This document shows positions 1 through 59,542 of a stretch of DNA of 59,542 nucleotides, one piece after another; the first letter of the stretch is position 1; every line of letters starts with the position of its first letter. Both the position numbers and the translations under genes were made by a program. The notes beneath the pieces are model-generated. The model made no database searches, was not told the DNA's origin, and saw only the letters and a list, made by a program, of their open reading frames with translations. The DNA is from a bacterium (GTDB taxonomy: Bacteria > UBA9089 > JASEIO01): contig JASEIO010000003.1 in assembly GCA_030017475.1 (NCBI GenBank), forward strand, positions 1 to 59,542, in the 5' to 3' direction.

Positions 1-86
1 TAAATTTGAAAAACTTGCAATCAGATTAACCCCTTGATTTGTGCAACGGTGCCCCTAAGATGTGGGTAAGTTTCAGCAAAAAAAAC

Positions 87-115
87 TTGACAATGTCCAT
101 TAAATATTGTAAAAT
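87..115 (+). promoter_or_regulatory. sigma70-type promoter
   Basis: TTGACA (87-92), 17-nt spacer, TAAAAT (110-115) upstream of ATG 152. Confidence 0.7.
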
Positions 116-151
116 ATATACATATGTCTGTATTTCGGAAAGGACTTAGAG

Positions 152-3142
152 ATGAAAAAGAGATGTGATTTTTATACTATATCCAACGAAGGAAAATCAA
201 TCTGCACTAAAATAGTAAGAAGAAATAATGAGGTTACTGAGGAACTGTGTAAAATCTGTCCAGTGCCAAAAGATAGATGTAAATATTTAAAATTCTCCTT
301 AAAGAAGACCACCTATTTTGAAGCCTTTGGTTTAGGTGGAAAGGGATCAGAGATTCAACTGGATGCTGCTATCTGCGATTTCAAAAAGGAACCCATATAT
401 GATTTTAGTAAATGTAATAATTGTGAACATTTTGAATCAGAGATTAAATCCTGGGAGATAGAAGGTGAGATGTTAAAAAAAGGATGGGGATTTTTGGTTT
501 ATGGATTGGGTGCGGATAAGGCCTCCAGTTTTTTAGAGATAGTTAAAATAGGAAGGGGGGATTCAATCTTTGACCCAGAGAGCCCTGAGACTAAAGAGAT
601 CGTAGAAAGGATTAAGGAAAATTTTGTTGTTAAAGAGGAGAAGGTTGTAGAAAGGATAGTAGAGGTAGAAAAGCCTGTAGAAAAGATAGTAGAAAAGGTT
701 CCCAAAATAGATGAATTTGGTAAAGTTGAAATTATTGGAGGTTCAGTTTCTGCTGATTCCACTGGAAATACTATAAACTTCATTTTTACTGCTGGAACTC
801 AGATGAAAGAAGGGGAGCTTAGTATAACTATACCAGATGGATGGTCTTCCCCTCAAAGTGAATTTAACGTAGCTGGATATATAACCATCTCCTCAACTGG
901 AGCGATCGGAAGTTATGTGCTTTCAGATAGAGAGATTACCATCCCTATTATAAAACTGGCAACTTCGGGTACAATAGTCGTTTCTTATATTAATGCTACG
1001 GCTCAGCATGAAGAAGGTGAGGCATTATTTAAAATAATGTCAAAGATAGATAAGGAGGGTAAACCTAAGCAATTGGAGGTACCTGGTATAATTGTCAATG
1101 CAAGGGATGGAAGTGGAAGATGTAGCTTAGATAAAGAAATTCTTATTACTGGAGTTATGGAAACATTGACTTTCACTTTTACCTCCCTTGGGAGAATGTC
1201 AGATGGAGAAATAGTTATACATTTACCTACTTCGGAATGGCCCAATCCTCAAGGCGAAGAACCTTCGAATGAAGGCTATGTAGATTTCTCTTCATCTGGC
1301 AAAATTGACCATTTAAGTTTTGAACCACAAAGAATCATTATCCCTATTATCCTTTTACAGGCTAATGATACAGTAGAGGTAAACTATTCAAATATCAAGA
1401 TTCCAGATCCACCTGGGGAGTTTTCCTTTATAATCAGTTCTCGCTCCAGCAGGACAGGTAGATTAAAAGAGTTAAGTGAGTCTCCAAAAGTTACTATAAT
1501 TGAGATGGTTGATGGTTCAGGGGTATGTGAAGTTTCAGGTTCTCCAGTATCAGCAGGTTCTTTGAATAATGAGTTAAGATTTATTTTTACTTCTACTTCT
1601 CCTATGAAAGATGGTACAGTTTCTATAACCATACCCCCTTTATGGTCTTCTCCTCAAGGTACAAAAACCAATTTACCAGGATTCATTACATGTAAGTCTA
1701 CTGGTAAAATTGGTCCTTCGTTAGAATTCTCTACTCAATCCGTATCTATTCCTGTCGTCGAATTAGCTAATGGGGATAAGATAGAAGTGGTATACTCTAA
1801 TGTTCAAGCTCCACCCAAGTCTTGTGAGGCTCGCTTTTTAGTGAAATCTAAGGCAAGTGTACGAGGTCATTTGAAGGAGATAGAAACACATCCAGTAGTT
1901 TGGGTTAATGCAAGAGACGGTGCTGGAGCTTGTACCATTTTGCCAAGAAGTCTTTCTGCAAAAAGTTCTGGAAATAAGATAACCATTATCTTTATAGCTT
2001 CTGGTAGAATGGATACTGGTGAAATATCGATTGAAATGCCAGATGGCTGGAGCTCTCCACAAGGAGAGTCTCAAACCCGGGAAGGTTATGTAACCTGTAC
2101 AACCGTTGATAAAGTAGGGGAATTGACTTTTAGTGATCAAAGGGTTAATATACCTATAATTAGTTTAAATGGAGGAGAAAGGATAATCTTAACCTATTCT
2201 AATGTTACGGTGCAGCCAACTCCATATCCTAATGTTACATTTGTGGTAGAATCTAAGGGAAGTGCGTCAGGGAATCTTCTTGAAATAGAAGAAAATCCTT
2301 GGGTTGCAGTTAACACCTTTGATGGTTCTGGCATATGTACAGTTACACCTACATGTGTATCTTCGGAAAGTTTAGTAGATAGATTAATCTTCTCTTTCAA
2401 ATCCACAGGGATTATGGATTCGGGCGCAATCAGTATCGAAACTCCAGATGGATGGTTTTCTCCACAAAATAGATCGGAAAGAGACCCTGGTTATACTGTT
2501 GCTACTGCCTTTGATGGAAAGGAGATTAGGAATTTGGAATTTTCTGAAAATAGGGTGGTGGTTCCTATTGATACCCTCGGAAAAAATCAAAAGATTAATG
2601 TAACATTTCAGAATGTAGTAATCCCAGAAACAAGAGGTCTATCCAAATTTGTAGTATATTCAAAGGCAAGCGAATCAGGGAAGTTGAAAGAGATAGGAAA
2701 AAGTCCAGAGATTATGGTAAATGTAAAAGATGGTTCAGGCCGATGTAGTGTAGACAAAGAAGAGGTGATTTCAGGAAGTAAGGGAAACACACTAATTTTC
2801 ACTTTTACTGCCGAAGGCACCATGAGTGGCGGTAGTATAAGAATGGTTATACCTAAAGATTGGTCACGTGCTCAGGGAGTGGATGAAGAAGGTGAAGGCT
2901 ATATTACCATTTCGTCAAGCGGTTCAACCTTAATCCCAACAATCCATAATCAATCAGAAGTAATTGATATACCAATTATCTATGCAGAGGACTCTGACAC
3001 GATAACTATAAAATATTCTAATGTTAAGGTACAACAAAGTACTGAATTGGTTAAGTTTAAAGTGGAATCTAAAGGAAGTCCAGAAGGAAACTTTAAAGAG
3101 ATAGAAGATAGTCCTACAATCAAGGTAGTAAAGAGTAAGTAA
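152..3142 (+). CDS. Hypothetical protein: Cys-rich N-terminus, EKIVE-type low-complexity linker, six ~135-aa beta-rich (Ig-like) repeats
   Basis: 996-aa ORF; repeats begin D(G/E)xG at nt 710, 1106, 1511, 1916, 2321, 2729 and share F-x-F...M..G.I.I..P..W..PQ; no signal peptide visible. Confidence 0.8.
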   Translation: MKKRCDFYTISNEGKSICTKIVRRNNEVTEELCKICPVPKDRCKYLKFSLKKTTYFEAFGLGGKGSEIQLDAAICDFKKEPIYDFSKCNNCEHFESEIKSWEIEGEMLKKGWGFLVYGLGADKASSFLEIVKIGRGDSIFDPESPETKEIVERIKENFVVKEEKVVERIVEVEKPVEKIVEKVPKIDEFGKVEIIGGSVSADSTGNTINFIFTAGTQMKEGELSITIPDGWSSPQSEFNVAGYITISSTGAIGSYVLSDREITIPIIKLATSGTIVVSYINATAQHEEGEALFKIMSKIDKEGKPKQLEVPGIIVNARDGSGRCSLDKEILITGVMETLTFTFTSLGRMSDGEIVIHLPTSEWPNPQGEEPSNEGYVDFSSSGKIDHLSFEPQRIIIPIILLQANDTVEVNYSNIKIPDPPGEFSFIISSRSSRTGRLKELSESPKVTIIEMVDGSGVCEVSGSPVSAGSLNNELRFIFTSTSPMKDGTVSITIPPLWSSPQGTKTNLPGFITCKSTGKIGPSLEFSTQSVSIPVVELANGDKIEVVYSNVQAPPKSCEARFLVKSKASVRGHLKEIETHPVVWVNARDGAGACTILPRSLSAKSSGNKITIIFIASGRMDTGEISIEMPDGWSSPQGESQTREGYVTCTTVDKVGELTFSDQRVNIPIISLNGGERIILTYSNVTVQPTPYPNVTFVVESKGSASGNLLEIEENPWVAVNTFDGSGICTVTPTCVSSESLVDRLIFSFKSTGIMDSGAISIETPDGWFSPQNRSERDPGYTVATAFDGKEIRNLEFSENRVVVPIDTLGKNQKINVTFQNVVIPETRGLSKFVVYSKASESGKLKEIGKSPEIMVNVKDGSGRCSVDKEEVISGSKGNTLIFTFTAEGTMSGGSIRMVIPKDWSRAQGVDEEGEGYITISSSGSTLIPTIHNQSEVIDIPIIYAEDSDTITIKYSNVKVQQSTELVKFKVESKGSPEGNFKEIEDSPTIKVVKSK

Positions 3143-3358
3143 TAATGATTGATATTCATACTCTGTTCCTAATCCCTCAAATGTCCATTTTTGGCATGAA
3201 ACTCTCAGAGAATAGCTATCCTATTGTCTTCGTATTTCTCCTTTCATAATCCCTTCATCAACTGATAGAATAAGGGCTTATAGAATTTTTTATTAAAGAA
3301 AATAGGCATATTTTCCGTTATTAATAGAAAGGGTAATCCATGATCAAGGAATCTTATT

Positions 3359-4084
3359 ATGAAAGTAAGTTACTTTATGCTGTCTCAGTTCTCCCAATGT
3401 CCATTGAAGTATAAGTACTATTATATAGATAGGTTAGCAGAAAGATATAGGAAAACGAGACCTTATTTTAGTATGGGAAGTAGTATACATCAAGCATTAG
3501 AGGACTTCTTTAGAATTAGAGAAAAGAAGAAAAGGACACTTCAGAATCTTCACTATTTACTTAGAAAAAATTGGATTAGGGCAGGATATGGCACTCGGGA
3601 GAGAGAAAGAAAGTGGGGGCTGCGGGCGTTAGAGATGTTGACTAATTTCTATAATACCTATGATTGTCATATAACCCCTATTATGATAGAGAGAACATTT
3701 GAGGCAAAACTTGATGGACTTATACTTACTGGAAGGATTGATCGAGTAGATAAACTTAGGGGCGGGGGTTATGAAGTGATTGATTATAAAACAGGAAAAG
3801 GTCTATTAACTCAAGAAGAGAATTTGCAACTGATCTTTTATTCACTTGGACTTAAATATGCATATGGGATAGAGCCACGCATATTAACCTTTTACTTCTT
3901 ACAGAAAAACCAGAAAGTAAGTATTGTAAGAACCCCTGAACTAATTCGAGTTGGATTGAATAGGATTAAGGATATAGTGAATGAGATTAAATCAACCGAG
4001 GAATTTGAAGCAAGACCAAACAGATATTGTGCGATGTGTATTTTTAAGGGAATTTGTCCATATGGCATAAGGGCAAAGGGATAA
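3359..4084 (+). CDS. PD-(D/E)XK nuclease, RecB-family/Cas4-like with Fe-S cysteines
   Basis: N-terminal CPLKY, GRIDRVD and IDYKTG nuclease motifs, QL..Y, C-terminal CAMC-x5-CP. Confidence 0.85.
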   Translation: MKVSYFMLSQFSQCPLKYKYYYIDRLAERYRKTRPYFSMGSSIHQALEDFFRIREKKKRTLQNLHYLLRKNWIRAGYGTRERERKWGLRALEMLTNFYNTYDCHITPIMIERTFEAKLDGLILTGRIDRVDKLRGGGYEVIDYKTGKGLLTQEENLQLIFYSLGLKYAYGIEPRILTFYFLQKNQKVSIVRTPELIRVGLNRIKDIVNEIKSTEEFEARPNRYCAMCIFKGICPYGIRAKG

Positions 4085-4117
4085 AATGGGACATCATAGA
4101 ACCAATTGTATCTATGG

Positions 4118-4891
4118 CTAAAAGACCACTCCATACCCTATTATCCTAAGATAGATGGAGCCAATATTTAATGCCATTAACAACCCTATAACAAGATAAT
4201 CCTTTGCTCTCACTTTGAATTTAAGATAATATGTCCTCTTTTTGTCTACACCAAATCCCTTTCCTTCAAGGGACATAGAAAACCCTTCTACCTTTCTTAA
4301 GGCTACAGCAAAAATAGGGATTAATAAAGGGGCATACTTTCTTATCTTAGTAATTATACCACCTGTCTCCAAATCTAACCCCCTTGTGATTTGGGCCTCT
4401 TTAACTGTTTTGGCACTCCCTAACAATACAGGTACTAATCGGAACCCGAGAGAAAGCGAAAAACTGACTGGAAAGGGTAATCCCAATTTGTTTAATCCCC
4501 ATGTTACCTCTTCTACATTGGTGCATGAAAGAAAGATTAGTCCTGATATAACCATGGTAATTAATCTCATACCCATACCTAAGCCATATAGAAAAGACTC
4601 CTTGGATACAGAAAGAAACAAAAGATTAAAGACTGGGGATCCTATTTTTAAAAAAAGAGACCAAAGAACTGTACTAAATCCTGCTAAGAGCACTAAGAAG
4701 AAGGTAAATCTTTTTATATTAGCTAAAGAGCGGGATACAATGCCAATTATAATAACAAGTACTAATATAAAAAGTAAGTAAATTGGGTGATTAAAAATCA
4801 TCGCCTGAATAGATAGAAGGATTACCCCAATAATCTTGGTTATTGGATTGAGTCTATGCAAAAACGTATCCTTTTCTAAATAGAGATACAT
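4118..4891 (-). CDS. ecfT: ECF transporter transmembrane component T
   Basis: LHRLNPITK start, several TM helices, EAQITRG motif, next to ECF ATPase. Confidence 0.85.
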   Translation of the reverse strand: MYLYLEKDTFLHRLNPITKIIGVILLSIQAMIFNHPIYLLFILVLVIIIGIVSRSLANIKRFTFFLVLLAGFSTVLWSLFLKIGSPVFNLLFLSVSKESFLYGLGMGMRLITMVISGLIFLSCTNVEEVTWGLNKLGLPFPVSFSLSLGFRLVPVLLGSAKTVKEAQITRGLDLETGGIITKIRKYAPLLIPIFAVALRKVEGFSMSLEGKGFGVDKKRTYYLKFKVRAKDYLVIGLLMALNIGSIYLRIIGYGVVF

Positions 4892-4895
4892 GAAA

Positions 4896-6578
4896 TTATC
4901 TCCGTTCTGTGCAATATTTAAATTCCTCTATAGAAAGTAAGGTTTTTCCAAGTCTATTACTCAGTCTTACAATGTCTGGTGGGTATAGATTTGACCTTTC
5001 TAAAATATGCTCTTTGGAAAATACCTCTCTTGTAGTCCCATCAAGTATTATCTTGCCCTCATGGATTACTATGGATCGATGGGTATATTCTGCTACGATC
5101 CACATATTGTGGGTGATAATTATAATAGTAGTCCCTTCTTTATTGAGTCTTTCTAATAGTTTCATTATCTGTTTCTGTTCTGAATAGTCCAGTCCTGTTG
5201 TTGGTTCATCTAAGATCAAGATCTGCGGACGAGTTACTAAAACAGAAGCGATGGCTAATCTTTGACGCTCACCTTTTCCTAAGGAGAATGGATCCTCTCT
5301 TTCATATCCAAGAAGCCCAACCTCCTCTAATGCTTCATCTACCCGAGTGGAAATCTCCGATTCGGTATATCCAAAATTCCTTAGTGAAAAGGCTATCTCA
5401 TCTTTTACAGTATTTGAAAATATTTGATGATCAGGATTTTGAAATACATATCCAATCACTCTTGAAAGCTCTGATATTTTTTTGCCTTTGATGTTCTCTC
5501 CAAAGCACTTAACATCTCCCCGACTTCCTTTAAGTAAACCATTAAAATGTTTAGCCAAGGTTGTCTTTCCACTTCCATTTTGACCAACTAAAGCCACAAA
5601 TTCTCCTTCCCTTATCCTGAGACTTATTCCGTCTAATGCCTTTTGTCCTTCAGGATAGATATACTCCAAATCATTTACCTCAATAACTATCTTTCCGTAG
5701 CTCCTTTCTTTATCTTTATTTACGAGTCTTTTATATCTATCATCAAGTAGGATAAAATCCTTTTTGAATCTTTGAAGGGCTTTATCTATAGTTAAAGGGA
5801 GACTACGACTCCCTATTTTTTGGAAAAGGCGAGTCAATTGATGGGGTCTAATTCCATTTTCTTCTAAAAGAGAGGATCTTTTTAAAACATGCTTAGGGGT
5901 GTCTTCTAATACTATCCTTCCTTGTTTAACAATAATTATCCTATCAGCATCCAATACCTCCTCTATCTCATGAGTTACCATAATCAAGGTTGTACCTTCA
6001 TCCCGTAATATCTTTGCGAGTTTAAATATCTCCAATTTCCCCTTTGGATCTAAGTCAGTAGTAGCTTCATCCATTACCAAAATCCTTGGTTTAATGGATA
6101 AGATTGAGGCAATAGCTAATCTCTGTTTTTCTCCCCCGGATAGATTTGTGGGTGAGCGACCTTTAAATTCAATAAGATCGACTTTTTTTAAGCAATCATT
6201 GACCCTTTCATTGATTGTCTCTTTTGGTATGGAAAGATTTTCAGGGCCAAATGCTACCTCAAGCTCCACATTTGTAGAGAATAATTGATATTCAAAATCC
6301 TGAAAAACCAAACCAACCTTATCCGCTAAATCATAAACCCTTTTATTCTTTATATCTTCACCAAAAATTCTTATCTTCCCTGTTAATCTCCCCTTTCTGA
6401 ATCTTGGAACAAGTAGATTTAGGCATTGACAAAGGGTTGATTTTCCTGCGCCAGTCTCACCCATAATCACTACAAATTCACCTTCATTTACCAAAAGATT
6501 GATCTTATCCAAAACCTTTACATCTCCTCCTCCAAAATAGCTAAAACTCAAATTCTGAACCTCAATCGCATGCTTCAT
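4896..6578 (-). CDS. ecfA: ECF transporter ATPase with two fused ABC domains
   Basis: Two Walker A motifs (GETGAGKST, GQNGSGKTT), LSGGEKQR/LGKGERQR, FQNPDHQ; ORF opens at 6614, probable ATG 6578. Confidence 0.9.
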   Translation of the reverse strand: MKHAIEVQNLSFSYFGGGDVKVLDKINLLVNEGEFVVIMGETGAGKSTLCQCLNLLVPRFRKGRLTGKIRIFGEDIKNKRVYDLADKVGLVFQDFEYQLFSTNVELEVAFGPENLSIPKETINERVNDCLKKVDLIEFKGRSPTNLSGGEKQRLAIASILSIKPRILVMDEATTDLDPKGKLEIFKLAKILRDEGTTLIMVTHEIEEVLDADRIIIVKQGRIVLEDTPKHVLKRSSLLEENGIRPHQLTRLFQKIGSRSLPLTIDKALQRFKKDFILLDDRYKRLVNKDKERSYGKIVIEVNDLEYIYPEGQKALDGISLRIREGEFVALVGQNGSGKTTLAKHFNGLLKGSRGDVKCFGENIKGKKISELSRVIGYVFQNPDHQIFSNTVKDEIAFSLRNFGYTESEISTRVDEALEEVGLLGYEREDPFSLGKGERQRLAIASVLVTRPQILILDEPTTGLDYSEQKQIMKLLERLNKEGTTIIIITHNMWIVAEYTHRSIVIHEGKIILDGTTREVFSKEHILERSNLYPPDIVRLSNRLGKTLLSIEEFKYCTERR

Positions 6579-6621
6579 ACTAAAAAACCTACCATATTTC
6601 ATAAAAAAATTCAATAAAATC

Positions 6622-6650
6622 TTGCATGCTTAGATAAAGGATGTTAAACT
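6622..6650 (+). promoter_or_regulatory. extended -10 promoter for nfi
   Basis: TTGCAT-17-TAAACT with TG at 6642-6643; ATG follows at 6660. Confidence 0.5.
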
Positions 6651-6659
6651 TGAGCCGAA

Positions 6660-7373
6660 ATGGATTATCAGAGGTTGCATCCATGGGAAGTTACTTATAA
6701 AGAAGCCAAGGATATTCAAAGGGGATTGAGAAACAGAATTGTATTGAGTTGTAATTTTTCAGAAATAGATTTAGTCGCTGGTGCTGATTGCTCCTATTCA
6801 AAAAGGGATCACTTGATGTATGGAGTGATTTGTGTACTAACCTACCCTGAACTTGAATTGATCGAGAAGGTGAAAGTAAGGGATGAAGTAAAATTTCCAT
6901 ATATCCCTGGATTATTGACCTTTAGGGAGGGGCCTTGTTTACTAAAGGCATGCGAAAGGTTGAAGAATGAACCAAGCTTAATTATCTTCGATGGGCAAGG
7001 AATAGCCCATCCCTGTGGCTTAGGTATAGCCACCCATTTGGGTATAGTTTTAGATAAACCTACTATTGGCTGTGCAAAATCTCCTCTTTTGGGTCAATAT
7101 AAAGAGCCAGTTAATAAAAAAGGTGCCTATTCCTATTTATATGAAAAAGGAAAGGTTGTTGGTATAGTATTAAGAACCCGCAAGAATGTGAAACCCGTAT
7201 TTGTCTCTCCTGGTTTTAAGATAGATTTTAAAAAGTCTATAGAAATCGTTTTAGCCTGCTGCAAAGGATATAGGTTACCTGAACCTTTAAGACTTGCTCA
7301 TCTTGTTTCAAAAAGAGACAGTAACTACTTAGCACACGAAATACATGAAAGACACGAAAAGGATAATAGATAA
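6660..7373 (+). CDS. nfi: Endonuclease V (deoxyinosine 3' endonuclease)
   Basis: AGAD, FPYIPGLLTFRE, DGQGIAHP, IGCAKS, YRLPEPLRLAH motifs. Confidence 0.95.
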   Translation: MDYQRLHPWEVTYKEAKDIQRGLRNRIVLSCNFSEIDLVAGADCSYSKRDHLMYGVICVLTYPELELIEKVKVRDEVKFPYIPGLLTFREGPCLLKACERLKNEPSLIIFDGQGIAHPCGLGIATHLGIVLDKPTIGCAKSPLLGQYKEPVNKKGAYSYLYEKGKVVGIVLRTRKNVKPVFVSPGFKIDFKKSIEIVLACCKGYRLPEPLRLAHLVSKRDSNYLAHEIHERHEKDNR

Positions 7374-7382
7374 AAATATTTC

Positions 7383-7520
7383 GTGCCTTGGGGAAAGATA
7401 GAGATATGGGGAATCCTTAAGGAGACTGCAAGAAGGCAGGAGGAGATTGCAAAAAGACAGGAGGAGACTGATATGTGGAAGGACTTGTTGCACCAAGTGT
7501 ATCACGAGCCCTGGCTTTAA
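7383..7520 (+). pseudogene. Remnant of a coiled-coil (DUF3782-like) PD-(D/E)XK-associated gene
   Basis: EIWGILKETARRQEEIAKRQEETD in one frame joined to VEGLVAPSV in another; resemblance from memory only. Confidence 0.4.
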
Positions 7521-7573
7521 GCCAAAGGTTTGGAAATAAAAGAAGGTTAACCTCTCCAAGGATAACATATACT

Positions 7574-7681
7574 AAGAAATGTTTTATATGTGATTATCGT
7601 CCTGCATGTGCTGGGATCTATATTGAATATTTACTGAATTTTGGAGATAGTGAAATTAAACCGGTAAAGATTGGGAGGTAA
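7574..7681 (+). pseudogene. 3' remnant of a radical SAM (SPASM/twitch-type, HxsC-like) gene
   Basis: KKCFICDYRPACAGIYIEYLLNFGDSEIKP = Cx2Cx5CxG...Y...G..E..P tail; no CxxxCxxC core upstream. Confidence 0.5.
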
Positions 7682-7687
7682 TATTCA

Positions 7688-8713
7688 ATGATAATACTCA
7701 AAGATATCTCTAAGAATTTTAAGATACCTTTAAAGAAGGAAGGCTTAATTGGCGCTATTCAGGGTTTATTTACCAGAAAATACACACTTAAAGAAGCCGT
7801 AAAGTCAATCAGTTTTTGTATCCAACAAGGTGAGATGGTAGGACTAATAGGTCCAAACGGTGCTGGTAAATCAACGCTTATTAAAATCCTATCCGGAATT
7901 TTAGTCCCAGACAGTGGGGAGGTAGAAATTTTGGGATTTATACCTTATAGAGATAGAAAAAGGTACACTCAAAATATTGGTGTAGTCTTTGGACAACGAA
8001 GTCAATTATGGTGGGACCTACCAGTGTATGAGTCATATACCCTTCTAAAGAAAATATATCACATTGATACCGCTACTTTTAATAATAGATTAGAAGAATT
8101 CTCAGAATTGTTAGAGATTAAGAAATTGCTTCGTCAACCTGTAAGAACCTTAAGTCTTGGAGAGAAGATGCGGTGTGAATTAATAGCTTCACTTTTGCAC
8201 AATCCACAAGTGCTGTTTTTAGATGAACCCACTATTGCCCTGGATATAATAGCTAAACTAAAAATAAGGAATTTTATAACGGAGTGGAATAAAAAGAATA
8301 ATTGTACAGTAATCTTGACCACTCATGATTTATCAGATATTCAGGATATATGTAAAAGAATAATCATTATCAATGAAGGCAATATTGTCTTTGATGGAGA
8401 AATGGATACGATAATTAAAAGATTCAGTAATTTCAGAAGGTTGGTGGTGAGTTTCTCACAAGACAATATAAGCCCAGAAAGGATATTCCAATCTTTTAGT
8501 CGTGATGAAAAAGTCTCGCTCAGAGAATTAGAAATAGCAAAAGGGAATAATAATTCATATCTAATTAGATTCTCTGATACCAACAATTCAATAATTTCAT
8601 TGATAGATAATATCCTTAATAACTTTTCTGTCTATGATATAAAGATTCAAGAACCTTCAATTGAAATGATTATAAAGCTAATATATGAGAAAAAGGTGAA
8701 TCTAAGTTCATGA
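7688..8713 (+). CDS. ABC-2 exporter ATP-binding subunit
   Basis: GPNGAGKST, VFGQRSQLWWDLP, LSLGEKMR, FLDEPT. Confidence 0.9.
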   Translation: MIILKDISKNFKIPLKKEGLIGAIQGLFTRKYTLKEAVKSISFCIQQGEMVGLIGPNGAGKSTLIKILSGILVPDSGEVEILGFIPYRDRKRYTQNIGVVFGQRSQLWWDLPVYESYTLLKKIYHIDTATFNNRLEEFSELLEIKKLLRQPVRTLSLGEKMRCELIASLLHNPQVLFLDEPTIALDIIAKLKIRNFITEWNKKNNCTVILTTHDLSDIQDICKRIIIINEGNIVFDGEMDTIIKRFSNFRRLVVSFSQDNISPERIFQSFSRDEKVSLRELEIAKGNNNSYLIRFSDTNNSIISLIDNILNNFSVYDIKIQEPSIEMIIKLIYEKKVNLSS

Positions 8714-9504
8714 TGGATATTTATATAGAATTTGCCAAAAAATCTTTTCAAAGACTATTAGCCTACCGGATGAGTATGGTTTTCAGGTTATGTGGTTTTT
8801 TAGTCTCATTATTTGTAGTATATTACCTCTGGAAGGCAGTGTTTAACACTTCTCCTACTATTGAAGGATATTCCTTTAAGATGATGTTAACATATTTAGT
8901 TCTATCTTTTGCTATCAATGCACTTTATGACTTACCTGTCGAACATGCATTAGCAAACAAAATTATTCGGGGTGAAGTGGCAATGGATTTAACTAAACCA
9001 ATTGACTTGCAGGGAATATTTTTTGCAGAAAGTGCTGGTACAAGTACTAATCAACTAATAACTTATAATATTGCCTTTCTCATTATTACTGTTTTTCTAT
9101 TTAAGATTAAACCTCCGGCTTCTACAACGGAATTCAGTCTTTTTATTGTAAGCCTCCTATTAGGTTTTATGATTATGACTGGTATAGGGTTTATAACCGG
9201 GGCTATATGTTTTTGGACAAAGGATGCCTGGGGAATATTTTTTGTAAAAACTGCGCTTGTGATATTCTTCTCCGGGAGTCTTATACCTCTACATTTCCTC
9301 CCAAAATGGTTAGAGAATATAGCTATGATCCTACCATTTCATGGAATTATCTATTCTCCTATCTCTATCTATCTTGGCACAATATCACTTTATAAGGTTG
9401 TTTATCTTCTATTAAATCAGCTTTTCTGGGCTATTATTTTAATTCTGATTGGCAGGGTGATATGGCATGTAGGAATAAGAAGGGTTGTTATTCAAGGAGG
9501 ATAA
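8710..9504 (+). CDS. ABC-2 family permease (DUF990-type)
   Basis: About 6 TM helices, GEVAMDLTKP, SGSLIPL, C-terminal IQGG. Confidence 0.85.
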   Translation: MMDIYIEFAKKSFQRLLAYRMSMVFRLCGFLVSLFVVYYLWKAVFNTSPTIEGYSFKMMLTYLVLSFAINALYDLPVEHALANKIIRGEVAMDLTKPIDLQGIFFAESAGTSTNQLITYNIAFLIITVFLFKIKPPASTTEFSLFIVSLLLGFMIMTGIGFITGAICFWTKDAWGIFFVKTALVIFFSGSLIPLHFLPKWLENIAMILPFHGIIYSPISIYLGTISLYKVVYLLLNQLFWAIILILIGRVIWHVGIRRVVIQGG

Positions 9505-9512
9505 GAGAAAAA

Positions 9513-10310
9513 ATGACTGTTTTTCACTATCCAGGGTTATATCTTTGTTTTATATCTCAACATTTAAAGAAGATATTTGAATATAGGTTAAGTTTTTTTA
9601 TCGGAATAATTCCTTTTATTCTCCTTCAGTTGTCAGCAATAGTTGTTATCTGGGTTATCTTTAAAAAGGTGCCACATATAGCGGGATTTAGTTTTGACGA
9701 GGTATTATTCGTTTATGGATTAGGAATTGTTTGTTACGCATTTGGAAGGATGGTATTTTCCAACTTAAATAATTTTGGATATCGATACATTATTAAAGGC
9801 GAATTGGATGCCATATTAACTAAGCCTATAAATCCTTTATTTCATATTCTTGCTACTGATTTCTCAGAAAAAGAGATAGGAGAGTTATTCGTTGGGATAA
9901 TTTTGATAATAAAATCTATTATTGGTTTAAAAATACATTTTGGTATCTTAGAACTTTTAGCTCTTCTTTATTTTCTCCTGAATGGAATAATAATTTATGG
10001 ATCCATAAACTTAATTGCTGTGATTATATGTTTCTGGACGAAGGATATACAGGGACTAACCAGTCCAATAATGAGAATCCAGGAATTTTCTCAATATCCG
10101 GTTACAATCTATGGAAAGGCAATAAGATTTGTTATTACGTGGATAATACCTTTTGCATTTATAAGTTTTTTCCCCGCTGTTTTTTTTATTCGGAAGGAAG
10201 AATTTATTGGATATATCATTTGTATCCCATTAATAGGGATAATCTTTCCGTTAATAGCTTATCTATTGTGGTTAAAGGGATTATCCAGATATGAAAGTAG
10301 TGGCACATAA
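9513..10310 (+). CDS. ABC-2 family permease (DUF990-type), second subunit
   Basis: GELDAILTKPINPL, YPVTIY, C-terminal YESSG; ORF opens at 9462, probable ATG 9513. Confidence 0.85.
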   Translation: MTVFHYPGLYLCFISQHLKKIFEYRLSFFIGIIPFILLQLSAIVVIWVIFKKVPHIAGFSFDEVLFVYGLGIVCYAFGRMVFSNLNNFGYRYIIKGELDAILTKPINPLFHILATDFSEKEIGELFVGIILIIKSIIGLKIHFGILELLALLYFLLNGIIIYGSINLIAVIICFWTKDIQGLTSPIMRIQEFSQYPVTIYGKAIRFVITWIIPFAFISFFPAVFFIRKEEFIGYIICIPLIGIIFPLIAYLLWLKGLSRYESSGT

Positions 10311-10326
10311 AAACCGGAATTTTAGA

Positions 10327-10530
10327 ATGATAGTGAAGGGGAAAAGTATGGAGCCTATAATTATGGAGGATAGTGATGTTGCAATAGAAACTCTTCATCC
10401 TGCTCATGTTAGAATAGGAGATGTAGTTGTTTTAAAGTAGGAAATAAGAGAATTGTTTATAGAGTAATTGGAATTCATAAGATTAAAGAAGATGGGGTGG
10501 TTCATTTAATTTGTTAGGGTAAGACAAATA
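10327..10530 (+). pseudogene. S24/S26 (signal peptidase I-like) peptidase pseudogene
   Basis: MIVKGKSMEPII...IGDVVVLK* (stop 10438-10440); shifted frame continues VGNKRIVYRVIGI...LIC*G; matches G-x-SM-x-P / GD-VV / (H)RV boxes. Confidence 0.6.
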
Positions 10531-10685
10531 AAGCCACCGCACTGAAAAAGAACAGCTAACAAAATCGTATATGCTGCTAAAATGGACCGTCCCAAAAAGC
10601 TTGACTCTGCCTGCCTATGAAAGCAACACCAACCAAAAAGAGTCGTAATGGTTCAAAGGATATAGAGTAGGTATCAGATTCTTGT

Positions 10686-12143
10686 TTATGGCATTTCTTC
10701 TAAAGTAGCTGAGATAGACATTTTTTGTCCTTCACGAATTACCAGTAGCACTATACTTTCTCCAGCTGTTTTTCTTCTCACCTCTTTTTGGAATTCAGTA
10801 ACAGAGTGAATCTCTTTCCTATTGATCTTTTTAATGATATCCCCTCTCCTCAAACCCGCCTTTTCAGCTGGACTGCCTCTTCTAACCTCTAAGATGAAAA
10901 TTCCCTTCCCGTTCTTAACATCAAATTGTCTTGCCAATGCTTCAGTAAGGTCCTGAACTACTATTCCAAGATAACCTCCTCGGTTGATCTCTTTCTTTGG
11001 CTTTACTTCATGTTGAGTTACAAAGGCAATCTTTGACCCATCCTTTGACCAGGCAGGTGTCATGTATGTTGTATAGAGATAAGAAGGATCATTGGAAAAG
11101 GACTCTCCCAATTTTCTTAATCCATTTCCATCTGCGTTCATTACCCAAAGATTTCTTCCCCCATGAGTTATTTCAGAGAAGACTACTCTTTTTCCATCTG
11201 GAGATGGAGAAATCCCGATCAATCCATTATTTTCCTCTTCAAAAAATGTTAATTGCCTTGAATCCTTTCTTTCTAAATTAGCCTCCCAGATATTCCGGGT
11301 ACGTCCTCCTTTCTTTACTCCAGAGAATATAATCTTCTTTCCATCAGGCATGAAGATAGGATCGGTTATACTCGAGCTTATCTTAGTAAATCTTAATCCC
11401 TCAATCTCTTTATTATCTATATTTACAATAAGCATACAAGACCTCTCTCTTTTATTGGAAAAGACAACCTTATTCCCCTCAGGGGAAAAACTGAGTGGAG
11501 AATTTCCGTCTTTACAAAGTGTATTATTACCTAAAGTCAATTGCTCTATCCTATTTTTATTTATGTCGAACAACCATATATTGTCTTTTGATGGAACGGT
11601 TTCAAAAGACCTAACCACAAAAACCAACCTTTTCCCATCGGGACACCAAGTTAAATTGGTAACCATGTGCCCATCTTTAAAGTTATCTTTAAGATTGATC
11701 AATCGTTTTAAATTAATATCATTAAGATTAAATAAGAAAAGATTATTGGAACAAATGAAGGCAATCCTTTTACCATCTGGCGATGGAATAACATCTGTAA
11801 TTATAGAGTCTTTAGTAACCAATTCCTCGAGGTTCCCATTATTTATATCAATTATCCCAAGAGAAAACCCCTTTTTTTCCTTAATCCATGAAAATACTAT
11901 CCTATTATCATCTATCCACCAAGGAAAGCTCGGTATATAATATCTACTTGAAAATATTGTCCTTAGGTTTTTGCCATCACTATCTATTATATTTAAATTA
12001 TATCTCTGGTTTTTAACATCATCTTCTGTGACTCTTACAGTCACACAGCCATTCTTCCTTTCTATAACTTCAATGGATTCTGAAAGATTACTTAGTAATA
12101 AAAGAAAGAAAAAGCTAATACCAATAAAAAGTCTATCCTTCAT
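10686..12143 (-). CDS. Secreted TolB-like (PD40) beta-propeller protein with C-terminal PDZ domain
   Basis: Signal-like N-terminus, repeated SPDGKRI/WCPDGKRL/WSKDGSKI, GYLGI...GSPAEKAGLRRGDII PDZ; probable ATG 12143. Confidence 0.85.
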   Translation of the reverse strand: MKDRLFIGISFFFLLLLSNLSESIEVIERKNGCVTVRVTEDDVKNQRYNLNIIDSDGKNLRTIFSSRYYIPSFPWWIDDNRIVFSWIKEKKGFSLGIIDINNGNLEELVTKDSIITDVIPSPDGKRIAFICSNNLFLFNLNDINLKRLINLKDNFKDGHMVTNLTWCPDGKRLVFVVRSFETVPSKDNIWLFDINKNRIEQLTLGNNTLCKDGNSPLSFSPEGNKVVFSNKRERSCMLIVNIDNKEIEGLRFTKISSSITDPIFMPDGKKIIFSGVKKGGRTRNIWEANLERKDSRQLTFFEEENNGLIGISPSPDGKRVVFSEITHGGRNLWVMNADGNGLRKLGESFSNDPSYLYTTYMTPAWSKDGSKIAFVTQHEVKPKKEINRGGYLGIVVQDLTEALARQFDVKNGKGIFILEVRRGSPAEKAGLRRGDIIKKINRKEIHSVTEFQKEVRRKTAGESIVLLVIREGQKMSISATLEEMP

Positions 12144-12381
12144 AACCCCACCAATTATTTCCTTATCCAAGATAACTTTTTATATATATAAGTCCATTTC
12201 TTAATGTTTTCTCCTATCTTCTCCAGATTTCTAATATATTAATTTTACCAAAAAATTCTCTCACGTAATTTTTGTTTTGGTTCATCTCTCAAAAGATTGT
12301 GCCTAAGCTGCAATCTCTTAGAGATGTTAAGTCAGTGGGATAACCTCATAAGATAGGTATAACCTATTTGAAAAGATTATC

Positions 12382-12410
12382 TTGATTTTATTTAGGCTAT
12401 GTGATAGAAT
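12382..12410 (+). promoter_or_regulatory. sigma70-type promoter
   Basis: TTGATT-17-TAGAAT with extended TG; GGAGG RBS downstream. Confidence 0.55.
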
Positions 12411-12434
12411 AATCAAGAGGAGGTGAGGATATTA

Positions 12435-12902
12435 ATGAGGTGTAAAATCTTGGTTTTTGCAATATGCGCTTTTCTTTCGGTAAGTTTTAATGCCTTTTGT
12501 GAGGGAGAAAAAGAGGACACTTCAAAATCTGAGGTAATGGAGATTGAGAATGGAATTTCGTCTGAACAAACTGACGAATTGGTGAAGGCATTGTTTGAAG
12601 AATTTAGATATGCTATTACGGCGTTAAAAGAGGTTTGCGAAGGGGTTAGTGAAATTTTGGAGGAGGCAAAAAAGATCGCAAAGGAAGAGGTTCAGAAAAA
12701 GGTAGAAGAGATTATGAAAAAGGCAAAAGAGGATAAAAAGATTGTAGAAAGGTCTGTAAAAAAACAGATAGAAGAAGCGAGGAGGGAAATAGAGATAGTA
12801 AGACAAAAGATAGTTTCAGTTCTTGACAAGGTTCAGAAGGCAATTGAGGATTATGGAAAAGGGTCTATCGAAGAACCCACTACAGAAGAGAAGGTTGATT
12901 AA
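12435..12902 (+). CDS. Hypothetical secreted coiled-coil protein
   Basis: Signal peptide then E/K-rich helical sequence; GTG 12423 or ATG 12435. Confidence 0.7.
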   Translation: MRCKILVFAICAFLSVSFNAFCEGEKEDTSKSEVMEIENGISSEQTDELVKALFEEFRYAITALKEVCEGVSEILEEAKKIAKEEVQKKVEEIMKKAKEDKKIVERSVKKQIEEARREIEIVRQKIVSVLDKVQKAIEDYGKGSIEEPTTEEKVD

Positions 12903-12909
12903 GTTTTAG

Positions 12910-12938
12910 TTGACGCAGTCAAGATTTAATGTTATAAT
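12910..12938 (+). promoter_or_regulatory. sigma70 promoter upstream of the dxr operon
   Basis: TTGACG-17-TATAAT with extended TG. Confidence 0.7.
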
Positions 12939-13086
12939 CCCTAATTCTAATGAAGGAATAAATTATGAGATGTTTGTAGGTTTTTTATTGGGATAATTTA
13001 TCCCCCTACTTTTTGCTGAAGAGAAAGAGTCGGAAGGTACCTCTCTATTACGTTCATTACCAAGAAAATAAAAGGGAGACCAAATT

Positions 13087-14226
13087 ATGGTTGTAAAAAA
13101 CATCTCGGTTCTTGGTTCAACAGGATCAATTGGAGTTCGTACCTTAGATGTAATCGAAAAGAATCGATCACGGTTTAGGGTCATTGGATTGACTGCTAAT
13201 AAGAACATTGATCTATTAGAGGTTCAAATCAAGAAATTTAATCCACGTTTAGTGGCTTTGATGGACGAGCAGAAAGCAGATCAATTAAAAAAAAGGGTAA
13301 AGGGATGTAAGGTCTATGGAGGATTAGAAGGGATAGTTAAGGTAGCAACAAGCGAGGAAGTAGACCTTGTTGTTTTAGCAATTGTTGGAGGGAGGGTTTT
13401 AATTCCACTAATTGAGGCAATAAGATGCAAAAAAGATATTGCCTTAGCAAATAAAGAGACAATGGTTATGGCAGGACATATCATTATGTCTTTATCTTTG
13501 GAAAATGGATGTAAGGTTATCCCTATTGATTCTGAACATTCAGCTATCTTTCAATGTTTGGATGGAAAAGATACCCATTATGTGAAAGGGATAATTCTTA
13601 CTGCCTCAGGTGGTCCATTTTTAGATAGGGCTGATTTAGAAGATATTAAACCTTCGGAGGCAATCCTGCATCCGAATTGGCAGATGGGTAAGAAGATATC
13701 TATCGATTCAGCTACATTAATGAATAAAGGGTTAGAAATCATTGAAGCTCATCATCTATTTGGGGTGCCAGTTGATAAGATTAAGGTGGTTATACATCCT
13801 CAATCAATAATTCACTCAATGGTTGAATTTGTGGATGGTACCTTACTTGCTCAATTAAGTCAACCCGATATGCAAATCCCAATAAGTTATGCCTTAACCT
13901 ATCCTGAGAGGATACAGAATACCGTACCAGAGCTCAATATGTTGGAAATTGGAAAGCTTTCCTTTAGAGAACCTGATCTCTCGCGATTTCCTGCTTTAGG
14001 CTTAGCAATTACCTCAGCACATATCGGTGGTTCAATGCCCGTAGTATTAAATGCCACAGATGAAGTAGCCGTAGAGAAATTTTTGGGAGGGGAGATTAGA
14101 TTCCAGGAGATCCCAATTTTAATAAAGAAGGTTATGGATAAACATCAAGTAATAGAAAACCCTGGTTTATCCGAGATCCTTGAGATTGATAAATGGGCGC
14201 GTCTTGAGGCAGAAAAGGGGTTATAA
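13087..14226 (+). CDS. dxr: 1-deoxy-D-xylulose-5-phosphate reductoisomerase
   Basis: LGSTGSIG, LANKE, PIDSEHSA, HPNWQMGKKISIDSATLMNKGLE. Confidence 0.97.
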   Translation: MVVKNISVLGSTGSIGVRTLDVIEKNRSRFRVIGLTANKNIDLLEVQIKKFNPRLVALMDEQKADQLKKRVKGCKVYGGLEGIVKVATSEEVDLVVLAIVGGRVLIPLIEAIRCKKDIALANKETMVMAGHIIMSLSLENGCKVIPIDSEHSAIFQCLDGKDTHYVKGIILTASGGPFLDRADLEDIKPSEAILHPNWQMGKKISIDSATLMNKGLEIIEAHHLFGVPVDKIKVVIHPQSIIHSMVEFVDGTLLAQLSQPDMQIPISYALTYPERIQNTVPELNMLEIGKLSFREPDLSRFPALGLAITSAHIGGSMPVVLNATDEVAVEKFLGGEIRFQEIPILIKKVMDKHQVIENPGLSEILEIDKWARLEAEKGL

Positions 14227-15554
14227 TGTTTATCATTGCCTTTATAGTTATTTTATCACCAATAATCTTACTCCATGAATTAGGACATTTTCTAATTGCC
14301 AAAAGGGCAGGGGTAAAGGTAGAGAAGTTCTCCTTAGGTTTTGGTCCCAAGATTTTTGGGTTTCGCTTCCAGGATACTGAATACCTTATCTCTCTAATCC
14401 TTTTTGGTGGTTATGTGAAGATGGCTGGGGAGGATATTCGTGCGAAATTGAAAGGAGATGGCACAGAGTTCAGAACAAAGGATGTCTTAACCAGAATCTT
14501 TATTGTTATTGCTGGGTCAGCTTTAAATATAATCTCCGCAAGTTTGATCTTTTCCGCAGTGTTTATGTTAGGAATCCCTACCTTTGGGAACAAGATAAGT
14601 GTAGACAAGGACTCTCCAGCCTGGAAGGTTGGATTAAGATCAGGTGATAGAATTATTGATATCTCTGGAGAAAAGATCCGAAGTTTTAATAGGTTGATAG
14701 AAAAGATGATTGAGAAATCAGGAAGCGAGATGGAACTTGTGGTTTCAAGAGATAATCTGAGAATAAAGAAGGTGATAAGGGATGTAGAGATTGAAAATTT
14801 TGGTATATCACCTTTCCTTCCTCCTGAAATAGGGGATGTATTAGAAGGTTATCCTGCGAAGGCTTGTGGATTAAAGAAAGGAGACAAGGTAATCTCCATT
14901 AATGGAAAGAGGGTTTCTGGATGGAATGAGATGGCAGAGGTTATCCATAAGTCAGGAGATAAGGTCTTAGAGATTTTAGTAAAAAGGGATGGTAAGGAAT
15001 TCTTAGTTGATATAACTCCAAAGATAGAGGAATTGGGTACCGGTAGTAAGATTGGATTGATTGGAATAACACCAGTTAGTCCAAAGATGGAATATGAAAG
15101 GTATGGAATTATAACCTCATTTGGAAAAGGGATATACCAGACCTACAACATTATCAAAGTCTCGTTAGTTGCCATAGGAAAGTTGATTATGGGAAGACTT
15201 TCCTTCCGGCATCTTGCTGGACCTTTAGGTATCGCAAAGGTGGCTTCTGAACAAATGCAATTTGGCTTAACCAACATCCTTTTACTTGTAGCATCCTTAT
15301 CTGCAATCTTAGGTGCAATCAATCTCCTTCCTATACCTGTCTTAGATGGAGGTTATATCATGTTTTTTGTTATAGAAAAACTGAGAGGCCAACCAATAAA
15401 ACCAAAGATACAAGAGATTGCTCAAGCCATCAGTCTTAGTATGTTAATATGCCTAATTGTTTATATAACCATATTTAATGACCTTCCAAGGTTTTCACTT
15501 TGGAATGCATTTATCTCTAAGGCAAGTGAGATGCTAAACATAATAAGGAAATGA
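14226..15554 (+). CDS. rseP: RIP metalloprotease RseP
   Basis: HELGH, two PDZ-like regions, NLLPIPVLDGG; canonical position after dxr. Confidence 0.93.
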   Translation: MFIIAFIVILSPIILLHELGHFLIAKRAGVKVEKFSLGFGPKIFGFRFQDTEYLISLILFGGYVKMAGEDIRAKLKGDGTEFRTKDVLTRIFIVIAGSALNIISASLIFSAVFMLGIPTFGNKISVDKDSPAWKVGLRSGDRIIDISGEKIRSFNRLIEKMIEKSGSEMELVVSRDNLRIKKVIRDVEIENFGISPFLPPEIGDVLEGYPAKACGLKKGDKVISINGKRVSGWNEMAEVIHKSGDKVLEILVKRDGKEFLVDITPKIEELGTGSKIGLIGITPVSPKMEYERYGIITSFGKGIYQTYNIIKVSLVAIGKLIMGRLSFRHLAGPLGIAKVASEQMQFGLTNILLLVASLSAILGAINLLPIPVLDGGYIMFFVIEKLRGQPIKPKIQEIAQAISLSMLICLIVYITIFNDLPRFSLWNAFISKASEMLNIIRK

Positions 15555-16597
15555 TTAGAAGAAAGACAAAGGAGATCAAGGTTCGAGATGTAGTAATTGG
15601 TGGAAGTGCACCTATATCTGTTCAATCAATGACAAAGACTGATACGAGAGACATAGATGCTACTATTTCGCAAATTAGGAGACTTGAGGATGTAGGTTGT
15701 GAGATTGTTAGGGTTTCAGTGAAAGATTCTGAAGCAGCCAATGCACTTCCAGAGATCAAGAGAAGGATAGGTATTCCATTGGTGGCTGATGTCCATTTTG
15801 ATTATAGATTGGCAATCGCCTCAATTGAAAAAGGGGTTGATAAGATCCGGATAAATCCAGGAAATATTAGGGATGAAGCTAAGATTAGAGAGATAGTTTT
15901 AAAGGCAAAAGAAAGGGGTATACCAATTAGGATTGGTGTAAATAGTGGATCAATAAACGAGAAAGCCACCCCTTCAGAAATGGTCAATCTTGCGCTAAAG
16001 TACGTAGGTATATTAGAGAAATTGCGCTTTTATGACATTATCATTTCTCTTAAGGCATCAGATGTCCCTACTACATTAGCCTCATATCAATTGATGGCAG
16101 GGCATGTTGATTATCCATTTCATATTGGTATCACTGAATCAGGTTTGCCTTTGAAAGGAGGTATTAAATCGGCTGTTGGGATAGGGATTTTGCTATTCCA
16201 AGGGATTGGGGATACGATACGTGTATCCTTAACTGGAGATCCTGTAGAAGAGGTTAAAGCAGGCTATGAAATTTTAAAGGCATTAAGCTTACGGACATAT
16301 GGCTATGAGATCATCTCCTGTCCAACCTGTGGTAGATGTGAGATAGATTTAGTAAGGATTACTGAGGAGGTGGAAGATAGATTGTCCAACTTCCAACTTC
16401 CAACTTCCCACTTCCCACTTAAGATAGCTATTATGGGGTGTGTGGTGAATGGTCCAGGAGAGGCACGCCATGCAGATATAGGTATTGCAGGAGGTAAAGG
16501 GGTAGGGATATTGTTTAAAAGAGGAAAGGTGGTAAAAAGGATTAAGGAAAAGGATTTGGTCGAGACTTTACTATATGAGGTAAGAAATTGGAGATAG
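15551..16597 (+). CDS. ispG: HMBPP synthase
   Basis: SVQSMT, RINPGN, RIGVNSGS, CPTCGR, MGCVVNGPGE. Confidence 0.97.
   Translation: MIRRKTKEIKVRDVVIGGSAPISVQSMTKTDTRDIDATISQIRRLEDVGCEIVRVSVKDSEAANALPEIKRRIGIPLVADVHFDYRLAIASIEKGVDKIRINPGNIRDEAKIREIVLKAKERGIPIRIGVNSGSINEKATPSEMVNLALKYVGILEKLRFYDIIISLKASDVPTTLASYQLMAGHVDYPFHIGITESGLPLKGGIKSAVGIGILLFQGIGDTIRVSLTGDPVEEVKAGYEILKALSLRTYGYEIISCPTCGRCEIDLVRITEEVEDRLSNFQLPTSHFPLKIAIMGCVVNGPGEARHADIGIAGGKGVGILFKRGKVVKRIKEKDLVETLLYEVRNWR
16385..16419 (+). repeat. Heptamer tandem repeat in ispG
   Basis: TCCAACT x3 + TCCCACT x2, encoding SNFQLPTSHFP. Confidence 0.9.
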
Positions 16598-17403
16598 ATA
16601 AAGCTATAGGGATATTTGATTCAGGTGTTGGTGGATTAACAGTAATGAAGGAGGTAATCAAAGAACTTCCCTTTGAAGATATTATCTATTTTGGAGACAT
16701 AGCCAGAACGCCTTATGGGTCAAAAAGTAAGGAGACTGTAACTAAATATGCAAGGGAAATTGTCCATTTTCTATCTTCCCAAGGGGTAAAGATAATAGTT
16801 GTTGCTTGTAATACAGTCACTTCTTTCGCCTTAGAGACCTTAAGGCAGGAGTTTAGGTTACCAATTATAGGTGTTATTAAACCAGGGGTAAAGAAGGCAG
16901 TAGAGATTGCAGGAAATAAAAGGGTTGGAGTTATTGGTACCGAAGGAACAATATTGAGTGGAGCTTACCAAAGAGAGATTAAATCAATACAACCTTCGGT
17001 AGAGATTATAAGTATTTCATGTCCATTATTTGTCCCCATAGTTGAAGAAGGATGGATAGATACAGAGGTTTCCAACTTAGTTGCTTCGGAATATTTAGCC
17101 CCTTTAAAGACTAAGAAGATAGATACATTGATCTTAGGTTGCACCCATTATCCTATGCTAAAAAAGGTAATTCAAAAGGTTATAGGAGATGGAGTGAAAT
17201 TGGTTGATTCTGCTACGCAAGTTGCCATAGAAACCAAAGATGTTCTATCAAAAAACGGACTGATTCGTGAATCTAATAGAAAAGCGACTCATAAGTTCTA
17301 CGTTTCAGATCTTCCTCCAAAATTTAAAGAGCTTGCAAAGAGATTTTTAGGGGAGGAGATTAGGGAAGTGATTAAGATAGATATGAGTGAATTTGTTAAA
17401 TAA
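16588..17403 (+). CDS. murI: Glutamate racemase
   Basis: FDSGVGGLTV, ACNT, LGCTHYP. Confidence 0.96.
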   Translation: MEIDKAIGIFDSGVGGLTVMKEVIKELPFEDIIYFGDIARTPYGSKSKETVTKYAREIVHFLSSQGVKIIVVACNTVTSFALETLRQEFRLPIIGVIKPGVKKAVEIAGNKRVGVIGTEGTILSGAYQREIKSIQPSVEIISISCPLFVPIVEEGWIDTEVSNLVASEYLAPLKTKKIDTLILGCTHYPMLKKVIQKVIGDGVKLVDSATQVAIETKDVLSKNGLIRESNRKATHKFYVSDLPPKFKELAKRFLGEEIREVIKIDMSEFVK

Positions 17404-17416
17404 TAAGGAGGAAGAC

Positions 17417-17797
17417 TTGTACGAGTTAATGGTAGAATCTTCATTCAGTGCTGCCCATTATCTGAGAGGATATAAAGGCAAGTGTGAATCTTTGCATGGA
17501 CACAATTTCCGGGTACAAGCCGAGGTTAAATCACGAGAATTGAATGAATTAGGGATGGTGATGGATTTTAAGGATTTAAAAGAGGTGCTTAATGAGGTTA
17601 TAAAAAGGATTGATCATAAGAATCTAAATGAATTAGAAGTCTTCCGAGATGAAAATCCAACAAGTGAGAACATAGCTAAATATATCTACAATCAGATTCG
17701 GAAATCTATGAGTTCTAACTTTCCGTTGTTTACTATAAGTAAAGTTAGGGTTTGGGAGACAGATAATAGTTGTGCATCCTTTGGAGAAGTGGTTTGA
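17417..17797 (+). CDS. queD: 6-carboxytetrahydropterin synthase
   Basis: FSAAH, CESLHGHN, NPTSEN, VWET; probable TTG 17417 after AAGGAGG (ORF opens 17387). Confidence 0.93.
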   Translation: MYELMVESSFSAAHYLRGYKGKCESLHGHNFRVQAEVKSRELNELGMVMDFKDLKEVLNEVIKRIDHKNLNELEVFRDENPTSENIAKYIYNQIRKSMSSNFPLFTISKVRVWETDNSCASFGEVV

Positions 17798-18468
17798 AGA
17801 GTGTTGTATTACTATCAGGTGGACTTGATTCCAGTGTTTCATTTGTTAAAGCAATGGATGAAACAGATGTAGAATTGACCTTAACATTTGATTACAGACA
17901 AAAATCAGCGAATAAGGAAATTGAAGCTGCAAGACGGATCTCCGAGATGTATAAGGTTTCTCATAAAGTGGTTGAACTACCATGGTTTTTGGAGATTACA
18001 TCCACTGCCTTAGTAAATAGGAATAAAGAAATCCCCAAATTTGATTTTAAAGATTCTACCTCGAGAGATACTGCACGCCTTGTTTGGGTTCCAAATAGAA
18101 ATGGGGTATTCATAAATATTGCTGCAAGTTTTGCTGAAGGTCTTTCATGTAGCGTAGTAGTTACAGGATTTAACAAAGAAGAAGGGGAAACCTTTCCTGA
18201 TAATAGTGTCTTGTTTATTGATGCTATAAATCATTCTCTCGAGTTTTCTACGTTAACGTCCATAAAGGTAATAAGCTTCACCTCCAATTTGGATAAATCG
18301 GAGATTGTTACTCTGGGAAAGGCATTAGGGGTCCCTTTCCGTTATATTTGGAGTTGTTATGATGGAGAAGATAGGATGTGCGGAAGGTGCGAAAGTTGCC
18401 AGAGAACAATTAGGGCATTTAAGGCTACTGATAACTGGGATTTGATAAGCGGTAAATTCAAGACTTGA
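17794..18468 (+). CDS. queC: 7-cyano-7-deazaguanine synthase
   Basis: LSGGLDS, VPNRN, WSCY...CGRCESC; probable TTG 17794. Confidence 0.93.
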   Translation: MKSVVLLSGGLDSSVSFVKAMDETDVELTLTFDYRQKSANKEIEAARRISEMYKVSHKVVELPWFLEITSTALVNRNKEIPKFDFKDSTSRDTARLVWVPNRNGVFINIAASFAEGLSCSVVVTGFNKEEGETFPDNSVLFIDAINHSLEFSTLTSIKVISFTSNLDKSEIVTLGKALGVPFRYIWSCYDGEDRMCGRCESCQRTIRAFKATDNWDLISGKFKT

Positions 18469-18513
18469 TTATTATATATAGAAAAGTATAAAGATTTTCT
18501 TTAGAGGCGATTA

Positions 18514-19071
18514 ATGAACTGGAAATTTATTGAAAAGTCAATTAGCTACACTGGGCGTCAGCTCAGATCACATTGGATATACAAAAATTTTAATCTATTA
18601 GGGGATGCTATTGTTGCCTTTACTGGAAGGGCAAAGGTTGAGAAAGATGATTTGGTTGATTTAGAAGATGAAAAGGCAGGATTTTTTATCGAAAGTAGTG
18701 AGATGTTGCATTTCATAGTAGAGCACTTTGGAATGGATTTAGAGTTAGGTATCCATCGCCAGAGATTGTTAGCAACCATAATTTGCAGTGAGATAAATCA
18801 TCAACTTAGAAAAAATGTGGTTGAAAGACGAGGGGATAATATATATGATGGGAAATATAAGATCTCTGTTTCTATTGCTACCCTGAGTCCGGTTTCTGTA
18901 ATTATCCATGAAGGTATAAATGTTGTATCAACTGGTACACCTGTTAAAACCCGTGGACTTTTAGATTATGGGATTGATCCACGTCCTTTTTCAGAACATG
19001 TTATGAGAAGATATTGCAAAGAGATCGAGGAGATTAGGATTGCAAGGTGTAAGGTAAGAGGGGTAAAATGA
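18514..19071 (+). CDS. DUF366-family protein
   Basis: YTGRQLRSHW, MLHFIVEHF, RRGDNIY, KISVSIAT, C-terminal KVRGV resemble DUF366; lies inside que cluster. Confidence 0.75.
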   Translation: MNWKFIEKSISYTGRQLRSHWIYKNFNLLGDAIVAFTGRAKVEKDDLVDLEDEKAGFFIESSEMLHFIVEHFGMDLELGIHRQRLLATIICSEINHQLRKNVVERRGDNIYDGKYKISVSIATLSPVSVIIHEGINVVSTGTPVKTRGLLDYGIDPRPFSEHVMRRYCKEIEEIRIARCKVRGVK

Positions 19072-19802
19072 GGAAGGCTAATTTACTTGAGATTTACCTT
19101 GCAATTCAAGGGGAAGGGATATATGTTGGGGAAAAACAGATATTTATAAGATTTGCTGGATGTAACCTGAGGTGTAAAACATGTGATACCCCTTTTTCAT
19201 TAACCATTCCAAAGGTTTGTAAGATTAAAAATGATACTAATTTTACAGAGTTACCTAATCCATTAACTGTACATCAGGTGGTCTCGGTAGTAAAAGGGAT
19301 TAATCCAGTTTGCTATTCCATCAGTCTAACAGGGGGTGAGCCTTTATTACAAGTAGATTATTTAGAAAAGTTATTACCTGTCCTAAAGAGTGAAGGATTT
19401 GAAATATATTTAGATACAAATGGAACAATCTCGAAAGCACTTTCCACAATCATTAGTTGGATTGATATAATAGCTATGGATATTAAGCTAAGAAGTGTAA
19501 CCGGACTACCTTATTTTTGGAAAGAGCATAAAGGATTCTTGAAGCTTGCTAATAAAAAAGAGGTTTTTGTAAAGATCGTAGTTAGCAATAATACACTGGA
19601 TGAGGAAATAGGGGAGGCGTCTTCTTTGATTAAATCCATTAATCAAGATATTCCATTGGTCCTACAACCCATAGCAAAGATAGGAAGTTATGATAATTCC
19701 CCTTCTCTTCAAAAGCTACTTCATTTTCGAGATATTGCCGCCCGTCAGATACCAAATATTAGAATTATTCCTCAGATTCATAAGATAGCTGGATGGGAAT
19801 AA
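19068..19802 (+). CDS. queE: 7-carboxy-7-deazaguanine synthase (radical SAM)
   Basis: IQGEG, CNLRCKTCDT, TGGEPL, PQIHK. Confidence 0.93.
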   Translation: MRKANLLEIYLAIQGEGIYVGEKQIFIRFAGCNLRCKTCDTPFSLTIPKVCKIKNDTNFTELPNPLTVHQVVSVVKGINPVCYSISLTGGEPLLQVDYLEKLLPVLKSEGFEIYLDTNGTISKALSTIISWIDIIAMDIKLRSVTGLPYFWKEHKGFLKLANKKEVFVKIVVSNNTLDEEIGEASSLIKSINQDIPLVLQPIAKIGSYDNSPSLQKLLHFRDIAARQIPNIRIIPQIHKIAGWE

Positions 19803-19813
19803 AGGAGGTTAAG

Positions 19814-20533
19814 GTGTTAAGAAGGGATGGGAGAGAAAATTGTGAACTAAGAAAGGTAAATATTCATCGGAGATTCCTAAGACAGGTTCCTGGCTCAGTT
19901 CTGATAGAGATCGGTTTAACAAAAGTAATCTGTACCGCAACGCTTGAGGATAGGGTACCAACTTTTTTAAAAGGAACAAATCAGGGATGGATAAGAGGAG
20001 AATATTCTATGATTCCATGTTCATCTCCTCAACGGATCCCAAGGGAACAGGGTAGAGGAATTAGTGGAAGAACCCATGAAATTCAAAGGTTAATTGGAAG
20101 GGCTTTACGGGCTATCTTTGATTTGAATACCTTGGGAGAAAGGACAATAATTATCGATTGTGATGTTATCCAAGCTGATGGTGGAACAAGATGTGCCTCA
20201 ATCACTGGTGGATATGTTGCCTTAGTTGATTTAATAGCTCAACTAATGAAAGAGGGCGTAATTCAAGAGCATTCAATTAAAGACTATGTTGCTGCAACAT
20301 CGGTAGGGATTATAGATGGAGAATATCTGTTAGATCTTAACTACGAAGAAGATTCTGCGGCATCATGTGATTTTAATGTAGTTATGACAGGTTCTTCTGA
20401 ATTTATTGAGATCCAAGGTACAGCAGAAAGGAATCCGTTTTCTATGGAGGAGTTAAATTCACTTATTGATTTAGCCAAGGCAGGGATTTCGAAGTTGATT
20501 AATATACAAAAGGAGATTCTGGGTGATATTTAA
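19814..20533 (+). CDS. rph: Ribonuclease PH
   Basis: GRTHEIQRLIGR, QADGGTR, EIQGTAE; probable GTG 19814 after AAAGGAGG. Confidence 0.96.
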   Translation: MLRRDGRENCELRKVNIHRRFLRQVPGSVLIEIGLTKVICTATLEDRVPTFLKGTNQGWIRGEYSMIPCSSPQRIPREQGRGISGRTHEIQRLIGRALRAIFDLNTLGERTIIIDCDVIQADGGTRCASITGGYVALVDLIAQLMKEGVIQEHSIKDYVAATSVGIIDGEYLLDLNYEEDSAASCDFNVVMTGSSEFIEIQGTAERNPFSMEELNSLIDLAKAGISKLINIQKEILGDI

Positions 20534-21129
20534 TGATTGAGATAGTCATTGCCTCAAGGAATGAGAAAAAGGTTCGAGAGATAAAACAGATCACTAAAGG
20601 CATCCCAATTAAATTGCTGCCTTTAGGGTCCTTTAAAGATTTACCTGAAATAATTGAGGGCGGAAAGACCTTCCAGGAGAATGCAAAAAAAAAGGCTCTT
20701 ACAATAGCTAATCTTACAGGGAAGATCTCATTAGCTGATGATTCAGGATTGGAGGTAGAGGCGCTGAATGGTGTGCCAGGGATTGAATCTTCAAGATTTG
20801 CCAAGACAGATAAGGATAGGATAGATAAACTTTTAGGATTGATGAAGGATATTCCAAAAGAAAAAAGACAAGCCAAGTTTGTCTGTGCTGTAGCAATAGC
20901 CTTACCTGATAATGGAAAGGTTACTGCGGTATCTTCTGAATGTAAAGGTACAATCAGTTTTAAACCCAGAGGAAGAGGTGGATTTGGTTATGACCCTATA
21001 TTTATCCCAGAAGGTTATAGTAAGACATTTGCCGAATTATCTCGAGACGCTAAGAATAGAATAAGCCATAGGGCACGTGCCTTCAAAAAGGCAAAAAAGA
21101 TTTTGCTTGACATTCTATCTAAACAATGA
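20533..21129 (+). CDS. rdgB: XTP/dITP diphosphatase
   Basis: ADDSGLEV, GFGYDPIF, KNRISHR. Confidence 0.95.
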   Translation: MIEIVIASRNEKKVREIKQITKGIPIKLLPLGSFKDLPEIIEGGKTFQENAKKKALTIANLTGKISLADDSGLEVEALNGVPGIESSRFAKTDKDRIDKLLGLMKDIPKEKRQAKFVCAVAIALPDNGKVTAVSSECKGTISFKPRGRGGFGYDPIFIPEGYSKTFAELSRDAKNRISHRARAFKKAKKILLDILSKQ

Positions 21130-21141
21130 ATAATAGCTAAT

Positions 21142-21217
21142 CGGGGCGTAGCGCAGTTTGGTTTAGCGCGTGTGGTTTGGGACCACAAGGTCGCTGGTTC
21201 GAATCCAGTCGCCCCGA
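21142..21217 (+). tRNA. tRNA-Pro(UGG)
   Basis: Cloverleaf; anticodon arm TGTGG-TTTGGGA-CCACA; TTCGAAT T loop; CCA not encoded. Confidence 0.95.
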
Positions 21218-21386
21218 CTCACTCCTCACTAGAAACCTCCTGATGAGGTAGTGCTTCTACATGTCGTGCTGTTGTTTCATCTAAAAGGATCAAAATTGCT
21301 ATTGTAAGATCCACCTTTCAATATCCGGATTATAAAGCTAAGAAGATGATGGAGGAGTTTATCGCGGGGAATCTTGTGAGTTAATC

Positions 21387-21983
21387 ATGACTAAGAACCT
21401 ATTATTAGCCTTTATCCCAATATTTGTGGCAGTTGATGCAGTAGGGGTTTTACCGATTTTTGTCTCACTTACTCAGGGACTTAAGAAAGAGGAAAGATCA
21501 AGGATTATCTTTCAGTCAATGCTCACAGCTATATGCTTAGCGGTAGGTTTTATATTTTTAGGCAAAATTGTATTCAAACTTCTTGGTATTACCTTAGGCG
21601 ATTTTATGGTAGCAGGGGGCGCTATTCTTTTCTGTATTGCCATAATGGATATAATAAATCCGGGGAAGAGGCGCCGTATACCAAGTAATGAATTGGGTAT
21701 CGTTCCATTAGGCACGCCCTTAATCGTTGGTCCGGCTGTATTAACTATCTCCTTAATTATTATTGGTGAATATGGCTTATGTGCTACATTGTTCTCGGTT
21801 TTAGCTAATGTTATATTAGCCGGCATAGTCTTTTCTCTTTCCGGAGTTTTAACAAGGTTTCTTGGCGAAGCAGGCTCTAAAGCCCTCTCAAAGATTACAA
21901 GTCTCCTTTTGGCCGCTATAGCCATTATGATGATAAGAAAAGGGTTAGCGCAGATTTTTAATTTAAAAATGGAGATTGTATGA
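21387..21983 (+). CDS. MarC-family membrane protein
   Basis: F..VD..G..P.F, AGG, VPLGTPLIVGP motifs; 6 TM. Confidence 0.9.
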   Translation: MTKNLLLAFIPIFVAVDAVGVLPIFVSLTQGLKKEERSRIIFQSMLTAICLAVGFIFLGKIVFKLLGITLGDFMVAGGAILFCIAIMDIINPGKRRRIPSNELGIVPLGTPLIVGPAVLTISLIIIGEYGLCATLFSVLANVILAGIVFSLSGVLTRFLGEAGSKALSKITSLLLAAIAIMMIRKGLAQIFNLKMEIV

Positions 21984-22236
21984 ACAACAAAAGAGAGAAG
22001 GATTATGATGGTATCCGTAAGGATATAGAGCGGAATGGAAGGAAACGTCGTTCACACTTGGCGAGCAAGAGGGGCAAAAGTAGGAGAAATTCTTCCCGAC
22101 GGGCACTTGATGTAGGACATATGTGGAATGGATTAGTGGAGATTGATAGGGGGACACGAAATTTATCGTTATCGTAAGGTTATTTCTCTTTCTGGCCAAA
22201 AGAGATGTAGCTTGAGAAGGAAGGAGGGATTTCCAA

Positions 22237-22332
22237 ATGGCAAAGAAGAAAAAGACTCAAAAACCATGCGCTAAACCAGTAACAAAGCCAAAGGAAGAGG
22301 TTAAAAAGAAGAAGGCTAAAAAGGAAGAGTAA
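22237..22332 (+). CDS. Small Lys-rich protein (31 aa)
   Basis: AAGGAGGG RBS then MAKKKKTQKPCAKPVTKPKEEVKKKKAKKEE*; below ORF-track cutoff. Confidence 0.55.
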   Translation: MAKKKKTQKPCAKPVTKPKEEVKKKKAKKEE

Positions 22333-22365
22333 AGAGGATATCAAGGGATTAAAAATTGGAATAAG

Positions 22366-22390
22366 AGGACGCTGGCCACGTCCTTTTGTT
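22366..22390 (+). terminator. Putative intrinsic terminator
   Basis: AGGACG-loop-CGTCCT followed by TTTGTT. Confidence 0.4.
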
Positions 22391-22441
22391 ACAGATTTAA
22401 CCGGGCAAGTATATCTTGACTTGCCCAATTTTTTAAAATGA

Positions 22442-23764
22442 ATGTCTATGGTTCTTGAGAAGAAACAGGCAAATAAAAGTCTAAAATTTTCCTTTCTCGA
22501 CGGGGTATTTGCCAGCGGAATGACTGGATTTACACAGGGATATTTTACTCCTTTTTTGCTACTTTTGGGTGGGACAGCAGGACATGTAGGAGCGCTTTCC
22601 GCCTTTCCTAATCTCTTTGCCTCTTTAATACAACTTAAAAGTGCCGATTTAACTGAGAAGGTGAAGTCGCGCAAGAAGATTATTAGTATCTTTGTATCTT
22701 TTCAGGCACTTATGTTATTGCCAATGGCAATTATTGCCTTGTTAGGTATAGAAAAGCCGGTTGTTTTTATAGCTACAGTAATTCTATTTACCTCTTTTGG
22801 AGCACTGGCTACTCCTTGTTGGGGAAGTTTGATGTCAGATCTGGTAGCAGAAGATAGAAGAGGCCAATATTTTGGTTGGAGGAATAGAACCCTTGGTTTT
22901 GTAACGGTAGCTTCGGCATTTATTGCTGGATTTATTCTTCATCAGATGAAGAAGATTAATATATTTTATGGGTTCGTAATTGTTTTTAGTTTAGCCTTTA
23001 TATTTAGAATTATCTCCTGGTATTTCCTGAAGAGAATGTATGAGCCCCCATTAGAGTATAAAAAGGAGGATTATTTTACTCTTATTAACTTTTTGTCTCG
23101 AATAAGAAAGAGTAACTTTGCAAAATTTGTCTTATTCGTATCAATGATGAACTTCTCCGTTAATTTAGCATCTCCGTTTTTTGCGGTGCTGATGTTAAGA
23201 GACCTTCATTTTAGTTACCTACTTTACTCCCTCATTACCATTACCGCTACCTTGACAATTTATCTTACAATTAGCCGCTGGGGCAAACACGCCGATAGGA
23301 TAGGTAACATTAAAGTAATTAAATTTACATCTCCATTAATTGGCGTTATTCCTCTATTATGGATTGTGAATCGTAATCCTATCTTTCTATTCTTTGCTCA
23401 AGTTATCTCTGGCTTTGCTTGGGCTGGCTTTAATCTATGCGCTTCAAATTTTATTTACGATGCAGTAACACCTGAAAAACGCATCAGATGCATCTCATAT
23501 TTTAATGTCCTTAATGGCTTAGCGCTTTGTTTTGGCGCCCTCTTAGGCGGCTTTTTACTTCAGAAATTATCTCCTCTTTTCGGCTATAAGATTTTGACCC
23601 TCTTTTTGCTTTCTTCAATATTGAGACTTTTGGTTGGTTTTCTTATGTCCATGAAATTGAAAGAGGTAAGGCCGGTTGAAAAGATTAGTAGGAGTCAATT
23701 GTTTTTCAGCGTAATTGGCATAAGACCTCTTTTGGGAATAGAAAGGAAGACCGTTAGATATTGA
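22442..23764 (+). CDS. MFS transporter
   Basis: About 12 TM, WGSLMSDLV..RRGQYFG, WGKHADRIG motif-A-like. Confidence 0.88.
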   Translation: MSMVLEKKQANKSLKFSFLDGVFASGMTGFTQGYFTPFLLLLGGTAGHVGALSAFPNLFASLIQLKSADLTEKVKSRKKIISIFVSFQALMLLPMAIIALLGIEKPVVFIATVILFTSFGALATPCWGSLMSDLVAEDRRGQYFGWRNRTLGFVTVASAFIAGFILHQMKKINIFYGFVIVFSLAFIFRIISWYFLKRMYEPPLEYKKEDYFTLINFLSRIRKSNFAKFVLFVSMMNFSVNLASPFFAVLMLRDLHFSYLLYSLITITATLTIYLTISRWGKHADRIGNIKVIKFTSPLIGVIPLLWIVNRNPIFLFFAQVISGFAWAGFNLCASNFIYDAVTPEKRIRCISYFNVLNGLALCFGALLGGFLLQKLSPLFGYKILTLFLLSSILRLLVGFLMSMKLKEVRPVEKISRSQLFFSVIGIRPLLGIERKTVRY

Positions 23765-23765
23765 G

Positions 23766-24707
23766 ATGAAATTAAGACGTTATAAAGATAACCCTATTTT
23801 AAAACCGAATGAAAACAATTGGTGGGAGTCCAAGGCAGTCTTCAATCCTGCTACTATCTATAAAGACGGCTTAGTCTATCTCATCTATCGGGCAATCGGC
23901 GAATATGAAAACTATATTTCTCGATTTGGGCTTGCGGTATCAAGGGATGGTCTAAACTTTGAGAGAGTTAGTAACGAACCAATCTTTGAGCCACAGGAAG
24001 AATATGAAAGATGGGGATGTGAGGACCCAAGGATCACTGAACTTGAAGGAAAGCTTTATCTAACCTATGTTGCTCACTCAAAGCCTGCCCTAAACGGAAG
24101 TGGTGCTCGTTCTGCATTGGCATCGACGCAGGATCTACGCAATTTTAAAAGGCAGTGGATTATTACACCTGATAGAGCAATTGATAGAGATACAGTACTT
24201 TTTCCAGAAAAGATAAACAATAGATATGTAATGCTGCATAGACCTCTAAATTGGGTAGGCCCTGAATATAATACAGACAACCCAAGCATCTGGATTGCCT
24301 ATTCTAATGACTTAAAAGAATGGTTCAATCATAAACCCATAATGAAGCCCCAAAAGACCTGGGAGTCGTATAAGATAGGTGCCGGCCCTCCCCCAATAAA
24401 GACAGAATATGGCTGGATTTTAATCTATCATGGGGTGGAAAGGAAAAGAGAGAAGAACATCTATAGGGTAGGTGCTGCTTTGTTGGATTTAAGTGATCCT
24501 TCTCGGATTATTAGCCGCTCAGATGAACCAATTTTAGAGCCGCAAGAAGAATATGAGAAGAAAGGTGATACCCAAGACGTTGTATTTCCAGAGGGCTCCG
24601 TTTTATTAGATGAAAGACTTTACATCTATTACGGGGCAGCGGATAAGACATGCTGTCTTGCGACAATAAATTTAAAAGACCTAATCGATTGGCTTAAAGG
24701 ATTATAA
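23766..24707 (+). CDS. GH130-family glycosidase/phosphorylase
   Basis: AVFNP, GCEDPR, LFPEKI, LHR, IYHGV, YYGAAD. Confidence 0.9.
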   Translation: MKLRRYKDNPILKPNENNWWESKAVFNPATIYKDGLVYLIYRAIGEYENYISRFGLAVSRDGLNFERVSNEPIFEPQEEYERWGCEDPRITELEGKLYLTYVAHSKPALNGSGARSALASTQDLRNFKRQWIITPDRAIDRDTVLFPEKINNRYVMLHRPLNWVGPEYNTDNPSIWIAYSNDLKEWFNHKPIMKPQKTWESYKIGAGPPPIKTEYGWILIYHGVERKREKNIYRVGAALLDLSDPSRIISRSDEPILEPQEEYEKKGDTQDVVFPEGSVLLDERLYIYYGAADKTCCLATINLKDLIDWLKGL

Positions 24708-24769
24708 GGCGCTTTACCATCTGGTCGAACCATCTTTACCTCCACATCCCAGAATTTTTAGAAAATGCG

Positions 24770-24798
24770 TTGACAAAGGGAAAGGTTTTTGATATAGT
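24770..24798 (+). promoter_or_regulatory. promoter of tRNA cluster 1
   Basis: TTGACA-17-TATAGT with extended TG. Confidence 0.7.
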
Positions 24799-24826
24799 TA
24801 TGTGTGAGAAGCTAAGTTTAGTAAAT

Positions 24827-24899
<73 letters not shown>

Positions 24900-24910
24900 C
24901 CTGGAAATAT

Positions 24911-24985
24911 GGTGGGCGTAGCTCAATTGGTTAGAGCGAAGGACTGTGGATCCTTAGGTTGGGGGTTCAAATCCCCTCGCTCACC
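24911..24985 (+). tRNA. tRNA-His(GUG)
   Basis: G-1 with C73; anticodon arm AAGGA-CTGTGGA-TCCTT. Confidence 0.95.
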
Positions 24986-24993
24986 CTAAGTGT

Positions 24994-25070
24994 GCGCCTG
25001 TAGCTCAGTTGGATAGAGCGGTGGACTTCGAATCCAAAGGTCAGAGGTTCGAATCCTCTCAGGCGTGCCA
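24994..25070 (+). tRNA. tRNA-Arg(UCG)
   Basis: Anticodon loop CTTCGAA; CCA encoded. Confidence 0.93.
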
Positions 25071-25071
25071 C

Positions 25072-25149
25072 GCGCCTATAGCTCAACTTGGATAGAGCGG
25101 CGGACTCCGGATCCGAAGATTGGGGGTTCAAATCCCCCTTGGCGCACCA
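25072..25149 (+). tRNA. tRNA-Arg(CCG)
   Basis: Anticodon loop CTCCGGA; CCA encoded; one T-T mismatch in acceptor stem. Confidence 0.92.
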
Positions 25150-25182
25150 AAAATAGTCTTATGGATTTGGATAGTTCTGGAT

Positions 25183-26655
25183 TCACATCCTCCTTAGTTG
25201 TAGTAAATTGACCTTACCCTCTCCTTCATACTCTTTCTCTTCCCCAGTTTCATCTTCACATATGGAAATTATTTTGTATTCATAAGTTGTCTCTGGCTCT
25301 AATCCTTTTAACCAAATCTTATGTTCCGTATAATACCATTCACCAATTGGATCATAGGATGCCTCCTCTTTCATACCAGCTCCCACCTTTCCATATCTAA
25401 CCTTCCCCTTTGTAGGTTTATTTGTCATCCACCTTATCTTTGCATAAGTACTACCTATCTCAAACAAATCTGGTCCTTCCACAACCTTTGGTGGGTTGTG
25501 CTTGTAAACATCCCAACCAATTACTGACCTACTCAAATCCACATATGGAGCAATATAATCTGTCCATCCTTGATTTTCTATCACCTCATCAATTTGATCA
25601 CTTATATCCTCTTCTCCTATCTCCTCTACATAGTCTATAGCAAAGACAGTAAATCCATCCTTCTTCTTAGCCTCTTGATTTAACCCTGGTGCAATATGCC
25701 TTATATTCCAGTCACGATTCTCTGGACAATAGAAACATTCAAACATAGCTCCATTTATAGAACGTCTAACAACAGACTCAAGCTTTCTGAAAGTAATTGT
25801 ATGTTTAGGATTTGCAAAACTATCTTCATATTCAGAATCGAAGTAAAAATGTGGATTATTTGCAATTATGTATTTATCTGGATACCACGCCCTAATCTTT
25901 TCAATCAATTCTGCCATTCCCTCACCAGTCTCTGGATAGCCATCATAAGGATTAGCTGTCATAACTGTATCTAAAAACAACCCGTCACATCCCAACTCAC
26001 TGATTATAGCTTCTGTCCCAGGCCAATCATACAAATCTTCTCCTTCTTTCAAAATACGATTATTTTTTATAAGGTATTGCCAATCTGGGTCTCCTGCATT
26101 TACATAAAAGCTACCCCATTTTTCATTCCTATCTGGTTTTCCATCATGTCCTGGTTTACCTGATTCATTATCAATTTCATCCAAATACCATGAGGCACAA
26201 CCATTATTCTCGTATACGAATCTTTTATTCTCTGGATCGTAATACACAGGACCAGTACCATCTCCTTCTCTTGGATCCCAAATTCCATCTCCATTTTTAT
26301 CCACTTCAGGTACATCATCCTCTCCAATAGATATATATCCAATAACGATTACATCATCCCCATCACCAAGTATTCCGTTAGTACCCCTTTTGATATCCTC
26401 TATTAGACTGGCATCAATAAGACCACCATCCTTAAACCGGGATCTTGGGTGGATAATAACAAGATCAAACCTCCTTGCCTTTTCTATCATATCACTATCC
26501 CAATCTCCATAATAGCAAAGATAATTACTTTTCGAGTCAATACCTGGAATTGGTCCATAATTAACCTCTTGAATATAGGCTAAATTACCAAACCATACAC
26601 ACATAATCACAATTGCAAGAATGATCATCACAAACTTCCATTTTCTATCCTTCAC
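25183..26655 (-). CDS. Secreted GH114-like (endo-alpha-1,4-polygalactosaminidase-like) protein with FN3-type domain; 3' end probably frameshifted
   Basis: YLCYYG, FDLVIIHP, VIGYISIGE, DGLFLDT; then IRWMT...VRYG...H.I.LKGLEPETTYEY FN3 motif. Confidence 0.75.
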   Translation of the reverse strand: MKDRKWKFVMIILAIVIMCVWFGNLAYIQEVNYGPIPGIDSKSNYLCYYGDWDSDMIEKARRFDLVIIHPRSRFKDGGLIDASLIEDIKRGTNGILGDGDDVIVIGYISIGEDDVPEVDKNGDGIWDPREGDGTGPVYYDPENKRFVYENNGCASWYLDEIDNESGKPGHDGKPDRNEKWGSFYVNAGDPDWQYLIKNNRILKEGEDLYDWPGTEAIISELGCDGLFLDTVMTANPYDGYPETGEGMAELIEKIRAWYPDKYIIANNPHFYFDSEYEDSFANPKHTITFRKLESVVRRSINGAMFECFYCPENRDWNIRHIAPGLNQEAKKKDGFTVFAIDYVEEIGEEDISDQIDEVIENQGWTDYIAPYVDLSRSVIGWDVYKHNPPKVVEGPDLFEIGSTYAKIRWMTNKPTKGKVRYGKVGAGMKEEASYDPIGEWYYTEHKIWLKGLEPETTYEYKIISICEDETGEEKEYEGEGKVNLLQLRRM

Positions 26656-26809
26656 ATTGCACCTCCCACTACCAAATGAATGCCCTTATCATATCAATAT
26701 GATAGCACATTTTCCCACAAAATAGAAGAGGTAATTGGGGACGTATTCCTCCTCGATCTACTAATGCCCCTCTCATCCTTGACTTCCATTACCTTCAAAA
26801 AGTTTTTTC

Positions 26810-26838
26810 TTGCAATTCCCACATATCTCAGTTATAAT
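26810..26838 (+). promoter_or_regulatory. promoter of tRNA cluster 2
   Basis: TTGCAA-17-TATAAT. Confidence 0.65.
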
Positions 26839-26897
26839 TTAAAGAGTTAGAGAATTAAACGATAATAATTACTTAATATGATTTGTAATACAAGATT

Positions 26898-26971
26898 GGG
26901 TCGTTAGCTCAATTTGGTAGAGCAGGGGACTCTTAATCCCAAGGTTATAGGTTCGAGTCCTATACGACCCA
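26898..26971 (+). tRNA. tRNA-Lys(CUU)
   Basis: Anticodon loop CTCTTAA; acceptor GGGTCGT/ACGACCC. Confidence 0.95.
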
Positions 26972-26977
26972 CTAAAT

Positions 26978-27034
26978 AACAGACAACAGATGACAAAGAA
27001 CAGAAGACAAAGATTTGACTTCTAACCTCTGGCT
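26978..27034 (+). repeat. Degenerate heptamer tracts between tRNA-Lys and tRNA-Leu
   Basis: AACAGAC AACAGAT GACAAAG AACAGAA GACAAAG, then TTTGACT TCTAACC TCTGGCT. Confidence 0.65.
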
Positions 27035-27037
27035 TTT

Positions 27038-27121
27038 GCGAGAGTGGCGGAATTTGGTAGACGCGCTAGACTTAGGATCTAGTGGGAATTTCCCATGCGG
27101 GTTCAAATCCCGCCTCTCGCA
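27038..27121 (+). tRNA. tRNA-Leu(UAG)
   Basis: CTAGA-CTTAGGA-TCTAG; long variable arm. Confidence 0.95.
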
Positions 27122-27155
27122 CTTAAACCCTTTTCTTTCTTAAAGAAAAAGGATA

Positions 27156-27229
27156 GCGGGAGTAACTCAGAGTGGTAGAGTACAACCTTGCCAAGGTTGG
27201 AGTCGTGGGTTCAAATCCCATCTCCCGCT
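27156..27229 (+). tRNA. tRNA-Gly(GCC)
   Basis: CAACC-TTGCCAA-GGTTG; U73. Confidence 0.95.
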
Positions 27230-27362
27230 CTTTAGATAATTGGTATTCCTGATTTATCCTGATACGCTTTTTGGTTTAATCTTTGATTTTTATAATCCTT
27301 GCTTCGCAAGAATTATCTTGACAACGGTGTTATTATTATAGTAAAATAAAATAATGGAAAAA

Positions 27363-27449
27363 GCCGAGGTGGCGGAATTTGGTAGACGCAGCGGACTTAA
27401 AATCCGCTGGGGTTTTAACCCCGTGCCGGTTCGATTCCGGCCCCCGGCA
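27363..27449 (+). tRNA. tRNA-Leu(UAA)
   Basis: GCGGA-CTTAAAA-TCCGC; long variable arm. Confidence 0.95.
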
Positions 27450-27475
27450 CTTGCAAAATTTGGATAACTAATTAT

Positions 27476-27550
<75 letters not shown>

Positions 27551-27574
27551 GTTCTTTTAGAGGTATTATGTCAT

Positions 27575-27648
27575 GGCGGTGTAGCTCAGCTGGTCAGAGC
27601 ATACGGCTCATATCCGTAGTGTCCGGGGTTCGAATCCCTGCACCGCTA
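27575..27648 (+). tRNA. tRNA with CAU anticodon, most like elongator tRNA-Met
   Basis: TACGG-CTCATAT-CCGTA; acceptor GGCGGTG/CACCGCT. Confidence 0.85.
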
Positions 27649-27662
27649 TCAGGAAATTTAAG

Positions 27663-29078
27663 GTGTTAGATGATGTAATAACTACTATAACTCAATATAA
27701 TATGTTAGAATTAGAGGACAAGGTAATAGTGGCTGTTTCAGGTGGACCTGATTCAGTGAGTTTATTGCATATCTTATGGTGTTTGAAAGATAAATGGAGG
27801 TTGAATCTACATATAGCACATCTAAATCACTCACTTCGTGGAGAAGAGGCAGAGAAGGACGCATGTTTTGTAAAAGGGTTAGCTAAAAGGTATGGATTTC
27901 CAATTACCTTGCGTGAAGTTGATGTCTTAAAATGGAGTCAAGAAAAGAAAGTTTCCCTTGAGGTTGGAGCAAGAAGGTTAAGATACGAATTCCTCGTTGG
28001 GGTGGCTGAAAGTGTAAATGCGAGGAAGATTGCTTTAGGACATAATGCAAATGATAATATAGAAACCATTTTAATGAGGTTAATTCGAGGGACAGGTATT
28101 TGTGGTTTAAAAGGGATACCTCCTGACCGTTCGCTTAATGATAATTTAAAGATTATTCGTCCTTTGATTAATATTACCTCTCTTCAGATCAAAGATTACA
28201 TTGCGCAGAATAATCTAGAATATCGAATTGATTCATCTAACCTTAAACCCATTTATTTACGAAATAAGATAAGATTAGAACTCTTGCCACTTATGTTAGA
28301 ATATAATCGCAAGTTTAAAGAGGCATTGTTAAAGACAGCCTCACTTTGGGAGAAGGATGATGAATACCTTAACGAAATTGCAAGAATTGAATTCTCCAAG
28401 GCTTTGTTAAAAAGTAACAAAAGGATAATCCTTGATTTAGGTAAAATTACATATCTTCCCCAGGCTATTTTATCGAGGATCTTAAGAGAAGGGATTAGAT
28501 TAGCTAAAGGCAATTTAGAAAGGGTTACCTATCGCCATATAGCCCAGATTATAAGATTAATAGATAGAGGTCCTTCTCAGGGAGAGGTATATTTACCTGA
28601 CAGAATTAAGATCCAAAGAGAGTACGAGCATATTATAATCTATAGAGAAGAGGAAAAAAGGGATAGGGACAAAAAGATAGGTTTTGAATACCCAATAAAT
28701 GTACCTGGTGAAACAAGGATAATTTTCTTAAATACGGAACTTCAGACTGAAATTTTAGAAAGAGATTCTTCATTCTTCATCCCTCATCCCTCTCTAAATA
28801 TAGCCCATTTTGATTATGACAAGGTTAAATTACCCTTAATTCTACGGAGTCGCGCACCAGGAGATAGATTCACCCCTTTAGGAATGAAGGGTAGGAAGAA
28901 AGTAAAGGACTTCTTTATTGATTTGAAAATAGGAAAGTTAGATCGAGAGAAAATCCCTTTATTATTGGATAAAGAAGGGATAATTTGGGTAGTTGGATAT
29001 AGGATTGATGATAGGGTAAGAATCTCAAGAGATACCAAAAGGATACTTAAGGTCTCCTATCATGTATCTTGCGAGTAA
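27663..29078 (+). CDS. tilS: tRNA(Ile)-lysidine synthetase
   Basis: AVSGGPDS, HLNHSLRG, ARRLRY, GHNAND, RNKIRL, C-terminal KKVKDFFID. Confidence 0.96.
   Translation: MLDDVITTITQYNMLELEDKVIVAVSGGPDSVSLLHILWCLKDKWRLNLHIAHLNHSLRGEEAEKDACFVKGLAKRYGFPITLREVDVLKWSQEKKVSLEVGARRLRYEFLVGVAESVNARKIALGHNANDNIETILMRLIRGTGICGLKGIPPDRSLNDNLKIIRPLINITSLQIKDYIAQNNLEYRIDSSNLKPIYLRNKIRLELLPLMLEYNRKFKEALLKTASLWEKDDEYLNEIARIEFSKALLKSNKRIILDLGKITYLPQAILSRILREGIRLAKGNLERVTYRHIAQIIRLIDRGPSQGEVYLPDRIKIQREYEHIIIYREEEKRDRDKKIGFEYPINVPGETRIIFLNTELQTEILERDSSFFIPHPSLNIAHFDYDKVKLPLILRSRAPGDRFTPLGMKGRKKVKDFFIDLKIGKLDREKIPLLLDKEGIIWVVGYRIDDRVRISRDTKRILKVSYHVSCE
28765..28792 (+). repeat. Heptamer tandem repeat in tilS
   Basis: ATTCTTC x2 + ATCCCTC x2, encoding DSSFFIPHPS. 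Confidence 0.75.
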
Positions 29079-29106
29079 TACTTAAGAAATAAAGAGAGAA
29101 ATAATT

Positions 29107-30975
29107 ATGAATAAAGGAATTAGAAATTTAGCTTTATGCCTTTTAGTTGCCTTAGTTACATTTACCCTTTTCTACCATTCCCTTCAAATGTCTATTCCAA
29201 AACCCATCTATATAAATTATTCAGATTTTATAGACTATGTAAAAGAGGGGAAGGTTAAAGAGGTGGAGATTGTAGGAAGGAATATCAGAGGAGAGTTAAG
29301 AAAGGGATTTGCAATTATCCAGAATGGAAAGATATTGAAAAGAGATAGACAAATCTTTACTACATATATTCCTTATCAAGATCCCAATTTGCTTAGTCTA
29401 TTGAAGGGAAATGGGGTTGCATTTGGAGGAAAAGAACCTACATCTCCTACCTGGTGGAGTACATTTTATCCATTCCTTCCTATGGCTCTGATTTTAGTAA
29501 TATTTTGGTTGTTCATCTTTCACCAAATCAAAGGACATGGAATAAAGACCTTATCCTTTGGAAAGAGTAGAGCAAAGTTATTATCTGAAGAGAAACCAAA
29601 GGTCACCTTTGATGATGCTGCTGGAATCGATGAAGCAAAACAGGAATTGCGAGAAGTGATTGAATTTCTAAAGGATCCAAAAAGGTTTCAAAAGTTAGGG
29701 GCAAAGATCCCAAAAGGGGTTTTGCTAGTTGGTCCACCAGGGACTGGCAAGACACTTTTGGCTAAAGCAGTAGCAGGAGAGGCAGATGTTCCATTCTTCT
29801 CTATCTCTGGTTCTGATTTTGTAGAGATGTTTGTTGGGGTTGGTGCATCCAGGGTAAGGGATCTATTTGAACAAGGTAAAAAGAACGCCCCATGCATCAT
29901 CTTTGTTGATGAGATAGATGCTGTTGGAAGACAAAGGGGAGCTGGTCTTGGTGGAGGTCATGATGAGCGAGAACAGACCTTAAATCAGTTGTTGGTAGAG
30001 ATGGATGGATTTAATACCCAGGAAGGGGTAATAATAATTGCAGCTACAAATAGACCTGATGTCCTTGATCCTGCATTACTTCGACCTGGTAGGTTCGATA
30101 GACACATTGTGGTTGATACCCCAGATTTGATTGGAAGAGAAGGAATCTTGCGGGTTCATACAAAAGATAAGCCTTTATCTGAAGAAGTGGATATAAAGGT
30201 TATTGCAAGACGTATCCCTGGTTTTGTTGGATCAGATATAGCAAATTTAGTTAATGAGGCAGCCCTTTTAGCTGCAAGACGAGATAAAGAAAAAATAGAA
30301 ATGGCAGAGCTTGAGGAGTCAATTGATCGAGTAATTGCTGGACCGGAAAGGAAATCCCGCATAATTTCAGAGAAAGAGAAGAGCATTGTAGCCTATCATG
30401 AATCTGGCCACGCCTTGGTAGCAAAACTTCTTCCAGATGCTGATCCAGTACATAAAATATCTATTATGCCAAGAGGAGTAGGTGCTTTAGGATATACCCT
30501 GCAATTACCAATTGAAGATAGGTATATAACTACCAAATCTGAAATCTTAGATAAAATGACTGTACTTTTAGGCGGAAGGGTAGCAGAAGAATTGGTCTTT
30601 AATGATGTTACAACAGGATCAAAAAATGATTTAGAGAAGGCCACCGAAATAGCCCATAAGATGGTTTGCGAGTATGGAATGAGTGAAAATTTAGGACCTT
30701 TAACCTTTGGAAGGAAAGAGGAACAGATATTTCTTGGACGGGACATTGTAAAAGAAAGAAATTATTCAGAAAAGGTTGCCTCTGCAATCGATAAGGAAAT
30801 CCGAGGTATTGTGGAGATGAGTTATAATAAAGCCCGTCAATTATTAGAAAAGAATAGGAAAGCACTTGATAGGCTGGCCAATAGATTAAAAGAAAAAGAG
30901 GTTTTGGAAGGAGAAGAGATAGAGAAGATTTTGAAAGAAGAAAATAAGGTAGATATGGGAGAACAAAATGGGTGA
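29107..30975 (+). CDS. ftsH: ATP-dependent zinc metalloprotease FtsH
   Basis: 2 [38 protein letters not shown]. Confidence 0.98.
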
Positions 30976-32170
30976 TTTTGCCACTATTGAGGAAGCTATA
31001 TCTTGTATCAAACGAGGAGAGATGATAATTGTAGTCGATGATGAAGACCGGGAAAATGAAGGAGATTTAGTTTTCGCTGCAGAACTCGTTACCCCGGAAC
31101 ATATCAACTTTATGGCCAAATACGGCCGAGGGTTAATCTGTTTGCCGATCATTGGAGAAAGATTGGATGAATTAAAGATCATTCCTATGGTTTATAATAA
31201 CTCTGATCCTCATGAAACAGCATTTACAGTATCTATTGATGCAAGATATGGAATAACCACAGGAATCTCTGCTTATGACCGCACAAAAACTATTAAAACT
31301 GTTATATCACCTGAGACACAGCCTGAAGACTTAACCAGTCCAGGTCATATGTTTCCATTAAGGGCAAAAAAAGGCGGAGTATTAGAAAGGGCAGGGCATA
31401 CAGAGGCAGCAGTTGACTTAGCCCGCTTGGCAAATCTATATCCAGCAGGGGTAATCTGTGAGATAATGGATGAAGATGGAAGAATGGCCAAATTACCCGC
31501 TCTTTTGAATTTTTCTAAGGTCCATAATTTAAAGATCATTACTATTTCGGATCTAATAAGCTATAGAAGAAAAACCGAGAAATTGATAAAAAGGGTAGTA
31601 GAAACAAACTTACCCACAGAGTTTGGGGATTTTAGATTGATATGTTACGAGTCCATTATAAATGAAGAACACCATATTGCCTTAATAAAGGGGGATATTT
31701 CCTCAAAGCCAAATGTATTGGTTAGGGTTCATTCTCGATGTTTAACTGGAGATACCTTCCTCTCCAAGAGATGTGATTGTGGGGAACAGCTTAGGGCATC
31801 CCTGGAATTGATTGAGAAAGAAGGAGTTGGTGTACTCCTTTATATGCATCAGGAAGGAAGAGGGATAGGTCTAATAAATAAATTGAAAGCATACGCCTTG
31901 CAAGATCAGGGCTTGGATACTGTAGAGGCAAATAAAAGGCTCGGCTTTAAACCTGATTTACGTGATTATGGAATTGGTGCCCAAATATTGGTGGATTTAG
32001 GTCTAACTACCATCAGGCTTTTAACCAATAATCCTAAGAAAATTGTTGGATTAGAAGGATATGGTTTACGTATTACGGAAAGAATACCTATTGAAGTACA
32101 ACCTCACAAATTTAACATAGATTATTTAATGACAAAAAAGGAAAAATTAGGTCACCTACTAAAAATATAG
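30968..32170 (+). CDS. ribBA: DHBP synthase / GTP cyclohydrolase II
   Basis: [38 protein letters not shown]. Confidence 0.97.
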
Positions 32171-32251
32171 ATCGGGGACAGAAGAAGGGTCAAGGATTTT
32201 ACCTTAAACCTTAATCATATCATCTTATATTGGAGAGGAAAGGAGTTGTAA

Positions 32252-32473
32252 ATGGCTGAATTAAAAGAGGTTTGTAGATTGCAAAAGAATGCAACCACAG
32301 AATTCGTCTTTTCACTCACAGACTATAGAGGAGAAAATTATGTAGACATTAGAGAATGGGTGGAGACAGGAACCTATAAGGGGTTCACTAAAAAGGGTTT
32401 GCGTTTTAGAGCAGAGCTAGTGCAGGAATTTAGGGAGAAGATTCAAGAATTGGAAAATAAACTTAAAGGATAA
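32252..32473 (+). CDS. PC4/YdbC-family ssDNA-binding protein
   Basis: YRG..YVDIREW...TKKGL motif; AAAGGAG RBS. Confidence 0.8.
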
Positions 32474-32477
32474 TGGA

Positions 32478-32951
32478 ATGGTTAAAGAATATAAAGGGGA
32501 ACTAATTGCCAAGGGGTTAAGATTTGGGATTGTGGTTTCGAGATTCAACGAATTTATAACCGAAAAATTACTTTCGGGAGCAGTAGATACCTTACTTAGA
32601 CATGGGGCAATGGAGGAGGATATAGAAGTTTTTTGGGTGCCAGGCTCTTTTGAGATTCCATATTTAGCTCGCATATTAGCCAAGGATAGAAAATATGATG
32701 CCATAATTTGTCTTGGAACGATAATTCGTGGAGAAACCCCTCACTTTAACTATATCTGCTCAGAGGTTGCTAAAGGAATAGCACAAACCTCTTTATCTAC
32801 CGGTACACCAGTCATCTTTGGAGTATTAACCACGGATACAACAGAACAGGCAATTGAAAGAGCAGGTGTAAAATCAGGTAATAAAGGACGGGATGCCGCC
32901 TTCTCAGCTATGGAAATGGTAAACCTCTATAGAAAGATCAATAGCCTCTAA
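32478..32951 (+). CDS. ribH: Lumazine synthase
   Basis: [28 protein letters not shown]. Confidence 0.97.
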
Positions 32952-33003
32952 GTCGACAGCTAACAACTAAAAAGGCTTGCGGACTGTAATCCTGTAAGCT
33001 TAA

Positions 33004-33438
33004 ATGATGAGAAGAAAAGGAAGATCTTTGGCACTACAACTATTATTTGCTGTGGATTTGAGAAATGAAAAACTGGATGAGGTTAAGCGTACATTCCTTT
33101 TTGATAAGCATGTTCCAAAGGATGTAAAAGATTTTGTAGAAAGATTGTGTAACGGTGTCCAAAAAAACATCTCCTTAATTGACCACTTAATAACGACCCA
33201 CTGCGATAATTGGAAGCTCGATCGTCTATCCATTGTAGATAGAAATATTCTAAGAATAGCAGTTTTTGAAATTCTGTATTGTTCAGACATCCCTGATATT
33301 GTCTCTATAAACGAGGCCATTGAATTAGCCAAGAAATACTCTGGTAAAGAGTCTGGAAGATTTGTCAATGGGATTTTAGATAAAATAAGGGAGGAGAAAA
33401 ACCACAGAAATCAAGAAAAATCACAAAACTCAAGATAA
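33004..33438 (+). CDS. nusB: Transcription antitermination factor NusB
   Basis: DRNILRIA, INEAIELAKKY, FVNGILD; follows ribH. Confidence 0.95.
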   Translation: MMRRKGRSLALQLLFAVDLRNEKLDEVKRTFLFDKHVPKDVKDFVERLCNGVQKNISLIDHLITTHCDNWKLDRLSIVDRNILRIAVFEILYCSDIPDIVSINEAIELAKKYSGKESGRFVNGILDKIREEKNHRNQEKSQNSR

Positions 33439-33468
33439 ACACGTATAGAGATTTAGGAGGTTATTAGG

Positions 33469-36400
33469 GTGTTAAGGGTAGCAATTGTACAGATGGATTT
33501 TAATCCAGCATGTAGTTTTTCGGACATAAACTTTTTAGAGGAGCCAGTTTACACCCAGGATCCAAAAGATGGAATATCTACTTTAGACCTACCTGGATAC
33601 ACACAAGAGATCTCTACCTTTCGACGGAAGATTCGAACGAGTTATGAAAAAATGATGGAAAATAAAATAGAATATATCCTTTCTTTTTGCAAAGAGAAAA
33701 AGGTAGAGGTCCTGGTTTTTCCAGAATATTCCATCCCTGCATCCAGTCTCCGTTTATTAAAAGGTTATGCGAATAAAGGAATGTGTATTGTATGTGGAAG
33801 TCATACTGCATTAAAAGAGAATGAAAGATATTATCGGGAATTAAATATCTCCCCTGAGGAGGGGAGAAATATTTCAGTATGCCTTCTTCCAAATGATAAT
33901 AAGATTGGTTGGATAGAGAAACTATCCCCTTCACCCTGGGAAGAGGGAAAATTAGAGATTGGAGACAAATGGGGTTTAATTAAAGGAAAAGAGATAAGTT
34001 TTTTGGTATTTTTATCTATGGATTTTATTAATGAGACGAATGAGAATAGGCAAAGATTTGTTAAGAATAAACATTTTTATCAGGCAAATTTTGTTTGTGT
34101 TCCATCTTTTATGGAGGATGGGTCTTGTTTTGAGAAATCGGTTAAAAGATATATGGATGAGAATAAATATATCTCTGGATATAAAAAGGTTGTCCTGTAT
34201 ACCAATATCTCCTCCGCTGGTGGTTCTCAAATCCTTTTTCATTTTGAAGAAGGGACGGATATCTCTTCGTCCTTAGAGAAGGATGGCTCTTTTCAAATTC
34301 CGAAGGGGGATGAAGGAATCCTAATTATGGATTTAGATGTAAGGATTGGAACGCAATTTGTTAAGGAAAAACCAGTTCAGGTTTGTGTAGCTCCATTTGT
34401 CTATGAAGGGATTCTTCCAGGTTATAAGGATTTTATTCTGGAATATCAGAAAGAGAAGGCTTTGAAAGATAAAAGATCGGTTATTGAAAGGTGGGAGAAG
34501 GAGATTTTTTCGTGGTGGAAGAGTGAAACTGCTCCAAAAACCTTGATTAAAAAGATTGAAAACCTATTAACTGATTACTATAGACTTTCGGAAGAAAGGC
34601 TTGATTTTCTGCTTGATAATCGGGTCTTTCCAAAAGAAATTCCTACATTAAACGAATGGAGATTTGTAGTAATTGGAGAAACAATCGAATTTTTAGAAGG
34701 TTTGGCATTGGAAGTCAATCCTAAAGATAGGCTTACGGTAGAAAACAGAATAAGGTTCTATAAAAGACAACAACAAGTTCTTAAGAGAAAGGTAAGGGAA
34801 GATTACCTACACTCCTTTTATTTAGTGAAAAAAAGGGAAGGTAAGATACAAAAAGAGGAAGAGGAGGCGTTCATCTGGGCATATAAGGATTTTTCAAAGC
34901 TTCCACAAGTCCCCTCGGTGACTGGAAAACTTTTAGGAAGACCAATCTTACGTCCTCATGAGGTAGAAAGGTGTTTTATGACCACACGTGCTATAAAGCA
35001 ATTTATTAAAGGATTTAAACTCCGAAGTTACCTATTTCTCTCTCCTTCAGGAACTGGTAAAACCAGTTTCCTTTCCTATTTGAGTCTCCAGGTCTTAAAA
35101 AATGAATATACTCCAATTTGGATAAAGGTTTCAGAAAGGCTCCCTTCATATAACCTATTGTTCGAACAATTGCCTAAAGATAAACTTGTTCTATTCTTTG
35201 ATGATATCCATAAGAATAGATATATTGTAGATCTATTATCTGAAATCAAAAAAAGACACCCTAAGCTTCCTATCATCTGTACGGCTAGACCGGACGGATT
35301 TTTGCAACTTAAAGAAAAATGGGAGATAATCAAAGATAAGTTTCAGGAAGAAAACCTCCCCGGATATTTAGAAAAGGAGGATGTAGAAGAGATAATTTCC
35401 ATATTCGACCTATCCAAGGAAGAAAGAAAGATAATTCTATCTAAAGGAGAGCTTCCATTTATACATTTGACTATACTCTATGTTCAGAAAGAGGTAGTAA
35501 AAGGATTACCAGAAGACCCCTTGCGGATATTTCAAGCTATTTACAATTCATGCTCGGATGAAGAAAGATTTGTCTTAAAGTTTTTAACCTATTTAGATTT
35601 TGCAAAAAAAGAGGTATTACTTGAAGCCATGAGGCATTTTGGAATTGAAGGGCATGCCTTAGATAGACTACTAAAAAGGGATATCATCTACTTTGATTCT
35701 ATCAAATGTAGTCCTGATTTCACCCAAACAGAGGTTTTAACTACCTTCAGTGACCTAAAGGTGGTTACTGAACAACACACCTTCCATTATGAACGGATAA
35801 AGGTACTCCCAGATATCTTCCTTTCGACTGTAAAGGAGCGGGAAGGAATAATCTCTTTATTAAAAAGATATGAAAGATTTGATTATAGACAAAGAGACCG
35901 ATATGTGGAATTATTAAGAGAGAAAAAGGAGGATATATCAGTTTTATGGATAATTAGTAATTTGGCAAAGAAAAGGGCTGAGTTATTGGAGATAGCTGAT
36001 TTTGCATTAAACTGTAAAAGGGATGCGAATCTATCAGAAATCCTTTATAATTTTGGCCTCGGGTTTACTTTCCAAAATATGATTGATCGGGCAATAGAAT
36101 GCTATGAGATCGCCTTAGAGATTTCTCCAAATAATCCCTCTATCTTGTTTAACTTAGGATTGGCCTTTGGAAAGAAAGGAGAGATGGAAAAAGAAAGGGA
36201 ATGCTTTGAGCGGGCATTACAAATCTCTCCAAATGATCCCACTATTTGGTTTAACTTAGGAATCTCTTATGGAAAGAAGGGAGATGAGAGGCATGAACGG
36301 ATGTGTTTTGAAAAGGCAATAGAAATCTCTCCTAACGATCCTATGATCTGTTATAAATTAGGGATCTTTTATGAAAGGAATAAACAAATGGATAAGGCAA

Positions 36401-36948
36401 TCGATCATTATGAAAAGGCAGTAAATATAGATCCAACCTATCATTTACCTTGGTTTAACTTAGGGATTATTTGTCAAAATAAAGGAGAGCTTGATCGTGC
36501 CTTAATCTGTTTCAAGAAGGCGCTCTCTTATAGATTAGATGATGCCATGGGTTGGTATTATTTAGGCGAGATTTTTAAGGCGCTTAACGATACAGATCGA
36601 GCAATTAAATGCTTTGCTAAGGCAATATCCCTTGATACAGAATATGGAGATGCATGGTACTCTTTGGGAATTGCCTATAGAGATAAGGGGAAAGATGCAC
36701 TATCTTTACAATGTCTTGAAAGAACGACAAAAATCGATTTAGAAAATGCCCAGGCCTTTCATAACTTAGGGATCGCTTACAGGGATAGAAAGAGATTAGA
36801 GAGGGCTTTATCGTGTTTTGAAAAGGCTACATCCTTAAATCCAAAAGATGGGACCTATTGGTACAATTTAGGAGTTACCTATCGAGATAAGGGAAAAACC
36901 AAAAAGGCAATCGAATGCTTTGAAAAGGCAAAAACATTAAGGGGATAA
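33469..36948 (+). CDS. Carbon-nitrogen hydrolase-fold / STAND-like P-loop NTPase / TPR protein
   Basis: RVAIVQ, VLVFPEYS, EKL, LSMDF (nitrilase fold); SPSGTGKT, LFFDDIH, IICTAR (NTPase); nine 34-aa TPRs at the C-terminus. Confidence 0.8.
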   Translation: MLRVAIVQMDFNPACSFSDINFLEEPVYTQDPKDGISTLDLPGYTQEISTFRRKIRTSYEKMMENKIEYILSFCKEKKVEVLVFPEYSIPASSLRLLKGYANKGMCIVCGSHTALKENERYYRELNISPEEGRNISVCLLPNDNKIGWIEKLSPSPWEEGKLEIGDKWGLIKGKEISFLVFLSMDFINETNENRQRFVKNKHFYQANFVCVPSFMEDGSCFEKSVKRYMDENKYISGYKKVVLYTNISSAGGSQILFHFEEGTDISSSLEKDGSFQIPKGDEGILIMDLDVRIGTQFVKEKPVQVCVAPFVYEGILPGYKDFILEYQKEKALKDKRSVIERWEKEIFSWWKSETAPKTLIKKIENLLTDYYRLSEERLDFLLDNRVFPKEIPTLNEWRFVVIGETIEFLEGLALEVNPKDRLTVENRIRFYKRQQQVLKRKVREDYLHSFYLVKKREGKIQKEEEEAFIWAYKDFSKLPQVPSVTGKLLGRPILRPHEVERCFMTTRAIKQFIKGFKLRSYLFLSPSGTGKTSFLSYLSLQVLKNEYTPIWIKVSERLPSYNLLFEQLPKDKLVLFFDDIHKNRYIVDLLSEIKKRHPKLPIICTARPDGFLQLKEKWEIIKDKFQEENLPGYLEKEDVEEIISIFDLSKEERKIILSKGELPFIHLTILYVQKEVVKGLPEDPLRIFQAIYNSCSDEERFVLKFLTYLDFAKKEVLLEAMRHFGIEGHALDRLLKRDIIYFDSIKCSPDFTQTEVLTTFSDLKVVTEQHTFHYERIKVLPDIFLSTVKEREGIISLLKRYERFDYRQRDRYVELLREKKEDISVLWIISNLAKKRAELLEIADFALNCKRDANLSEILYNFGLGFTFQNMIDRAIECYEIALEISPNNPSILFNLGLAFGKKGEMEKERECFERALQISPNDPTIWFNLGISYGKKGDERHERMCFEKAIEISPNDPMICYKLGIFYERNKQMDKAIDHYEKAVNIDPTYHLPWFNLGIICQNKGELDRALICFKKALSYRLDDAMGWYYLGEIFKALNDTDRAIKCFAKAISLDTEYGDAWYSLGIAYRDKGKDALSLQCLERTTKIDLENAQAFHNLGIAYRDRKRLERALSCFEKATSLNPKDGTYWYNLGVTYRDKGKTKKAIECFEKAKTLRG

Positions 36949-36950
36949 TA

Positions 36951-37712
36951 ATGGATGCAACTTGGCAGAAAAGCGTAATCTGTCCAGTATGTGAGGCAGA
37001 ATTTACAACAGAGAATGTAAGACAAGATGCAATAAGGGTGAAAGGAAGAGATACAGATTTTATGGTTTACTACGAAGGTATAAATCCAAATCTGTATCTT
37101 GTTTGGGTATGTCCAAAATGTTACTATGCAGCATTAAGAGATGACTTCCAAACCTTAACCAAAAAGGAACAGAAGATTTTGCAAGACACTATAAGTAAAA
37201 GATTCAGTATATCAAAAATGGCTGATTTTACAAAGGAAAGGGATGAGATTTTAGGAATATTAAGCTATGAATTAGCTGGTTTTTGCTATGAGCAGAGGAA
37301 ATCATCTAATGAAAAACTGGCGAGTATCTATTTAAGAGAGGCATGGGTTGCTCGGGAAATTGGTGATTGGGATGTGGAGCATGAATGCCTGGAGAAAAGT
37401 TCTTCTTTCTATAAAAAGGCATTTTATGAAGACTATGATTTGAAAATGGCAAAATCTGAGATCATGTATCTTATAGGAGAGATAAGTAGAAGATTAGGAA
37501 ATTATGAAGAGGCCATAAGTTATTTAGCAAAGGTCTTTGAGGATAAGGGGGCTAAGCAAAAAATAGCTGACTTAGCTCATAATCAATATTATTTGGCTAA
37601 AAAGGACTTAGAAGAGTTAAGAGAAGGTGTTTCATCAGGCGAGACTTCGCATGATGAACTTTTGGAGATAGTAATAAAAGACGCAGCAAAGGATCTATCC
37701 GACATAGAATAA
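36951..37712 (+). CDS. DUF2225-family protein (zinc ribbon + TPR-like helices)
   Basis: CPVC, DTDF...Y..INP..Y.V.VCPKC, YLIGEISRRLG. Confidence 0.85.
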   Translation: MDATWQKSVICPVCEAEFTTENVRQDAIRVKGRDTDFMVYYEGINPNLYLVWVCPKCYYAALRDDFQTLTKKEQKILQDTISKRFSISKMADFTKERDEILGILSYELAGFCYEQRKSSNEKLASIYLREAWVAREIGDWDVEHECLEKSSSFYKKAFYEDYDLKMAKSEIMYLIGEISRRLGNYEEAISYLAKVFEDKGAKQKIADLAHNQYYLAKKDLEELREGVSSGETSHDELLEIVIKDAAKDLSDIE

Positions 37713-37780
37713 CAGCTGTAAGGATTAAGTTTTTTATCTGCTTACAGCTTACGACTTATAGCAACTTGGAGAGATATGAG

Positions 37781-38608
37781 ATGTATTGCGATTTACATAT
37801 CCATACTACCTATTCTGATTCATCATTGACACCAAAAGAGGTTGTTGAGGAGGCAAGTCGTATAGGATTAACAACTATTGCTATCACTGATCACGACACC
37901 GTAGACGGAATACCGGAGGCAATAGAATGGGGTAAAAAATATGAGATAGATGTAATCCCAGGGATTGAACTATCTACTGATATAGGAAGGGAAGAGGTTC
38001 ATATCTTAGGGTATTATATTGATTGGGAAAATGAGCAATTTAACCGTAGGTTACACGAATTTAAGATTTCGAGACAAAAAAGGGCCCATTTAATAATCAA
38101 TAGATTTAAAAAACTTGGCATTGAAATTGATTATAAAAGAGTTGCCCTCCTTGCTGGCGAAGGAATTATAGGAAGACTTCATATTGCCAATGTTCTGAAA
38201 GAACAGGGAGTGGTGGCTTCAATAAAAGATGCCTTTTCTGAATATCTGAATTATGGGGGATTATGCTATGTAGAAAAGTTTCGCCTAACACCTGAAGAGG
38301 CAATAGAAATGATAAAGTGTGTTGGCGGAATACCAGTCTTGGCTCATCCTTATCATAATAGATATAATAACCTTATCCCTAAATTAATAAAGGTTGGGTT
38401 AGAGGGATTGGAGATATACCACCCTGAACATTCTCTGGAAATCCAGTTGTATTATGAAAAGTTAGCAAGAGACTATCGCCTTATTCCTACTGGTGGCTCA
38501 GATTGTCACGGAACAATGAAAGGTGGAGAAATTCTACTTGGAAATGCAAAGGTACGTGATGAAATAGTAAAAAGGTTGAAACGTTTCAATCAGTACAATC
38601 AGAAATAG
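37781..38608 (+). CDS. PHP-domain phosphoesterase (TrpH/YciV-like)
   Basis: DLHIHT, ITDHD, HILGY, LAHP, GGSDCH; probable ATG 37781. Confidence 0.92.
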   Translation: MYCDLHIHTTYSDSSLTPKEVVEEASRIGLTTIAITDHDTVDGIPEAIEWGKKYEIDVIPGIELSTDIGREEVHILGYYIDWENEQFNRRLHEFKISRQKRAHLIINRFKKLGIEIDYKRVALLAGEGIIGRLHIANVLKEQGVVASIKDAFSEYLNYGGLCYVEKFRLTPEEAIEMIKCVGGIPVLAHPYHNRYNNLIPKLIKVGLEGLEIYHPEHSLEIQLYYEKLARDYRLIPTGGSDCHGTMKGGEILLGNAKVRDEIVKRLKRFNQYNQK

Positions 38609-38671
38609 GAAATTTTATAATCGTGGATCAAATCTCATTATTATAGTAGAAATGTTACTGCTACCTGTCTT

Positions 38672-39211
38672 CTATCGATGAACGAGAAAGGAGAAGACAG
38701 TATCTCCATACCTCCTTTGTTTTACAGGATTGAAATATTTCTCTTCTACTTTTTCTCTTCGATCATGTTGAGCGATTATCCAGCCATCCTCCTCAAGTAT
38801 ATTATATTTCGATAGATATTTCAAGGTAAAATTTACTAAATTCTTGAACTGAGGAGGGCCAAGAAATATTATATCAAATCCAATATTCTGTTTATGTAGG
38901 CTCTTTATCCCCTTCTCTACACTACAATCTAAAACTTCACATCTCTCTTTAAAACCCGTTTTTATTAGATTCTCCCGAATTACTTCTACTACCTTTTTAT
39001 CCTTTTCAACAAACGTAACTCGTTCTACACCACGACTCAAAGCCTCAATCCCAACTTGACCTGTTCCAGCAAATAGGTCAAGGAACCTCTTTCCTCTCAA
39101 TTCTTCACCCAATAGATTAAATAATCCTTCCTTAGCCCGATCCGATATTGGTCTTATACCTTTAATTGACTTTAATCTTATCCCTTTTGCTTGACCACCG
39201 ATTACTCTCAT
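38672..39211 (-). CDS. rsmD: 16S rRNA m2G966 methyltransferase
   Basis: MRVIGG, RP.SDR.KE.LFN, LDLFAGTG..GIEALSRG, RRYGDT. Confidence 0.92.
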   Translation of the reverse strand: MRVIGGQAKGIRLKSIKGIRPISDRAKEGLFNLLGEELRGKRFLDLFAGTGQVGIEALSRGVERVTFVEKDKKVVEVIRENLIKTGFKERCEVLDCSVEKGIKSLHKQNIGFDIIFLGPPQFKNLVNFTLKYLSKYNILEEDGWIIAQHDRREKVEEKYFNPVKQRRYGDTVFSFLVHR

Positions 39212-39279
39212 AATATACAGCTCCAAATAGACATTCTAAAAACGAAAAATATTCTCTTCCGTCTCTTGCTAAGGACTGG

Positions 39280-40152
39280 TTATCTCGCACTCTCTTCATT
39301 TTTAGATGTTTTTAAGGTAATAAAGGTAATCTCTGGCTGGCAAAAGGTTCTAAATGGTAGAATAGTTACCCCCAACCCTTTATTTACATAAAGAAAGGTG
39401 TTATCTACCTTATACAATCCTGAAAAATATCTTTTTCCATGTTTTAACAAGGTTACAATTGGTCCAATAAATGGTAGACAGATTTGTCCACCATGGGTAT
39501 GTCCAGTCAAAACCAAGGAGATTCCTTTTTTAGCTGCCTCTTTTATAATCTTAGGAGAATGAGCCAACAATAAAGTAAAATCCTTTTTTTCTATACAATC
39601 CATTGCCTTTTTCAAGTCATCTCTATTTGTATACGGATCGTCAACTCCGATGATTGAAAAGGTTGTATCATTTATCCTTAAATTAACTCCTTCATTAACT
39701 AATATCCTTCCTCCTTTCAATCTCTTTATTTCCTGAATATAGATATCATTATTTCCCAATACCCCAAAAATTCCATTCTTTGAATGTAAAGAATTCATAA
39801 ACTCCATACATCTCGGTGTTATCCTTTTCCCAGATTCATAATCTCCAGTAATTACGACCAAATCTGGTCTTATCTCATTGACTATTTCGACAACCTTTCT
39901 TTCTCTTTTTCCAATCCTTTTCATATGCAGATCTGACAAATGGACAATAGTTAATCCAGAGAGTGTGGTTGGCAAGCCTTCAATTGATAAGGTAAGATTA
40001 ACAATCTCTAAATTATTTGGTTCATAGAAATAGGCATATAGAAAAAATAATAATATTGATACTCCAACACTTACTAAACCAATGATCAATTTAATCACAT
40101 GTTTAAGGTTATTATTCAACCTTGATCTTCTCTGCCTTCTTTTTCTCTTCAC
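39280..40152 (-). CDS. YkuE/YaeI-type metallophosphoesterase
   Basis: SDLH, TGD, GNND, AHSP, GHTHGGQ; N-terminal TM; true start may be GTG 40098. Confidence 0.88.
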   Translation of the reverse strand: MKRKRRQRRSRLNNNLKHVIKLIIGLVSVGVSILLFFLYAYFYEPNNLEIVNLTLSIEGLPTTLSGLTIVHLSDLHMKRIGKRERKVVEIVNEIRPDLVVITGDYESGKRITPRCMEFMNSLHSKNGIFGVLGNNDIYIQEIKRLKGGRILVNEGVNLRINDTTFSIIGVDDPYTNRDDLKKAMDCIEKKDFTLLLAHSPKIIKEAAKKGISLVLTGHTHGGQICLPFIGPIVTLLKHGKRYFSGLYKVDNTFLYVNKGLGVTILPFRTFCQPEITFITLKTSKNEESAR

Positions 40153-40315
40153 TTAGTTCTTCCAGTTTTTCCAATTTCGCATCAATTAGGGATCTAAAAG
40201 CCAATAGGATCTCCTTTTTTGCCCTAAGCAGATGCCTTATTGCTTCATTAGAGAAAAGTTCTGAAATGGCATTGTATACTGGACAGCTACTCCATTCACT
40301 CTTTTTCTCTTTCAC
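40112..40315 (-). CDS. Small helical protein linked to ArsA/Get3 gene
   Basis: CPV...HLLRAKKEILLAFRSLID; GGAGGTG RBS; overlaps ATPase stop. Confidence 0.7.
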   Translation of the reverse strand: MKEKKSEWSSCPVYNAISELFSNEAIRHLLRAKKEILLAFRSLIDAKLEKLEELSEEKKKAEKIKVE

Positions 40316-41498
40316 CTATATCACCTCCAAATGTAATCCTTAATCTCTCATCTTCAAACTTGGCTGAATCTATCTTTCGATTGGCCAGTGTCTTAGGTAG
40401 TAAGATGTTTCTTCTTATATTCCCAATTCTAATGGTTAATTCGTCACCTTTTCTGTAAATGTCTATATCCTCCTTTTCTATAAAAGGGAGGCTTATCAAC
40501 ATAAGATACTCTGAATCCTTTTTCTTCACCTCAATCGGTCTTCCTTTATAGAGGATTTCTGTTGGATTGCTTTCTGTGTAAAGCAATTCCCCTAACTTAG
40601 TTAAGAGATTCAAACCAACTATCTCTTCTTGGAATAATTTTACTTGAAGGATAGGAAGGGGTGAAAAGATCTCTTTCACCTGATTCAGATATTTAGTTTG
40701 GAAGTCCTTCCATTTACTAAAGTATGATGCATCCATATCCTTTGGTAATATCTTATTGACTACAACCGCATCTACTGGAAGGTCAAATAGGTTGAAGTAG
40801 GTATAAGACATCTGCGCTTCATGGATAACCATCTTCTCAAGATTTAATACAATCCTAATGGATGAAGATTTTCTGTCAATTAAGATATCCCGCATCTTAC
40901 CTACATTCTGATAAAGGTCTTTTATGGATTCAAATACCGAATCCGAAGGCAAGGGATAGTTTATGGTTTTTTTGACTAACGGTCTTGCCACCTTTGCCAA
41001 CTTTCGCTCAATTGGAAATAACCTTTTCATATACCATTTGAAGACCTCTGGAAAAGATAGGAGGTGCAGGGTTGCTCCAGTTGGGGCGCAATCGATAATC
41101 GCTACATCATACTCTCCTGATTCATTCAAGGACTTTAATTCAATCAAATTAAGTAAATCCTCTATCCCTGGCAAAATGGCAATCTCTTCGGATATGACTG
41201 AATCAAAATCCCATTTTGTGAATAGCTCTCTTATGTAAGTCTGGATAGTACCCCAATTTTTATTTAGTACTTCCTGAACATCTACCTCTTTTGCAAATAG
41301 ATTATCCCGTAATTTCATAAGCTTGGCTCCAATATGCAGATCAAACGAGTCGGATAATGAATGGGCTCTGTCTGTTGATAAGATTATCGTCCGATAACCA
41401 AGCTTAGCACACTGTAAGGCAGTAGCACTTGCTATAGTTGTCTTTCCAACTCCACCTTTTCCAGTGAATAATATCACCCTCAATCTATTCTCCTCCAA
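40296..41498 (-). CDS. ArsA/TRC40/Get3-family ATPase with C-terminal HSP20-like domain
   Basis: GKGGVGKT, STDRAHS, DCAPTG, C-terminal ELTIRIG...RRNILLP...AKF. Confidence 0.9.
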   Translation of the reverse strand: MEENRLRVILFTGKGGVGKTTIASATALQCAKLGYRTIILSTDRAHSLSDSFDLHIGAKLMKLRDNLFAKEVDVQEVLNKNWGTIQTYIRELFTKWDFDSVISEEIAILPGIEDLLNLIELKSLNESGEYDVAIIDCAPTGATLHLLSFPEVFKWYMKRLFPIERKLAKVARPLVKKTINYPLPSDSVFESIKDLYQNVGKMRDILIDRKSSSIRIVLNLEKMVIHEAQMSYTYFNLFDLPVDAVVVNKILPKDMDASYFSKWKDFQTKYLNQVKEIFSPLPILQVKLFQEEIVGLNLLTKLGELLYTESNPTEILYKGRPIEVKKKDSEYLMLISLPFIEKEDIDIYRKGDELTIRIGNIRRNILLPKTLANRKIDSAKFEDERLRITFGGDIGEREKE

Positions 41499-41501
41499 GG
41501 A

Positions 41502-42656
41502 TTATCTGCTTATCCTTCTTTCAACAAGTATCTTCTTTAAAGATTTAACTGCACAGTCTATCTCTTCCTTTGTATTGAAATAGCCTAAACTGAATCGAAT
41601 CGTACCCCTGGGAAAGGTGCCAATTGTTTTGTGGGCAGAAGGTGCGCAGTGCAATCCAGTTCTTGTCATTATATCAAATGCCTGATCCAAAACATACCCT
41701 GCTTCATTTGATTCTAAACCATTAATATTAAAAGAGACAATCGATGTTTGTAATTCTGGGTCTTTTGGACCATAAATCGTTATTTCATCCATATCCTTTA
41801 ATGCTTTAAGTAGAAAACTGGTTAATTCTTTCTCGCGGTTCCTAATATTTTCTATTCCTTCTTCTAATATAAACCTCACTCCAGCCCCTAATCCTGCTAA
41901 CCCTACCGTATTATGCGTTCCTGATTCGTATTTATCAGGAAGAAAATCAGGGTGTACTTCAAGTTCAGAATTACTCCCAGTTCCACCTTGAGTTAGTGGT
42001 TCTATTTCAATCCCTTCTCTAATATATAAACCACCAGTTCCTTGAGGACCAAATAATGATTTATGGCCAGTAAAGGCCAATAGGTCAATACAGAAGTCCT
42101 CTACATTAATAGGAAGTACCCCTGCAGTTTGGGCAGCATCTACCATAAATAATATATTATACCTCTTAACTATTCTACCTACCTCTTTTATAGGTAAGAT
42201 AGTTCCTATTACATTTGATGCATGAGTGATGACCACCAATCTTGTATTATCCTTTATAGCCTTCTCTATCTCTTTTACATCCAATCTTCCATCCTCAGAA
42301 CACCATACTACTGTTATCTCAATCTTACCTTTTCCTTCCAAATATCTTAATGGCCTCATTACTGAGTTGTGTTCTAAAGAACTTGTAATTACATGATCTC
42401 CTTTTTTTAATAGCCCCTTTATTCCTAAATTAAGAGCCAAGGTTCCATTTGAGGTAAATATAATCTGGTTTGGCTTTTTAACCCCAAATAATTCACCTAT
42501 TAACTCTCTTGTATTGTAAACAATACGACCTGCCTCAATAGACATCTTATGCCCAGACCTACCTGGGTTGGCACACTTCCTCATACAACTCTCCATACTT
42601 TTATATACTATCTCAGGCTTCGGCCATGATGTAGAAGCATTATCAAAGTAGATCAT
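41502..42656 (-). CDS. Aminotransferase class V, cysteine desulfurase family
   Basis: YFDNASTS, EHNSV, DAAQTAG, TGHK, RTGLHCAP; probable ATG 42656. Confidence 0.92.
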   Translation of the reverse strand: MIYFDNASTSWPKPEIVYKSMESCMRKCANPGRSGHKMSIEAGRIVYNTRELIGELFGVKKPNQIIFTSNGTLALNLGIKGLLKKGDHVITSSLEHNSVMRPLRYLEGKGKIEITVVWCSEDGRLDVKEIEKAIKDNTRLVVITHASNVIGTILPIKEVGRIVKRYNILFMVDAAQTAGVLPINVEDFCIDLLAFTGHKSLFGPQGTGGLYIREGIEIEPLTQGGTGSNSELEVHPDFLPDKYESGTHNTVGLAGLGAGVRFILEEGIENIRNREKELTSFLLKALKDMDEITIYGPKDPELQTSIVSFNINGLESNEAGYVLDQAFDIMTRTGLHCAPSAHKTIGTFPRGTIRFSLGYFNTKEEIDCAVKSLKKILVERRISR

Positions 42657-42838
42657 AATCCACAACTTAGTGACTAAAAGGTATACCACCAAGACATGAA
42701 AAAGACTCCTAAGCTTCCTAATCCTTCTGAAGTTGCTCAGGAGTTTGACATTTCAAGAAGAGAACCTGCATAATGATTACAATAAGGTTATTTCTACTTT
42801 TGATCAAATTTAACCGCAAGTTTTCACACTAAAATGAA

Positions 42839-43810
42839 CTACCCCCCTATCTGAGACATACTCAGATTATGTCCAACCAATGGTAGATTGTTATACCTTA
42901 GCTGTTTATTTTTAATAGCTGTTACAAATAGATCTTTTATCCCTTCTGGTGTTGGATCATTCCGAAGTACAGGTTTTACATCCACTTCTGTATCAGACAA
43001 AAGACAAGGTCTCAATTTCCCATCTGAAGTTAGGCGCAGTCGGTTACAATTAGAACAAAAATTCACACTCACTGGACTGATAAAACCCAAAGTTCCGATA
43101 GCCCCATTTAGTTTATAATAGTGTGCTGGCCCAGAGCCAGGCACAGAATCTATAGAGAATAGCCCTTTTATCCTATTCTTAACCTCTGATATAGGAACAA
43201 ATCTGCGTTCATCCCATGTCCTGCTAATGGGCATAAATTCAATAAACCTTATATAATAGGGATTATTCATAGTGAGCTTTGCAAAATCCACTATTTCATC
43301 ATCGTTAACTCCCCTCATAATTACCACATTTATCTTTATCGGCTGCAAACCTACGTTTTGCGCCTCCTGAATTCCACCCCATACATCTTCTATCTTCCCG
43401 CCCCCAGTAATCTTCCAATATTTTTTCTTATTTAATGTATCTAAACTTATATTGACCCTTTTCAATCCTGCATGCTTTAGCTCTTTGGCATATTTTGAAA
43501 GTAAAGTACCATTTGTAGTCATACTTAAATCCGAAATATTATCTATTTCGCTCAACTTCCTTATTAAGCTTACGACATCCTTTCTGACCAAAGGCTCACC
43601 ACCAGTAATTCTAATTTTACATATCCCTATTTCAGTAGCATATTTCACTAACTGGATTATCTCTTCATAACTTAAAATTTCGGAATGGCTTACCCAATCT
43701 ACCACATCGGACGGCATACAATAGATGCACCTCAAGTTACATCTATCAGTAACAGATATCCTTAGGTAATCAATCTTACGATTGTATGAATCAATCAATC
43801 TACTTTTCAT
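42839..43810 (-). CDS. moaA: GTP 3',8-cyclase
   Basis: [17 protein letters not shown]...C, C-terminal IGG. Confidence 0.96.
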
Positions 43811-44000
43811 TCATATTTTCCTTCCTTTCTTCCTCAGGTTCTTCTATCTTTATCTCTTGTTTCAGTTCCTGTGTTGCCTTCTTGAATTCCCTTAATCCTC
43901 TTCCTAATGCCCTTCCTATATTTGGTAGATTCTTGGGACCAAACACAATCAGGGCAATAATTAAGATTACAATCAATTCAGGCATCCCAATTCCAAACAT
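43800..44000 (-). CDS. tatA: Twin-arginine translocase TatA/TatE
   Basis: GIGMPEL, FGPKNLP, G.GLREFK; GGAGG RBS. Confidence 0.93.
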
Positions 44001-44058
44001 ATCTACCTCCTCTCTTCAGATAACAGAAGTCAGATTGTCCTCCTTCAATCACGTTGTC

Positions 44059-44087
44059 ATTATACCATCTCGATCTCCATTTGTCAA
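44059..44087 (-). promoter_or_regulatory. Consensus sigma70 promoter for tatA-moaA
   Basis: Minus strand TTGACA-17-TATAAT. Confidence 0.8.
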
Positions 44088-44180
44088 TGATGATCTGTAT
44101 CATTTCCTTTTTTCTTTCTCTTTACCCGTAGTATAGTTCTATTTCATTGAGTGTCTCTATTGCCTCTTGCATAGAAAGTT

Positions 44181-44209
44181 TTGACAATACCATTATACCA
44201 TGATACAAT
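44181..44209 (+). promoter_or_regulatory. sigma70 promoter for the cassette locus
   Basis: TTGACA-17-TACAAT with extended TG; AGGAGGTG RBS at 44260-44267. Confidence 0.75.
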
Positions 44210-44276
44210 AATCAAGAGACACTCAGACAGAATGCGTCTTGGTGTTTTCTGTTTTGAGAAGGAGGTGAATAAGGCT

Positions 44277-45665
44277 ATGTTTAGAAAGAAGGCAATTAAA
44301 GGGCTGATTTGCTTCCTGGCAATAGGAGTGTTTGCAAGCACAGGTTGGGCTATGGGCAAGAAGCCTGCCATGAACAAAGAGCAGGCAGTAGTGGATCAAC
44401 CTCAAGCAGATGTTAAAGAGAATCCAGAGGTGGCTGAGGTTGAAAGTCAAGCTGAGGCTAAGGTAACAGAGCAGAAAGGGACTCAGACCCCAGAGACTCA
44501 AGCTGTAGAACTAAAACCGATTATGGAGTATAAGCTTCCTGAAGGTGAGGAGATTGTGGATATTATCTTTGGTGAGGCAGAGATGACTGTAGAAGAAGCA
44601 AGGGCTTTAGGGATGAAGGGATTAGAGCAGAAGAAGGCAACCGAAACTGTGAAGGTGCAGTATCCGAAGGTATTAGTGACTAAGAATGCGGTTAAGTTTT
44701 TGGATGAGAGGGGGAGAATGGAAAGAGAGGTGTTGTTGAAAGAAGAAAATTATGAGAAGCCAATGGTGTCTTTGTTAACAAACAGAATAGTGGTTAAAGG
44801 TAAAAAGGGCGAGGGTGAAAATTGTAATGTTTACGCAAAATGGACAGACGAAAAAGGAAAATTAATAAAAATAGAAGAACACATCTTAGGTGAATTCGGT
44901 GGAGTTCTTATGTCTGAAAATGGAAAATATATTGCTATCGGACTTGGAGTGAAAGTGACAGAACCCGAAGTTGGTGAGTGCAAGTTGTATGATATAAATG
45001 GAAATAAATTATGGACATATGATATTGAATATCCATATCATGGTGGGATGGATATATTTAACGATGGTTCTGTTGTAATAGTGAGATCAGTTGAAGAAGG
45101 AGAAGGGATTAAAAAGGGGAAGATTGTTTTAATAGATGTAAATGGAGAGAAATTATGGGAAAACGAAATAGTTGATGGAACCCATAAAATTTTCTCTACA
45201 GCAGAAGGAAAAATAATAGTTTATACAAGAGAGTATCATTTTGCAGGTACACCTTTTGAAAAATTTACTTATATTCTATATGGATTCAATAAAAATGGCA
45301 ATTTGCTTTGGAAGCCTAAAGAATATAAAGGATTTAATAACTCATTTCATAAACTATCTGTATCTAAAAATGCAAACTACTTGACAGGACTTACCCTCTG
45401 GGATCATCTATGGGTAATGGATATAAATACTGGGGAATTTATATGGAAATATCCCTTGAAAGGATGGAAACCTGATACTTTAAAAATTTCCCCAGATGGT
45501 AAATATGTATTGTTGGGAAATGTGCTTTTGTTAGATGGAAAGAGCGGTAAGGTTTTAAAACGGATTAAGGAAGGAGGAAAATTCTTAGACAAAGACAAGC
45601 TTTGGAGAAGAAAAGGAGGTAAAATTGAGATATTCAATATCTCTGACATCTTAAAGGAAGATTAA
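44277..45665 (+). CDS. Secreted protein A1: conserved N-terminus + PQQ/WD-like beta-propeller
   Basis: Signal peptide ending GWA; repeated D.NG.KLW, SPDGKY blades; ATG 44277 after RBS (ORF track start 44181 is the -35 box). Confidence 0.8.
   Translation: MFRKKAIKGLICFLAIGVFASTGWAMGKKPAMNKEQAVVDQPQADVKENPEVAEVESQAEAKVTEQKGTQTPETQAVELKPIMEYKLPEGEEIVDIIFGEAEMTVEEARALGMKGLEQKKATETVKVQYPKVLVTKNAVKFLDERGRMEREVLLKEENYEKPMVSLLTNRIVVKGKKGEGENCNVYAKWTDEKGKLIKIEEHILGEFGGVLMSENGKYIAIGLGVKVTEPEVGECKLYDINGNKLWTYDIEYPYHGGMDIFNDGSVVIVRSVEEGEGIKKGKIVLIDVNGEKLWENEIVDGTHKIFSTAEGKIIVYTREYHFAGTPFEKFTYILYGFNKNGNLLWKPKEYKGFNNSFHKLSVSKNANYLTGLTLWDHLWVMDINTGEFIWKYPLKGWKPDTLKISPDGKYVLLGNVLLLDGKSGKVLKRIKEGGKFLDKDKLWRRKGGKIEIFNISDILKED
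44521..44672 (+). repeat. Direct repeat, copy 1 (copy 2 at 46306-46457)
   Basis: 152 nt with 7 mismatches by manual comparison; also a 52-nt identical block 44317-44368 / 46102-46153. Confidence 0.9.
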
Positions 45666-45666
45666 A

Positions 45667-45963
45667 ATGAAGAGAGCCTTGAGAAAGCGATTAACAACTT
45701 TAATAAGCCTCTTTTTCTATATAGGCTTAACAAGCACTGCTTATGCAGTAGTCTGGCCTAATGCACCTTCTGGCAAAACTTATCCCAACTATTTGGAGAG
45801 TGATTATGGGCCAAGAAAGGTGTATCAGTACTTCCATAAAGGCTTAGATTTTCCTGATGATAAAAACATCAAAGCTGTTGAGTCAGGAAAAGTTGAAGTA
45901 ATTGCTACAAGTAACTCGAAGTATCATTACGAAATTTGTGGGGGCACAATACTTAATGCTTGA
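45667..45963 (+). pseudogene. Truncated secreted M23 peptidase N-terminus
   Basis: Signal peptide, WP, SDYGPR, FHKGLDF, KAVESGKV, then stop with no HxH motif. Confidence 0.7.
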
Positions 45964-46061
45964 CAAAAAGGATGGAGATGTGAGAGGATATGAACATGGC
46001 TCGAAAAATAGGTATTGTATCCACAATTAGAAGAAAAATTTTAAAAATTGAGGTGATAAAA

Positions 46062-47150
46062 ATGTTTAAGCAAAAAGCAATTAAAGGGTTAATTTGCCTT
46101 GTGGCAATAGGAGTGTTTGCAAGCACAGGTTGGGCTATGGGCAAGAAGCCTGCTGAGAGTGAGCAGTTGTTAGTGAGCAGTGAGCAGAAGGAGATTGAGT
46201 CAACAGGGGTTCAGCCAGAGGGTGAGAGTAAACCAGCTAAGGTTGAGGTGGCAGAGCAGAAAGGGACTCAAACCTCAGAGGCTCAAGCCATAGAGCCAAA
46301 GCCAGTTATGGAGTATAAGCTTCCTGAAGGTGAGGAGATTGTGGATGTTATCTTTGGTGAGGCAGAGATGACTGTAGAAGAAGCAATGGCTTTAGGGATA
46401 AAAGGCTTAGAGCAGAAGAAGGCAACCGAAACCGTGAAGGTGCAGTATCCAAAGGTAATAACGATCAAAGACATGAATATTAAAGGTGATGTATCTATAA
46501 AATCGATTAGATTCTTGAATGAAAAAGGAGAGATGAAGAGCGAATATCAAGTTAAAGGACAAAGAGAATGGACGGGTGTTATGGTTTCCAAGAATAAGAA
46601 GTACCTTAATGTCCATTCTATTATCAATTATGAAAAAGAAGAAGCAGAATCTATAATGTTGAATGACGAGGGAAAAGTGTTATGGAGTGTTAAGCATAAT
46701 CTCTTTGAAGTCTATCCATCACCAAATGGCAAGTATTTGGTTGGACTTCCTACTATTGAGTGGAGTGATGCCCCAATATATGTTTATAATGAAAAAGGAT
46801 TGGTTAGGGAAATAAAGAAGGATGATCTATCTTGTAGGTTAAGCTTTTCTAAAGATGGAAGTTATTTTGCTGTAACTTTAACTACAAGAATTGAAGGTGA
46901 AGATAGAGCAGATTTAATAGTATTTGATGGAGAAGGAAATGAACTTTGGAGAAAGAATGGTATAACAAGAGGAATTGCCGCAGATTATTGCCCAATAAAT
47001 ATTACAGATGATGACATAATCACGGTAATGACAGGTGGAGATGAATATAAGATATATCATTTTGATAAGAAAGGCAATTTGGTTAAAGAAGAACAAGGTA
47101 ATTTAGAATTACTTAGGCAATTCAACCCAGATTATTCAAGAGCAAGGTAA
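46062..47150 (+). CDS. Secreted protein A2: paralogous N-terminus + different beta-propeller-like region
   Basis: N-terminus nearly identical to A1; SPNGKY, FSKDGSY, DGEGNELW; ATG 46062 after GAGGTG. Confidence 0.8.
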   Translation: MFKQKAIKGLICLVAIGVFASTGWAMGKKPAESEQLLVSSEQKEIESTGVQPEGESKPAKVEVAEQKGTQTSEAQAIEPKPVMEYKLPEGEEIVDVIFGEAEMTVEEAMALGIKGLEQKKATETVKVQYPKVITIKDMNIKGDVSIKSIRFLNEKGEMKSEYQVKGQREWTGVMVSKNKKYLNVHSIINYEKEEAESIMLNDEGKVLWSVKHNLFEVYPSPNGKYLVGLPTIEWSDAPIYVYNEKGLVREIKKDDLSCRLSFSKDGSYFAVTLTTRIEGEDRADLIVFDGEGNELWRKNGITRGIAADYCPINITDDDIITVMTGGDEYKIYHFDKKGNLVKEEQGNLELLRQFNPDYSRAR

Positions 47151-47196
47151 TGTAGAGATGCTTTGGCAATCTAAAAAATAGTAGGAATAAGAAAAA

Positions 47197-50100
47197 ATGC
47201 TAAGAAAGACCTTTAATCTCTTCATTTTAAGTTCGTTGTTTATTCTATCTCCAATTATAGCATCAGGTTATCAATGGCCTGTTGATTCTTTCGATAAACA
47301 ACATCCAATCAATGCTACATTAGGAGAGTACAGATCTAAGTTTCATAACGGTGTAGATATAGGTAGGTTTCATAGAGGTGTAGATATAGGAGAACCTGAA
47401 AAAACCAATGTATATCCTGTTGTTAGTGGGACAGTAGCTAAGATAGTATATAGAGGAAAGAACTCTTATGTCACAGTTGAAGATGGAAATAGAAAGATTG
47501 ATTATGTCCATATAAATCCAAATCCATCAATACGAGTAAATCAGTCTGTAACAGCGGGTGAGACTGTTCTTGGTACAATAAATGATCTAAACCACCTCCA
47601 CTTTCAAGAAGATGAGGGGGCAGTAAACCCTCTTCGCCCTGGAGGACTTACTCCATTCACTGATAAGGGTGAACCAAAAGTTAAGAAAGTGGAAGTAGTG
47701 AAGGATAGTACTCCTGATGCTCCTGATGCTGGGAAACCATTTCCAACAGATAGTAATGGTATTCCTATTGTATCTGGTAATGTTGATATTAAAGTATGGG
47801 CCTATGATCCAAGGGTTAATGCAGATGGGACTCCTGGTGAAAGGGGTGGTATGGGGATATATAGAATTGGATATGAGGTCAGAAAAGAATCTGATGGTAC
47901 TCTTGTTGAAGGACCAACATATAGGATTCAATTCGATACCATCTCCTCTGATTATAAGGTGAAGTATGTTTATGATCCAAAATCAAGTTATATACCTGTT
48001 AATTTTATCTACTTGGCAACAAATTACCCTAATTCTAATGGCTACTGGAATACAGAAAGACTTGAAGACGGAAGGTATAAGGTTAAGAGTTTAGTGGAAG
48101 ATATTAAAGGCAGGAGTGCTGAGAAAGGGATCACAGTGATCATCGACCTCACCCCACCCAAGGTAAAGGAGAGCACCACTGGAAATAATGCTCAGGATGT
48201 TCCTTTAGATAGTACCATTGAGATTACCTTAGAAGACCCAAAGAAGAACGACTATTCCTCAGGGATTGATCCTAAGTCCCTAAAGCCAGAGGAATGTAAG
48301 ATTGATCCCAAAATCGATGGTACCTGGAAGATCAAGGGAGAAGGATTTATCTTTATTCCTAATGAACGCCTAAAAGAAGAGACCACCTACAAAGTCACCA
48401 TCCCCAAGGAGGCAGCTAAGGATAAGGCTGGTAATGAATTAGAGAGCCACATTTTCACATTCAAGAGTGGCTGGTTTGGGGCAAAGGCGTTAACGACATC
48501 TTATCAGAAAGTGTATCCTAGAGAAACTGTAACTCATGTTATTGCTATCAGCAACCATTTAGGAAAGAATGAGGATTTTGAGCTTGTTGTAAAAAATCCA
48601 TCAGGCATGGGGTGGTCCTGGGGCTTTGGTAGTCCTGGTGGAGGAGAACGGATAGAGGTTAATGCCCCATATGATCCATCGAATGATAAGTACAAAGATG
48701 ATGATGCTACAGTATGTTTTATGGCCAAGGCCCCTCGTGTACCATGTACGAGTGTCTTCACGGCTCAGATCTTTATTCAGATAAAGGATAAACCAGAGAC
48801 AGAAAGAGAAGTAGTATACCTTGGAGACATAACCCAGGGTGAACGCATTAATGACCATCCGGATGACAACTACGAGATCTCTGATCCACAGTATCCAACC
48901 AATATGTACATCTCCAGTAAGGCCGATGTTGCTATGTTGTTAAGGGGATACTCAGATGGCATGGGCCATCTACTCGGAAGATGGAAGATACCAGTTTCTC
49001 TCATCTTAGATGATCTTACCCCTATCTTTAGAGAGAAAAGAACCCTTTCAGATTACCCCGTACTGATCATACCTACCCTGGGCCTATCAGGCATCTCAAA
49101 CTCACCTACCACCAAGGCAAAACTTGAAGAATACGTCAAGAATGGAGGAACGATAATCTGTTTCACCCAGCAGCATGGGTATGACTTCGAGGCCCTGCCC
49201 AGGGGAGATGAACTCAAAGGGTATGGCTGGAGTGAAGATCAGTCATGCTGGCGTGGTTCGGTATCCATCTCTACCCCTCATCCAGTCTTTGCTGGTCAGG
49301 ATACCCAAATCCTTGACATAGTCACTGATGGCTACTTTGACAGATGGCCAGATGATTCGACTATTCTCTTGAGACGAACAAAGAATGATATGCCGGCTAT
49401 GCTGATGTATCCTTATGGAAAGGGAATAGTTATAGTTTCTGGCTTCTATGAGGACTGGGCCTATGGAAATTCCCAATCAACCAAGGATGGAAGAAATCTG
49501 GTAAGAGATCTTGTTACCTTTGCCAAAGATCCAGATAAGCATATCCCAGAGTATAGGGGTGAAGAAAAGATCAATGAGCAATTAACAATTAGAAATGATC
49601 AATTGACAATTGCAGAAAGAATAAAGGTTAGGGTGTATGATCCGGACAAAAACGAGCTTGTATCTTACAACCAAGAACTTACAACCCCATTAGAGGCCGG
49701 AGAGTCAATCACCATTCCATTTGACTATACTGCCCCTCAAAGCCTTGGTATCTATGAGGTAACCTATATCCTTCTTGATAGAGACGATGAGGAGATTCAG
49801 GAGGAAGAGGTAGGACTGAGGTTTGGGGTAAGTCTTGGCCTTGTGGGAGTGGCCAAGAAGGACCTTTCAATTAACATTACTTCAGATGGAGATGAAGTCA
49901 GAGTCAAAGGGACACCAGCCACCTTTACTATCACTGTGAGGAATAATAGTGATGAAATAAGGAAGGTTACCCTCAACTGGCATAGTCATGCAGGAGGGGG
50001 TTCGATTGGAACATATACTGTTTTACCTAAATCGAGCATCTCTATTCCTTACACCACGGACCGTATCTACTTTTACTGGCAGGGTCCAAGGTGGGAGTTC

Positions 50101-53100
50101 TACATATATTGTCCTGAGGCCGGCACTAGGTGGATTGGTTTAGCGGGAATATGTGTAGAACCTTTGGTTTATGTCTCTCTTTTAACTGATAAATATGAGT
50201 ATCAAAGGGGAGAGGATTTGGAATTGGATGTTTTGGTTAAAAATCTAATGTCAAATCCACAAAACGTCAATCTGAAGATCAATATAGTTGATCTGAATTG
50301 GGAAGATTGGAAGGAGGAGAGAACCCTTGAAGTGGATCTTGGCTCAGAAGAATCTGTAAGAGAGAAGCTTATATTCCAGGTTCCAGAATACCTCTATGGG
50401 GGGATATATAAGGTTAAGGCAGAGGCCTATGTAGATCAAGTACTTCTATATGAGGCTATGACCACCTTCAAGGTTACACCCTTATTGCTAAGCCTTGAGT
50501 CGAAAATCAAAGAAGCTTATGCTTGGGGTAATGATGCAAACCTCGATTTTATTATTAAGAATGATGGAGATATAGACAGGGAGGTTACCCTGAGTGGTTT
50601 CTTCTCTTGTTATTATCAACCATTTGAGAAAACTCTATTTATCCCGGCCGGTGGCGAGGTATCTTACACCCATATTATAGAAACAGTTTGGTGTGGATCA
50701 ACACTCACTGCCTCTCTTTATACTGAGAAGGGAGTAAAGATTGAACAAATAGATAAGTGGTTTGATGTTTATAAAGTGGTTCCAAGGAGTACTCTCTCCA
50801 CAAACAAAAAGAGGTATCTTCGTGGAGAGGAGGTAAAGATTACCTTGGACATTCAAGATAGTCATAAGATTGACTATCCGGCCCGGGTGAAGGTTGTTAT
50901 GGGTAATGGGTTATGGGTTATAGGTGATGAGGAAGTAGAGATCATCGATGGGAAGGCAACCAAGGAATTTACATACATCATTCCAAAGGATGCTGAGAGG
51001 GGATACTATAATATAAAGGCTTATGTCTACTATCAGGAGGAAATGATAGGTTATGGTACTACTTCCTTTTATGTTCTAAAGCCTAAACTTGCGGTTAAGC
51101 CGAGTCTACCAGATGTCTTCACAGTTAAGGGTTCACAGTTGACGGTTGCCAGTGGAGAAAGGGTAAATCCTGTGGATTTTGAAATAGAGAATGTAGGTCC
51201 TATTGATGTGATAGATGGGAAATTAGAAGTAAGTTTAGAGTGTAGAGTTGAGAGTTTAGAGGAAGGAGAAGATGGGGCAGGGAGCAGGGGGCAGGAGGAA
51301 GAGGGAGAAGAGGTGTGGAGGGATGAGAGGGAGTTTGGGAAACTGAAGGCAGGATATGGAGAGGAGCAAGGAGAGAAGACTACCCTTGAGTTTGATATTC
51401 CTATTGAAGAGGTCAGGTTTGGGACTTATGTGCTTAAATATGTCTTGAAATATGAGACTGAAGAGATAAAGGGGGAAGAAGAGATAGTTTCAAAGGTTAC
51501 CATCAAGGAGTTTAAGCTTGACAAAACCTCATACAAGGTTAGAGATGAAATGAAAATAGAGCTTGAGGTGATTAACGCCGGAGGATTCGAAGAGAGATTT
51601 AAGGTAGGGCTAACATCCGCAAGTCTTAAGCCAATAGCCCTTGAGGACCAGGAACTTATCTTACTGCCAGGTGAGAGCAAGATACTGAATTATGCGACCA
51701 CCATAATAGAGGATATAGAACCTGGGGTGCATGAAGTAGAAGTAGTTATAAGTCATCAGGGGAGTGGAAGTCTTGGAGATGGCTCATCCAATCAAGGGAG
51801 TGGAAGTTTGGGAGAAGATGAGATAATAAAGAAGTTTAGTTTTGTGGTATCGGCTTCACGATTAGAGGCCTATCTGGATAAGAAGTATTACTCTTGTGGA
51901 AAGGGTGGGAGTATTAAGATTACCAACGCAGGTGGGGTGGATACGAACTACTCCTACAATCTCAGGTTGGTAGATTGGAATGGACTTGTTTTCTTTGAGG
52001 AAGCTGGAAGTGGTAGCATAAAAGCAGGTGATGGGTTATTGGTGATGGATGGTGGGAAAATAGGGTTTATGATACCGGAGCAGTTGGTGAGTGGTGGGTA
52101 CAATCTTATGTTGGAGCTTAAGGATGAAAAGAAGAATGAAGGGATAAAGAGATTGTTTTACATCAATGTAAATGGTTTACAGGCCAGGGTTACTCCAAAG
52201 ACAGAGGAGAAGATCTACTTCTATGGGGACCAGGTCAATGCCTCTACGCTGATTGAGAAATTGGGCCTTCCCATAAATGGGGCAAGCCTCAAGATAAGGG
52301 CCTATGCCTCTGGGGGTGAGTGGACCCACTATCCAGACATCAGGGATGTCAATGCCATTGTGGCAGATGGGGACTATGTCTTGTTTGGAACAGCTGGTTA
52401 TGGGGTAAGAAGATATAACAAGAAGAATGATACATGGGATCTCTTTGATACTTCAAACTCAGGGCTCTTGGATGATAATGTTCTCTTAATTGGGGTCGAT
52501 ACCCACTATCTCTGGTTTGTCACATCAAGAGGGGTCTCAAGGTGTGATAAGACTATGAATAATTGGGAGAACTTCACCAAGGAAGAGATAGGACTAAGCT
52601 TCTTCGACTCTATCCAAAGCATAGCCATAGATAATGACTACGTATGGTTTGGTGGTGACTATCCTGGACTGATCAGATATAGTAAGGGTAATGGAGAATG
52701 GATGCACTGGAGCCTGGATGAGATTGGAGATAAGATAGGGATAGAGGGCCTGATTATAAATAGCATGGTCGTTGATGATGGAATCCTCTATATGGGTACT
52801 AGTGAATGGTGTGGCTCTCAGGACTATCTTATCAAGTTAGAGACAGAAACCGAGACCTTGAGTGTTATAAAAGAGATGAGTGTCCTTGCCCTCTCTCAGG
52901 ACTCTGACTGCCTCTGGATTGGATGGAATAATATCTTAACCGGATACAATAAGCAGACCGGTGAATTCAAGGACTATGAGATCCCCTATTCCCCAGAATA
53001 TTATTGGGATGGAGTAAGTGATGGGACAATCTCTGTAGCCTCTCTTTGTGTGGATGAATATAAGGTCTACTTAGGCTCAGATAAGGGAGGGGTCTATATC

Positions 53101-56100
53101 TTTGATAAAGAGAGAAAAACCTGGGAGGAGCTTGTCTCTGAGATTGGTAGTCCACAAAGTGTCTTGGCCATAGCAGCAGATGAAGACTATGTCTGGTTTG
53201 CCGGAAGAGATACGTTGACACGCTTTGATCGGGGTTATCGCTTCCAGGGGGAAAAGGTCAGCTATGGTGAGTGCATATCTATGATCGATGCCGGAGACCG
53301 GCTCATAATCCTTCCCTATGATACTTCAAGACTCATCTTCTATGACAAGGCTACCGGTTATACAGAAGAGATTAACATCCCATTAGGCACTCATTCCTCT
53401 GAGTCATCGATGGCCCTTGATGGGGACTGCGTCTGGATAGTCGGGAAGCATAACGATGTTATCTTACGGTATGATATGACAAATGATCACTTTGATGAGT
53501 GGATGCTCAATTGGTTGGTTGATGATGTCTTTGCCCTGGATGGTGACTATGTCTGGTTCAGACTTGAAGGAGGTAAAGGCATCCAGGCCATAAGGTATGA
53601 CAAGATAAATGATGACCTAAGGCTCTACAAGGACGTTCCTGACTACTTAGACTTCAAAAAGAGATACTACTATGATAAGGAGCTTGGAGATTGGGTAGAC
53701 TCGCACCTTGAGATAAACAAGGTCTATCCCGAGCTAAGTGATCTATACAAGTATATAGAAAAGTTTATAGATGAATTCGAGTATCTTAAGAACGTGGCCG
53801 TTTGTGGGGATTATGTCTGGTTTAGTGGAGGTAGTGGTCTAATCAGATATGATAAGGCCGCTGATTCATGGAGATACTTTGATCTTGACATTGAGACTGG
53901 CAAGATATGGGCAAATGATGGAGTCATCTATATCGATTGTAATGGCCTCTACAGGTATGATCCAACAACTACAGAACTCTCTAAACTCTTAAATCTAAGT
54001 AGTGAAGTAACCTTCCTCCTCTTTGATGATAAAGACCTCTGGCTTGGAACGAATGGAGAGGGATTGTGGCACTATGAAGGCGGTTCATGGACTCAGTTTA
54101 CCGAGGAGAATACTGATGGTGGACTGTTGAGCAATCGTCTTTTTGCCGGCTGCCTCGATGGAAGCTACATCTGGTTGGACTGTGGTACCATAACACGATA
54201 CGATAAGGCCGCTGGTGAGTGGAAGAGTTATAGGGAAGACTGGTTTGATAGTATCACTTCCATCTTAGCCGATCAAGTATTCCTATGGATTGGTGGAAGA
54301 GGAGGATTATTCAAGATGAAGAAGGTAGGAGAGATACTCTTTGATGAGACTATCCAGGTTAATGTGGGGAGTGATGTTACCACAAACCATCTTTTAGGGA
54401 TCTTAGATACTTTAGGTAAGGTCTACATAGATGCGGTGCTTACATCATCCAAGGGTCAATTAATTGACCATGGTCAGAATACATTCTACATCATCAATAC
54501 CTCAACCTCTCTTTCATTTGAGACAGATAAGCCCATCTATAAACCGTACGAGACAGTCACCATAACAGGTAAGATCCATAATGCCGCCCAGATACCCACC
54601 AATCCCTTGAAACTCAAGTTGAGAAAGAAGGATAAAGAGGTCATCTATCAGGAGGAGAATATCGTTCTCCAGCCATATGAAACAAGGCAGTTTACCACCA
54701 CAACCACGGCAGATAAGTCATTTGTCTTAGAGGGATCGATCGGTGATCTTAAGCTAACCGACTTTGTGGAGGTAGCAAAACCAGAGCTTGAAGTGACGAT
54801 AGATGCACAAGAGGTGGTTTCAAGAGATGAGTTTACTCCCTTGATCATTCTTAAGAATACGGGGAAGGTGGAATTGCAAATTGAAAATTGCATATTGAAG
54901 ATTGCAAAGGCTGAGGATGGAGAAGAATTAACTGTCTACTGTCTATTGTCTACTGTATACTGCCTAAGGCCTGGTGAAACAAAGATATTTGAGCAACCAC
55001 TTCAAATCCATGAGGATGTTATCCTGAGTGTAGAGGTGAGTGGGGATGTAAGAAAGACCGTAGCCAAACAGATAGGGTTTGGGGAGAAGGTAACCATTGG
55101 GGTTACACCCGAGGAGATCTATCCTATCGGGATTATAGAGGTGCCATTTGTCATCACTAACGGTGGGAGCCTGGATTCAAAGCTTGAGGTTGTCTTTGTT
55201 CTGGAGAAGACTGAAAAGGAAAATGGAGCAGGGAGCAGGGAACAGGAGGCAGATGGCAGAGGAGAGAGTGTATCGGGCAGGAGTCAGAAGGTAGAAAGGG
55301 TGATTGGTGGGAAGATGGTTTATGGTCCATGGTTGATAGTCCATGGCCAGAAGGAAGGATATAACAGAGAAAGGAGAATGATCAGGGAGCAGTTGCAAGG
55401 ATTGTGTTGGATAATACCACAGATAAGGATCAGTAAGCAGCAGGAAGAGGGAAGCAGGCAGAGGGAAAAGGAGAAGGAAGCGCAGAGTGTTACTACCAAC
55501 CAGTTAACATCTACCAGTTACCAGTTAAGCAGTTACAAAGACAGCGTGGAGTTGGTAAAGACCTTCTATATACCGGCTGGTGAGAAGATAGCGGGGGATC
55601 TTGTCTTTAATCTGAATGAGGGAGACTATAAGCTCTTGTTTACCTCAGAACTTTCCTCTGGCGCAACATACTTCAAGGTTGCAAAAGACGGTATAGTAGA
55701 AATAAATAAGTTAGAAGTGGGAAGTGGGAAGTTAGAGGCTAATAAACTGCCTACAGATGTTATGGTTAAGAATCTTGGAGGAAATAACTTTGTTGGGGTC
55801 CTGAGGCTTGATGCGGGATTTTATGAAGAAGAAAGCCAGATAGAATTAGAGAGTGCCCAGGAAGAGACTTACAGATTCGGAATTCCCCTTGAGGCAAGTT
55901 CCGGGGAGTACACAGCCAGGGCAGAGGTTCTACATGACGGCTGGGTGATAGCCGAGAAGGAACAGAGGTTTAAACTGGAGCCTTGGTTTGAAATAACCGG
56001 AATCTGGGGGAAGTCTGGTGAGGCAGGTGGTAGTGGGATTAGTTTTGATGTAGGAGAGGAAGGGAGATTTAAATTTGCTGTAAAGAATACGGGAACGGCA

Positions 56101-58281
56101 GAGGGGAAGGTCATTCTCCACCTGAAGTTCCTTGACCTTGTGGATGAAGAGAAGGAGGTCTGGCTTGGAGTGGGCCAGACAGAAGAGGTGGAGTTCTCTT
56201 TTGAGGTGCCGGATGATTTGGAGGATAAGGACCACATAGCAGTACTCAGTAGTCAGTGGTCAGTAGTCAGTGGGATAAAAGAGATAGAAGAAGAGATACA
56301 GGTGCATATAAATGGAATAAAGATTGGGGTGGAGGCAGAGCTGGATAAGCCATTCTATCAAGAGGGGGATACGGCCGTCCTGACCCTCAAGGTCACAAAT
56401 CTCACCTCCTTATCCCTGGCGATGTACACCAAGATCAATTTCAATGATTATCAGGAGCGTCAGGACTTTGAGCTTGGACCCATGGATGGTTCACAATCCA
56501 CAGTAGAGCTACAATTCAACATCCCGATCCAGTTCACAGGCCAGAAGATCGGGTATGGGGTCTACATGTCCTCTGGAAGGAGTATCTATCTTAACTCGAT
56601 GTATGTCAGAAAGAAAGGGGAGATAATAACACTCTGGACAGATAAGGAAGTCTATGGGGCCGGGGAAGAGGTAATCATCAATTATCAATTATCAATGAGC
56701 AATGAAGAATTGGCCACTGGCAATTATCAATTGTCAATCGATGGAGAGGAAGTAGTTGAGCCGTTTACCATACCTTTAACCGAGAATGAGGGGACAACCA
56801 GTTTCATCTTGCCTAAGGAGCTAAACAGCGGAACCTATATCATAAACTATGAGCTAACAGAAGGTTCTCAACAGCTTGAAAAGGGAGAGTACCGATTTGA
56901 TGTTATTGGTTATGAGGTGATAATCATAAAGGCGACTCTGGATAAACAGGTCTACAACTCTGGGGATGAACTGAATCTTGATCTTACCATCAAATCGAAT
57001 AGTGACCTGGATATCCTGGTCAGGGCCTGGATCTACAACCCGGAGGGTGGGTATGAGGACTTCTTCAACAAGGGAGCTATTCTTTCCTGTGGCAGGACAA
57101 GACACAGAATCAACGGCGAGATTACCGATACCATGCCAGGTGTTCATTTGCTGGTCTATGCGATCTATTCAGGTAATAATGAATGGTTGCTCCTTGCCGC
57201 AGGGAGCGAGAGCTTTGATCTGAACACCCCGGATACTATCAACACCGATTTTTCTGCCACCCCAGACTCGGGCGAGGTGGATGATAAATTCCCAAGGGCG
57301 ACCATCGTCCGACCCAATCCAGGAGATAGAGTTTCAGGAGATGCAGTCCTTATAAAAGTGGTAAGTGAAGATAAAGATATTGTGAACATAAACTTTCAGT
57401 ATAGATTGAGTAATCAAGGTGCATGGACAGATATTGTTAGCAGCATAGATACAGGATCGATATACTCTGTAACCTGGGATACTACTTGGCTGACAGAAGG
57501 TAGCTATGATTTAAGGGCAGTCGCAGAAGATGCTATGGGCAATGTGGATACAGATCCTCCATATATTACTGTTATTGTCGATCATCCAAATGCTGATTAT
57601 TCTGAATATGGAGTGAAAATGGCCAAAGATAATGTAATTGAAAATGGTGATGGGATCAGGGTCAAGATACCGGCTGGGGTTCTAACCAAAGATACTATCA
57701 TAAAAATCTCAAAACCAGATCCGGCTGATATTCCACCAAACAAGGATAAACCCACCGGGTTGTTTCTTGAGATTACCCTTGAGAGTGGCCAGGAACACCT
57801 AAATGGGTACATCTTCATTTCAATGCCATATCTGGACAACGATAATAATGGCCTGGTCGATGGCACAGACATCTTAGAGGAGAATCTAAAGGTTAATATC
57901 TACAGAGACACAGGCTGGAAAAGGCTGCCAACAACTATAGATGCTATAGATAATATCGCTACCGGCAAAACAGACCACCTCGGTAGCTTCGGATTATTTG
58001 GATCTCTCACCTCTGATCTTGATAATGTGCTGGTCTTTCCCAATCCATTCAGGCCTGGAAAGGGTGAAACCATCAGGTTCTTGAATCTGACCGAGAATGT
58101 GATCATAAGAATCTATAATGTGGCTGGCGAACTCATCAGGTACAAAGAGGATATAACAGACCATTGGAAATGGGATGGAAGAAACGACCATGGCCAACCA
58201 GTGGCAACCGGCGGCTATATCTATATCATCACCGATGATAATGGAAGAAAGAAGATAGGAAAGATTGCGGTTGTTTGGTAA
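47197..58281 (+). CDS. Giant secreted protein (3694 aa): M23 peptidase, Ig-like domains, GATase-like domain, beta-propellers, FlgD/T9SS-type C-terminal domain
   Basis: Signal peptide; HxxxD (twice), YVH and HLH; D..PP.V...KDKAGN Ig; YVWF/DxLW blades; VFPNPF...IYNVAGELI...WDGRN...G.Y.Y CTD. Confidence 0.85.
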   Translation: MLRKTFNLFILSSLFILSPIIASGYQWPVDSFDKQHPINATLGEYRSKFHNGVDIGRFHRGVDIGEPEKTNVYPVVSGTVAKIVYRGKNSYVTVEDGNRKIDYVHINPNPSIRVNQSVTAGETVLGTINDLNHLHFQEDEGAVNPLRPGGLTPFTDKGEPKVKKVEVVKDSTPDAPDAGKPFPTDSNGIPIVSGNVDIKVWAYDPRVNADGTPGERGGMGIYRIGYEVRKESDGTLVEGPTYRIQFDTISSDYKVKYVYDPKSSYIPVNFIYLATNYPNSNGYWNTERLEDGRYKVKSLVEDIKGRSAEKGITVIIDLTPPKVKESTTGNNAQDVPLDSTIEITLEDPKKNDYSSGIDPKSLKPEECKIDPKIDGTWKIKGEGFIFIPNERLKEETTYKVTIPKEAAKDKAGNELESHIFTFKSGWFGAKALTTSYQKVYPRETVTHVIAISNHLGKNEDFELVVKNPSGMGWSWGFGSPGGGERIEVNAPYDPSNDKYKDDDATVCFMAKAPRVPCTSVFTAQIFIQIKDKPETEREVVYLGDITQGERINDHPDDNYEISDPQYPTNMYISSKADVAMLLRGYSDGMGHLLGRWKIPVSLILDDLTPIFREKRTLSDYPVLIIPTLGLSGISNSPTTKAKLEEYVKNGGTIICFTQQHGYDFEALPRGDELKGYGWSEDQSCWRGSVSISTPHPVFAGQDTQILDIVTDGYFDRWPDDSTILLRRTKNDMPAMLMYPYGKGIVIVSGFYEDWAYGNSQSTKDGRNLVRDLVTFAKDPDKHIPEYRGEEKINEQLTIRNDQLTIAERIKVRVYDPDKNELVSYNQELTTPLEAGESITIPFDYTAPQSLGIYEVTYILLDRDDEEIQEEEVGLRFGVSLGLVGVAKKDLSINITSDGDEVRVKGTPATFTITVRNNSDEIRKVTLNWHSHAGGGSIGTYTVLPKSSISIPYTTDRIYFYWQGPRWEFYIYCPEAGTRWIGLAGICVEPLVYVSLLTDKYEYQRGEDLELDVLVKNLMSNPQNVNLKINIVDLNWEDWKEERTLEVDLGSEESVREKLIFQVPEYLYGGIYKVKAEAYVDQVLLYEAMTTFKVTPLLLSLESKIKEAYAWGNDANLDFIIKNDGDIDREVTLSGFFSCYYQPFEKTLFIPAGGEVSYTHIIETVWCGSTLTASLYTEKGVKIEQIDKWFDVYKVVPRSTLSTNKKRYLRGEEVKITLDIQDSHKIDYPARVKVVMGNGLWVIGDEEVEIIDGKATKEFTYIIPKDAERGYYNIKAYVYYQEEMIGYGTTSFYVLKPKLAVKPSLPDVFTVKGSQLTVASGERVNPVDFEIENVGPIDVIDGKLEVSLECRVESLEEGEDGAGSRGQEEEGEEVWRDEREFGKLKAGYGEEQGEKTTLEFDIPIEEVRFGTYVLKYVLKYETEEIKGEEEIVSKVTIKEFKLDKTSYKVRDEMKIELEVINAGGFEERFKVGLTSASLKPIALEDQELILLPGESKILNYATTIIEDIEPGVHEVEVVISHQGSGSLGDGSSNQGSGSLGEDEIIKKFSFVVSASRLEAYLDKKYYSCGKGGSIKITNAGGVDTNYSYNLRLVDWNGLVFFEEAGSGSIKAGDGLLVMDGGKIGFMIPEQLVSGGYNLMLELKDEKKNEGIKRLFYINVNGLQARVTPKTEEKIYFYGDQVNASTLIEKLGLPINGASLKIRAYASGGEWTHYPDIRDVNAIVADGDYVLFGTAGYGVRRYNKKNDTWDLFDTSNSGLLDDNVLLIGVDTHYLWFVTSRGVSRCDKTMNNWENFTKEEIGLSFFDSIQSIAIDNDYVWFGGDYPGLIRYSKGNGEWMHWSLDEIGDKIGIEGLIINSMVVDDGILYMGTSEWCGSQDYLIKLETETETLSVIKEMSVLALSQDSDCLWIGWNNILTGYNKQTGEFKDYEIPYSPEYYWDGVSDGTISVASLCVDEYKVYLGSDKGGVYIFDKERKTWEELVSEIGSPQSVLAIAADEDYVWFAGRDTLTRFDRGYRFQGEKVSYGECISMIDAGDRLIILPYDTSRLIFYDKATGYTEEINIPLGTHSSESSMALDGDCVWIVGKHNDVILRYDMTNDHFDEWMLNWLVDDVFALDGDYVWFRLEGGKGIQAIRYDKINDDLRLYKDVPDYLDFKKRYYYDKELGDWVDSHLEINKVYPELSDLYKYIEKFIDEFEYLKNVAVCGDYVWFSGGSGLIRYDKAADSWRYFDLDIETGKIWANDGVIYIDCNGLYRYDPTTTELSKLLNLSSEVTFLLFDDKDLWLGTNGEGLWHYEGGSWTQFTEENTDGGLLSNRLFAGCLDGSYIWLDCGTITRYDKAAGEWKSYREDWFDSITSILADQVFLWIGGRGGLFKMKKVGEILFDETIQVNVGSDVTTNHLLGILDTLGKVYIDAVLTSSKGQLIDHGQNTFYIINTSTSLSFETDKPIYKPYETVTITGKIHNAAQIPTNPLKLKLRKKDKEVIYQEENIVLQPYETRQFTTTTTADKSFVLEGSIGDLKLTDFVEVAKPELEVTIDAQEVVSRDEFTPLIILKNTGKVELQIENCILKIAKAEDGEELTVYCLLSTVYCLRPGETKIFEQPLQIHEDVILSVEVSGDVRKTVAKQIGFGEKVTIGVTPEEIYPIGIIEVPFVITNGGSLDSKLEVVFVLEKTEKENGAGSREQEADGRGESVSGRSQKVERVIGGKMVYGPWLIVHGQKEGYNRERRMIREQLQGLCWIIPQIRISKQQEEGSRQREKEKEAQSVTTNQLTSTSYQLSSYKDSVELVKTFYIPAGEKIAGDLVFNLNEGDYKLLFTSELSSGATYFKVAKDGIVEINKLEVGSGKLEANKLPTDVMVKNLGGNNFVGVLRLDAGFYEEESQIELESAQEETYRFGIPLEASSGEYTARAEVLHDGWVIAEKEQRFKLEPWFEITGIWGKSGEAGGSGISFDVGEEGRFKFAVKNTGTAEGKVILHLKFLDLVDEEKEVWLGVGQTEEVEFSFEVPDDLEDKDHIAVLSSQWSVVSGIKEIEEEIQVHINGIKIGVEAELDKPFYQEGDTAVLTLKVTNLTSLSLAMYTKINFNDYQERQDFELGPMDGSQSTVELQFNIPIQFTGQKIGYGVYMSSGRSIYLNSMYVRKKGEIITLWTDKEVYGAGEEVIINYQLSMSNEELATGNYQLSIDGEEVVEPFTIPLTENEGTTSFILPKELNSGTYIINYELTEGSQQLEKGEYRFDVIGYEVIIIKATLDKQVYNSGDELNLDLTIKSNSDLDILVRAWIYNPEGGYEDFFNKGAILSCGRTRHRINGEITDTMPGVHLLVYAIYSGNNEWLLLAAGSESFDLNTPDTINTDFSATPDSGEVDDKFPRATIVRPNPGDRVSGDAVLIKVVSEDKDIVNINFQYRLSNQGAWTDIVSSIDTGSIYSVTWDTTWLTEGSYDLRAVAEDAMGNVDTDPPYITVIVDHPNADYSEYGVKMAKDNVIENGDGIRVKIPAGVLTKDTIIKISKPDPADIPPNKDKPTGLFLEITLESGQEHLNGYIFISMPYLDNDNNGLVDGTDILEENLKVNIYRDTGWKRLPTTIDAIDNIATGKTDHLGSFGLFGSLTSDLDNVLVFPNPFRPGKGETIRFLNLTENVIIRIYNVAGELIRYKEDITDHWKWDGRNDHGQPVATGGYIYIITDDNGRKKIGKIAVVW
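49571..56740 (+). repeat. At least 14 separate in-frame degenerate heptamer tracts within the giant gene
   Basis: Tracts start at 49571, 50896, 51119, 51232, 51274, 52028, 54872, 54931, 55225, 55315, 55499, 55708, 56240, 56678. Confidence 0.85.
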
Positions 58282-59228
58282 TGAATAAGTTAAAATATAT
58301 TAATCTGATAATCTTGTTTCTTTTAGTGTTTTCCTCGTCTTCTCAAGCAGGAGAAGAGCATGGGGGTACGTCCGCTGCCTCCTTTCTTAAGATTGGGATA
58401 GGGGCAAAGGCGACTGGTATGGGGCAGACTCATTGTGCAGTGGCAGACGATTCTACGGCCCTCTACTGGAACCCGGCTGGTCTTGTCTTGCTCAAGAGAA
58501 ATGAAATGAGCTACATGCACAATCTATGGTTTGGTGAGATAACACATGGATTCCTCGGTTATGCCCATCCCTTAAAGAACCTCAGTCTGGGTGTTGGCAT
58601 AGACTATCTGACCATAGGTGAGATAGAGGAGACGACCGAACTCGAACCAAGGGGAACAGGGAAAAAGTTCAGATTAGAGGAAGATGTAGCCTTCTTTGTC
58701 TCGGCCTCAAAAAGGATAAGAGAGAACCTGTCCCTGGGCATGAACCTAAAATACATCCTGCAAGAGGTTGCGGGTGAGAGGGCCATGGGTTGTGGGACCG
58801 ATCTGGGTCTATTCTACAAACTCCACCTCCTAAACCTTGGCCTTGTCATCCAGAATCTTGGCCCGGGCATGAGATTTACAGAGAAGGAGTTTGCCTTGCC
58901 CTTTAATATAAAGACGGGCCTTGCCTATAAAGGAATCAAAAATACCATCCTTGCCCTCGATGTAAATCTTCCACGAGACAACAGGGCAAGCTATCATCTT
59001 GGCGTGGAGTACCGGATTGGTGATCTTTTGGCCATGAGGGCAGGTTATAATTCCCGCATCACAGAGAATAAACTGGGCAGGTTCAATCTTGGAGAGGGCT
59101 TGAGTACGGGCTTTGGTATCAACTTTAAAGCGACCCAACTCGATGTGGCCTATATCCACTATGGAGATCTTGGCGATACCTACCAGGTATCCCTTCTGAC
59201 TAGGTTTGGAAAGGCAGAAGGCAGATGA
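58275..59228 (+). CDS. PorV/PorQ (UPF0164)-family outer-membrane beta-barrel
   Basis: FLKIGIGAKATGMG, ALYWNPAGL, amphipathic strands, LRAG-like MRAGY, LDVAY..YGDLG. Confidence 0.85.
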   Translation: MVMNKLKYINLIILFLLVFSSSSQAGEEHGGTSAASFLKIGIGAKATGMGQTHCAVADDSTALYWNPAGLVLLKRNEMSYMHNLWFGEITHGFLGYAHPLKNLSLGVGIDYLTIGEIEETTELEPRGTGKKFRLEEDVAFFVSASKRIRENLSLGMNLKYILQEVAGERAMGCGTDLGLFYKLHLLNLGLVIQNLGPGMRFTEKEFALPFNIKTGLAYKGIKNTILALDVNLPRDNRASYHLGVEYRIGDLLAMRAGYNSRITENKLGRFNLGEGLSTGFGINFKATQLDVAYIHYGDLGDTYQVSLLTRFGKAEGR

Positions 59229-59542
59229 CAAGGCACTGAGCATGAAGTGCGGAGCAGGTATCGCTTCCAGGCAAAGCTCCCAACCACCCATCACCCAAAA
59301 TCCTCACCTAACGCCTCTTTCTCTTCTTAATCACCATCTCTGCATTTGGTTATGCCAATTTTTCATTTCAGCCTGAGGTTTAAACCCAGCTTGCCCTTCA
59401 AAGATTCTCTACTGTCTGATCTCATCAATGCTTGATTTTTTTGAGAAGCACATCTGCTGCTTGTTCGCGGCAAAAAATGCAGGTTTTTAAAAAAATTTAA
59501 AAAATCATCTGGAGAGATTAAGACTACTGTATAGGAGAGATA

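Follow-up and report, generated by a model that had tools for sequence, protein, structure and literature searches.

The genome analyzed here (G000; 1.64 Mb, 98.5% complete and alone in its family) contains an excess of tandem repeats with a period of 7 nt that is real and specific to this period. The data support a process with a fixed 7-nt step that acts genome-wide, regardless of the sequence of the repeat unit, and that is common to much of the phylum. The tracts are a new variety of a known, still unexplained class of bacterial repeats; local slippage is their most likely origin, rather than a mobile or reverse transcriptase-based system. A sequence-only reading of one stretch of this genome (the window; 59,542 nt) had ascribed heptamer tracts to a trans-acting, genome-wide mechanism; a general process with a 7-nt step agrees with our results, but the specific mechanisms it proposed lack support.

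Tracts were detected with TRF at score cut-offs of at least 30, 36 or 40, and three order-3 Markov simulations of the genome served as the null model. At a score of at least 40, the whole genome has 43 tracts of period 7 vs 2 of period 6 and 1 of period 8 (period 9, 11 tracts; period 10, 4 tracts), and the simulations gave 0, 0 and 0 tracts of period 7. The absence of such an enrichment, which the sequence-only reading had named as evidence against itself, was therefore not observed. At a score of at least 30 the simulations yield 53–59 period-7 rows per genome, so low-scoring rows are expected by chance. Perfect runs of at least three copies number 8 for period 7, 4 for period 5, 2 for period 6 and 0 for period 8. 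The tracts of G000 thus qualify as long simple-sequence repeats (SSRs), with head-to-tail 7-nt copies beyond the length expected by chance, and the preference for period 7 over neighboring periods extends to the relatives: in 19–100 kb sampled from each of 16 genomes (~830 kb pooled), we found 130 tracts of period 7, 44 of period 8, 2 of period 6 and 0 of period 5.

The repeat units are diverse, as had been noted from the letters alone, with 48 rotation/strand classes among the 60 tracts of the genome that score at least 36; GGGTGAT/GGGTAAT units are among the units present in G000. Of these 60 tracts, 45 fall within crude ORFs. Dominance by a few unit families was rejected, as the largest one-mismatch family in 17 genomes (34 members) only modestly exceeds the random expectation (mean 20, maximum 29). 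The idea that the tracts of G000 are older relics is likewise unsupported, with a mean TRF match of 85.6% vs 85.8% in family f8.

The window contains 17 period-7 rows with a score of at least 30, where ~2.1 are expected under the order-3 Markov model (Poisson P ~1e-10), and 16 of these lie between positions 16385 and 59300 (Table 1). The excess across the window is thus genuine, but to call it window-wide was an overstatement, since 11 of the 16 tracts are located in one gene (47197–58281). The tracts do occur in housekeeping (IspG/GcpE, TilS) as well as accessory genes, as proposed, but not in spacers or on both strands: 17 out of 17 rows lie inside ORFs, every host ORF is on the + strand, and the spacers of the window have 0 period-7 rows, the sole spacer repeat being a 14-mer x2.1 between tRNA genes (26985–27013). 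The inverted pairs described earlier were not recovered in the window either; none has arms of at least 16 nt within 80 nt, and a scan for reverse-complement units at most 250 nt apart picked out just 1 of the 26 period-7 and period-14 rows, with a single weak hit. Outside the window, an inverted pair is present in G000 at positions 26898/26940 of contig C67, and inverted pairs are common in relatives. No dispersed second copies of the window tracts were found elsewhere in G000.

Table 1. Period-7 tracts and compound repeat blocks in the window, together with the giant ORF.
Position	Strand	Feature	Host and residues	Evidence and remarks
9046..9068	+	ACTAATA x3.1	ORF 8710-9504, outside the earlier-noted span 16385-59300	TRF 30, chance level
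16385..16420	+	TCCAACT/TCCCACT x5.1, 36 nt	IspG/GcpE (15551-16597), in frame, aa 279-290	TRF 58; Pfam GcpE
28765..28792	+	ATTCTTC x2.3 + TCATCCC x2.3, abutting, weak	TilS (27663-29078), aa 368-377	TRF 32 each; Pfam PP-loop/TilS; near chance level
46154..46187	+	TGAGCAG x5, degenerate, 67% matches	Putative lipoprotein gene, start probably 46062	TRF 33
47197..58281	+	Giant ORF, 3,694 aa; 11 period-7 tracts	Surface protein with C-terminal sorting domain	
49563..49612	+	CAATTGA x4.9 / 14-mer x3	Giant ORF, aa 789-806	TRF 31 and 49
50896..50929	+	GTTATGG x4.9	Giant ORF, aa 1234-1245	TRF 47
51118..51332	+	Compound block: 14-mer x2.1, AGTTTAG x4.3, GCAGGGA x2.7, 9-mer x3.8	Giant ORF	TRF, sequence
54872..54908	+	AATTGCA x5.3, 76% matches	Giant ORF, aa 2559-2571	TRF 46
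54931..54966	+	ACTGTCT x5.1	Giant ORF, aa 2579-2590 (TVYCLLSTVYCL)	TRF 51
55225..55536	+	Compound block, ~310 nt: GGAGCAG x3.1, 14-mer x2.3, 14-mer x2.1, ACCAGTT x5.3	Giant ORF, aa 2677-2780, low-complexity peptide	TRF, sequence
55714..55732	+	GAAGTGG x2.7, perfect	Giant ORF, aa 2840-2846	TRF 38
56240..56273	+	CAGTAGT x4.6	Giant ORF, aa 3015-3026	TRF 50
56673..56703	+	AATTATC x3.4	Giant ORF, aa 3159-3169	TRF 41
59211..59225	+	AAGGCAG x2.1	PorV-like ORF (58275-59228), 3' end	TRF 30, chance level; Pfam

Within the giant ORF, 11 rows score at least 30, where the rate in the rest of the coding sequence predicts 0.77 (P ~7e-10), and 9 rows score at least 36 (0.27 expected); each of the other 11 largest ORFs has 0–2 period-7 rows. 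Homologues of the giant ORF are present in 18 of 30 relatives, and a protein search restricted to near lengths returned the query itself as the sole match. A perfect array of the AGTTTAG unit in the first compound block would create an in-frame stop codon, which the actual unit variants avoid, and a perfect CAGTAGT array would likewise yield an in-frame TAG at positions where TAC and TGG variants are found. At the ACTGTCT site, the homologues in G020, G022 and G024 are shorter by exactly 7 aa (21 nt), and the corresponding position in G004 is occupied by an AGTTACC/AATTACC x4 array. Most homologues align up to query residue ~275 and then from ~332–380, omitting the second compound block (55225..55536); in every homologue that could be aligned, a short conserved motif is surrounded by filler sequence derived from repeats of its own. 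The giant ORF does not differ in length from its homologues at the AATTGCA tract, which is therefore either an overwrite of existing sequence or a chance resemblance. In the putative lipoprotein gene, the tract is part of a ~95-nt block that is wholly unlike the equally long block of a tandem paralogue at 44277, and the flanks of the two are ~90% identical.

The tracts persist at orthologous sites across families, with units that differ. Tracts with other units occupy the orthologous position of IspG in G023, G021, G020, G019 and G004; the stretch between the SCPTC and GEA motifs measures 150 nt in G000 and four of these relatives, 159 nt in G019, and 135 nt, with no tract, in three genomes of family f6. 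Empty and filled sites, which the sequence-only reading had suggested comparing between strains, were compared between relatives, and in three out of three cases (CarA site 2, Tgt and the giant ORF) the unit is a copy of native local sequence. The empty CarA site 2 reads TTACC(A/T)AT, and the filled sites contain TACCAAT/TACCGAT arrays. In Tgt, GGCAGAA is found within the 12 nt of the empty G019 site, and a GGCAGAA-type array occupies the site in G015 and G022; the length here increases from 12 to 33 nt. For the giant ORF, the AATTACC unit of the G004 array matches the native ATTACC of the empty sites in G020 and G024. No two-copy seed was found at empty sites.

In part of these comparisons, the length changes in steps of 21 nt. 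Over a base state of 30 nt, CarA site 2 shows an excess of 21, 42, 63 and 105 nt in four of the eight filled genomes; the other four exceed the base by 9, 27, 45 and 50 nt, which are not multiples of 21. Copy number also changes by whole units in relatives, by three units (exactly 21 nt) at CarA site 2 of G015 vs G022, which belong to the same genus and have 96% identical flanks, and by one unit, outside any reading frame, between copies of a family of miniature inverted-repeat elements (MITEs) in G023. Where same-genus genomes with 96–100% identical flanks could be compared, at three sites, the tracts are identical or 97% identical, with the 21-nt difference at CarA site 2. Units at a site change in concert: between the 24-nt CarA tracts of G019 and G020 there are 7 differences, confined to 2 of the 7 unit phases (P <= 1e-4). 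Other changes are more drastic. G024 and G011 have flanks that are 91–95% identical around unrelated tracts (48 vs 36 nt), CarA of G011 carries a CGCAATT array with an identical 4-nt prefix at two sites ~250 nt apart, and CarA site 1 of G018 carries the unit typical of site 2. In CarA of G018 and at CarA site 2 of G011 the reading frame is broken exactly at the arrays, the outcome expected from slips of plus or minus one unit.

Essential genes (IspG, CarA, Tgt and others) carry in-frame tracts within linkers, loops and signal peptides. In CarA, MiaB-like, Mfd, GltD-like and a radical-SAM protein, tracts are located between Pfam domains; in at least nine genes, T-rich units encode N-terminal hydrophobic segments. 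The consensus unit would give an in-frame stop in 4 of 44 coding tracts, vs 31% of random 7-mers (P = 5e-4).

On balance, we favor the reading that the tracts are heptanucleotide SSRs that were probably made in place by local slippage and filtered by the reading frame. While DNA is replicated or repaired, the nascent strand would re-align with a strong preference for an offset of 7 nt (occasionally 8), and a native 7-mer would thereby be copied head to tail; we infer that slippage of a polymerase or during repair is the generating act. Any copy number would be tolerated in spacers, and in genes only net changes divisible by three would persist, typically +21 nt (3 units, 7 residues), and only where any peptide is tolerated, such as inter-domain linkers, surface loops, signal-peptide cores and the fast-evolving giant surface protein. 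Units that create a stop would be lost or patched. Once established, a tract would be long-lived at its site; further slippage or conversion would homogenize its units, and a new unit may sometimes overwrite it. Slippage in its generic form gives no reason for periods 7 (and 8) to be favored with 5 and 6 absent, or for at least tenfold differences in density between families. As no two-copy seed is present at empty sites, the first duplication would need more than the classical misalignment of repeats, and as a single +7 in an essential gene is a frameshift, a gain of 21 nt would require either three units added at once or passage through a transient state with a broken frame. Half of the filled CarA site-2 states do not fit multiples of 21, and some events resemble copy-and-paste or wholesale replacement (CarA of G011, G024 vs G011, and the MITEs of f8).

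Tract density varies strongly within the phylum, from 0 per 69 kb (G004) to 20–38 per 100 kb (f8), which is at least tenfold between families, and related families have up to 10 times more tracts than G000. Several candidate causes do not follow this distribution. The sole match to the reverse transcriptase domain RVT_1 in G000 is a frameshifted remnant of a group-II-intron reverse transcriptase on contig C82, so a diversity-generating retroelement with an intact enzyme is not found. RVT_1 is missing from four of the ten sampled relatives with at least 13 tracts per 100 kb (G001, G002, G014, G018) and present in the tract-poor G005, G007 and G011; the correlation of reverse transcriptases with density that had been suggested as a check does not hold among the sampled relatives, and we reject reverse transcriptase as a general cause; the proposed RT-like or templated synthesis is not supported. 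The 48 unit classes exclude a fixed template, and in the three comparisons of empty and filled sites the unit copies native sequence. The Y1 (IS200/RAYT-type) transposase was rejected, as it is absent from the rich G001, G002 and G014 and present in the poor f6 and G003. Mismatch-repair domains (MutS_I, MutS_V, MutL) gave no match in G000, but loss of mismatch repair was also rejected as the cause: MutS_I is present in 8/8 genomes of the rich f8 and f2 and missing from the poor f4 and f5. Loss of single-strand exonucleases does not correlate with density: Exonuc_VII_L is present in 29/31 genomes, and RecJ_OB is missing in f1, f3 and f7 but present in the rich f8 and f2 and in the poor f4, f5 and f6.

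A trans-acting enzyme or system that is dedicated to this task, specific to the lineage and equipped with a 7-nt ruler of its own (for instance a specialized polymerase, a primase-polymerase or a repair factor that families have gained and lost) would explain the strict preference for a period without preference for a sequence, the patchy density between families of one phylum, the lack of two-copy seeds at empty sites, and the three-unit bursts that essential genes would seem to require. We nevertheless consider it unlikely, as none of RVT_1, Y1_Tnp, MutS_I, Exonuc_VII_L and RecJ_OB tracks density in the 16 sampled relatives, the window encodes no such candidate (in agreement with the sequence-only reading), and the same excess in very distant phyla, as reported in PMC4679880 and PMC4692102, fits core machinery as well as it fits a mobile factor. 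Equally unlikely in our view is a specific, heritable determinant of the 7-nt step, either an accessory factor or a variant of a core replication or repair protein, which would be present in the rich f8, f2, f7 and part of f3, lost or altered in the poor f4, f5 and f6, and would reiterate a native 7-mer as a burst of several units per event. If so, essential genes would gain 21 nt without a broken-frame stage, and this phylum would be where to look for what causes the heptamer repeats of cyanobacteria, Xanthomonas and others, a cause that has long been sought.

That most tracts arrived ready-made, whether as small mobile elements in the form of hairpin or MITE-like arrays or through ectopic conversion with other arrays as donors, seems to us distinctly unlikely. 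Dispersed elements of 100–280 bp with terminal inverted repeats and internal heptamer arrays do occur in G021, G023 and G020, and in family f8 some arrays are carried on dispersed MITEs; the identical array at two CarA sites in G011, the site-2 unit at CarA site 1 in G018 and the tract replacement between near-identical flanks (G024 vs G011) also fit this reading. The near-identical dispersed copies that mark MITE or REP-like elements are found for part of the arrays in those three genomes but not for the window tracts, which have no second copy in the genome. Against it are also the 48 unit classes, the only modest excess of the largest unit family, and the match of the unit to native local sequence. 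The target duplications of the MITEs tentatively measure ~8 bp rather than 7 (two families, 3 copies; a fourth copy is ambiguous), and 7-base target-site duplications from repeated insertion and excision are thus, tentatively, unsupported as the source of the arrays. The earlier proposal that a small mobile gene, with arrays on its flanks, leaves scars behind is not supported either, given the absence of dispersed copies of the window tracts, the distribution of Y1 and these tentative ~8-bp duplications.

Selection instead of mutation bias could underlie the abundance if tracts were kept as useful, be it as flexible linkers or cores of signal peptides, as elements that regulate or form G-quadruplexes, or as switches for phase variation. 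The same linker sites are retained across families, T-rich units encode hydrophobic N-terminal segments, and GGGTGAT-type units could form G-quadruplexes by analogy with the repeats of Rehm et al. (2015; PMC4692102). This is nonetheless improbable, since selection on the peptide would not require a 7-nt period in the DNA, units vary freely at one site, switching off essential single-copy hosts would be lethal, and the tracts appear not to be hypervariable, judging from the same-genus genomes compared at three sites. Chance low-complexity sequence or an assembly artefact can be practically dismissed: the four weak rows at 28765, 28777, 46154 and 59211 (TRF scores 30–33) do lie in the range where the simulations produce many rows, but the excess at a score of at least 40 is unmatched in the simulations, long ORFs are kept open, and the tracts recur at orthologous sites in independently assembled genomes.

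The cyanobacterial STRR sequences, which Mazel and colleagues are said to have described in 1990, are reportedly tandem heptanucleotides dispersed through the genome, with few fixed unit families at many loci. The link to these repeats drawn by the sequence-only reading is a fair analogy, in that both are dispersed tandem heptanucleotides of unexplained origin, but the present host is no cyanobacterium-like phototroph: Photo_RC has 0 matches in G000 and in five relatives, indicating a non-photosynthetic lineage without photosystem reaction-center genes. The tracts here also differ from STRR in their coding location and in lacking a few fixed families. The poly-psi tract of NeuO in E. coli K1 is a coding heptanucleotide VNTR that is in frame only at copy numbers divisible by three and serves as a hypervariable on/off switch of an accessory gene. 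Both are 7-nt coding repeats, but the tracts here appear stable between close relatives and are located in essential genes.

The broader known class is the heptanucleotide excess among the long SSRs of many prokaryotes. PMC4679880 and PMC4692102 summarize the 2007 survey by Mrazek, Guo and Shah, in which tandem 7-nt repeats are the most over-represented class of long SSRs in prokaryotes, and slippage with a 7-nt polymerase contact length was proposed as the cause. The tracts share with these repeats, as described there, units that vary by locus and genome and a scattered phylogenetic distribution. According to the same accounts the units in coding regions are multiples of three, whereas most heptamer tracts here are in crude ORFs, including essential genes. 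In part of the comparisons the present tracts change in 21-nt steps, and they persist at orthologous sites. The GGGAATC (Xanthomonas) and GGGGAYT (Nostoc) repeats are described as typically ~4 units long, with convergent inverted pairs among them, and located between the same genes in related species with varying length and sequence (Rehm et al., 2015; PMC4692102). They resemble the GGGTGAT/GGGTAAT units found here, but form, in that account, one G-rich and mostly intergenic family, unlike the dozens of unrelated, mostly genic units of G000 with no inverted pairs in the window. TAACTGA direct repeats are described in Beggiatoaceae, cyanobacteria and some Bacteroidetes in sets of 2–6 copies, of which the stop-free orientation can be read through to give a 7-residue peptide repeat (MacGregor, 2015; PMC4679880). 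Unlike the present tracts, they consist, as presented there, of one unit that is mostly found immediately before start codons and for which a regulatory role was proposed. The four- and five-copy heptanucleotide elements of Geobacter metallireducens, with 49 copies of one consensus in the account of Aklujkar et al. (2009; PMC2700814), were read as regulatory RNA elements; the units here are site-specific. In the limited literature searched, we found no earlier account of heptamer tracts that occur genome-wide and in frame within essential genes.

Reports of an excess of 7-nt tandem repeats in scattered bacterial lineages date back to 1990 (STRR) and 2007 (genome survey), and the mechanism has not been established. 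What is new here is a non-cyanobacterial, uncultivated phylum in which the density contrast between families makes a comparative search for the determinant possible, together with evidence that units are amplified from native local sequence and that orthologous sites keep lasting tracts while their units turn over in concert. The tracts are also places where slips of one unit break genes, and annotators and MAG pipelines may misread these as split genes or pseudogenes, as for CarA in G018 and G011. Finally, insertions of 7 residues, or multiples thereof, are written into linkers, loops and signal peptides of essential proteins, and would therefore continually supply proteins with variation in length and with new segments of hydrophobic or linker type.

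The genome under study, G000 (family f1; 1.64 Mb in 111 contigs, 37.7% G+C, 98.5% completeness), is the sole member of its family and genus, and its closest relatives share only the phylum. Tandem Repeats Finder (TRF) returned 54 rows for the 59,542-nt window, 17 of them with period 7 where approximately 2.1 are expected, and 16 of these lie between 16385 and 59300. The rows at 28765, 28777, 46154 and 59211 score only 30–33, close to noise. Across the whole of G000, 167 rows of period 7 score at least 30, versus 66 of period 6 and 74 of period 8, and the contrast sharpens as the score rises: at a score of at least 40 there are 43, versus 2, 1, 11 and 4 for periods 6, 8, 9 and 10. Three order-3 Markov simulations produced 59, 59 and 53 period-7 rows at the lower threshold and none at the higher one. 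Perfect runs of at least three copies number eight for period 7, and four, two and zero for periods 5, 6 and 8. The enrichment is thus specific to period 7, so that the excess over other non-triplet periods, on which the sequence-only reading had made its proposal of a genome-wide heptamer-repeat system depend, was indeed found.

The placement of the tracts in the window departs from that reading, which had put them in genes and spacers, on both strands, and partly as inverted pairs. All 17 period-7 rows lie within open reading frames (ORFs), all on the + strand, and the sole spacer repeat is a 14-mer (2.1 copies) flanked by tRNA genes. Inverted pairs with arms of at least 16 nt within 80 nt were absent, and a less stringent scan of the 26 rows of period 7 or 14 found a single weak partner. 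The window-wide spread is overstated: 11 of the 16 tracts are concentrated in one surface-protein gene (3,694 aa), for which 0.77 would be expected from the rate in other coding sequence; the next 11 ORFs by size carry zero to two each. This gene and other features are listed in the table.

Coordinates of features in the window (contig C45 of G000), in another G000 contig and in loci (L) of relatives
Position	Source	Feature	Details
1–76	window	Dispersed non-heptamer repeat (first 53–76 nt); seems to break the assembly	87–100% identity, in terminal or near-terminal position on at least 11 further contigs: C32, C75, C36, C82, C46, C101, C52, C78, C44, C33, C48
12269–12330	window	Spacer element of ~54 nt, not heptamer-built, upstream of ORF 12423–12902	Copies at 87–94% identity in seven contigs: C78, C41, C57, C65, C43, C42, C39
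24827–25149	window	tRNA cluster	Arg-His-Arg-Arg
24918–25137	window	TRF row, period 82	Mere likeness among tRNA genes
26898–27650	window	tRNA cluster	Lys-Leu-Gly-Leu-Met-Met
33469–36948	window	1,159-aa protein	STAND NTPase (nSTAND3) domain and long TPR array
44277–44675; 46062–46460	window	Tandem paralogous putative lipoprotein genes, 82% identity across ~400 nt	~95-nt block just past the signal peptide, equal in length and without likeness; may be overwrite or patchy gene conversion
47197–58281 (+)	window	Surface-protein gene	
55225–55536	window	Hypervariable filler in this gene	Every homologue substitutes repeats of its own
~2734–4127	C82	Group-II-intron-type reverse transcriptase, several broken frames	At contig end; sole RVT_1 match of the genome
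L101:1924–2204; L102:14439–14719; L103:1–280; L097, L098, L100	G021 (L101–L103); G023 (L097, L098, L100)	MITE-like elements, ~275 bp and 140–180 bp	Inverted repeats at the termini, inverted heptamer arrays inside; apparently 8-bp target duplications (3 copies)
L117, L119, L120; L132–L135	G015; G022 (genus g10)	Many 8-nt arrays too	Mostly copies of one dispersed hairpin element, arms AAGGAGAT / ATATCTCC
L273; L274	G001; G006	In-frame IspG insertions of ~120–200 nt near residue 140	Inverted heptamer arrays; L273 has GC-rich palindromes as well

At a score of at least 36, G000 holds 60 tracts in 48 unit classes. By a crude ORF call (1,419 ORFs covering 90% of the genome), 45 of them lie in ORFs, 7 cross the end of an ORF and 8 fall between ORFs, a density per base about threefold higher in spacers than in ORFs. 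The translated coding tracts are largely of two peptide types. Units rich in T (such as TACTGTC, TGTTTAC and TTACTAC) encode hydrophobic runs, including at least nine N-terminal signal-peptide-like segments, and ATCACCC-type units (the complement of GGGTGAT) encode linkers rich in Thr, His, Pro and Ser. Hosts identified by Pfam include IspG, TilS, a PyrC-like amidohydrolase, CarA, GlyS, a phosphoglycerate-mutase-like enzyme, PheT, a MiaB-like enzyme, PrmC, Tgt, a DegT aminotransferase, Mfd and a GltD-like protein, and most of the tracts in such hosts occupy inter-domain positions. The consensus unit would create an in-frame stop in only 4 of 44 coding tracts, whereas for random 7-mers the share is 31% (P = 5e-4). 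Within these four tracts, unit variants hold the frame open, as in the CAGTAGT tract at 56240, where variants sit just where the stop codon would fall.

Orthologous sites in relatives were compared for several of these genes. At the IspG site, G023, G021, G020, G019 and G004 also carry heptamer tracts of related, non-identical units (in one relative five perfect copies of TCCAATT); G000 and four of these relatives agree in total length and G019 differs, and in three f6 genomes the site is shorter by 15 nt and holds no tract. In the CarA linker (aa 167–178), a 7-periodic tract is visible by eye in 12 of the 20 relatives that have the two anchors, with units that vary even inside one genus and lengths of 24, 30, 33 or 36 nt, apart from 17 nt in G018. 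The halves of the G018 gene (L214) are in different frames, and there, as in G011 (L212), carA is broken precisely at a heptamer array (in G011 at the second site, described below), reflecting either a true one-unit slip or assembly heterogeneity. Between G019 and G020, 7 of 24 linker positions differ, all within two unit phases (P ≤ 1e-4). G015 and G022 have identical tracts in flanks of 96% identity, and in G024 and G011, whose flanks are 91–95% identical, the tracts (48 and 36 nt) are unrelated.

A second CarA site is empty in G000, with a base state of 30 nt (seven genomes); filled sites exceed it by 9, 21, 27, 42, 45, 50, 63 or 105 nt, the frame being broken in the +50 state, and G015 and G022 are exactly 21 nt apart. 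The units TACCAAT and TACCGAT match native sequence at the empty sites. Likewise, the Tgt site measures 12 nt in three f8 genomes and 33 nt in two, the unit pre-existing in the empty site, and G006 has TGCGGAA x4 at the exact site of TTCAACG in G000. In the surface-protein gene, the ACTGTCT tract is a seven-residue insertion relative to G020, G022 and G024, and at its position G004 carries an AATTACC/AGTTACC array, matching the native ATTACC of empty sites.

Tract density (period 7, score of at least 40) was sampled in 16 relatives, 19–100 kb each. Per 100 kb, we counted 20–38 tracts in six f8 genomes, 15 in G001 (f2), 29 and 4 in G002 and G007 (f3), 14 and 26 in two f7 genomes, 0 and 3.6 in two of f4, 0 and 4 in two of f6, and 0 in G004 (f5, 69 kb sampled); G000 has 2.6. 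Pooled relatives gave 130 tracts of period 7, 44 of period 8, 2 of period 6 and none of period 5. The majority are intergenic, and inverted pairs, forming hairpins with 7-periodic arms, are frequent. Photosystem reaction-centre genes were found neither in G000 nor in the five relatives tested.

The data fit local reiteration, in which a native 7-mer would be reiterated in fixed register, new arrays would be filtered by reading frame and by the tolerance of the protein, and units would subsequently be homogenised. A gain of 21 nt in an essential gene would require either that three units be added in one burst or that a broken allele exist for a time. The presence of one and the same array at both CarA sites of G011, and the tract replacement between G024 and G011, look like copy-and-paste. 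Some f8 tracts are carried on dispersed elements of 100–280 bp with terminal inverted repeats, in one family with copies one 7-nt unit apart; a mobile element as the general source is disfavoured by the window tracts, which have no dispersed copies. A reverse-transcriptase system is disfavoured as well, with only a frameshifted group-II-intron remnant in G000 and RVT_1 missing in 4 of 10 tract-rich relatives. A fixed template is disfavoured because there are 48 unit classes and the units are of local origin.

None of five candidate families (MutS_I, Y1_Tnp, RVT_1, Exonuc_VII_L and RecJ_OB) tracks tract density across the 16 sampled relatives. In the 98.5% complete G000, MutS_I, MutS_V, the MutL DNA_mis_repair domain and RecJ_OB all went without a match; MutS_I is also mostly missing from the small-genome families f3, f4, f5 and f7. 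Local reiteration leaves the 7-nt ruler unaccounted for: a two-copy seed is lacking at the empty sites compared, arrays of periods 5 and 6 are all but absent, and density ranges at least tenfold between families. The evidence neither identifies an undescribed repeat-generating system nor calls for one.

Heptanucleotides are reported to be the commonest long simple sequence repeats (SSRs) in most repeat-rich prokaryotes, and a 7-nt polymerase contact has been put forward as the cause (Mrazek et al., 2007, as cited in PMC4679880 and PMC4692102). Those described by Rehm (2015; PMC4692102) are G-rich and chiefly intergenic, include convergent pairs and are retained between the same genes, and Geobacter has four- and five-copy heptanucleotide elements within and between genes (Aklujkar, 2009; PMC2700814). 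Our literature search found no publication describing heptamer tracts that lie in frame in essential genes across a genome. The tracts are genuine and fall within the known heptanucleotide-SSR class as an undescribed coding-sequence variety, and the density contrasts within the phylum are useful for finding the cause of the 7-nt step.

Follow-up and report, generated by a model that had tools for sequence, protein, structure and literature searches.

The 59,542-nucleotide stretch of DNA analyzed here (the window) carries what is very probably a single operon made of two tandem modules, in each of which a gene whose product, A, is exported by Sec precedes a cargo gene that begins with an M23 peptidase head (Table 1). 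Module 2 (class II) is whole, and its head, with the catalytic residues kept, forms the N-terminal tip of a 3,694-residue protein; in module 1 (class I), the A protein is full length, but the head is reduced to 98 codons. The host belongs to a WOR-3-like uncultured lineage. The best overall explanation, to which we give about an even chance of being right, combines these tandem modules with an exchangeable cassette and with A as the partner of the head.

Table 1. Features of the two-module locus (positions are those of the window)
Feature	Position	Strand	Basis or remark
Promoter-like element TTGACA-17-TACAAT with TG, upstream of A1	44181..44209	+	Consensus scan, 11/12 matches; consensus match only
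A1, 462 aa, intact: signal peptide, acidic linker, anchor domain (ends QYPKV), class I β-propeller	44277..45665	+	ORF
Anchor block 1 (signal-peptide coding)	44277..44368, repeat 46062-46153	+	82/92 identical
Anchor block 2 (linker end and conserved domain)	44450..44675, repeat 46235-46460	+	203/226 identical (90%)
98-codon class I M23 head stub: signal peptide and HxxxD, without H-x-H	45667..45963	+	ORF, homology
A2, 362 aa: signal peptide, linker, anchor domain, class II β-propeller	46062..47150	+	ORF
Class II head of giant protein: signal peptide, M23 domain, β-sandwich domain	47197..48144	+	
M23 peptidase domain: H59-x3-D63, H105, H133-x-H135	47365..47628	+	Pfam PF01551
Body of 3,694-aa protein: Big_5, MG2/Ig-like modules, propeller-like repeats, T9SS tail	48145..58281	+	Pfam
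T9SS type A C-terminal sorting domain	58033..58266	+	TIGR04183
PorV/PorQ-family outer-membrane barrel gene; 7-nt overlap with end of giant gene	58275..59228	+	NF033709

The A proteins share an architecture of a conserved anchor domain of ~55 residues and a variable β-propeller. A1 matches Pfam PQQ_2 (PF13360; 34.3 bits, cut-off 27.6) and is 65% identical to its homologue in genome G020 across residues 1 to 462. No Pfam family was matched by A2; its AF2 model (mean pLDDT 79.6) is disordered at residues 1 to 75 and all-β at residues 80 to 358, and its matches to propellers are only generic. The score against the BamB equivalog is 17.3 bits with a cut-off of 285, and A appears to be a propeller but no BamB orthologue. 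Only generic propellers, and no known inhibitor, were among its matches, and none of the known T9SS components resembles A. The signal peptide of A looks plain by eye, with no lipobox seen. When the interval between the stub and A2 was scanned for the promoter consensus, no site comparable to the one upstream of A1 was found.

The giant protein had been read from its sequence as starting with an M23 hydrolase, and family match, motifs, and predicted fold agree in pointing to such an enzyme. The class II head matches PF01551 with 34.2 bits (cut-off 28.7) over residues 57 to 144, and H59, D63, H105, H133, and H135, which by comparison with LytM we take to be the zinc and catalytic residues, are invariant across a 61-sequence alignment (A3); the head-family profile from this alignment reaches solved M23 chains with a best E value of 1.1e-15. 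Foldseek places StM23, LytU, LytM, and lysostaphin at the top of the matches for the AF2 model of the head (pLDDT 94.2), and ShyA, Csd3, and EnvC are also among the nearest folds; the solved folds nearest to the head are peptidoglycan hydrolases. Many proteins of the head family are merely 200 to 800 residues long. The head ends just ahead of a D-x-T-P-P motif (residue 317), and homology to the class II heads of relatives stops at residues 289 to 325, which confirms a right-hand boundary previously placed near 48140.

A signal peptide and an M23 start were said to follow each A gene, and both are present, but the first belongs to a truncated remnant and not to a second working head. The stub is detected by the head HMM (E value, 1e-4) and gives no match to Pfam M23; its catalytic domain is incomplete, the ORF stopping at codon 98. 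It is 57% identical to residues 3 to 84 of the G018 giant protein, 63% identical to G023, and 43% identical to residues 1 to 90 of G020, and its DNA homology to class I loci stops at 45894-45913. In the alignment, the three full-length class I heads have H-x-D at the position of the M23 H-x-H, so the class I peptidase may be non-working.

A T9SS-like export route, as had been suggested, finds support in the type A sorting domain at the tail of the giant protein (30.8 bits, cut-off 23; 29.1 bits in a second search) and in the adjoining PorV/PorQ-family gene (174.6 bits, cut-off 90); the N-terminal signal peptide of the giant protein is a hydrophobic N terminus read from the sequence by eye. Tail-bearing ORFs in the genome number at least 14; one ORF of 1,748 residues is SprA-like but scores 80.2 bits, below the cut-off of 200, and a search of the genome for PorU found none, the model matching only the tail-like ends of 17 ORFs. 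On contig C77, another tail-bearing ORF contains two M23 domains and is followed by a PorV-like gene. The gene for SprB, a giant surface protein that uses the T9SS, adjoins that for its dedicated PorP-like partner SprF, and the present locus resembles it in placing a giant T9SS protein beside an outer-membrane partner of its own, here of the PorV/PorQ family; to our knowledge, SprB has neither an M23 head nor an upstream propeller gene.

The A1 and A2 genes repeat each other at an offset of 1785 nt. Two shared blocks described in the sequence-only reading are there: a 52-nt block, which lies within anchor block 1 (44317-44368) and is indeed without a mismatch, and a 152-nt block (44524-44675), which has 8 mismatches (144/152 identical) rather than the 7 reported. 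Between the two anchor blocks, only 24 of 81 nt are identical, and past QYPKV the DNA similarity is lost as abruptly as was claimed (32/100 nt identical over 44676-44775). The C termini, by contrast, are not "largely unalignable": BLASTP aligns A1 with A2 at 42% identity over 365 residues overall (E value, 2e-65), the C-terminal part is 24% identical over 198 aligned codons, and the two ends appear to be diverged homologous propellers. Nor was the view of the anchor as a mere recombination flank borne out: the protein domain that it codes for is conserved throughout the phylum and occurs in every class.

Exactly two anchor copies occur in the whole 1.64-Mb assembly, and this genome is therefore without a dispersed anchor set. 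The dS between A1 and A2 is 0.14 in the anchor domain (51 codons) and 2.17 in the C termini; anchor-domain dS in the 15 other computed pairs runs from 0.42 up to saturation, and none of the relatives' DNA is more than 87% identical to these anchors. Judged from the sequences, the A1 and A2 anchors appear to have been homogenized within this genome. The variable parts of the A genes, as stated earlier, are more AT-rich than anchor and body, with a GC of 0.33 (GC3, 0.25 to 0.28) compared with 0.46 to 0.47 (GC3, 0.44 to 0.47) in the anchors and 0.436 (GC3, 0.455) in the giant-gene body past 48140; the head has a GC of 0.375 and a GC3 of 0.24. The whole-genome GC is 0.377, and the genome GC3 is 0.324 (sd 0.045; 5th to 95th percentile, 0.266 to 0.39) for the 752 open frames that run from stop to stop over 300 codons or more in any of the six frames, with gene calls unchecked.

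In related genomes, an M23-like gene comes next after 20 of 23 anchor-bearing ORFs (21 sources), at distances of -3 to +128 nt; the head HMM recognized 17 of these followers, and Pfam M23 recognized another 3. Locus L018 adds one A/M23 pair, and the prediction that other anchor copies would also precede M23 genes thus holds for 21 of 24 related anchor-bearing genes. Stop and start codons overlap in several of the pairs, and L041 has a split A gene without an M23 gene downstream. Similarity among propellers follows similarity among heads (18 pairs; Mantel r = 0.73, p = 2e-4), a p value that overstates the case because adjacent genes co-vary by linkage alone and the genomes are kin. Propeller type and head type co-vary in at least four classes: class I (A1 and the stub of this locus, G020, G018, and G023), class II (A2 and the giant protein of this locus, G015, G016, and G022:C557), class III (G022a and G002), and class IV (G004, L044, L045, L046, and L049).

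Head class and body type, on the other hand, are discordant in three comparisons. The G020 body, which carries a class I head, shares 56 to 57% identity over 79 to 99% of its length with the body of G022:C557, where the head is class II; between the G023 body (class I) and the gb body of G022:C457 (class III), identity is 53%; and the 3,694-residue protein of the window (class II head) has a body that matches only that of G018 (class I; 29 to 30% over 46 to 47%) and none of the class II bodies of relatives. Contig C3, a 737-nt contig of the same assembly, codes for a class I post-M23 piece that is 55% identical to residues 148 to 302 of G018, and its last 399 nt match 48065-48454 of the giant gene, the final 55 nt, which is the k-mer overlap length of the assembly, being identical. 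In C3, a class I head piece thereby runs into this body near 48,140-48,454; between C3 and the stub, ~189 nt are missing with no physical link, and the assembly clearly holds strain-variant contigs. None of its other contigs overlaps this body. Displaced cassettes number three in two genomes, namely, A1 with its stub and two in G022:C457, where the order is A, 56-residue head stub, A, 295-residue truncated head, A, and full 1,246-residue protein; G019 and G002 hold intact counterparts of both truncated heads, and A is full length in all three displaced cassettes.

Pairing, co-variation, head-body discordance, the C3 junction, the remnants, and the conservation and homogenization of the anchor therefore support the exchangeable unit proposed in the sequence-only reading, which joined the 3' part of the A gene to the 5' part of the giant gene. 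We consider it likely that the segment from 44676/46461 to ~48144 is a cassette that recombines at the anchor and a body Ig-like module, displacing its predecessor, and that the anchors have been gene converted since. On the left the flank would be the anchor, and on the right the body's first Ig-like module; a new cassette would insert ahead of the body, the old one would shift upstream and lose part of its head while its A gene stays complete, and the two anchors would later be homogenized. Plain tandem duplication, with subsequent divergence and decay of one copy and an anchor held constant by purifying selection without cassette exchange, is very unlikely. It would fit the homology of the two propellers and the protein-level conservation of the anchor in all classes and genomes, as in two G022 paralogues whose anchor domains are 84% identical at saturated dS; however, it does not fit the difference in dS between anchor and downstream sequence, the three discordant comparisons, the finding that homologues in other families are nearer to A1 and the stub than A2 and its head are, or the class I head piece that C3 puts on this body. 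An artifact of assembly, fusing two strains into a tandem arrangement, is more improbable still, to the point of being hardly credible: the assembly does contain many strain-variant contigs (84 to 96% identity, 55-nt overlaps), and C3 is a second form of the locus, but the longest exact intermodule repeat (52 nt) is shorter than the 55-nt overlap, the junction between the stub and A2 lies outside repeated sequence, and an independent assembly (G022:C457) has the same architecture twice.

As to its function, A may be a periplasmic class-specific binding partner of the head that acts as an inhibitor or immunity protein, a proposal that we put forward tentatively, at somewhat less than an even chance. 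A would keep the wall-cutting head harmless to the producer while the folded cargo awaits export, and a retained A1 would shield against the class I heads of neighbors; this protection from neighbors is weakened as an argument because a surface-displayed M23 enzyme has no obvious access to the wall of an outer-membraned neighbor. The anchor is the best-conserved part of A and has no role in the inhibitor model. The broader picture of mirror-image polymorphic effectors, with M23 heads at the outer tips of giant T9SS-anchored fibers, upstream propellers as matched periplasmic immunity proteins, cassettes swapped between anchor domain and fiber body, and remnants stored upstream, all serving small-genome WOR-3-like bacteria in attacking neighboring cells or feeding on them, is possible but rather unlikely. 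Slightly less probable again is a helper role for A in export, as a periplasmic chaperone or docking adaptor specific to its class, whose propeller would grip the folded head and whose anchor would hand cargo to a constant partner such as the PorV/PorQ-family barrel or the translocon. An anchor conserved in every class suits a constant partner, A, cargo, and the PorV/PorQ-family gene share one apparent operon, and the pairing and co-variation data fit equally well; against this, A is unlike any known T9SS component, and a chaperone without a client should decay, whereas A is full length in every displaced cassette (for which recent origin could also account). Alternatively, the head might open the producer's own peptidoglycan locally to let the giant folded cargo through to the outer-membrane translocon, with A timing or restraining it and the classes being old paralogues instead of variants driven by conflict. 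M23 enzymes and LytM factors often remodel their own wall, and ShyA, Csd3, and EnvC are among the near folds; by sequence order the head enters the periplasm before the rest of the cargo, and the C77 gene pair with its two M23 domains would fit as well. From such a housekeeping role one would not expect four or more divergent classes, body swaps, or a build-up of remnants, and the many short proteins of the head family would not need such help; we think it quite improbable.

Hallmarks of polymorphic toxins can be recognized from the sequence of the locus: a variable enzymatic end swapped on a shared scaffold, a co-varying neighbor, and displaced modules. In CdiA-CT/CdiI and Rhs loci, according to the excerpted account, new modules displace older ones, which are kept as a truncated enzyme piece with an intact partner gene (PMC9086364). 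The present locus is similar in its constant part, variable enzymatic end, and co-varying neighboring gene, and in its displaced truncated enzymes with intact partners (three cassettes in two genomes). It differs, as a mirror image, in having its variable end at the N terminus and both its partner gene and its accumulated remnants upstream; the remnants retain their start codons and lose their 3' parts. In addition, the partner A has a constant domain of its own, and the predicted export is by T9SS, not T5SS or T6SS. TANFOR toxins of Bacteroidetes are, in the portion of the source consulted, large secreted proteins with a constant N-terminal domain, exchangeable C-terminal nuclease toxin ends, and adjacent, downstream immunity genes, T9SS use being only proposed (PMC7073777); here, in contrast, the enzyme that varies is at the N terminus, and the protein has a T9SS tail.

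Two further systems concern the partner and offer precedents for the inhibitor role proposed for A. The KLIKK peptidases of Tannerella forsythia have, directly upstream, the gene of a specific inhibitor (potempin) that protects the producer's envelope, and potempins are described in the same excerpt as outer-membrane lipoprotein β-barrels of 98 to 132 residues (PMC9890683). A partner gene directly upstream of a secreted peptidase gene is common to both; KLIKK peptidases, unlike the protein here, are neither M23 enzymes nor heads of giant proteins, and cassette swapping is absent from the excerpted description. A potempin-type inhibitor was rejected as a candidate for A, which is a propeller of 362 to 462 residues with no lipobox seen by eye. 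Tsi1 is reported to be a periplasmic partial β-propeller that inhibits the wall hydrolase Tse1 (PMC3391265). The resemblance is that of a propeller-like, all-β periplasmic protein paired with a peptidoglycan hydrolase, the pairing here being read from the genes; Tsi1, however, is small as well as only partly a propeller, its target Tse1 is a T6SS-delivered amidase, and the sequences are unrelated. A literature search, with supplementary files outside its scope, returned no description of such a propeller/M23-head cassette, and we regard the locus as a variant of polymorphic effector-partner systems.

Known polymorphic toxins carry the variable toxin at the C terminus and the immunity gene downstream. 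The export signal of T9SS cargo is C-terminal, and a T9SS version must therefore be built in reverse; the locus displays the layout of such a reversed polymorphic system, displaced remnants included. Should the propeller prove to inhibit heads in a class-specific way, it would represent a new type of inhibitor against M23 peptidases, the T9SS would take part in conflict between bacteria or in feeding on dead cells, and the locus would preserve a legible history of how cassettes were replaced in uncultured lineages.

The locus comprises two exported anchor-plus-propeller genes, A1 and A2, a 98-codon ORF between them (the stub), and a giant gene whose N-terminal M23 part we call the head and whose remainder we call the body. 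At its N terminus, the giant protein has a signal peptide followed by an M23 domain (PF01551, 34.2 bits versus a cut-off of 28.7); Big_5, MG2, and Ig-like modules come next, and the C-terminal part is a type A T9SS sorting domain (TIGR04183, 30.8 bits versus a cut-off of 23); from this domain and the neighboring PorV/PorQ-family gene, a T9SS-like export route is predicted, as the sequence-only reading had proposed. T9SS tails are carried by at least 14 ORFs of the genome, which also encodes a SprA-like ORF scoring under the model cut-off; PorU as such was not found in it. Another tail-bearing ORF, on contig C77, spans at least 1,329 aa, contains two M23 domains, and is followed by a PorV-like gene; the 737-nt contig C2 corresponds to a portion of this ORF as a 90% variant. 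The spacer from the stub to A2 was considered as a separate promoter region and dropped, since scanning it gave no good site.

Features of the A1/A2 locus and its upstream neighbors
Feature	Position	Strand	Length	Remark
Housekeeping genes	39280-44000	-		upstream neighbors of the locus
ArsA-type ATPase	40296-41498	-
Class V aminotransferase	41502-42692	-
MoaA-like radical SAM protein	42839-43810	-		named by eye from translation
TatA	43800-44000	-		small ORF, upstream neighbor of A1
Promoter-like site	44181-44209			5' of A1; consensus scan
A1	44277-45665		462 aa
Stub	45667-45963		98 codons	starts 2 nt past A1
A2	46062-47150		362 aa	3' of stub
Giant gene	47197-58281		3,694 aa
PorV/PorQ-family gene	58275-59228		317 aa	overlaps end of giant gene; 174.6 bits against cut-off 90

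Both A proteins consist of a signal peptide, an acidic linker modeled as disordered, a domain of about 55 aa (KP.MEYK...QYPKV), and a β-propeller. The A2 model has a mean pLDDT of 79.6, exceeding 90 across most of residues 80 to 358, and retrieves only generic propellers in Foldseek and Atlas. A1 passes Pfam PQQ_2, and A2 has no family in Pfam or NCBIfam. The A family is rare, with 29 proteins among 5.8 billion, none of which bears a meaningful name. The head (model pLDDT, 94.2) folds into an M23 domain and a β-sandwich, and its closest solved folds are StM23, LytU, LytM, and lysostaphin. Its family counts 973 representatives at an E value of 0.001 or better, in most of which it is N-terminal, in proteins of 200 to 4,216 aa; residues E44, H59, D63, H105, H133, and H135 are invariant across 61 aligned members. 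A 27-nt tandem duplication (47337-47390) doubles the H-x3-D zinc motif of the window head (FHNGVDIG/FHRGVDIG), and the invariant H59 and D63 align with the second copy.

An M23 N-terminus had been proposed after each A gene; this holds for A2, which is followed by the giant, but A1 is followed only by the stub, in which the M23 domain stops short of its second half. The stub is 57% identical to residues 3 to 84 of the G018 giant, 63% to the G023 giant, and 43% to residues 1 to 90 of the G020 giant, and A1 is 61, 46, and 65% identical to its homologues in these three related genomes, where the giants that follow measure 3,182 aa, 2,089 aa or more (the gene runs off its contig), and 3,101 aa, respectively. 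DNA homology of the stub region to these loci ceases at 45894-45913. The stub is a remnant of a class I head (classes are described below).

The repeat shared by A1 and A2 sits exactly where it had been reported, with an offset of 1785 nt between copies: 44277-44368 matches 46062-46153 at 82 of 92 positions, including a 52-nt exact run, and 44450-44675 matches 46235-46460 at 203 of 226. The 152-nt block described earlier is correctly placed, with 8 mismatches rather than 7. Similarity does stop abruptly after QYPKV, because the next 100 nt match at only 32 positions; the C termini, however, are not unalignable, as BLASTP joins them weakly (24% over aligned codons), and they are diverged homologues. 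These two are the only anchor copies in the assembly (1.64 Mb, 111 contigs). The anchor domain is present in 12 of the 25 genomes of the phylum searched, and a more distant form occurs in loci titled candidate division WOR-3. Two G022 paralogues are 84% identical across the domain with dS saturated, and the domain is conserved by selection. Between A1 and A2, dS is 0.14 in the anchor domain (51 codons) versus 2.17 in the C termini (198 aligned codons); it is at least 0.42 for the domain in 15 other pairs chosen for computation. Because A1-A2 divergence is this low and the window anchors are at most 87% identical to those of any relative at the DNA level, the data indicate that the two anchors have been homogenized by recent gene conversion.

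Shared sequence also lies at and before the 5' end of the A genes. When window 44277-44330 is compared with loci L023 and L022, A1 is identical over its initial 30 nt to the A gene of G002, whose propeller is of another class and which belongs to another family; the signal-peptide block has a pS of 0.19 against G002 and G022a; and the upstream promoter and ribosome-binding region is common to several relatives. In G015, a secretin gene (PF00263, 127 bits; L025 10835-12229, minus strand) lies upstream of the class II A gene, and the leader, in frame, and signal peptide of this secretin are similar to those of the A gene in G020 (L019 10772-10874, minus strand), so that the 5' block is also found with an unrelated gene.

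Loci were drawn from relatives, from genome contigs (nine loci, several already in the set), and from metagenome contigs (seven loci, one a duplicate). An ORF matching the head HMM follows 17 of 23 anchor-bearing ORFs (21 sources) at distances of -3 to +128 nt; three more (L020, L021, and L023) precede ORFs with Pfam M23 matches, two of them under the Pfam cut-off, and L018 contributes one further pair. When the genes downstream of anchor copies are tabulated, as the sequence-only reading had suggested, 21 of 24 are thus M23-like. Two of the misses have little downstream sequence (L053, 1 nt; L048, 315 nt). The third, L041 (5911-7208), is the sole anchor gene with a different neighbor: its A gene is split into ORFs of 177 and 229 aa, has a DUF4872 gene next downstream, and may be decaying.

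Propellers and heads fall into at least four matching classes: class I (window A1/stub, G020, G018, and G023), class II (window A2/giant, G015, G016, and G022:C557), class III (G022a and G002), and class IV (G004, L044, L045, L046, and L049), with G001 and L047 as unclassed singles. Normalized BLASTP scores of the propeller parts correlate with those of the N-terminal 330 aa of the proteins encoded downstream (Mantel r = 0.73, P = 2e-4, 5,000 permutations, 18 pairs; L051 and L052, which have short heads, L018, the G022 Ac gene, and three partnerless loci were excluded), a correlation that linkage and kinship could suffice to explain without protein contact. The three full-length class I heads (L019, L020, and L021) align with H-x-D in place of H-x-H and may be catalytically altered.

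Similarity between the window giant and its class II relatives ends at residues 289 to 325, just before a D-x-T-P-P motif that closes the head in five other giants too. Bodies were compared among the eight giants in which they reach 896 aa or more. That of G020, which carries a class I head, shares 56 to 57% identity over 79 to 99% of its length with the body of G022:C557 (class II) and 53 to 54% with that of G015. Another class I giant, from G023, has a body 53% identical to that of G022:C457 gb (class III). For the window body, the sole match is G018 (class I; 29 to 30% over 46 to 47%), and none of the class II bodies in this set matches it. These comparisons support the earlier proposal that the 3' part of A and the 5' part of the giant form the exchangeable unit: propellers track heads, and heads are shuffled among bodies. 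Contig C3 (737 nt, a single open frame) bears on the same point. Residues 1 to 161 of its translation are 55% identical to residues 148 to 302 of the G018 giant, the class I region just past the M23 domain, and its last 399 nt match 48065-48454 of the window at 85% overall, about 95% in the last 240 nt, with the final 55 nt identical. Contig overlaps in this assembly are 55 nt as a rule, other variant contigs show 84 to 96% identity, and C3 is the only contig in the assembly that overlaps the body. C3 thus joins a class I head to the body of the window and represents either a strain assembled together with it or a second copy that was collapsed. Divergence from their shared homologues is similar for the stub and C3, which lie about 63 codons apart; the two may be linked by a contig that, at about 290 nt, would be too short for the 500-nt floor of the assembly. 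More than 30 contigs (e.g., C1 698-752) end in a dispersed repeat of about 55 to 80 nt, which includes window 1-53 (matched in reverse, 53-1, by C101 89-141) and seems to fragment the assembly.

The variable parts are AT-rich relative to the anchors and the body, as had been noted. GC3 of the anchors and the body exceeds the 95th percentile of the genome, and that of the variable parts and the head is near the 5th: 0.25 for the variable part of A2 and 0.24 for the head, both under that percentile, and 0.28 for the variable part of A1, slightly over it. We rejected the view that the variable parts are foreign, the outliers above the 95th percentile being the anchors and the body. Anchor GC3 (0.36 to 0.48) is higher than variable-part GC3 (0.22 to 0.35) in all 14 homologues examined, and body GC3 is higher than head GC3 in the window and in five of five relatives. 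GC-biased conversion at recombining flanks would explain the raised anchor and body values.

What A does to the head is a more tentative matter. It may be a class-specific periplasmic inhibitor, a reading we hold slightly less likely than not. Complex prediction with head residues 24 to 330 and A2 residues 76 to 362, both supplied as alignments, scored 0.01 in a run without controls, which counts neither for nor against binding. Precedents include inhibition of Tse1 by Tsi1 (PMC3391265) and of KLIKK peptidases by potempins (PMC9890683), the orphan modules of CDI and Rhs loci (PMC9086364), and TANFOR toxins, which are proposed T9SS substrates (PMC7073777). A literature search of article full texts found no account of such a system.

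Displaced cassettes, i.e., propeller-through-head units lying upstream of a complete one, occur in the window and in G022:C457. The latter array begins with an A-like gene (430 aa) and a head stub (56 aa; head HMM positions 1 to 45, E = 9.5e-10), a pair with an intact counterpart in G019. After a short tandem repeat, a divergent XRE-type HTH gene, and a promoter come an A gene and a 295-aa head that is 84% identical to residues 1 to 296 of a G002 protein, which itself continues to the D-x-T-P-P motif; a second XRE gene and promoter, another A gene, and a full M23 protein (1,246 aa) complete the array. All three displaced cassettes, from the two genomes together, combine a full-length A with a truncated head. 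The XRE genes (HTH_3, 62 and 59 bits; L022 2215-2654 and 5009-5338), each with a strong promoter, precede the downstream cassettes, and about 100 nt of the C-rich short tandem repeat precede the first of them; in contrast to G022, no HTH regulator was found 5' of A1. Beyond the architecture, pairing, classes, shuffling, and homogenized anchor that the comparisons demonstrate, cassettes are probably replaced through recombination with the anchor on one side and the start of the body on the other, the incoming cassette pushing the older one upstream.

What the first reader, a model, noticed from the sequence alone, without database searches (positions are those of the whole stretch)
49571..56740. 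At least 14 in-frame heptamer arrays with varied units written into one gene
Seen (start, unit, copies): 49571 NCAATTR x6; 50896 GTTATGG x5; 51119 TCACAGT x5; 51232 AGTTTAG x4; 51274 GGRGCAG x3; 52028 GTGATGG x4; 54872 AATTGMA x5; 54931 ACTGTCT x5; 55225 GGAGCAG x5; 55315 ATGGTYY x5; 55499 ACCAGTT ~x5; 55708 AAGTKRG x4; 56240 CAGTRGT x5; 56678 TCAATTA x9 (all degenerate). They yield odd 7-aa-period peptides (TVYCLLSTVYCL, SSQWSVVSG, NYQLSMSNEELATGNYQLSI) without breaking an 11-kb frame. They cluster in the Ig stalk; I saw none in the M23, propeller or CTD parts. A period of 7 cannot come from codon structure. Inference: a process fixes repeat length but not sequence and diversifies a surface protein.
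Basis: partly seen in the sequence, partly recalled or inferred. Interest (0 to 1): 0.85.

Follow-up and report, generated by a model that had tools for sequence, protein, structure and literature searches.

The report
Seven-base repeat arrays written into genes
Short runs of 7-base repeats are real and unusually dense in this giant surface-protein gene, but they belong to a genome-wide habit of this bacterial lineage that also marks essential genes and keeps rewriting the repeat unit at the same sites.

Summary
Lag-7 identity in the gene is 0.2875, against 0.2539±0.0038 in codon shuffles. The signal sits in the two Ig-like stalk parts (z 6.1 and 8.1), not in the propeller-like part (z 0.6) or the C-terminal part (z 1.2).

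The process is not specific to this gene. The 1.64-Mb genome holds 47 period-7 arrays, against 0–8 for every other period except 14. Forty of the 47 lie in long open frames, including IspG, TilS, CarA, GlyS, PheT, QueA and Mfd. Three of the five other families sampled show a clear period-7 excess.

At orthologous sites in the giant gene, IspG and CarA, different lineages carry arrays of similar length. The units are lineage-specific and homogenised within each array.

My reading is that a lineage-wide 7-nt-register slippage or copying process acts everywhere and selection filters its products for reading frame. This secreted stalk protein tolerates or favours the arrays: it holds 9 of the 47, where 0.32 are expected. 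An adaptive role in diversification is not shown. I rate it a new variant of a known kind (heptanucleotide simple repeats).

The parts
47197..58281 (+). Giant secreted protein gene (3694 aa). It has an N-terminal M23 peptidase and Big_5, MG2/NPCBM_assoc-type Ig-like stalk modules, a propeller-like middle part, Big_7/Big_13, and a CHU_C/FlgD_ig type IX secretion tail.
   Evidence: ORF; translation; Pfam (CHU_C 29.2 bits on the C-terminal piece; Reg_prop only E 0.0046).
49563..49612 (+). Array of CAATTRA-type units (also read as period 14). It encodes INEQLTIRNDQLTI.
   Evidence: TRF; scan. Orthologs G004 and P0002 carry TCAATTA/CAATTTA arrays at the same site. G022 carries ACAAATY. G024 and G007 have non-periodic sequence of equal length there.
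50892..50934 (+). Array of GTTATGG units, about 5 copies, encoding VMGNGLWVIG.
   Evidence: TRF 50896-50929, 81% matches. P0002 has non-periodic sequence of similar length here.
51118..51147 (+). About two copies of the 14-nt unit TTCACAGTTAACGG. It lies inside a 12-aa insertion relative to all homologs aligned.
   Evidence: TRF; alignments.
51229..51264 (+). Array of AGTTTAG units, about 4 copies.
   Evidence: TRF.
51268..51332 (+). GGAGCAG-type array followed by a purine-rich period-9 tract. It encodes GAGSRGQEEEGEE and is an insertion relative to homologs.
   Evidence: TRF; alignments. It is 84% identical over 38 nt to 55219-55256.
52027..52055 (+). Weak array of GTGATGG/GTTATTG units.
   Evidence: Found only by the looser scan. 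Not reported by TRF at score 30 or above.
54863..54908 (+). Array of AATTGCA/AATTGAA units (period 14 fits better). It encodes ELQIENCILKIA, which is a predicted beta-strand.
   Evidence: TRF. In the AF2 model it forms strand 49-60 with pLDDT about 94. G004 has GGTTGCG units, P0002 has ACAGTCC units and P0003 has an ELRIADC-type peptide at this site.
54923..54972 (+). Array of ACTGTCT units, about 5 copies, encoding TVYCLLSTVYCL. It is exactly 7 aa (21 nt) longer than homologs that lack an array. It forms the second strand of a beta-hairpin.
   Evidence: TRF; the 7-column gap in alignment A1; model strands 66-73 and 77-79. G004 and P0002 carry TTACCAR units here. Identity between orthologs is 0.42, while lag-7 identity within the arrays is 0.83 and 0.76.
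55212..55536 (+). Hypervariable linker of about 100 aa. It is built from arrays of GGAGCAG (55225), ATGGTTGATAGTCC (55315), AGCAGGAAGAGGGA (55439) and ACCAGTT (55499), set around a conserved core of the form 'L..WC....IRI'.
   Evidence: TRF. Most phylum homologs skip query residues of about 177-279. In the alignment, each lineage fills this linker with different heptamer-derived peptides. No dispersed copies were found in the genome.
55701..55743 (+). Array of GAAGTGG/GAAGTTA units.
   Evidence: TRF 55714-55732, 100% matches. G004 and P0002 carry GTCCACA-type units here.
56236..56276 (+). Array of CAGTAGT/CAGTGGT units encoding LSSQWSVVSG.
   Evidence: TRF. P0002 has four copies of a CAGTCCA unit at the same site, which is the same CAGT core with the other three bases changed in every unit.
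56666..56740 (+). Degenerate array of TCAATTA units, about 10 copies, encoding INYQLSMSNEELATGNYQLSI.
   Evidence: TRF. P0002 has the same unit here, with DNA identity 0.81 against 0.548 gene-wide.
16380..16424 (+). Outside the finding: (TCCAACT)3(TCCCACT)2 in frame inside IspG/GcpE (gene 15551-16597).
   Evidence: TRF, 96% matches. Pfam GcpE E 6e-142 across the whole profile. It is a 5-aa insertion relative to solved IspG 3NOY. Orthologous arrays with other units are shown.
28763..28794 (+). Outside the finding: ATTCTTC/TCATCCC arrays in the linker of TilS (gene 27663-29078).
   Evidence: TRF. The Pfam domains ATP_bind_3 (20-205) and TilS_C (393-460) flank the array.
46154..46187 (+). Outside the finding: weak TGAGCAG array in the upstream gene 45990-47150. 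It lies inside an 81-nt segment that differs completely from the paralog at 44369-44449, although the flanks are about 90-100% identical.
   Evidence: TRF; repeats; alignment.

Best explanation
The arrays are the local and exceptionally dense product of a lineage-wide process that makes and remakes short tandem arrays in a 7-nt register, often with a 14-nt higher order.

What is shown: the excess is specific to period 7 and 14. It is genome-wide, it is found in several families of the phylum, and it occurs in both coding and non-coding DNA. In genes the arrays are read through all three phases and give peptides with a 7-aa period. They persist at orthologous sites while the unit changes in concert within each lineage.

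What is inferred about mechanism: out-of-register copying by one or two units during replication or repair, that is, reiterated slippage or unit-to-unit conversion. Selection then removes every outcome whose net length is not a multiple of 3. What remains are arrays of constant or 21-nt-stepped length with homogenised units.

What is inferred about this gene: the Ig-like stalk and its linker tolerate replacement of beta-strands and loops, or benefit from it. Arrays therefore accumulate there and make the exposed stalk lineage-specific. The M23, propeller-like and secretion-tail parts do not tolerate them.
For: Period specificity. In the genome, period 7 gives 47 arrays, period 14 gives 22, and all other periods from 4 to 15 give 0-8. 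In the gene, strict arrays occur only at periods 7 and 14, and none appeared in 500 codon-order shuffles.

Not a protein-level effect. Synonymous shuffling lowers lag-7 identity (z 5.8). Seven of the 47 arrays in G000 and 49 of the 58 in the G022 sample lie outside ORFs of at least 150 aa.

Genome-wide spread. Forty of the 47 arrays lie in ORFs of at least 150 aa, which cover 88% of the genome. I scanned 20 of the 28 host ORFs outside the window and 19 matched Pfam families. At least 14 arrays are flanked on both sides by matched domains: CarA, GlyS, a TsaD-family protein, a GltD-like protein (two arrays), KduI, DegT, QueA, Lnt, a histidine kinase, PheT, a MiaB-like protein, DUF7948 and Mfd. 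IspG and TilS add two more.

Phylum-wide spread. Period-7 arrays per 100 kb are 18.8 in G001 (26 in 138 kb), 23.8 in G022 (58 in 243 kb) and 5.0 in G007 (6 in 120 kb). Both out-of-phylum samples show nothing real: 0 in 200 kb, and 4 in 200 kb that are all T-rich low complexity.

Concerted unit change at orthologous sites. The IspG site reads (TCCAACT)3(TCCCACT)2 in G000, (TCACACT)3(TCCCATT)2 in G023, a perfect (TCCAATT)5 in G021 and CTCACTA units in G004. Canonical IspG lacks the insert: 86 of the 120 best homologs have the short 24-aa spacing. The CarA linker shows the same pattern in families f1, f6, f7 and f8.

Comparison of the giant gene with P0002. P0002 has 14 strict period-7 arrays of its own and 0-1 at other periods apart from 14. 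At three sites the units differ: between-ortholog identity is 0.33-0.64 against 0.548 gene-wide, while lag-7 identity within the arrays is 0.52-0.92.

Structure and length. Site 54931 is exactly +7 aa. Both arrays of the folded module are confident beta-strands.

Hotspot. The gene holds 9 of the 47 arrays where 0.32 are expected, P 7e-11.
Against: No population or read data exist, so ongoing slippage has not been observed.

Simple slippage by 21 nt can only homogenise a unit with the third unit along, not with its neighbour. The mechanism must therefore involve single-unit reiteration or conversion without net length change. That is conjecture.

The period-7 excess is not clear in every relative sampled. 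G004 gave 4 arrays at period 7 and 5 at period 9. G024 gave 9 at period 7 and 12 at period 9. G003 gave 1 at period 7 and 4 at period 8.

Three orthologous arrays that share the same unit are more conserved in DNA (0.73-0.81) than the gene as a whole (0.548). Neutral turnover does not predict this. It could mean constraint on the DNA or RNA itself.

The 28-fold concentration in one gene, with none in the next-largest ORFs (2542, 2035 and 1811 aa), is not explained by tolerance alone.

Some N-terminal arrays (FlhB, the PyrC-like gene and others) may lie upstream of the true start codon.

The coding calls rest on stop-to-stop ORFs, not on gene predictions.
Confidence: 0.65

Rival explanations
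1. Adaptive and possibly targeted diversification. The heptamer process is recruited to vary the exposed stalk of this type IX-secreted adhesin or peptidase, for example against phage or grazers or for ligand range, and selection maintains the arrays there.
For: The gene is extremely enriched: 9 of 47 arrays, and no other of the 63 large ORFs has more than one. Homologs in other families are also array-rich: 6 in 3.5 kb of G004, 5 in 3.6 kb of G022 and 14 in P0002. Units differ between orthologs at the same structural positions. The arrays avoid the catalytic, propeller-like and secretion parts.
Against: The same arrays occur in cytoplasmic housekeeping enzymes. No diversity-generating machinery was found nearby: there is no long template/variable repeat pair within 15.5 kb, and the only reverse-transcriptase fragments lie on another contig. 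The arrays are short and degenerate, so they should mutate slowly. No within-population variation could be examined.
Confidence: 0.2
2. Phase-variable contingency switches. Gain or loss of one 7-nt unit turns the gene off and on, as in the heptanucleotide repeat of neuO.
For: In neuO a coding heptanucleotide repeat gives full-length protein only when the copy number is divisible by 3 (PMC13001214, passages read). The host here is a surface protein.
Against: The arrays here have 2-5 copies at 67-94% identity, far from the long perfect tracts that slip often; neuO has 3-53 copies. There are at least 14 separate arrays in one frame. Arrays also occur in essential single-copy genes, where an off state would be lethal.
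Confidence: 0.04
3. A by-product at the protein level. Selection favours 7-residue peptide repeats, such as hairpin strands, and the DNA periodicity merely follows.
For: The array peptides form predicted beta-strands. Some keep the hydrophobic pattern of the strand they replace.
Against: A 7-aa repeat predicts a 21-nt period, not a 7-nt one. Shuffling synonymous codons lowers the lag-7 signal (z 5.8). A perfect (TCCAATT)5 in IspG of G021 cannot be explained by peptide selection. The same kind of array occurs in non-coding DNA.
Confidence: 0.03
4. Inserted cassettes or templated synthesis. The arrays arrive ready-made through a small mobile element, gene conversion from other arrays, or a polymerase that copies short templates.
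For: Within a genome some unit classes recur more often than chance allows. G000 has 9 identical-class pairs against 1.7 expected. The G022 set (66 arrays) has 123 against 7.4, and TTACCAG/TTACCAA units account for 20 of those arrays. Two sites in this gene share 84% identity over 38 nt. Paralogous upstream genes differ by an equal-length 81-nt patch between near-identical flanks.
Against: No shared flanks, terminal repeats or dispersed copies of the linker insert were found. G000 has 38 unit classes among its 47 arrays. Unit sharing between G000 and G022 is at chance level: 2 classes against 2.0 expected. Only fragmentary reverse transcriptase is present in the genome.
Confidence: 0.08

Closest known systems
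[quoted passage not shown] I know this paper only as summarised in PMC4679880 and PMC4692102; it is not held.
   Same: Seven is the favoured unit length among longer simple repeats. The distribution across lineages is sporadic. Polymerase slippage with a footprint of about 7 nt is the proposed cause (passages read).
   Different: According to those summaries, repeats inside genes were mostly units whose length is a multiple of three. Here 40 of 47 heptamer arrays lie in ORFs, several in essential genes. They persist at orthologous sites with concerted changes of unit.
[quoted passage not shown]
   Same: Both are short heptamer arrays of 2-6 copies mixed with related 7-mers. A minority lie inside ORFs in the stop-free orientation and encode LSVISYQ-type peptides. 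One example is LSVINYQLS, made with the variant TCAATTA, in a surface loop. This window has TCAATTA arrays that encode INYQLS.
   Different: In Beggiatoaceae one unit dominates and most sets are intergenic, just upstream of start codons (all but 25 of 169). Here there are 38 unit classes among 47 arrays, 85% lie in ORFs, and at least 14 arrays sit in one gene. Supplemental Table 1 of that paper, which lists the ORF-internal sets, could not be read because supplements are closed.
G-rich heptamer repeats GGGAATC of Xanthomonas and GGGGA(T/C)T of Nostoc (PMC4692102, passages read)
   Same: Both are lineage-specific intergenic heptamer arrays whose length and sequence vary between close relatives. 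A GGGGATT array occurs in relative G022 (locus L068).
   Different: Those arrays are G-quadruplex-forming, intergenic and of a single unit type. The arrays here have varied composition and lie in coding sequence.
Coding heptanucleotide repeat of neuO (AAGACTC), a phase-variation switch (PMC13001214, passages read)
   Same: A 7-nt repeat is translated in all three phases, and the gene is in frame only when the added length is divisible by 3.
   Different: neuO has one long perfect tract (3-53 copies) at the 5' end that switches often. Here there are many short degenerate arrays spread through a gene, and others in essential genes.
Diversity-generating retroelements acting on Ig-like or C-type lectin surface proteins (from my own knowledge, not from a call)
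   Same: They produce localised sequence variation in a large surface protein.
   Different: No template/variable repeat pair lies near the gene. No intact reverse transcriptase was found in the genome. The signature here is tandem 7-nt periodicity, not adenine-specific substitution.

Membership tests
Heptanucleotide simple sequence repeats (LSSR/STRR type) | Head-to-tail tandem copies of a 7-nt unit | tested here: met
   TRF gave 11 period-7 and 7 period-14 rows in the gene. The lag-7 excess has z 8.8.
Heptanucleotide simple sequence repeats (LSSR/STRR type) | Genome-wide excess of period 7 over neighbouring periods | tested here: met
   G000 has 47 arrays at period 7 and 0-8 at periods 4-6, 8-13 and 15. 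The excess is also clear in the G022, G001 and G007 samples. It is not clear in the G004, G024 and G003 samples.
Heptanucleotide simple sequence repeats (LSSR/STRR type) | Mainly intergenic location, as described for cyanobacteria, Xanthomonas and Beggiatoaceae | tested here: not met
   In G000 40 of 47 arrays lie in ORFs of at least 150 aa. The feature is met in relative G022, where 49 of 58 arrays lie outside such ORFs.
Phase-variable contingency locus | A long, near-perfect repeat tract able to slip at high frequency | tested here: not met
   The arrays have 2-5 copies at 67-94% matches, with only short perfect stretches.
Phase-variable contingency locus | Copy-number polymorphism between cells or strains that switches the frame | not testable with these tools
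   No sequencing run could be listed. The closest homolog of the gene is only 41-52% identical.
Diversity-generating retroelement target | A nearby reverse transcriptase and a template repeat matching a variable region | tested here: not met
   No long repeat pair of that kind lies in 44000-59542. RVT_1 matches only two fragments on contig C82.
Type IX secretion substrate | A C-terminal sorting domain and type IX components nearby | tested here: met
   CHU_C scores 29.2 bits (cut-off 27) on the C-terminal piece. The downstream gene 58275-59228 matches PorV at 27.5 bits (cut-off 27).
Small mobile repeat element (MITE-like cassette) | Dispersed copies with shared ends or target duplications | tested here: not met
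   blastn of 55200-55560 and 51230-51345 against the genome found no other copy longer than 17 nt, apart from the two sites matching each other.

The most novel reading that the evidence does not exclude
This phylum has a dedicated or unusually active mechanism that writes DNA in 7-nt steps. The mechanism continually overwrites short stretches of genes without changing their length. It acts as a generator of new coding sequence: beta-strands, linkers and perhaps signal peptides. Selection has concentrated it in a secreted stalk protein, so the cell surface diverges much faster than the rest of the proteome.
Probability: 0.15. Interest if true: 0.85.

Novelty: new variant of a known kind. Interest (0 to 1): 0.6.

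Why it matters
An excess of heptanucleotide repeats in bacteria has been noted since 2007 and remains unexplained.

This lineage offers what the intergenic cases lack. Arrays sit inside conserved genes, where orthologous sites can be aligned across families. That shows the unit being replaced in concert while length and reading frame are held. It turns a vague 'slippage' idea into testable predictions: length steps of three units, and unit conversion without any change in length.

It also shows a non-triplet repeat acting as raw material for protein sequence in essential enzymes and in a surface protein.

There is a practical point as well. Peptides with a 7-aa period in proteins from metagenome-assembled genomes can be recognised as products of this DNA process and not as functional motifs.

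Tried and rejected
Population variation. The look-up of sequencing runs on 54800-56800 listed no run.

Closer relatives. The best homolog of the stalk region is 52% identical. The best IspG homolog is 67% identical. Recent array dynamics therefore cannot be seen.

Naming the organism. The search for related loci on genome contigs returned only three weak Nitrosopumilus hits and left out the window's own genome.

Mismatch-repair loss as the cause. MutS_I and MutL_C were not found in G000 (98.5% complete), nor in families f4, f5 and f7. In f3 one of four genomes gave a weak MutS_I match and none gave MutL_C. The two richest genomes sampled, G022 and G001, have both genes, so I rejected this as the cause of the excess.

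A shared repertoire of units across the phylum. G000 and G022 share 2 unit classes, and chance predicts 2.0. A looser criterion of one mismatch gave only a two-fold excess within G000 and was uninformative between genomes.

The linker insert as a mobile element. No dispersed copies were found.

Alignment caveat. MAFFT first placed the TTACCAG array of G022 at site 54931. The module alignment shows that it sits one loop further on, so G022 is not counted for that site.

Literature. Four searches found no paper on in-frame heptamer arrays in essential genes or on their concerted evolution. One search was swamped by unrelated 'STRR' hits. The 2007 PNAS paper is not held. Supplements are closed.

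Full report
THE OBJECT. Window 47197..58281 on the + strand is a single open frame of 3694 aa. Pfam finds an N-terminal M23 peptidase and Big_5. It finds MG2, NPCBM_assoc and A2M_BRD-type Ig-like modules in two stalk regions, then Big_7/Big_13. At the C-terminus it finds a CHU_C/FlgD_ig tail that passes its cut-off when the C-terminal piece is scanned alone (29.2 bits). The middle 766 aa give only a sub-threshold Reg_prop hit (E 0.0046), so the label 'propeller' is plausible but not established. The next gene, 58275-59228, matches PorV at 27.5 bits against a cut-off of 27, which fits a type IX secretion substrate. The gene has 43% G+C, against roughly 35-39% in most of the window.

Lag-7 identity is 0.2875. 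Codon-order shuffles give 0.2539±0.0038 and synonymous shuffles that keep the protein give 0.2695±0.0031, with 500 shuffles of each kind. With a strict rule of at least 18 of 21 matches, arrays occur only at period 7 (4 arrays) and period 14 (2 arrays) among periods 4-21. Codon-order shuffles never produced one.

By region, the z-scores are 6.1 and 8.1 in the two stalk parts, 0.6 in the propeller-like part, 1.2 in the C-terminal part and 2.3 in the N-terminal part.

IT IS NOT A PROPERTY OF THIS GENE ALONE. The window's genome is 1.64 Mb in 111 contigs and 98.5% complete. With the same detector (at least 17 of 21 matches) it holds 47 arrays at period 7 and 22 at period 14. Every other period from 4 to 15 gives 0-8.

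Forty of the 47 arrays lie in stop-to-stop frames of at least 150 aa, and such frames cover 88% of the genome. Arrays are therefore not depleted from coding DNA here.

I scanned 20 of the 28 host ORFs outside the window, and 19 matched Pfam families. At least 14 arrays are flanked on both sides by matched domains:
- the CarA interdomain linker
- the GlyS DALR domain
- a TsaD-family protein
- a GltD-like protein, at a domain junction (two arrays)
- KduI
- a DegT aminotransferase
- QueA
- Lnt
- the ATPase domain of a histidine kinase
- the PheT B5 domain
- a MiaB-like protein
- a DUF7948 protein
- Mfd

In the window itself, (TCCAACT)3(TCCCACT)2 lies inside IspG and another array lies in the TilS linker. 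Several arrays sit at N-termini and encode hydrophobic LLSTVYC-type peptides. Some of these may lie upstream of the true start codon.

RELATIVES. All relatives held are from the same phylum but from other families. Sampled DNA gave the following period-7 counts:
- G022: 58 arrays in 243 kb
- G001: 26 in 138 kb
- G007: 6 in 120 kb
- G024: 9 in 124 kb, but 12 at period 9
- G004: 4 in 199 kb, but 5 at period 9
- G003: 1 in 80 kb, no excess
- Two out-of-phylum genomes: 0 in 200 kb, and 4 in 200 kb that are all T-rich low complexity

In the G022 sample only 9 of the 58 arrays lie in long ORFs, although such ORFs cover 81% of the sample. That genome resembles the intergenic pattern known from cyanobacteria and Beggiatoaceae. 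The compact G000 keeps mainly the coding arrays.

MutS_I and MutL_C were not found in G000, nor in families f4, f5 and f7. In f3 one of four genomes gave a weak MutS_I match and none gave MutL_C. Both domains are present in the array-rich G022 and G001 and in all 16 out-of-phylum genomes. Loss of mismatch repair is therefore not the cause.

ORTHOLOGOUS SITES: THE KEY RESULT. The closest homolog, P0002, is 4422 aa, collinear and 41% identical. Its DNA is locus L149. It carries 14 strict period-7 arrays of its own and 0-1 at other periods apart from 14. Many of its arrays sit at the same alignment positions as those of this gene.

Gene-wide DNA identity is 0.548, and 0.41 at third codon positions.

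At 54931, 55708 and 56240 the two genes have different units: ACTGTCT against TCACCAA/TTACCAG, GAAGTGG against GTCCACA, and CAGT+AGT against CAGT+CCA. Between-ortholog identity at these sites is 0.42, 0.33 and 0.64. Lag-7 identity within the arrays at these three sites is 0.52-0.92.

At 49571, 55499 and 56673 the unit is the same, and identity is 0.73-0.81, which is above the gene average.

G004 behaves likewise: it has GGTTGCG at the 54872 site and TTACCAR at the 54931 site. More distant homologs (G024, G020, G007) have ordinary non-periodic sequence at these sites. That sequence is of equal length at 49571, 3 aa shorter at 54872 and exactly 7 aa shorter at 54931.

The linker of about 100 aa at 55212-55536 surrounds a conserved core of the form 'L..WC....IRI'. 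Each lineage fills it with different heptamer-derived low-complexity peptides, from none to about 100 aa.

THE SAME PATTERN IN ESSENTIAL GENES. In IspG, 86 of the 120 best database homologs have a 24-aa spacing between the CxxCxR motif and the MGC motif. Twenty-seven have 27-35 aa (16 of them 29 aa), mostly with S/H/F/P/L peptides of 7-aa period. Seven carry an unrelated 38-aa form.

The DNA at that site reads as follows:
- G000: (TCCAACT)3(TCCCACT)2
- G023: (TCACACT)3(TCCCATT)2
- G021: a perfect (TCCAATT)5
- G004: CTCACTA units
- G019: C/T-rich units
- G020: decayed

Relative to the solved Aquifex enzyme 3NOY, this is a net insertion of 5 aa. The same base change is present in all three units, or in both units, of a sub-array, and the length is held. 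That is concerted evolution in a 7-nt register.

The CarA linker shows the same thing in families f1, f6, f7 and f8, for example NHESRTT-NHE, QNSKFKI-QNSKF, NPKFKIQ-NPKF and RNSKFEI-RNSKF. Families f3 and f4 have a shorter non-periodic linker.

STRUCTURE. An AlphaFold2 model of residues 2512-2672 was built from a 7-sequence alignment and has mean pLDDT 78. It puts the 54872 array in strand 49-60 (pLDDT about 94) and the 54931 array in strands 66-73 and 77-79 (pLDDT about 87). Together they form a long beta-hairpin of an Ig-like sandwich. Foldseek finds only generic Ig/Fn3-like sandwiches, with TM 0.38-0.47 for the top ten hits.

The arrays therefore do replace strands and are not confined to loops. 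The alignment is shallow, so the model is indicative only.

WHY THIS GENE? It holds 9 of the 47 arrays where 0.32 are expected (P 7e-11). Of the 63 ORFs of at least 800 aa, three others have one array each and the rest have none. Its homologs elsewhere are also array-rich. Tolerance of a modular extracellular stalk is the economical reading. A selective advantage of a fast-changing surface is not excluded, and I give it about 0.2.

MECHANISM (INFERRED). The period specificity, the 14-nt higher order and the presence of arrays in non-coding DNA all point to out-of-register copying by one or two units.

Slippage by 21 nt alone cannot homogenise neighbouring units. It only relates a unit to the third unit along. 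So either single-unit slips are reiterated within one event, with selection keeping net changes of three units, or units are converted without any change of length. The 3+2 structure of the IspG array fits the first option.

Within a genome some unit classes recur beyond chance: 9 identical-class pairs against 1.7 expected in G000, and 123 against 7.4 in G022. Sharing between G000 and G022 is at chance level. This suggests lineage-specific amplification or preference.

No template/variable repeat pair, intact reverse transcriptase or dispersed cassette was found.

COMPARISON WITH WHAT IS KNOWN. An excess of heptanucleotide repeats in prokaryotes, explained by polymerase slippage, is on record (Mrazek et al. 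2007, seen only as cited in PMC4679880 and PMC4692102). TAACTGA arrays of Beggiatoaceae and cyanobacteria occasionally lie inside ORFs in the stop-free orientation. One such array includes a TCAATTA variant and encodes LSVINYQLS in a surface loop (PMC4679880). neuO carries a translated heptanucleotide tract that is in frame when the copy number is divisible by three (PMC13001214).

Against this background four things are new:
- the density and variety of units in one gene
- the lack of depletion from coding DNA, including essential enzymes
- the persistence of arrays at orthologous sites across families with concerted replacement of units
- the occurrence in an unnamed, mostly uncultured phylum

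My four literature searches found no description of these points. Supplements and subscription journals were not searchable.

VERDICT. I class the finding as a new variant of a known kind and give it an interest of 0.6.

Noticed in passing
window 44181-45665 and 45990-47150 (segments 44277-44675 and 46062-46460): Two adjacent paralogous genes share about 90-100% identical 5' parts. An 81-nt segment of equal length (44369-44449 and 46154-46234) is unrelated between them. The second copy carries a weak TGAGCAG array there. It looks like a patch overwritten without any change of length, or like mosaic gene conversion.
   Followed up: partly
whole genome G000 (searched through): No MutS_I or MutL_C domain was found in this 98.5%-complete genome, nor in families f4, f5 and f7; f3 gave only one weak MutS_I match. 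Both are present in the larger-genome families f2, f6 and f8 and in all 16 out-of-phylum genomes searched. Mismatch repair appears to have been lost in part of the phylum.
   Followed up: partly
window 24827-25149: Four tandem tRNA genes: Arg-TCT, His-GTG, Arg-TCG and Arg-CCG. TRF reports them as an 82-nt repeat.
   Followed up: yes
G000 contig C82, about 3436-3925 (loci L202, L203): The only reverse-transcriptase matches in the genome are two adjacent fragments in short open frames of 101 and 87 aa. This is probably a degraded retroelement near a contig end.
   Followed up: no
loci L066, L190 and L192 (relatives G022 and G001): Long heptamer arrays often come as inverted pairs, for example TGGTAAT units followed by TTACCAG units, or ATTTCGG units followed by AATCCGA units. 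As RNA or single-stranded DNA these could form long hairpins in intergenic DNA.
   Followed up: no
window 33469-36948: A 1159-aa protein with an nSTAND3 NTPase domain and many TPR repeats. TRF reports its TPR region as a 102-nt repeat (36124-36377).
   Followed up: no
window 58275-58281: The PorV-like downstream gene overlaps the stop of the giant gene by 7 nt, if its TTG start is real. That would suggest translational coupling or co-transcription.
   Followed up: no
G000 contigs C16 22279, C27 2330, C34 67411, C59 5276, C100 15005: Arrays of ACTGTCT-type units encode hydrophobic LLSTVYC-like peptides at the N-termini of several ORFs, where signal peptides or membrane anchors would lie. The true start codons were not determined.
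   Followed up: no
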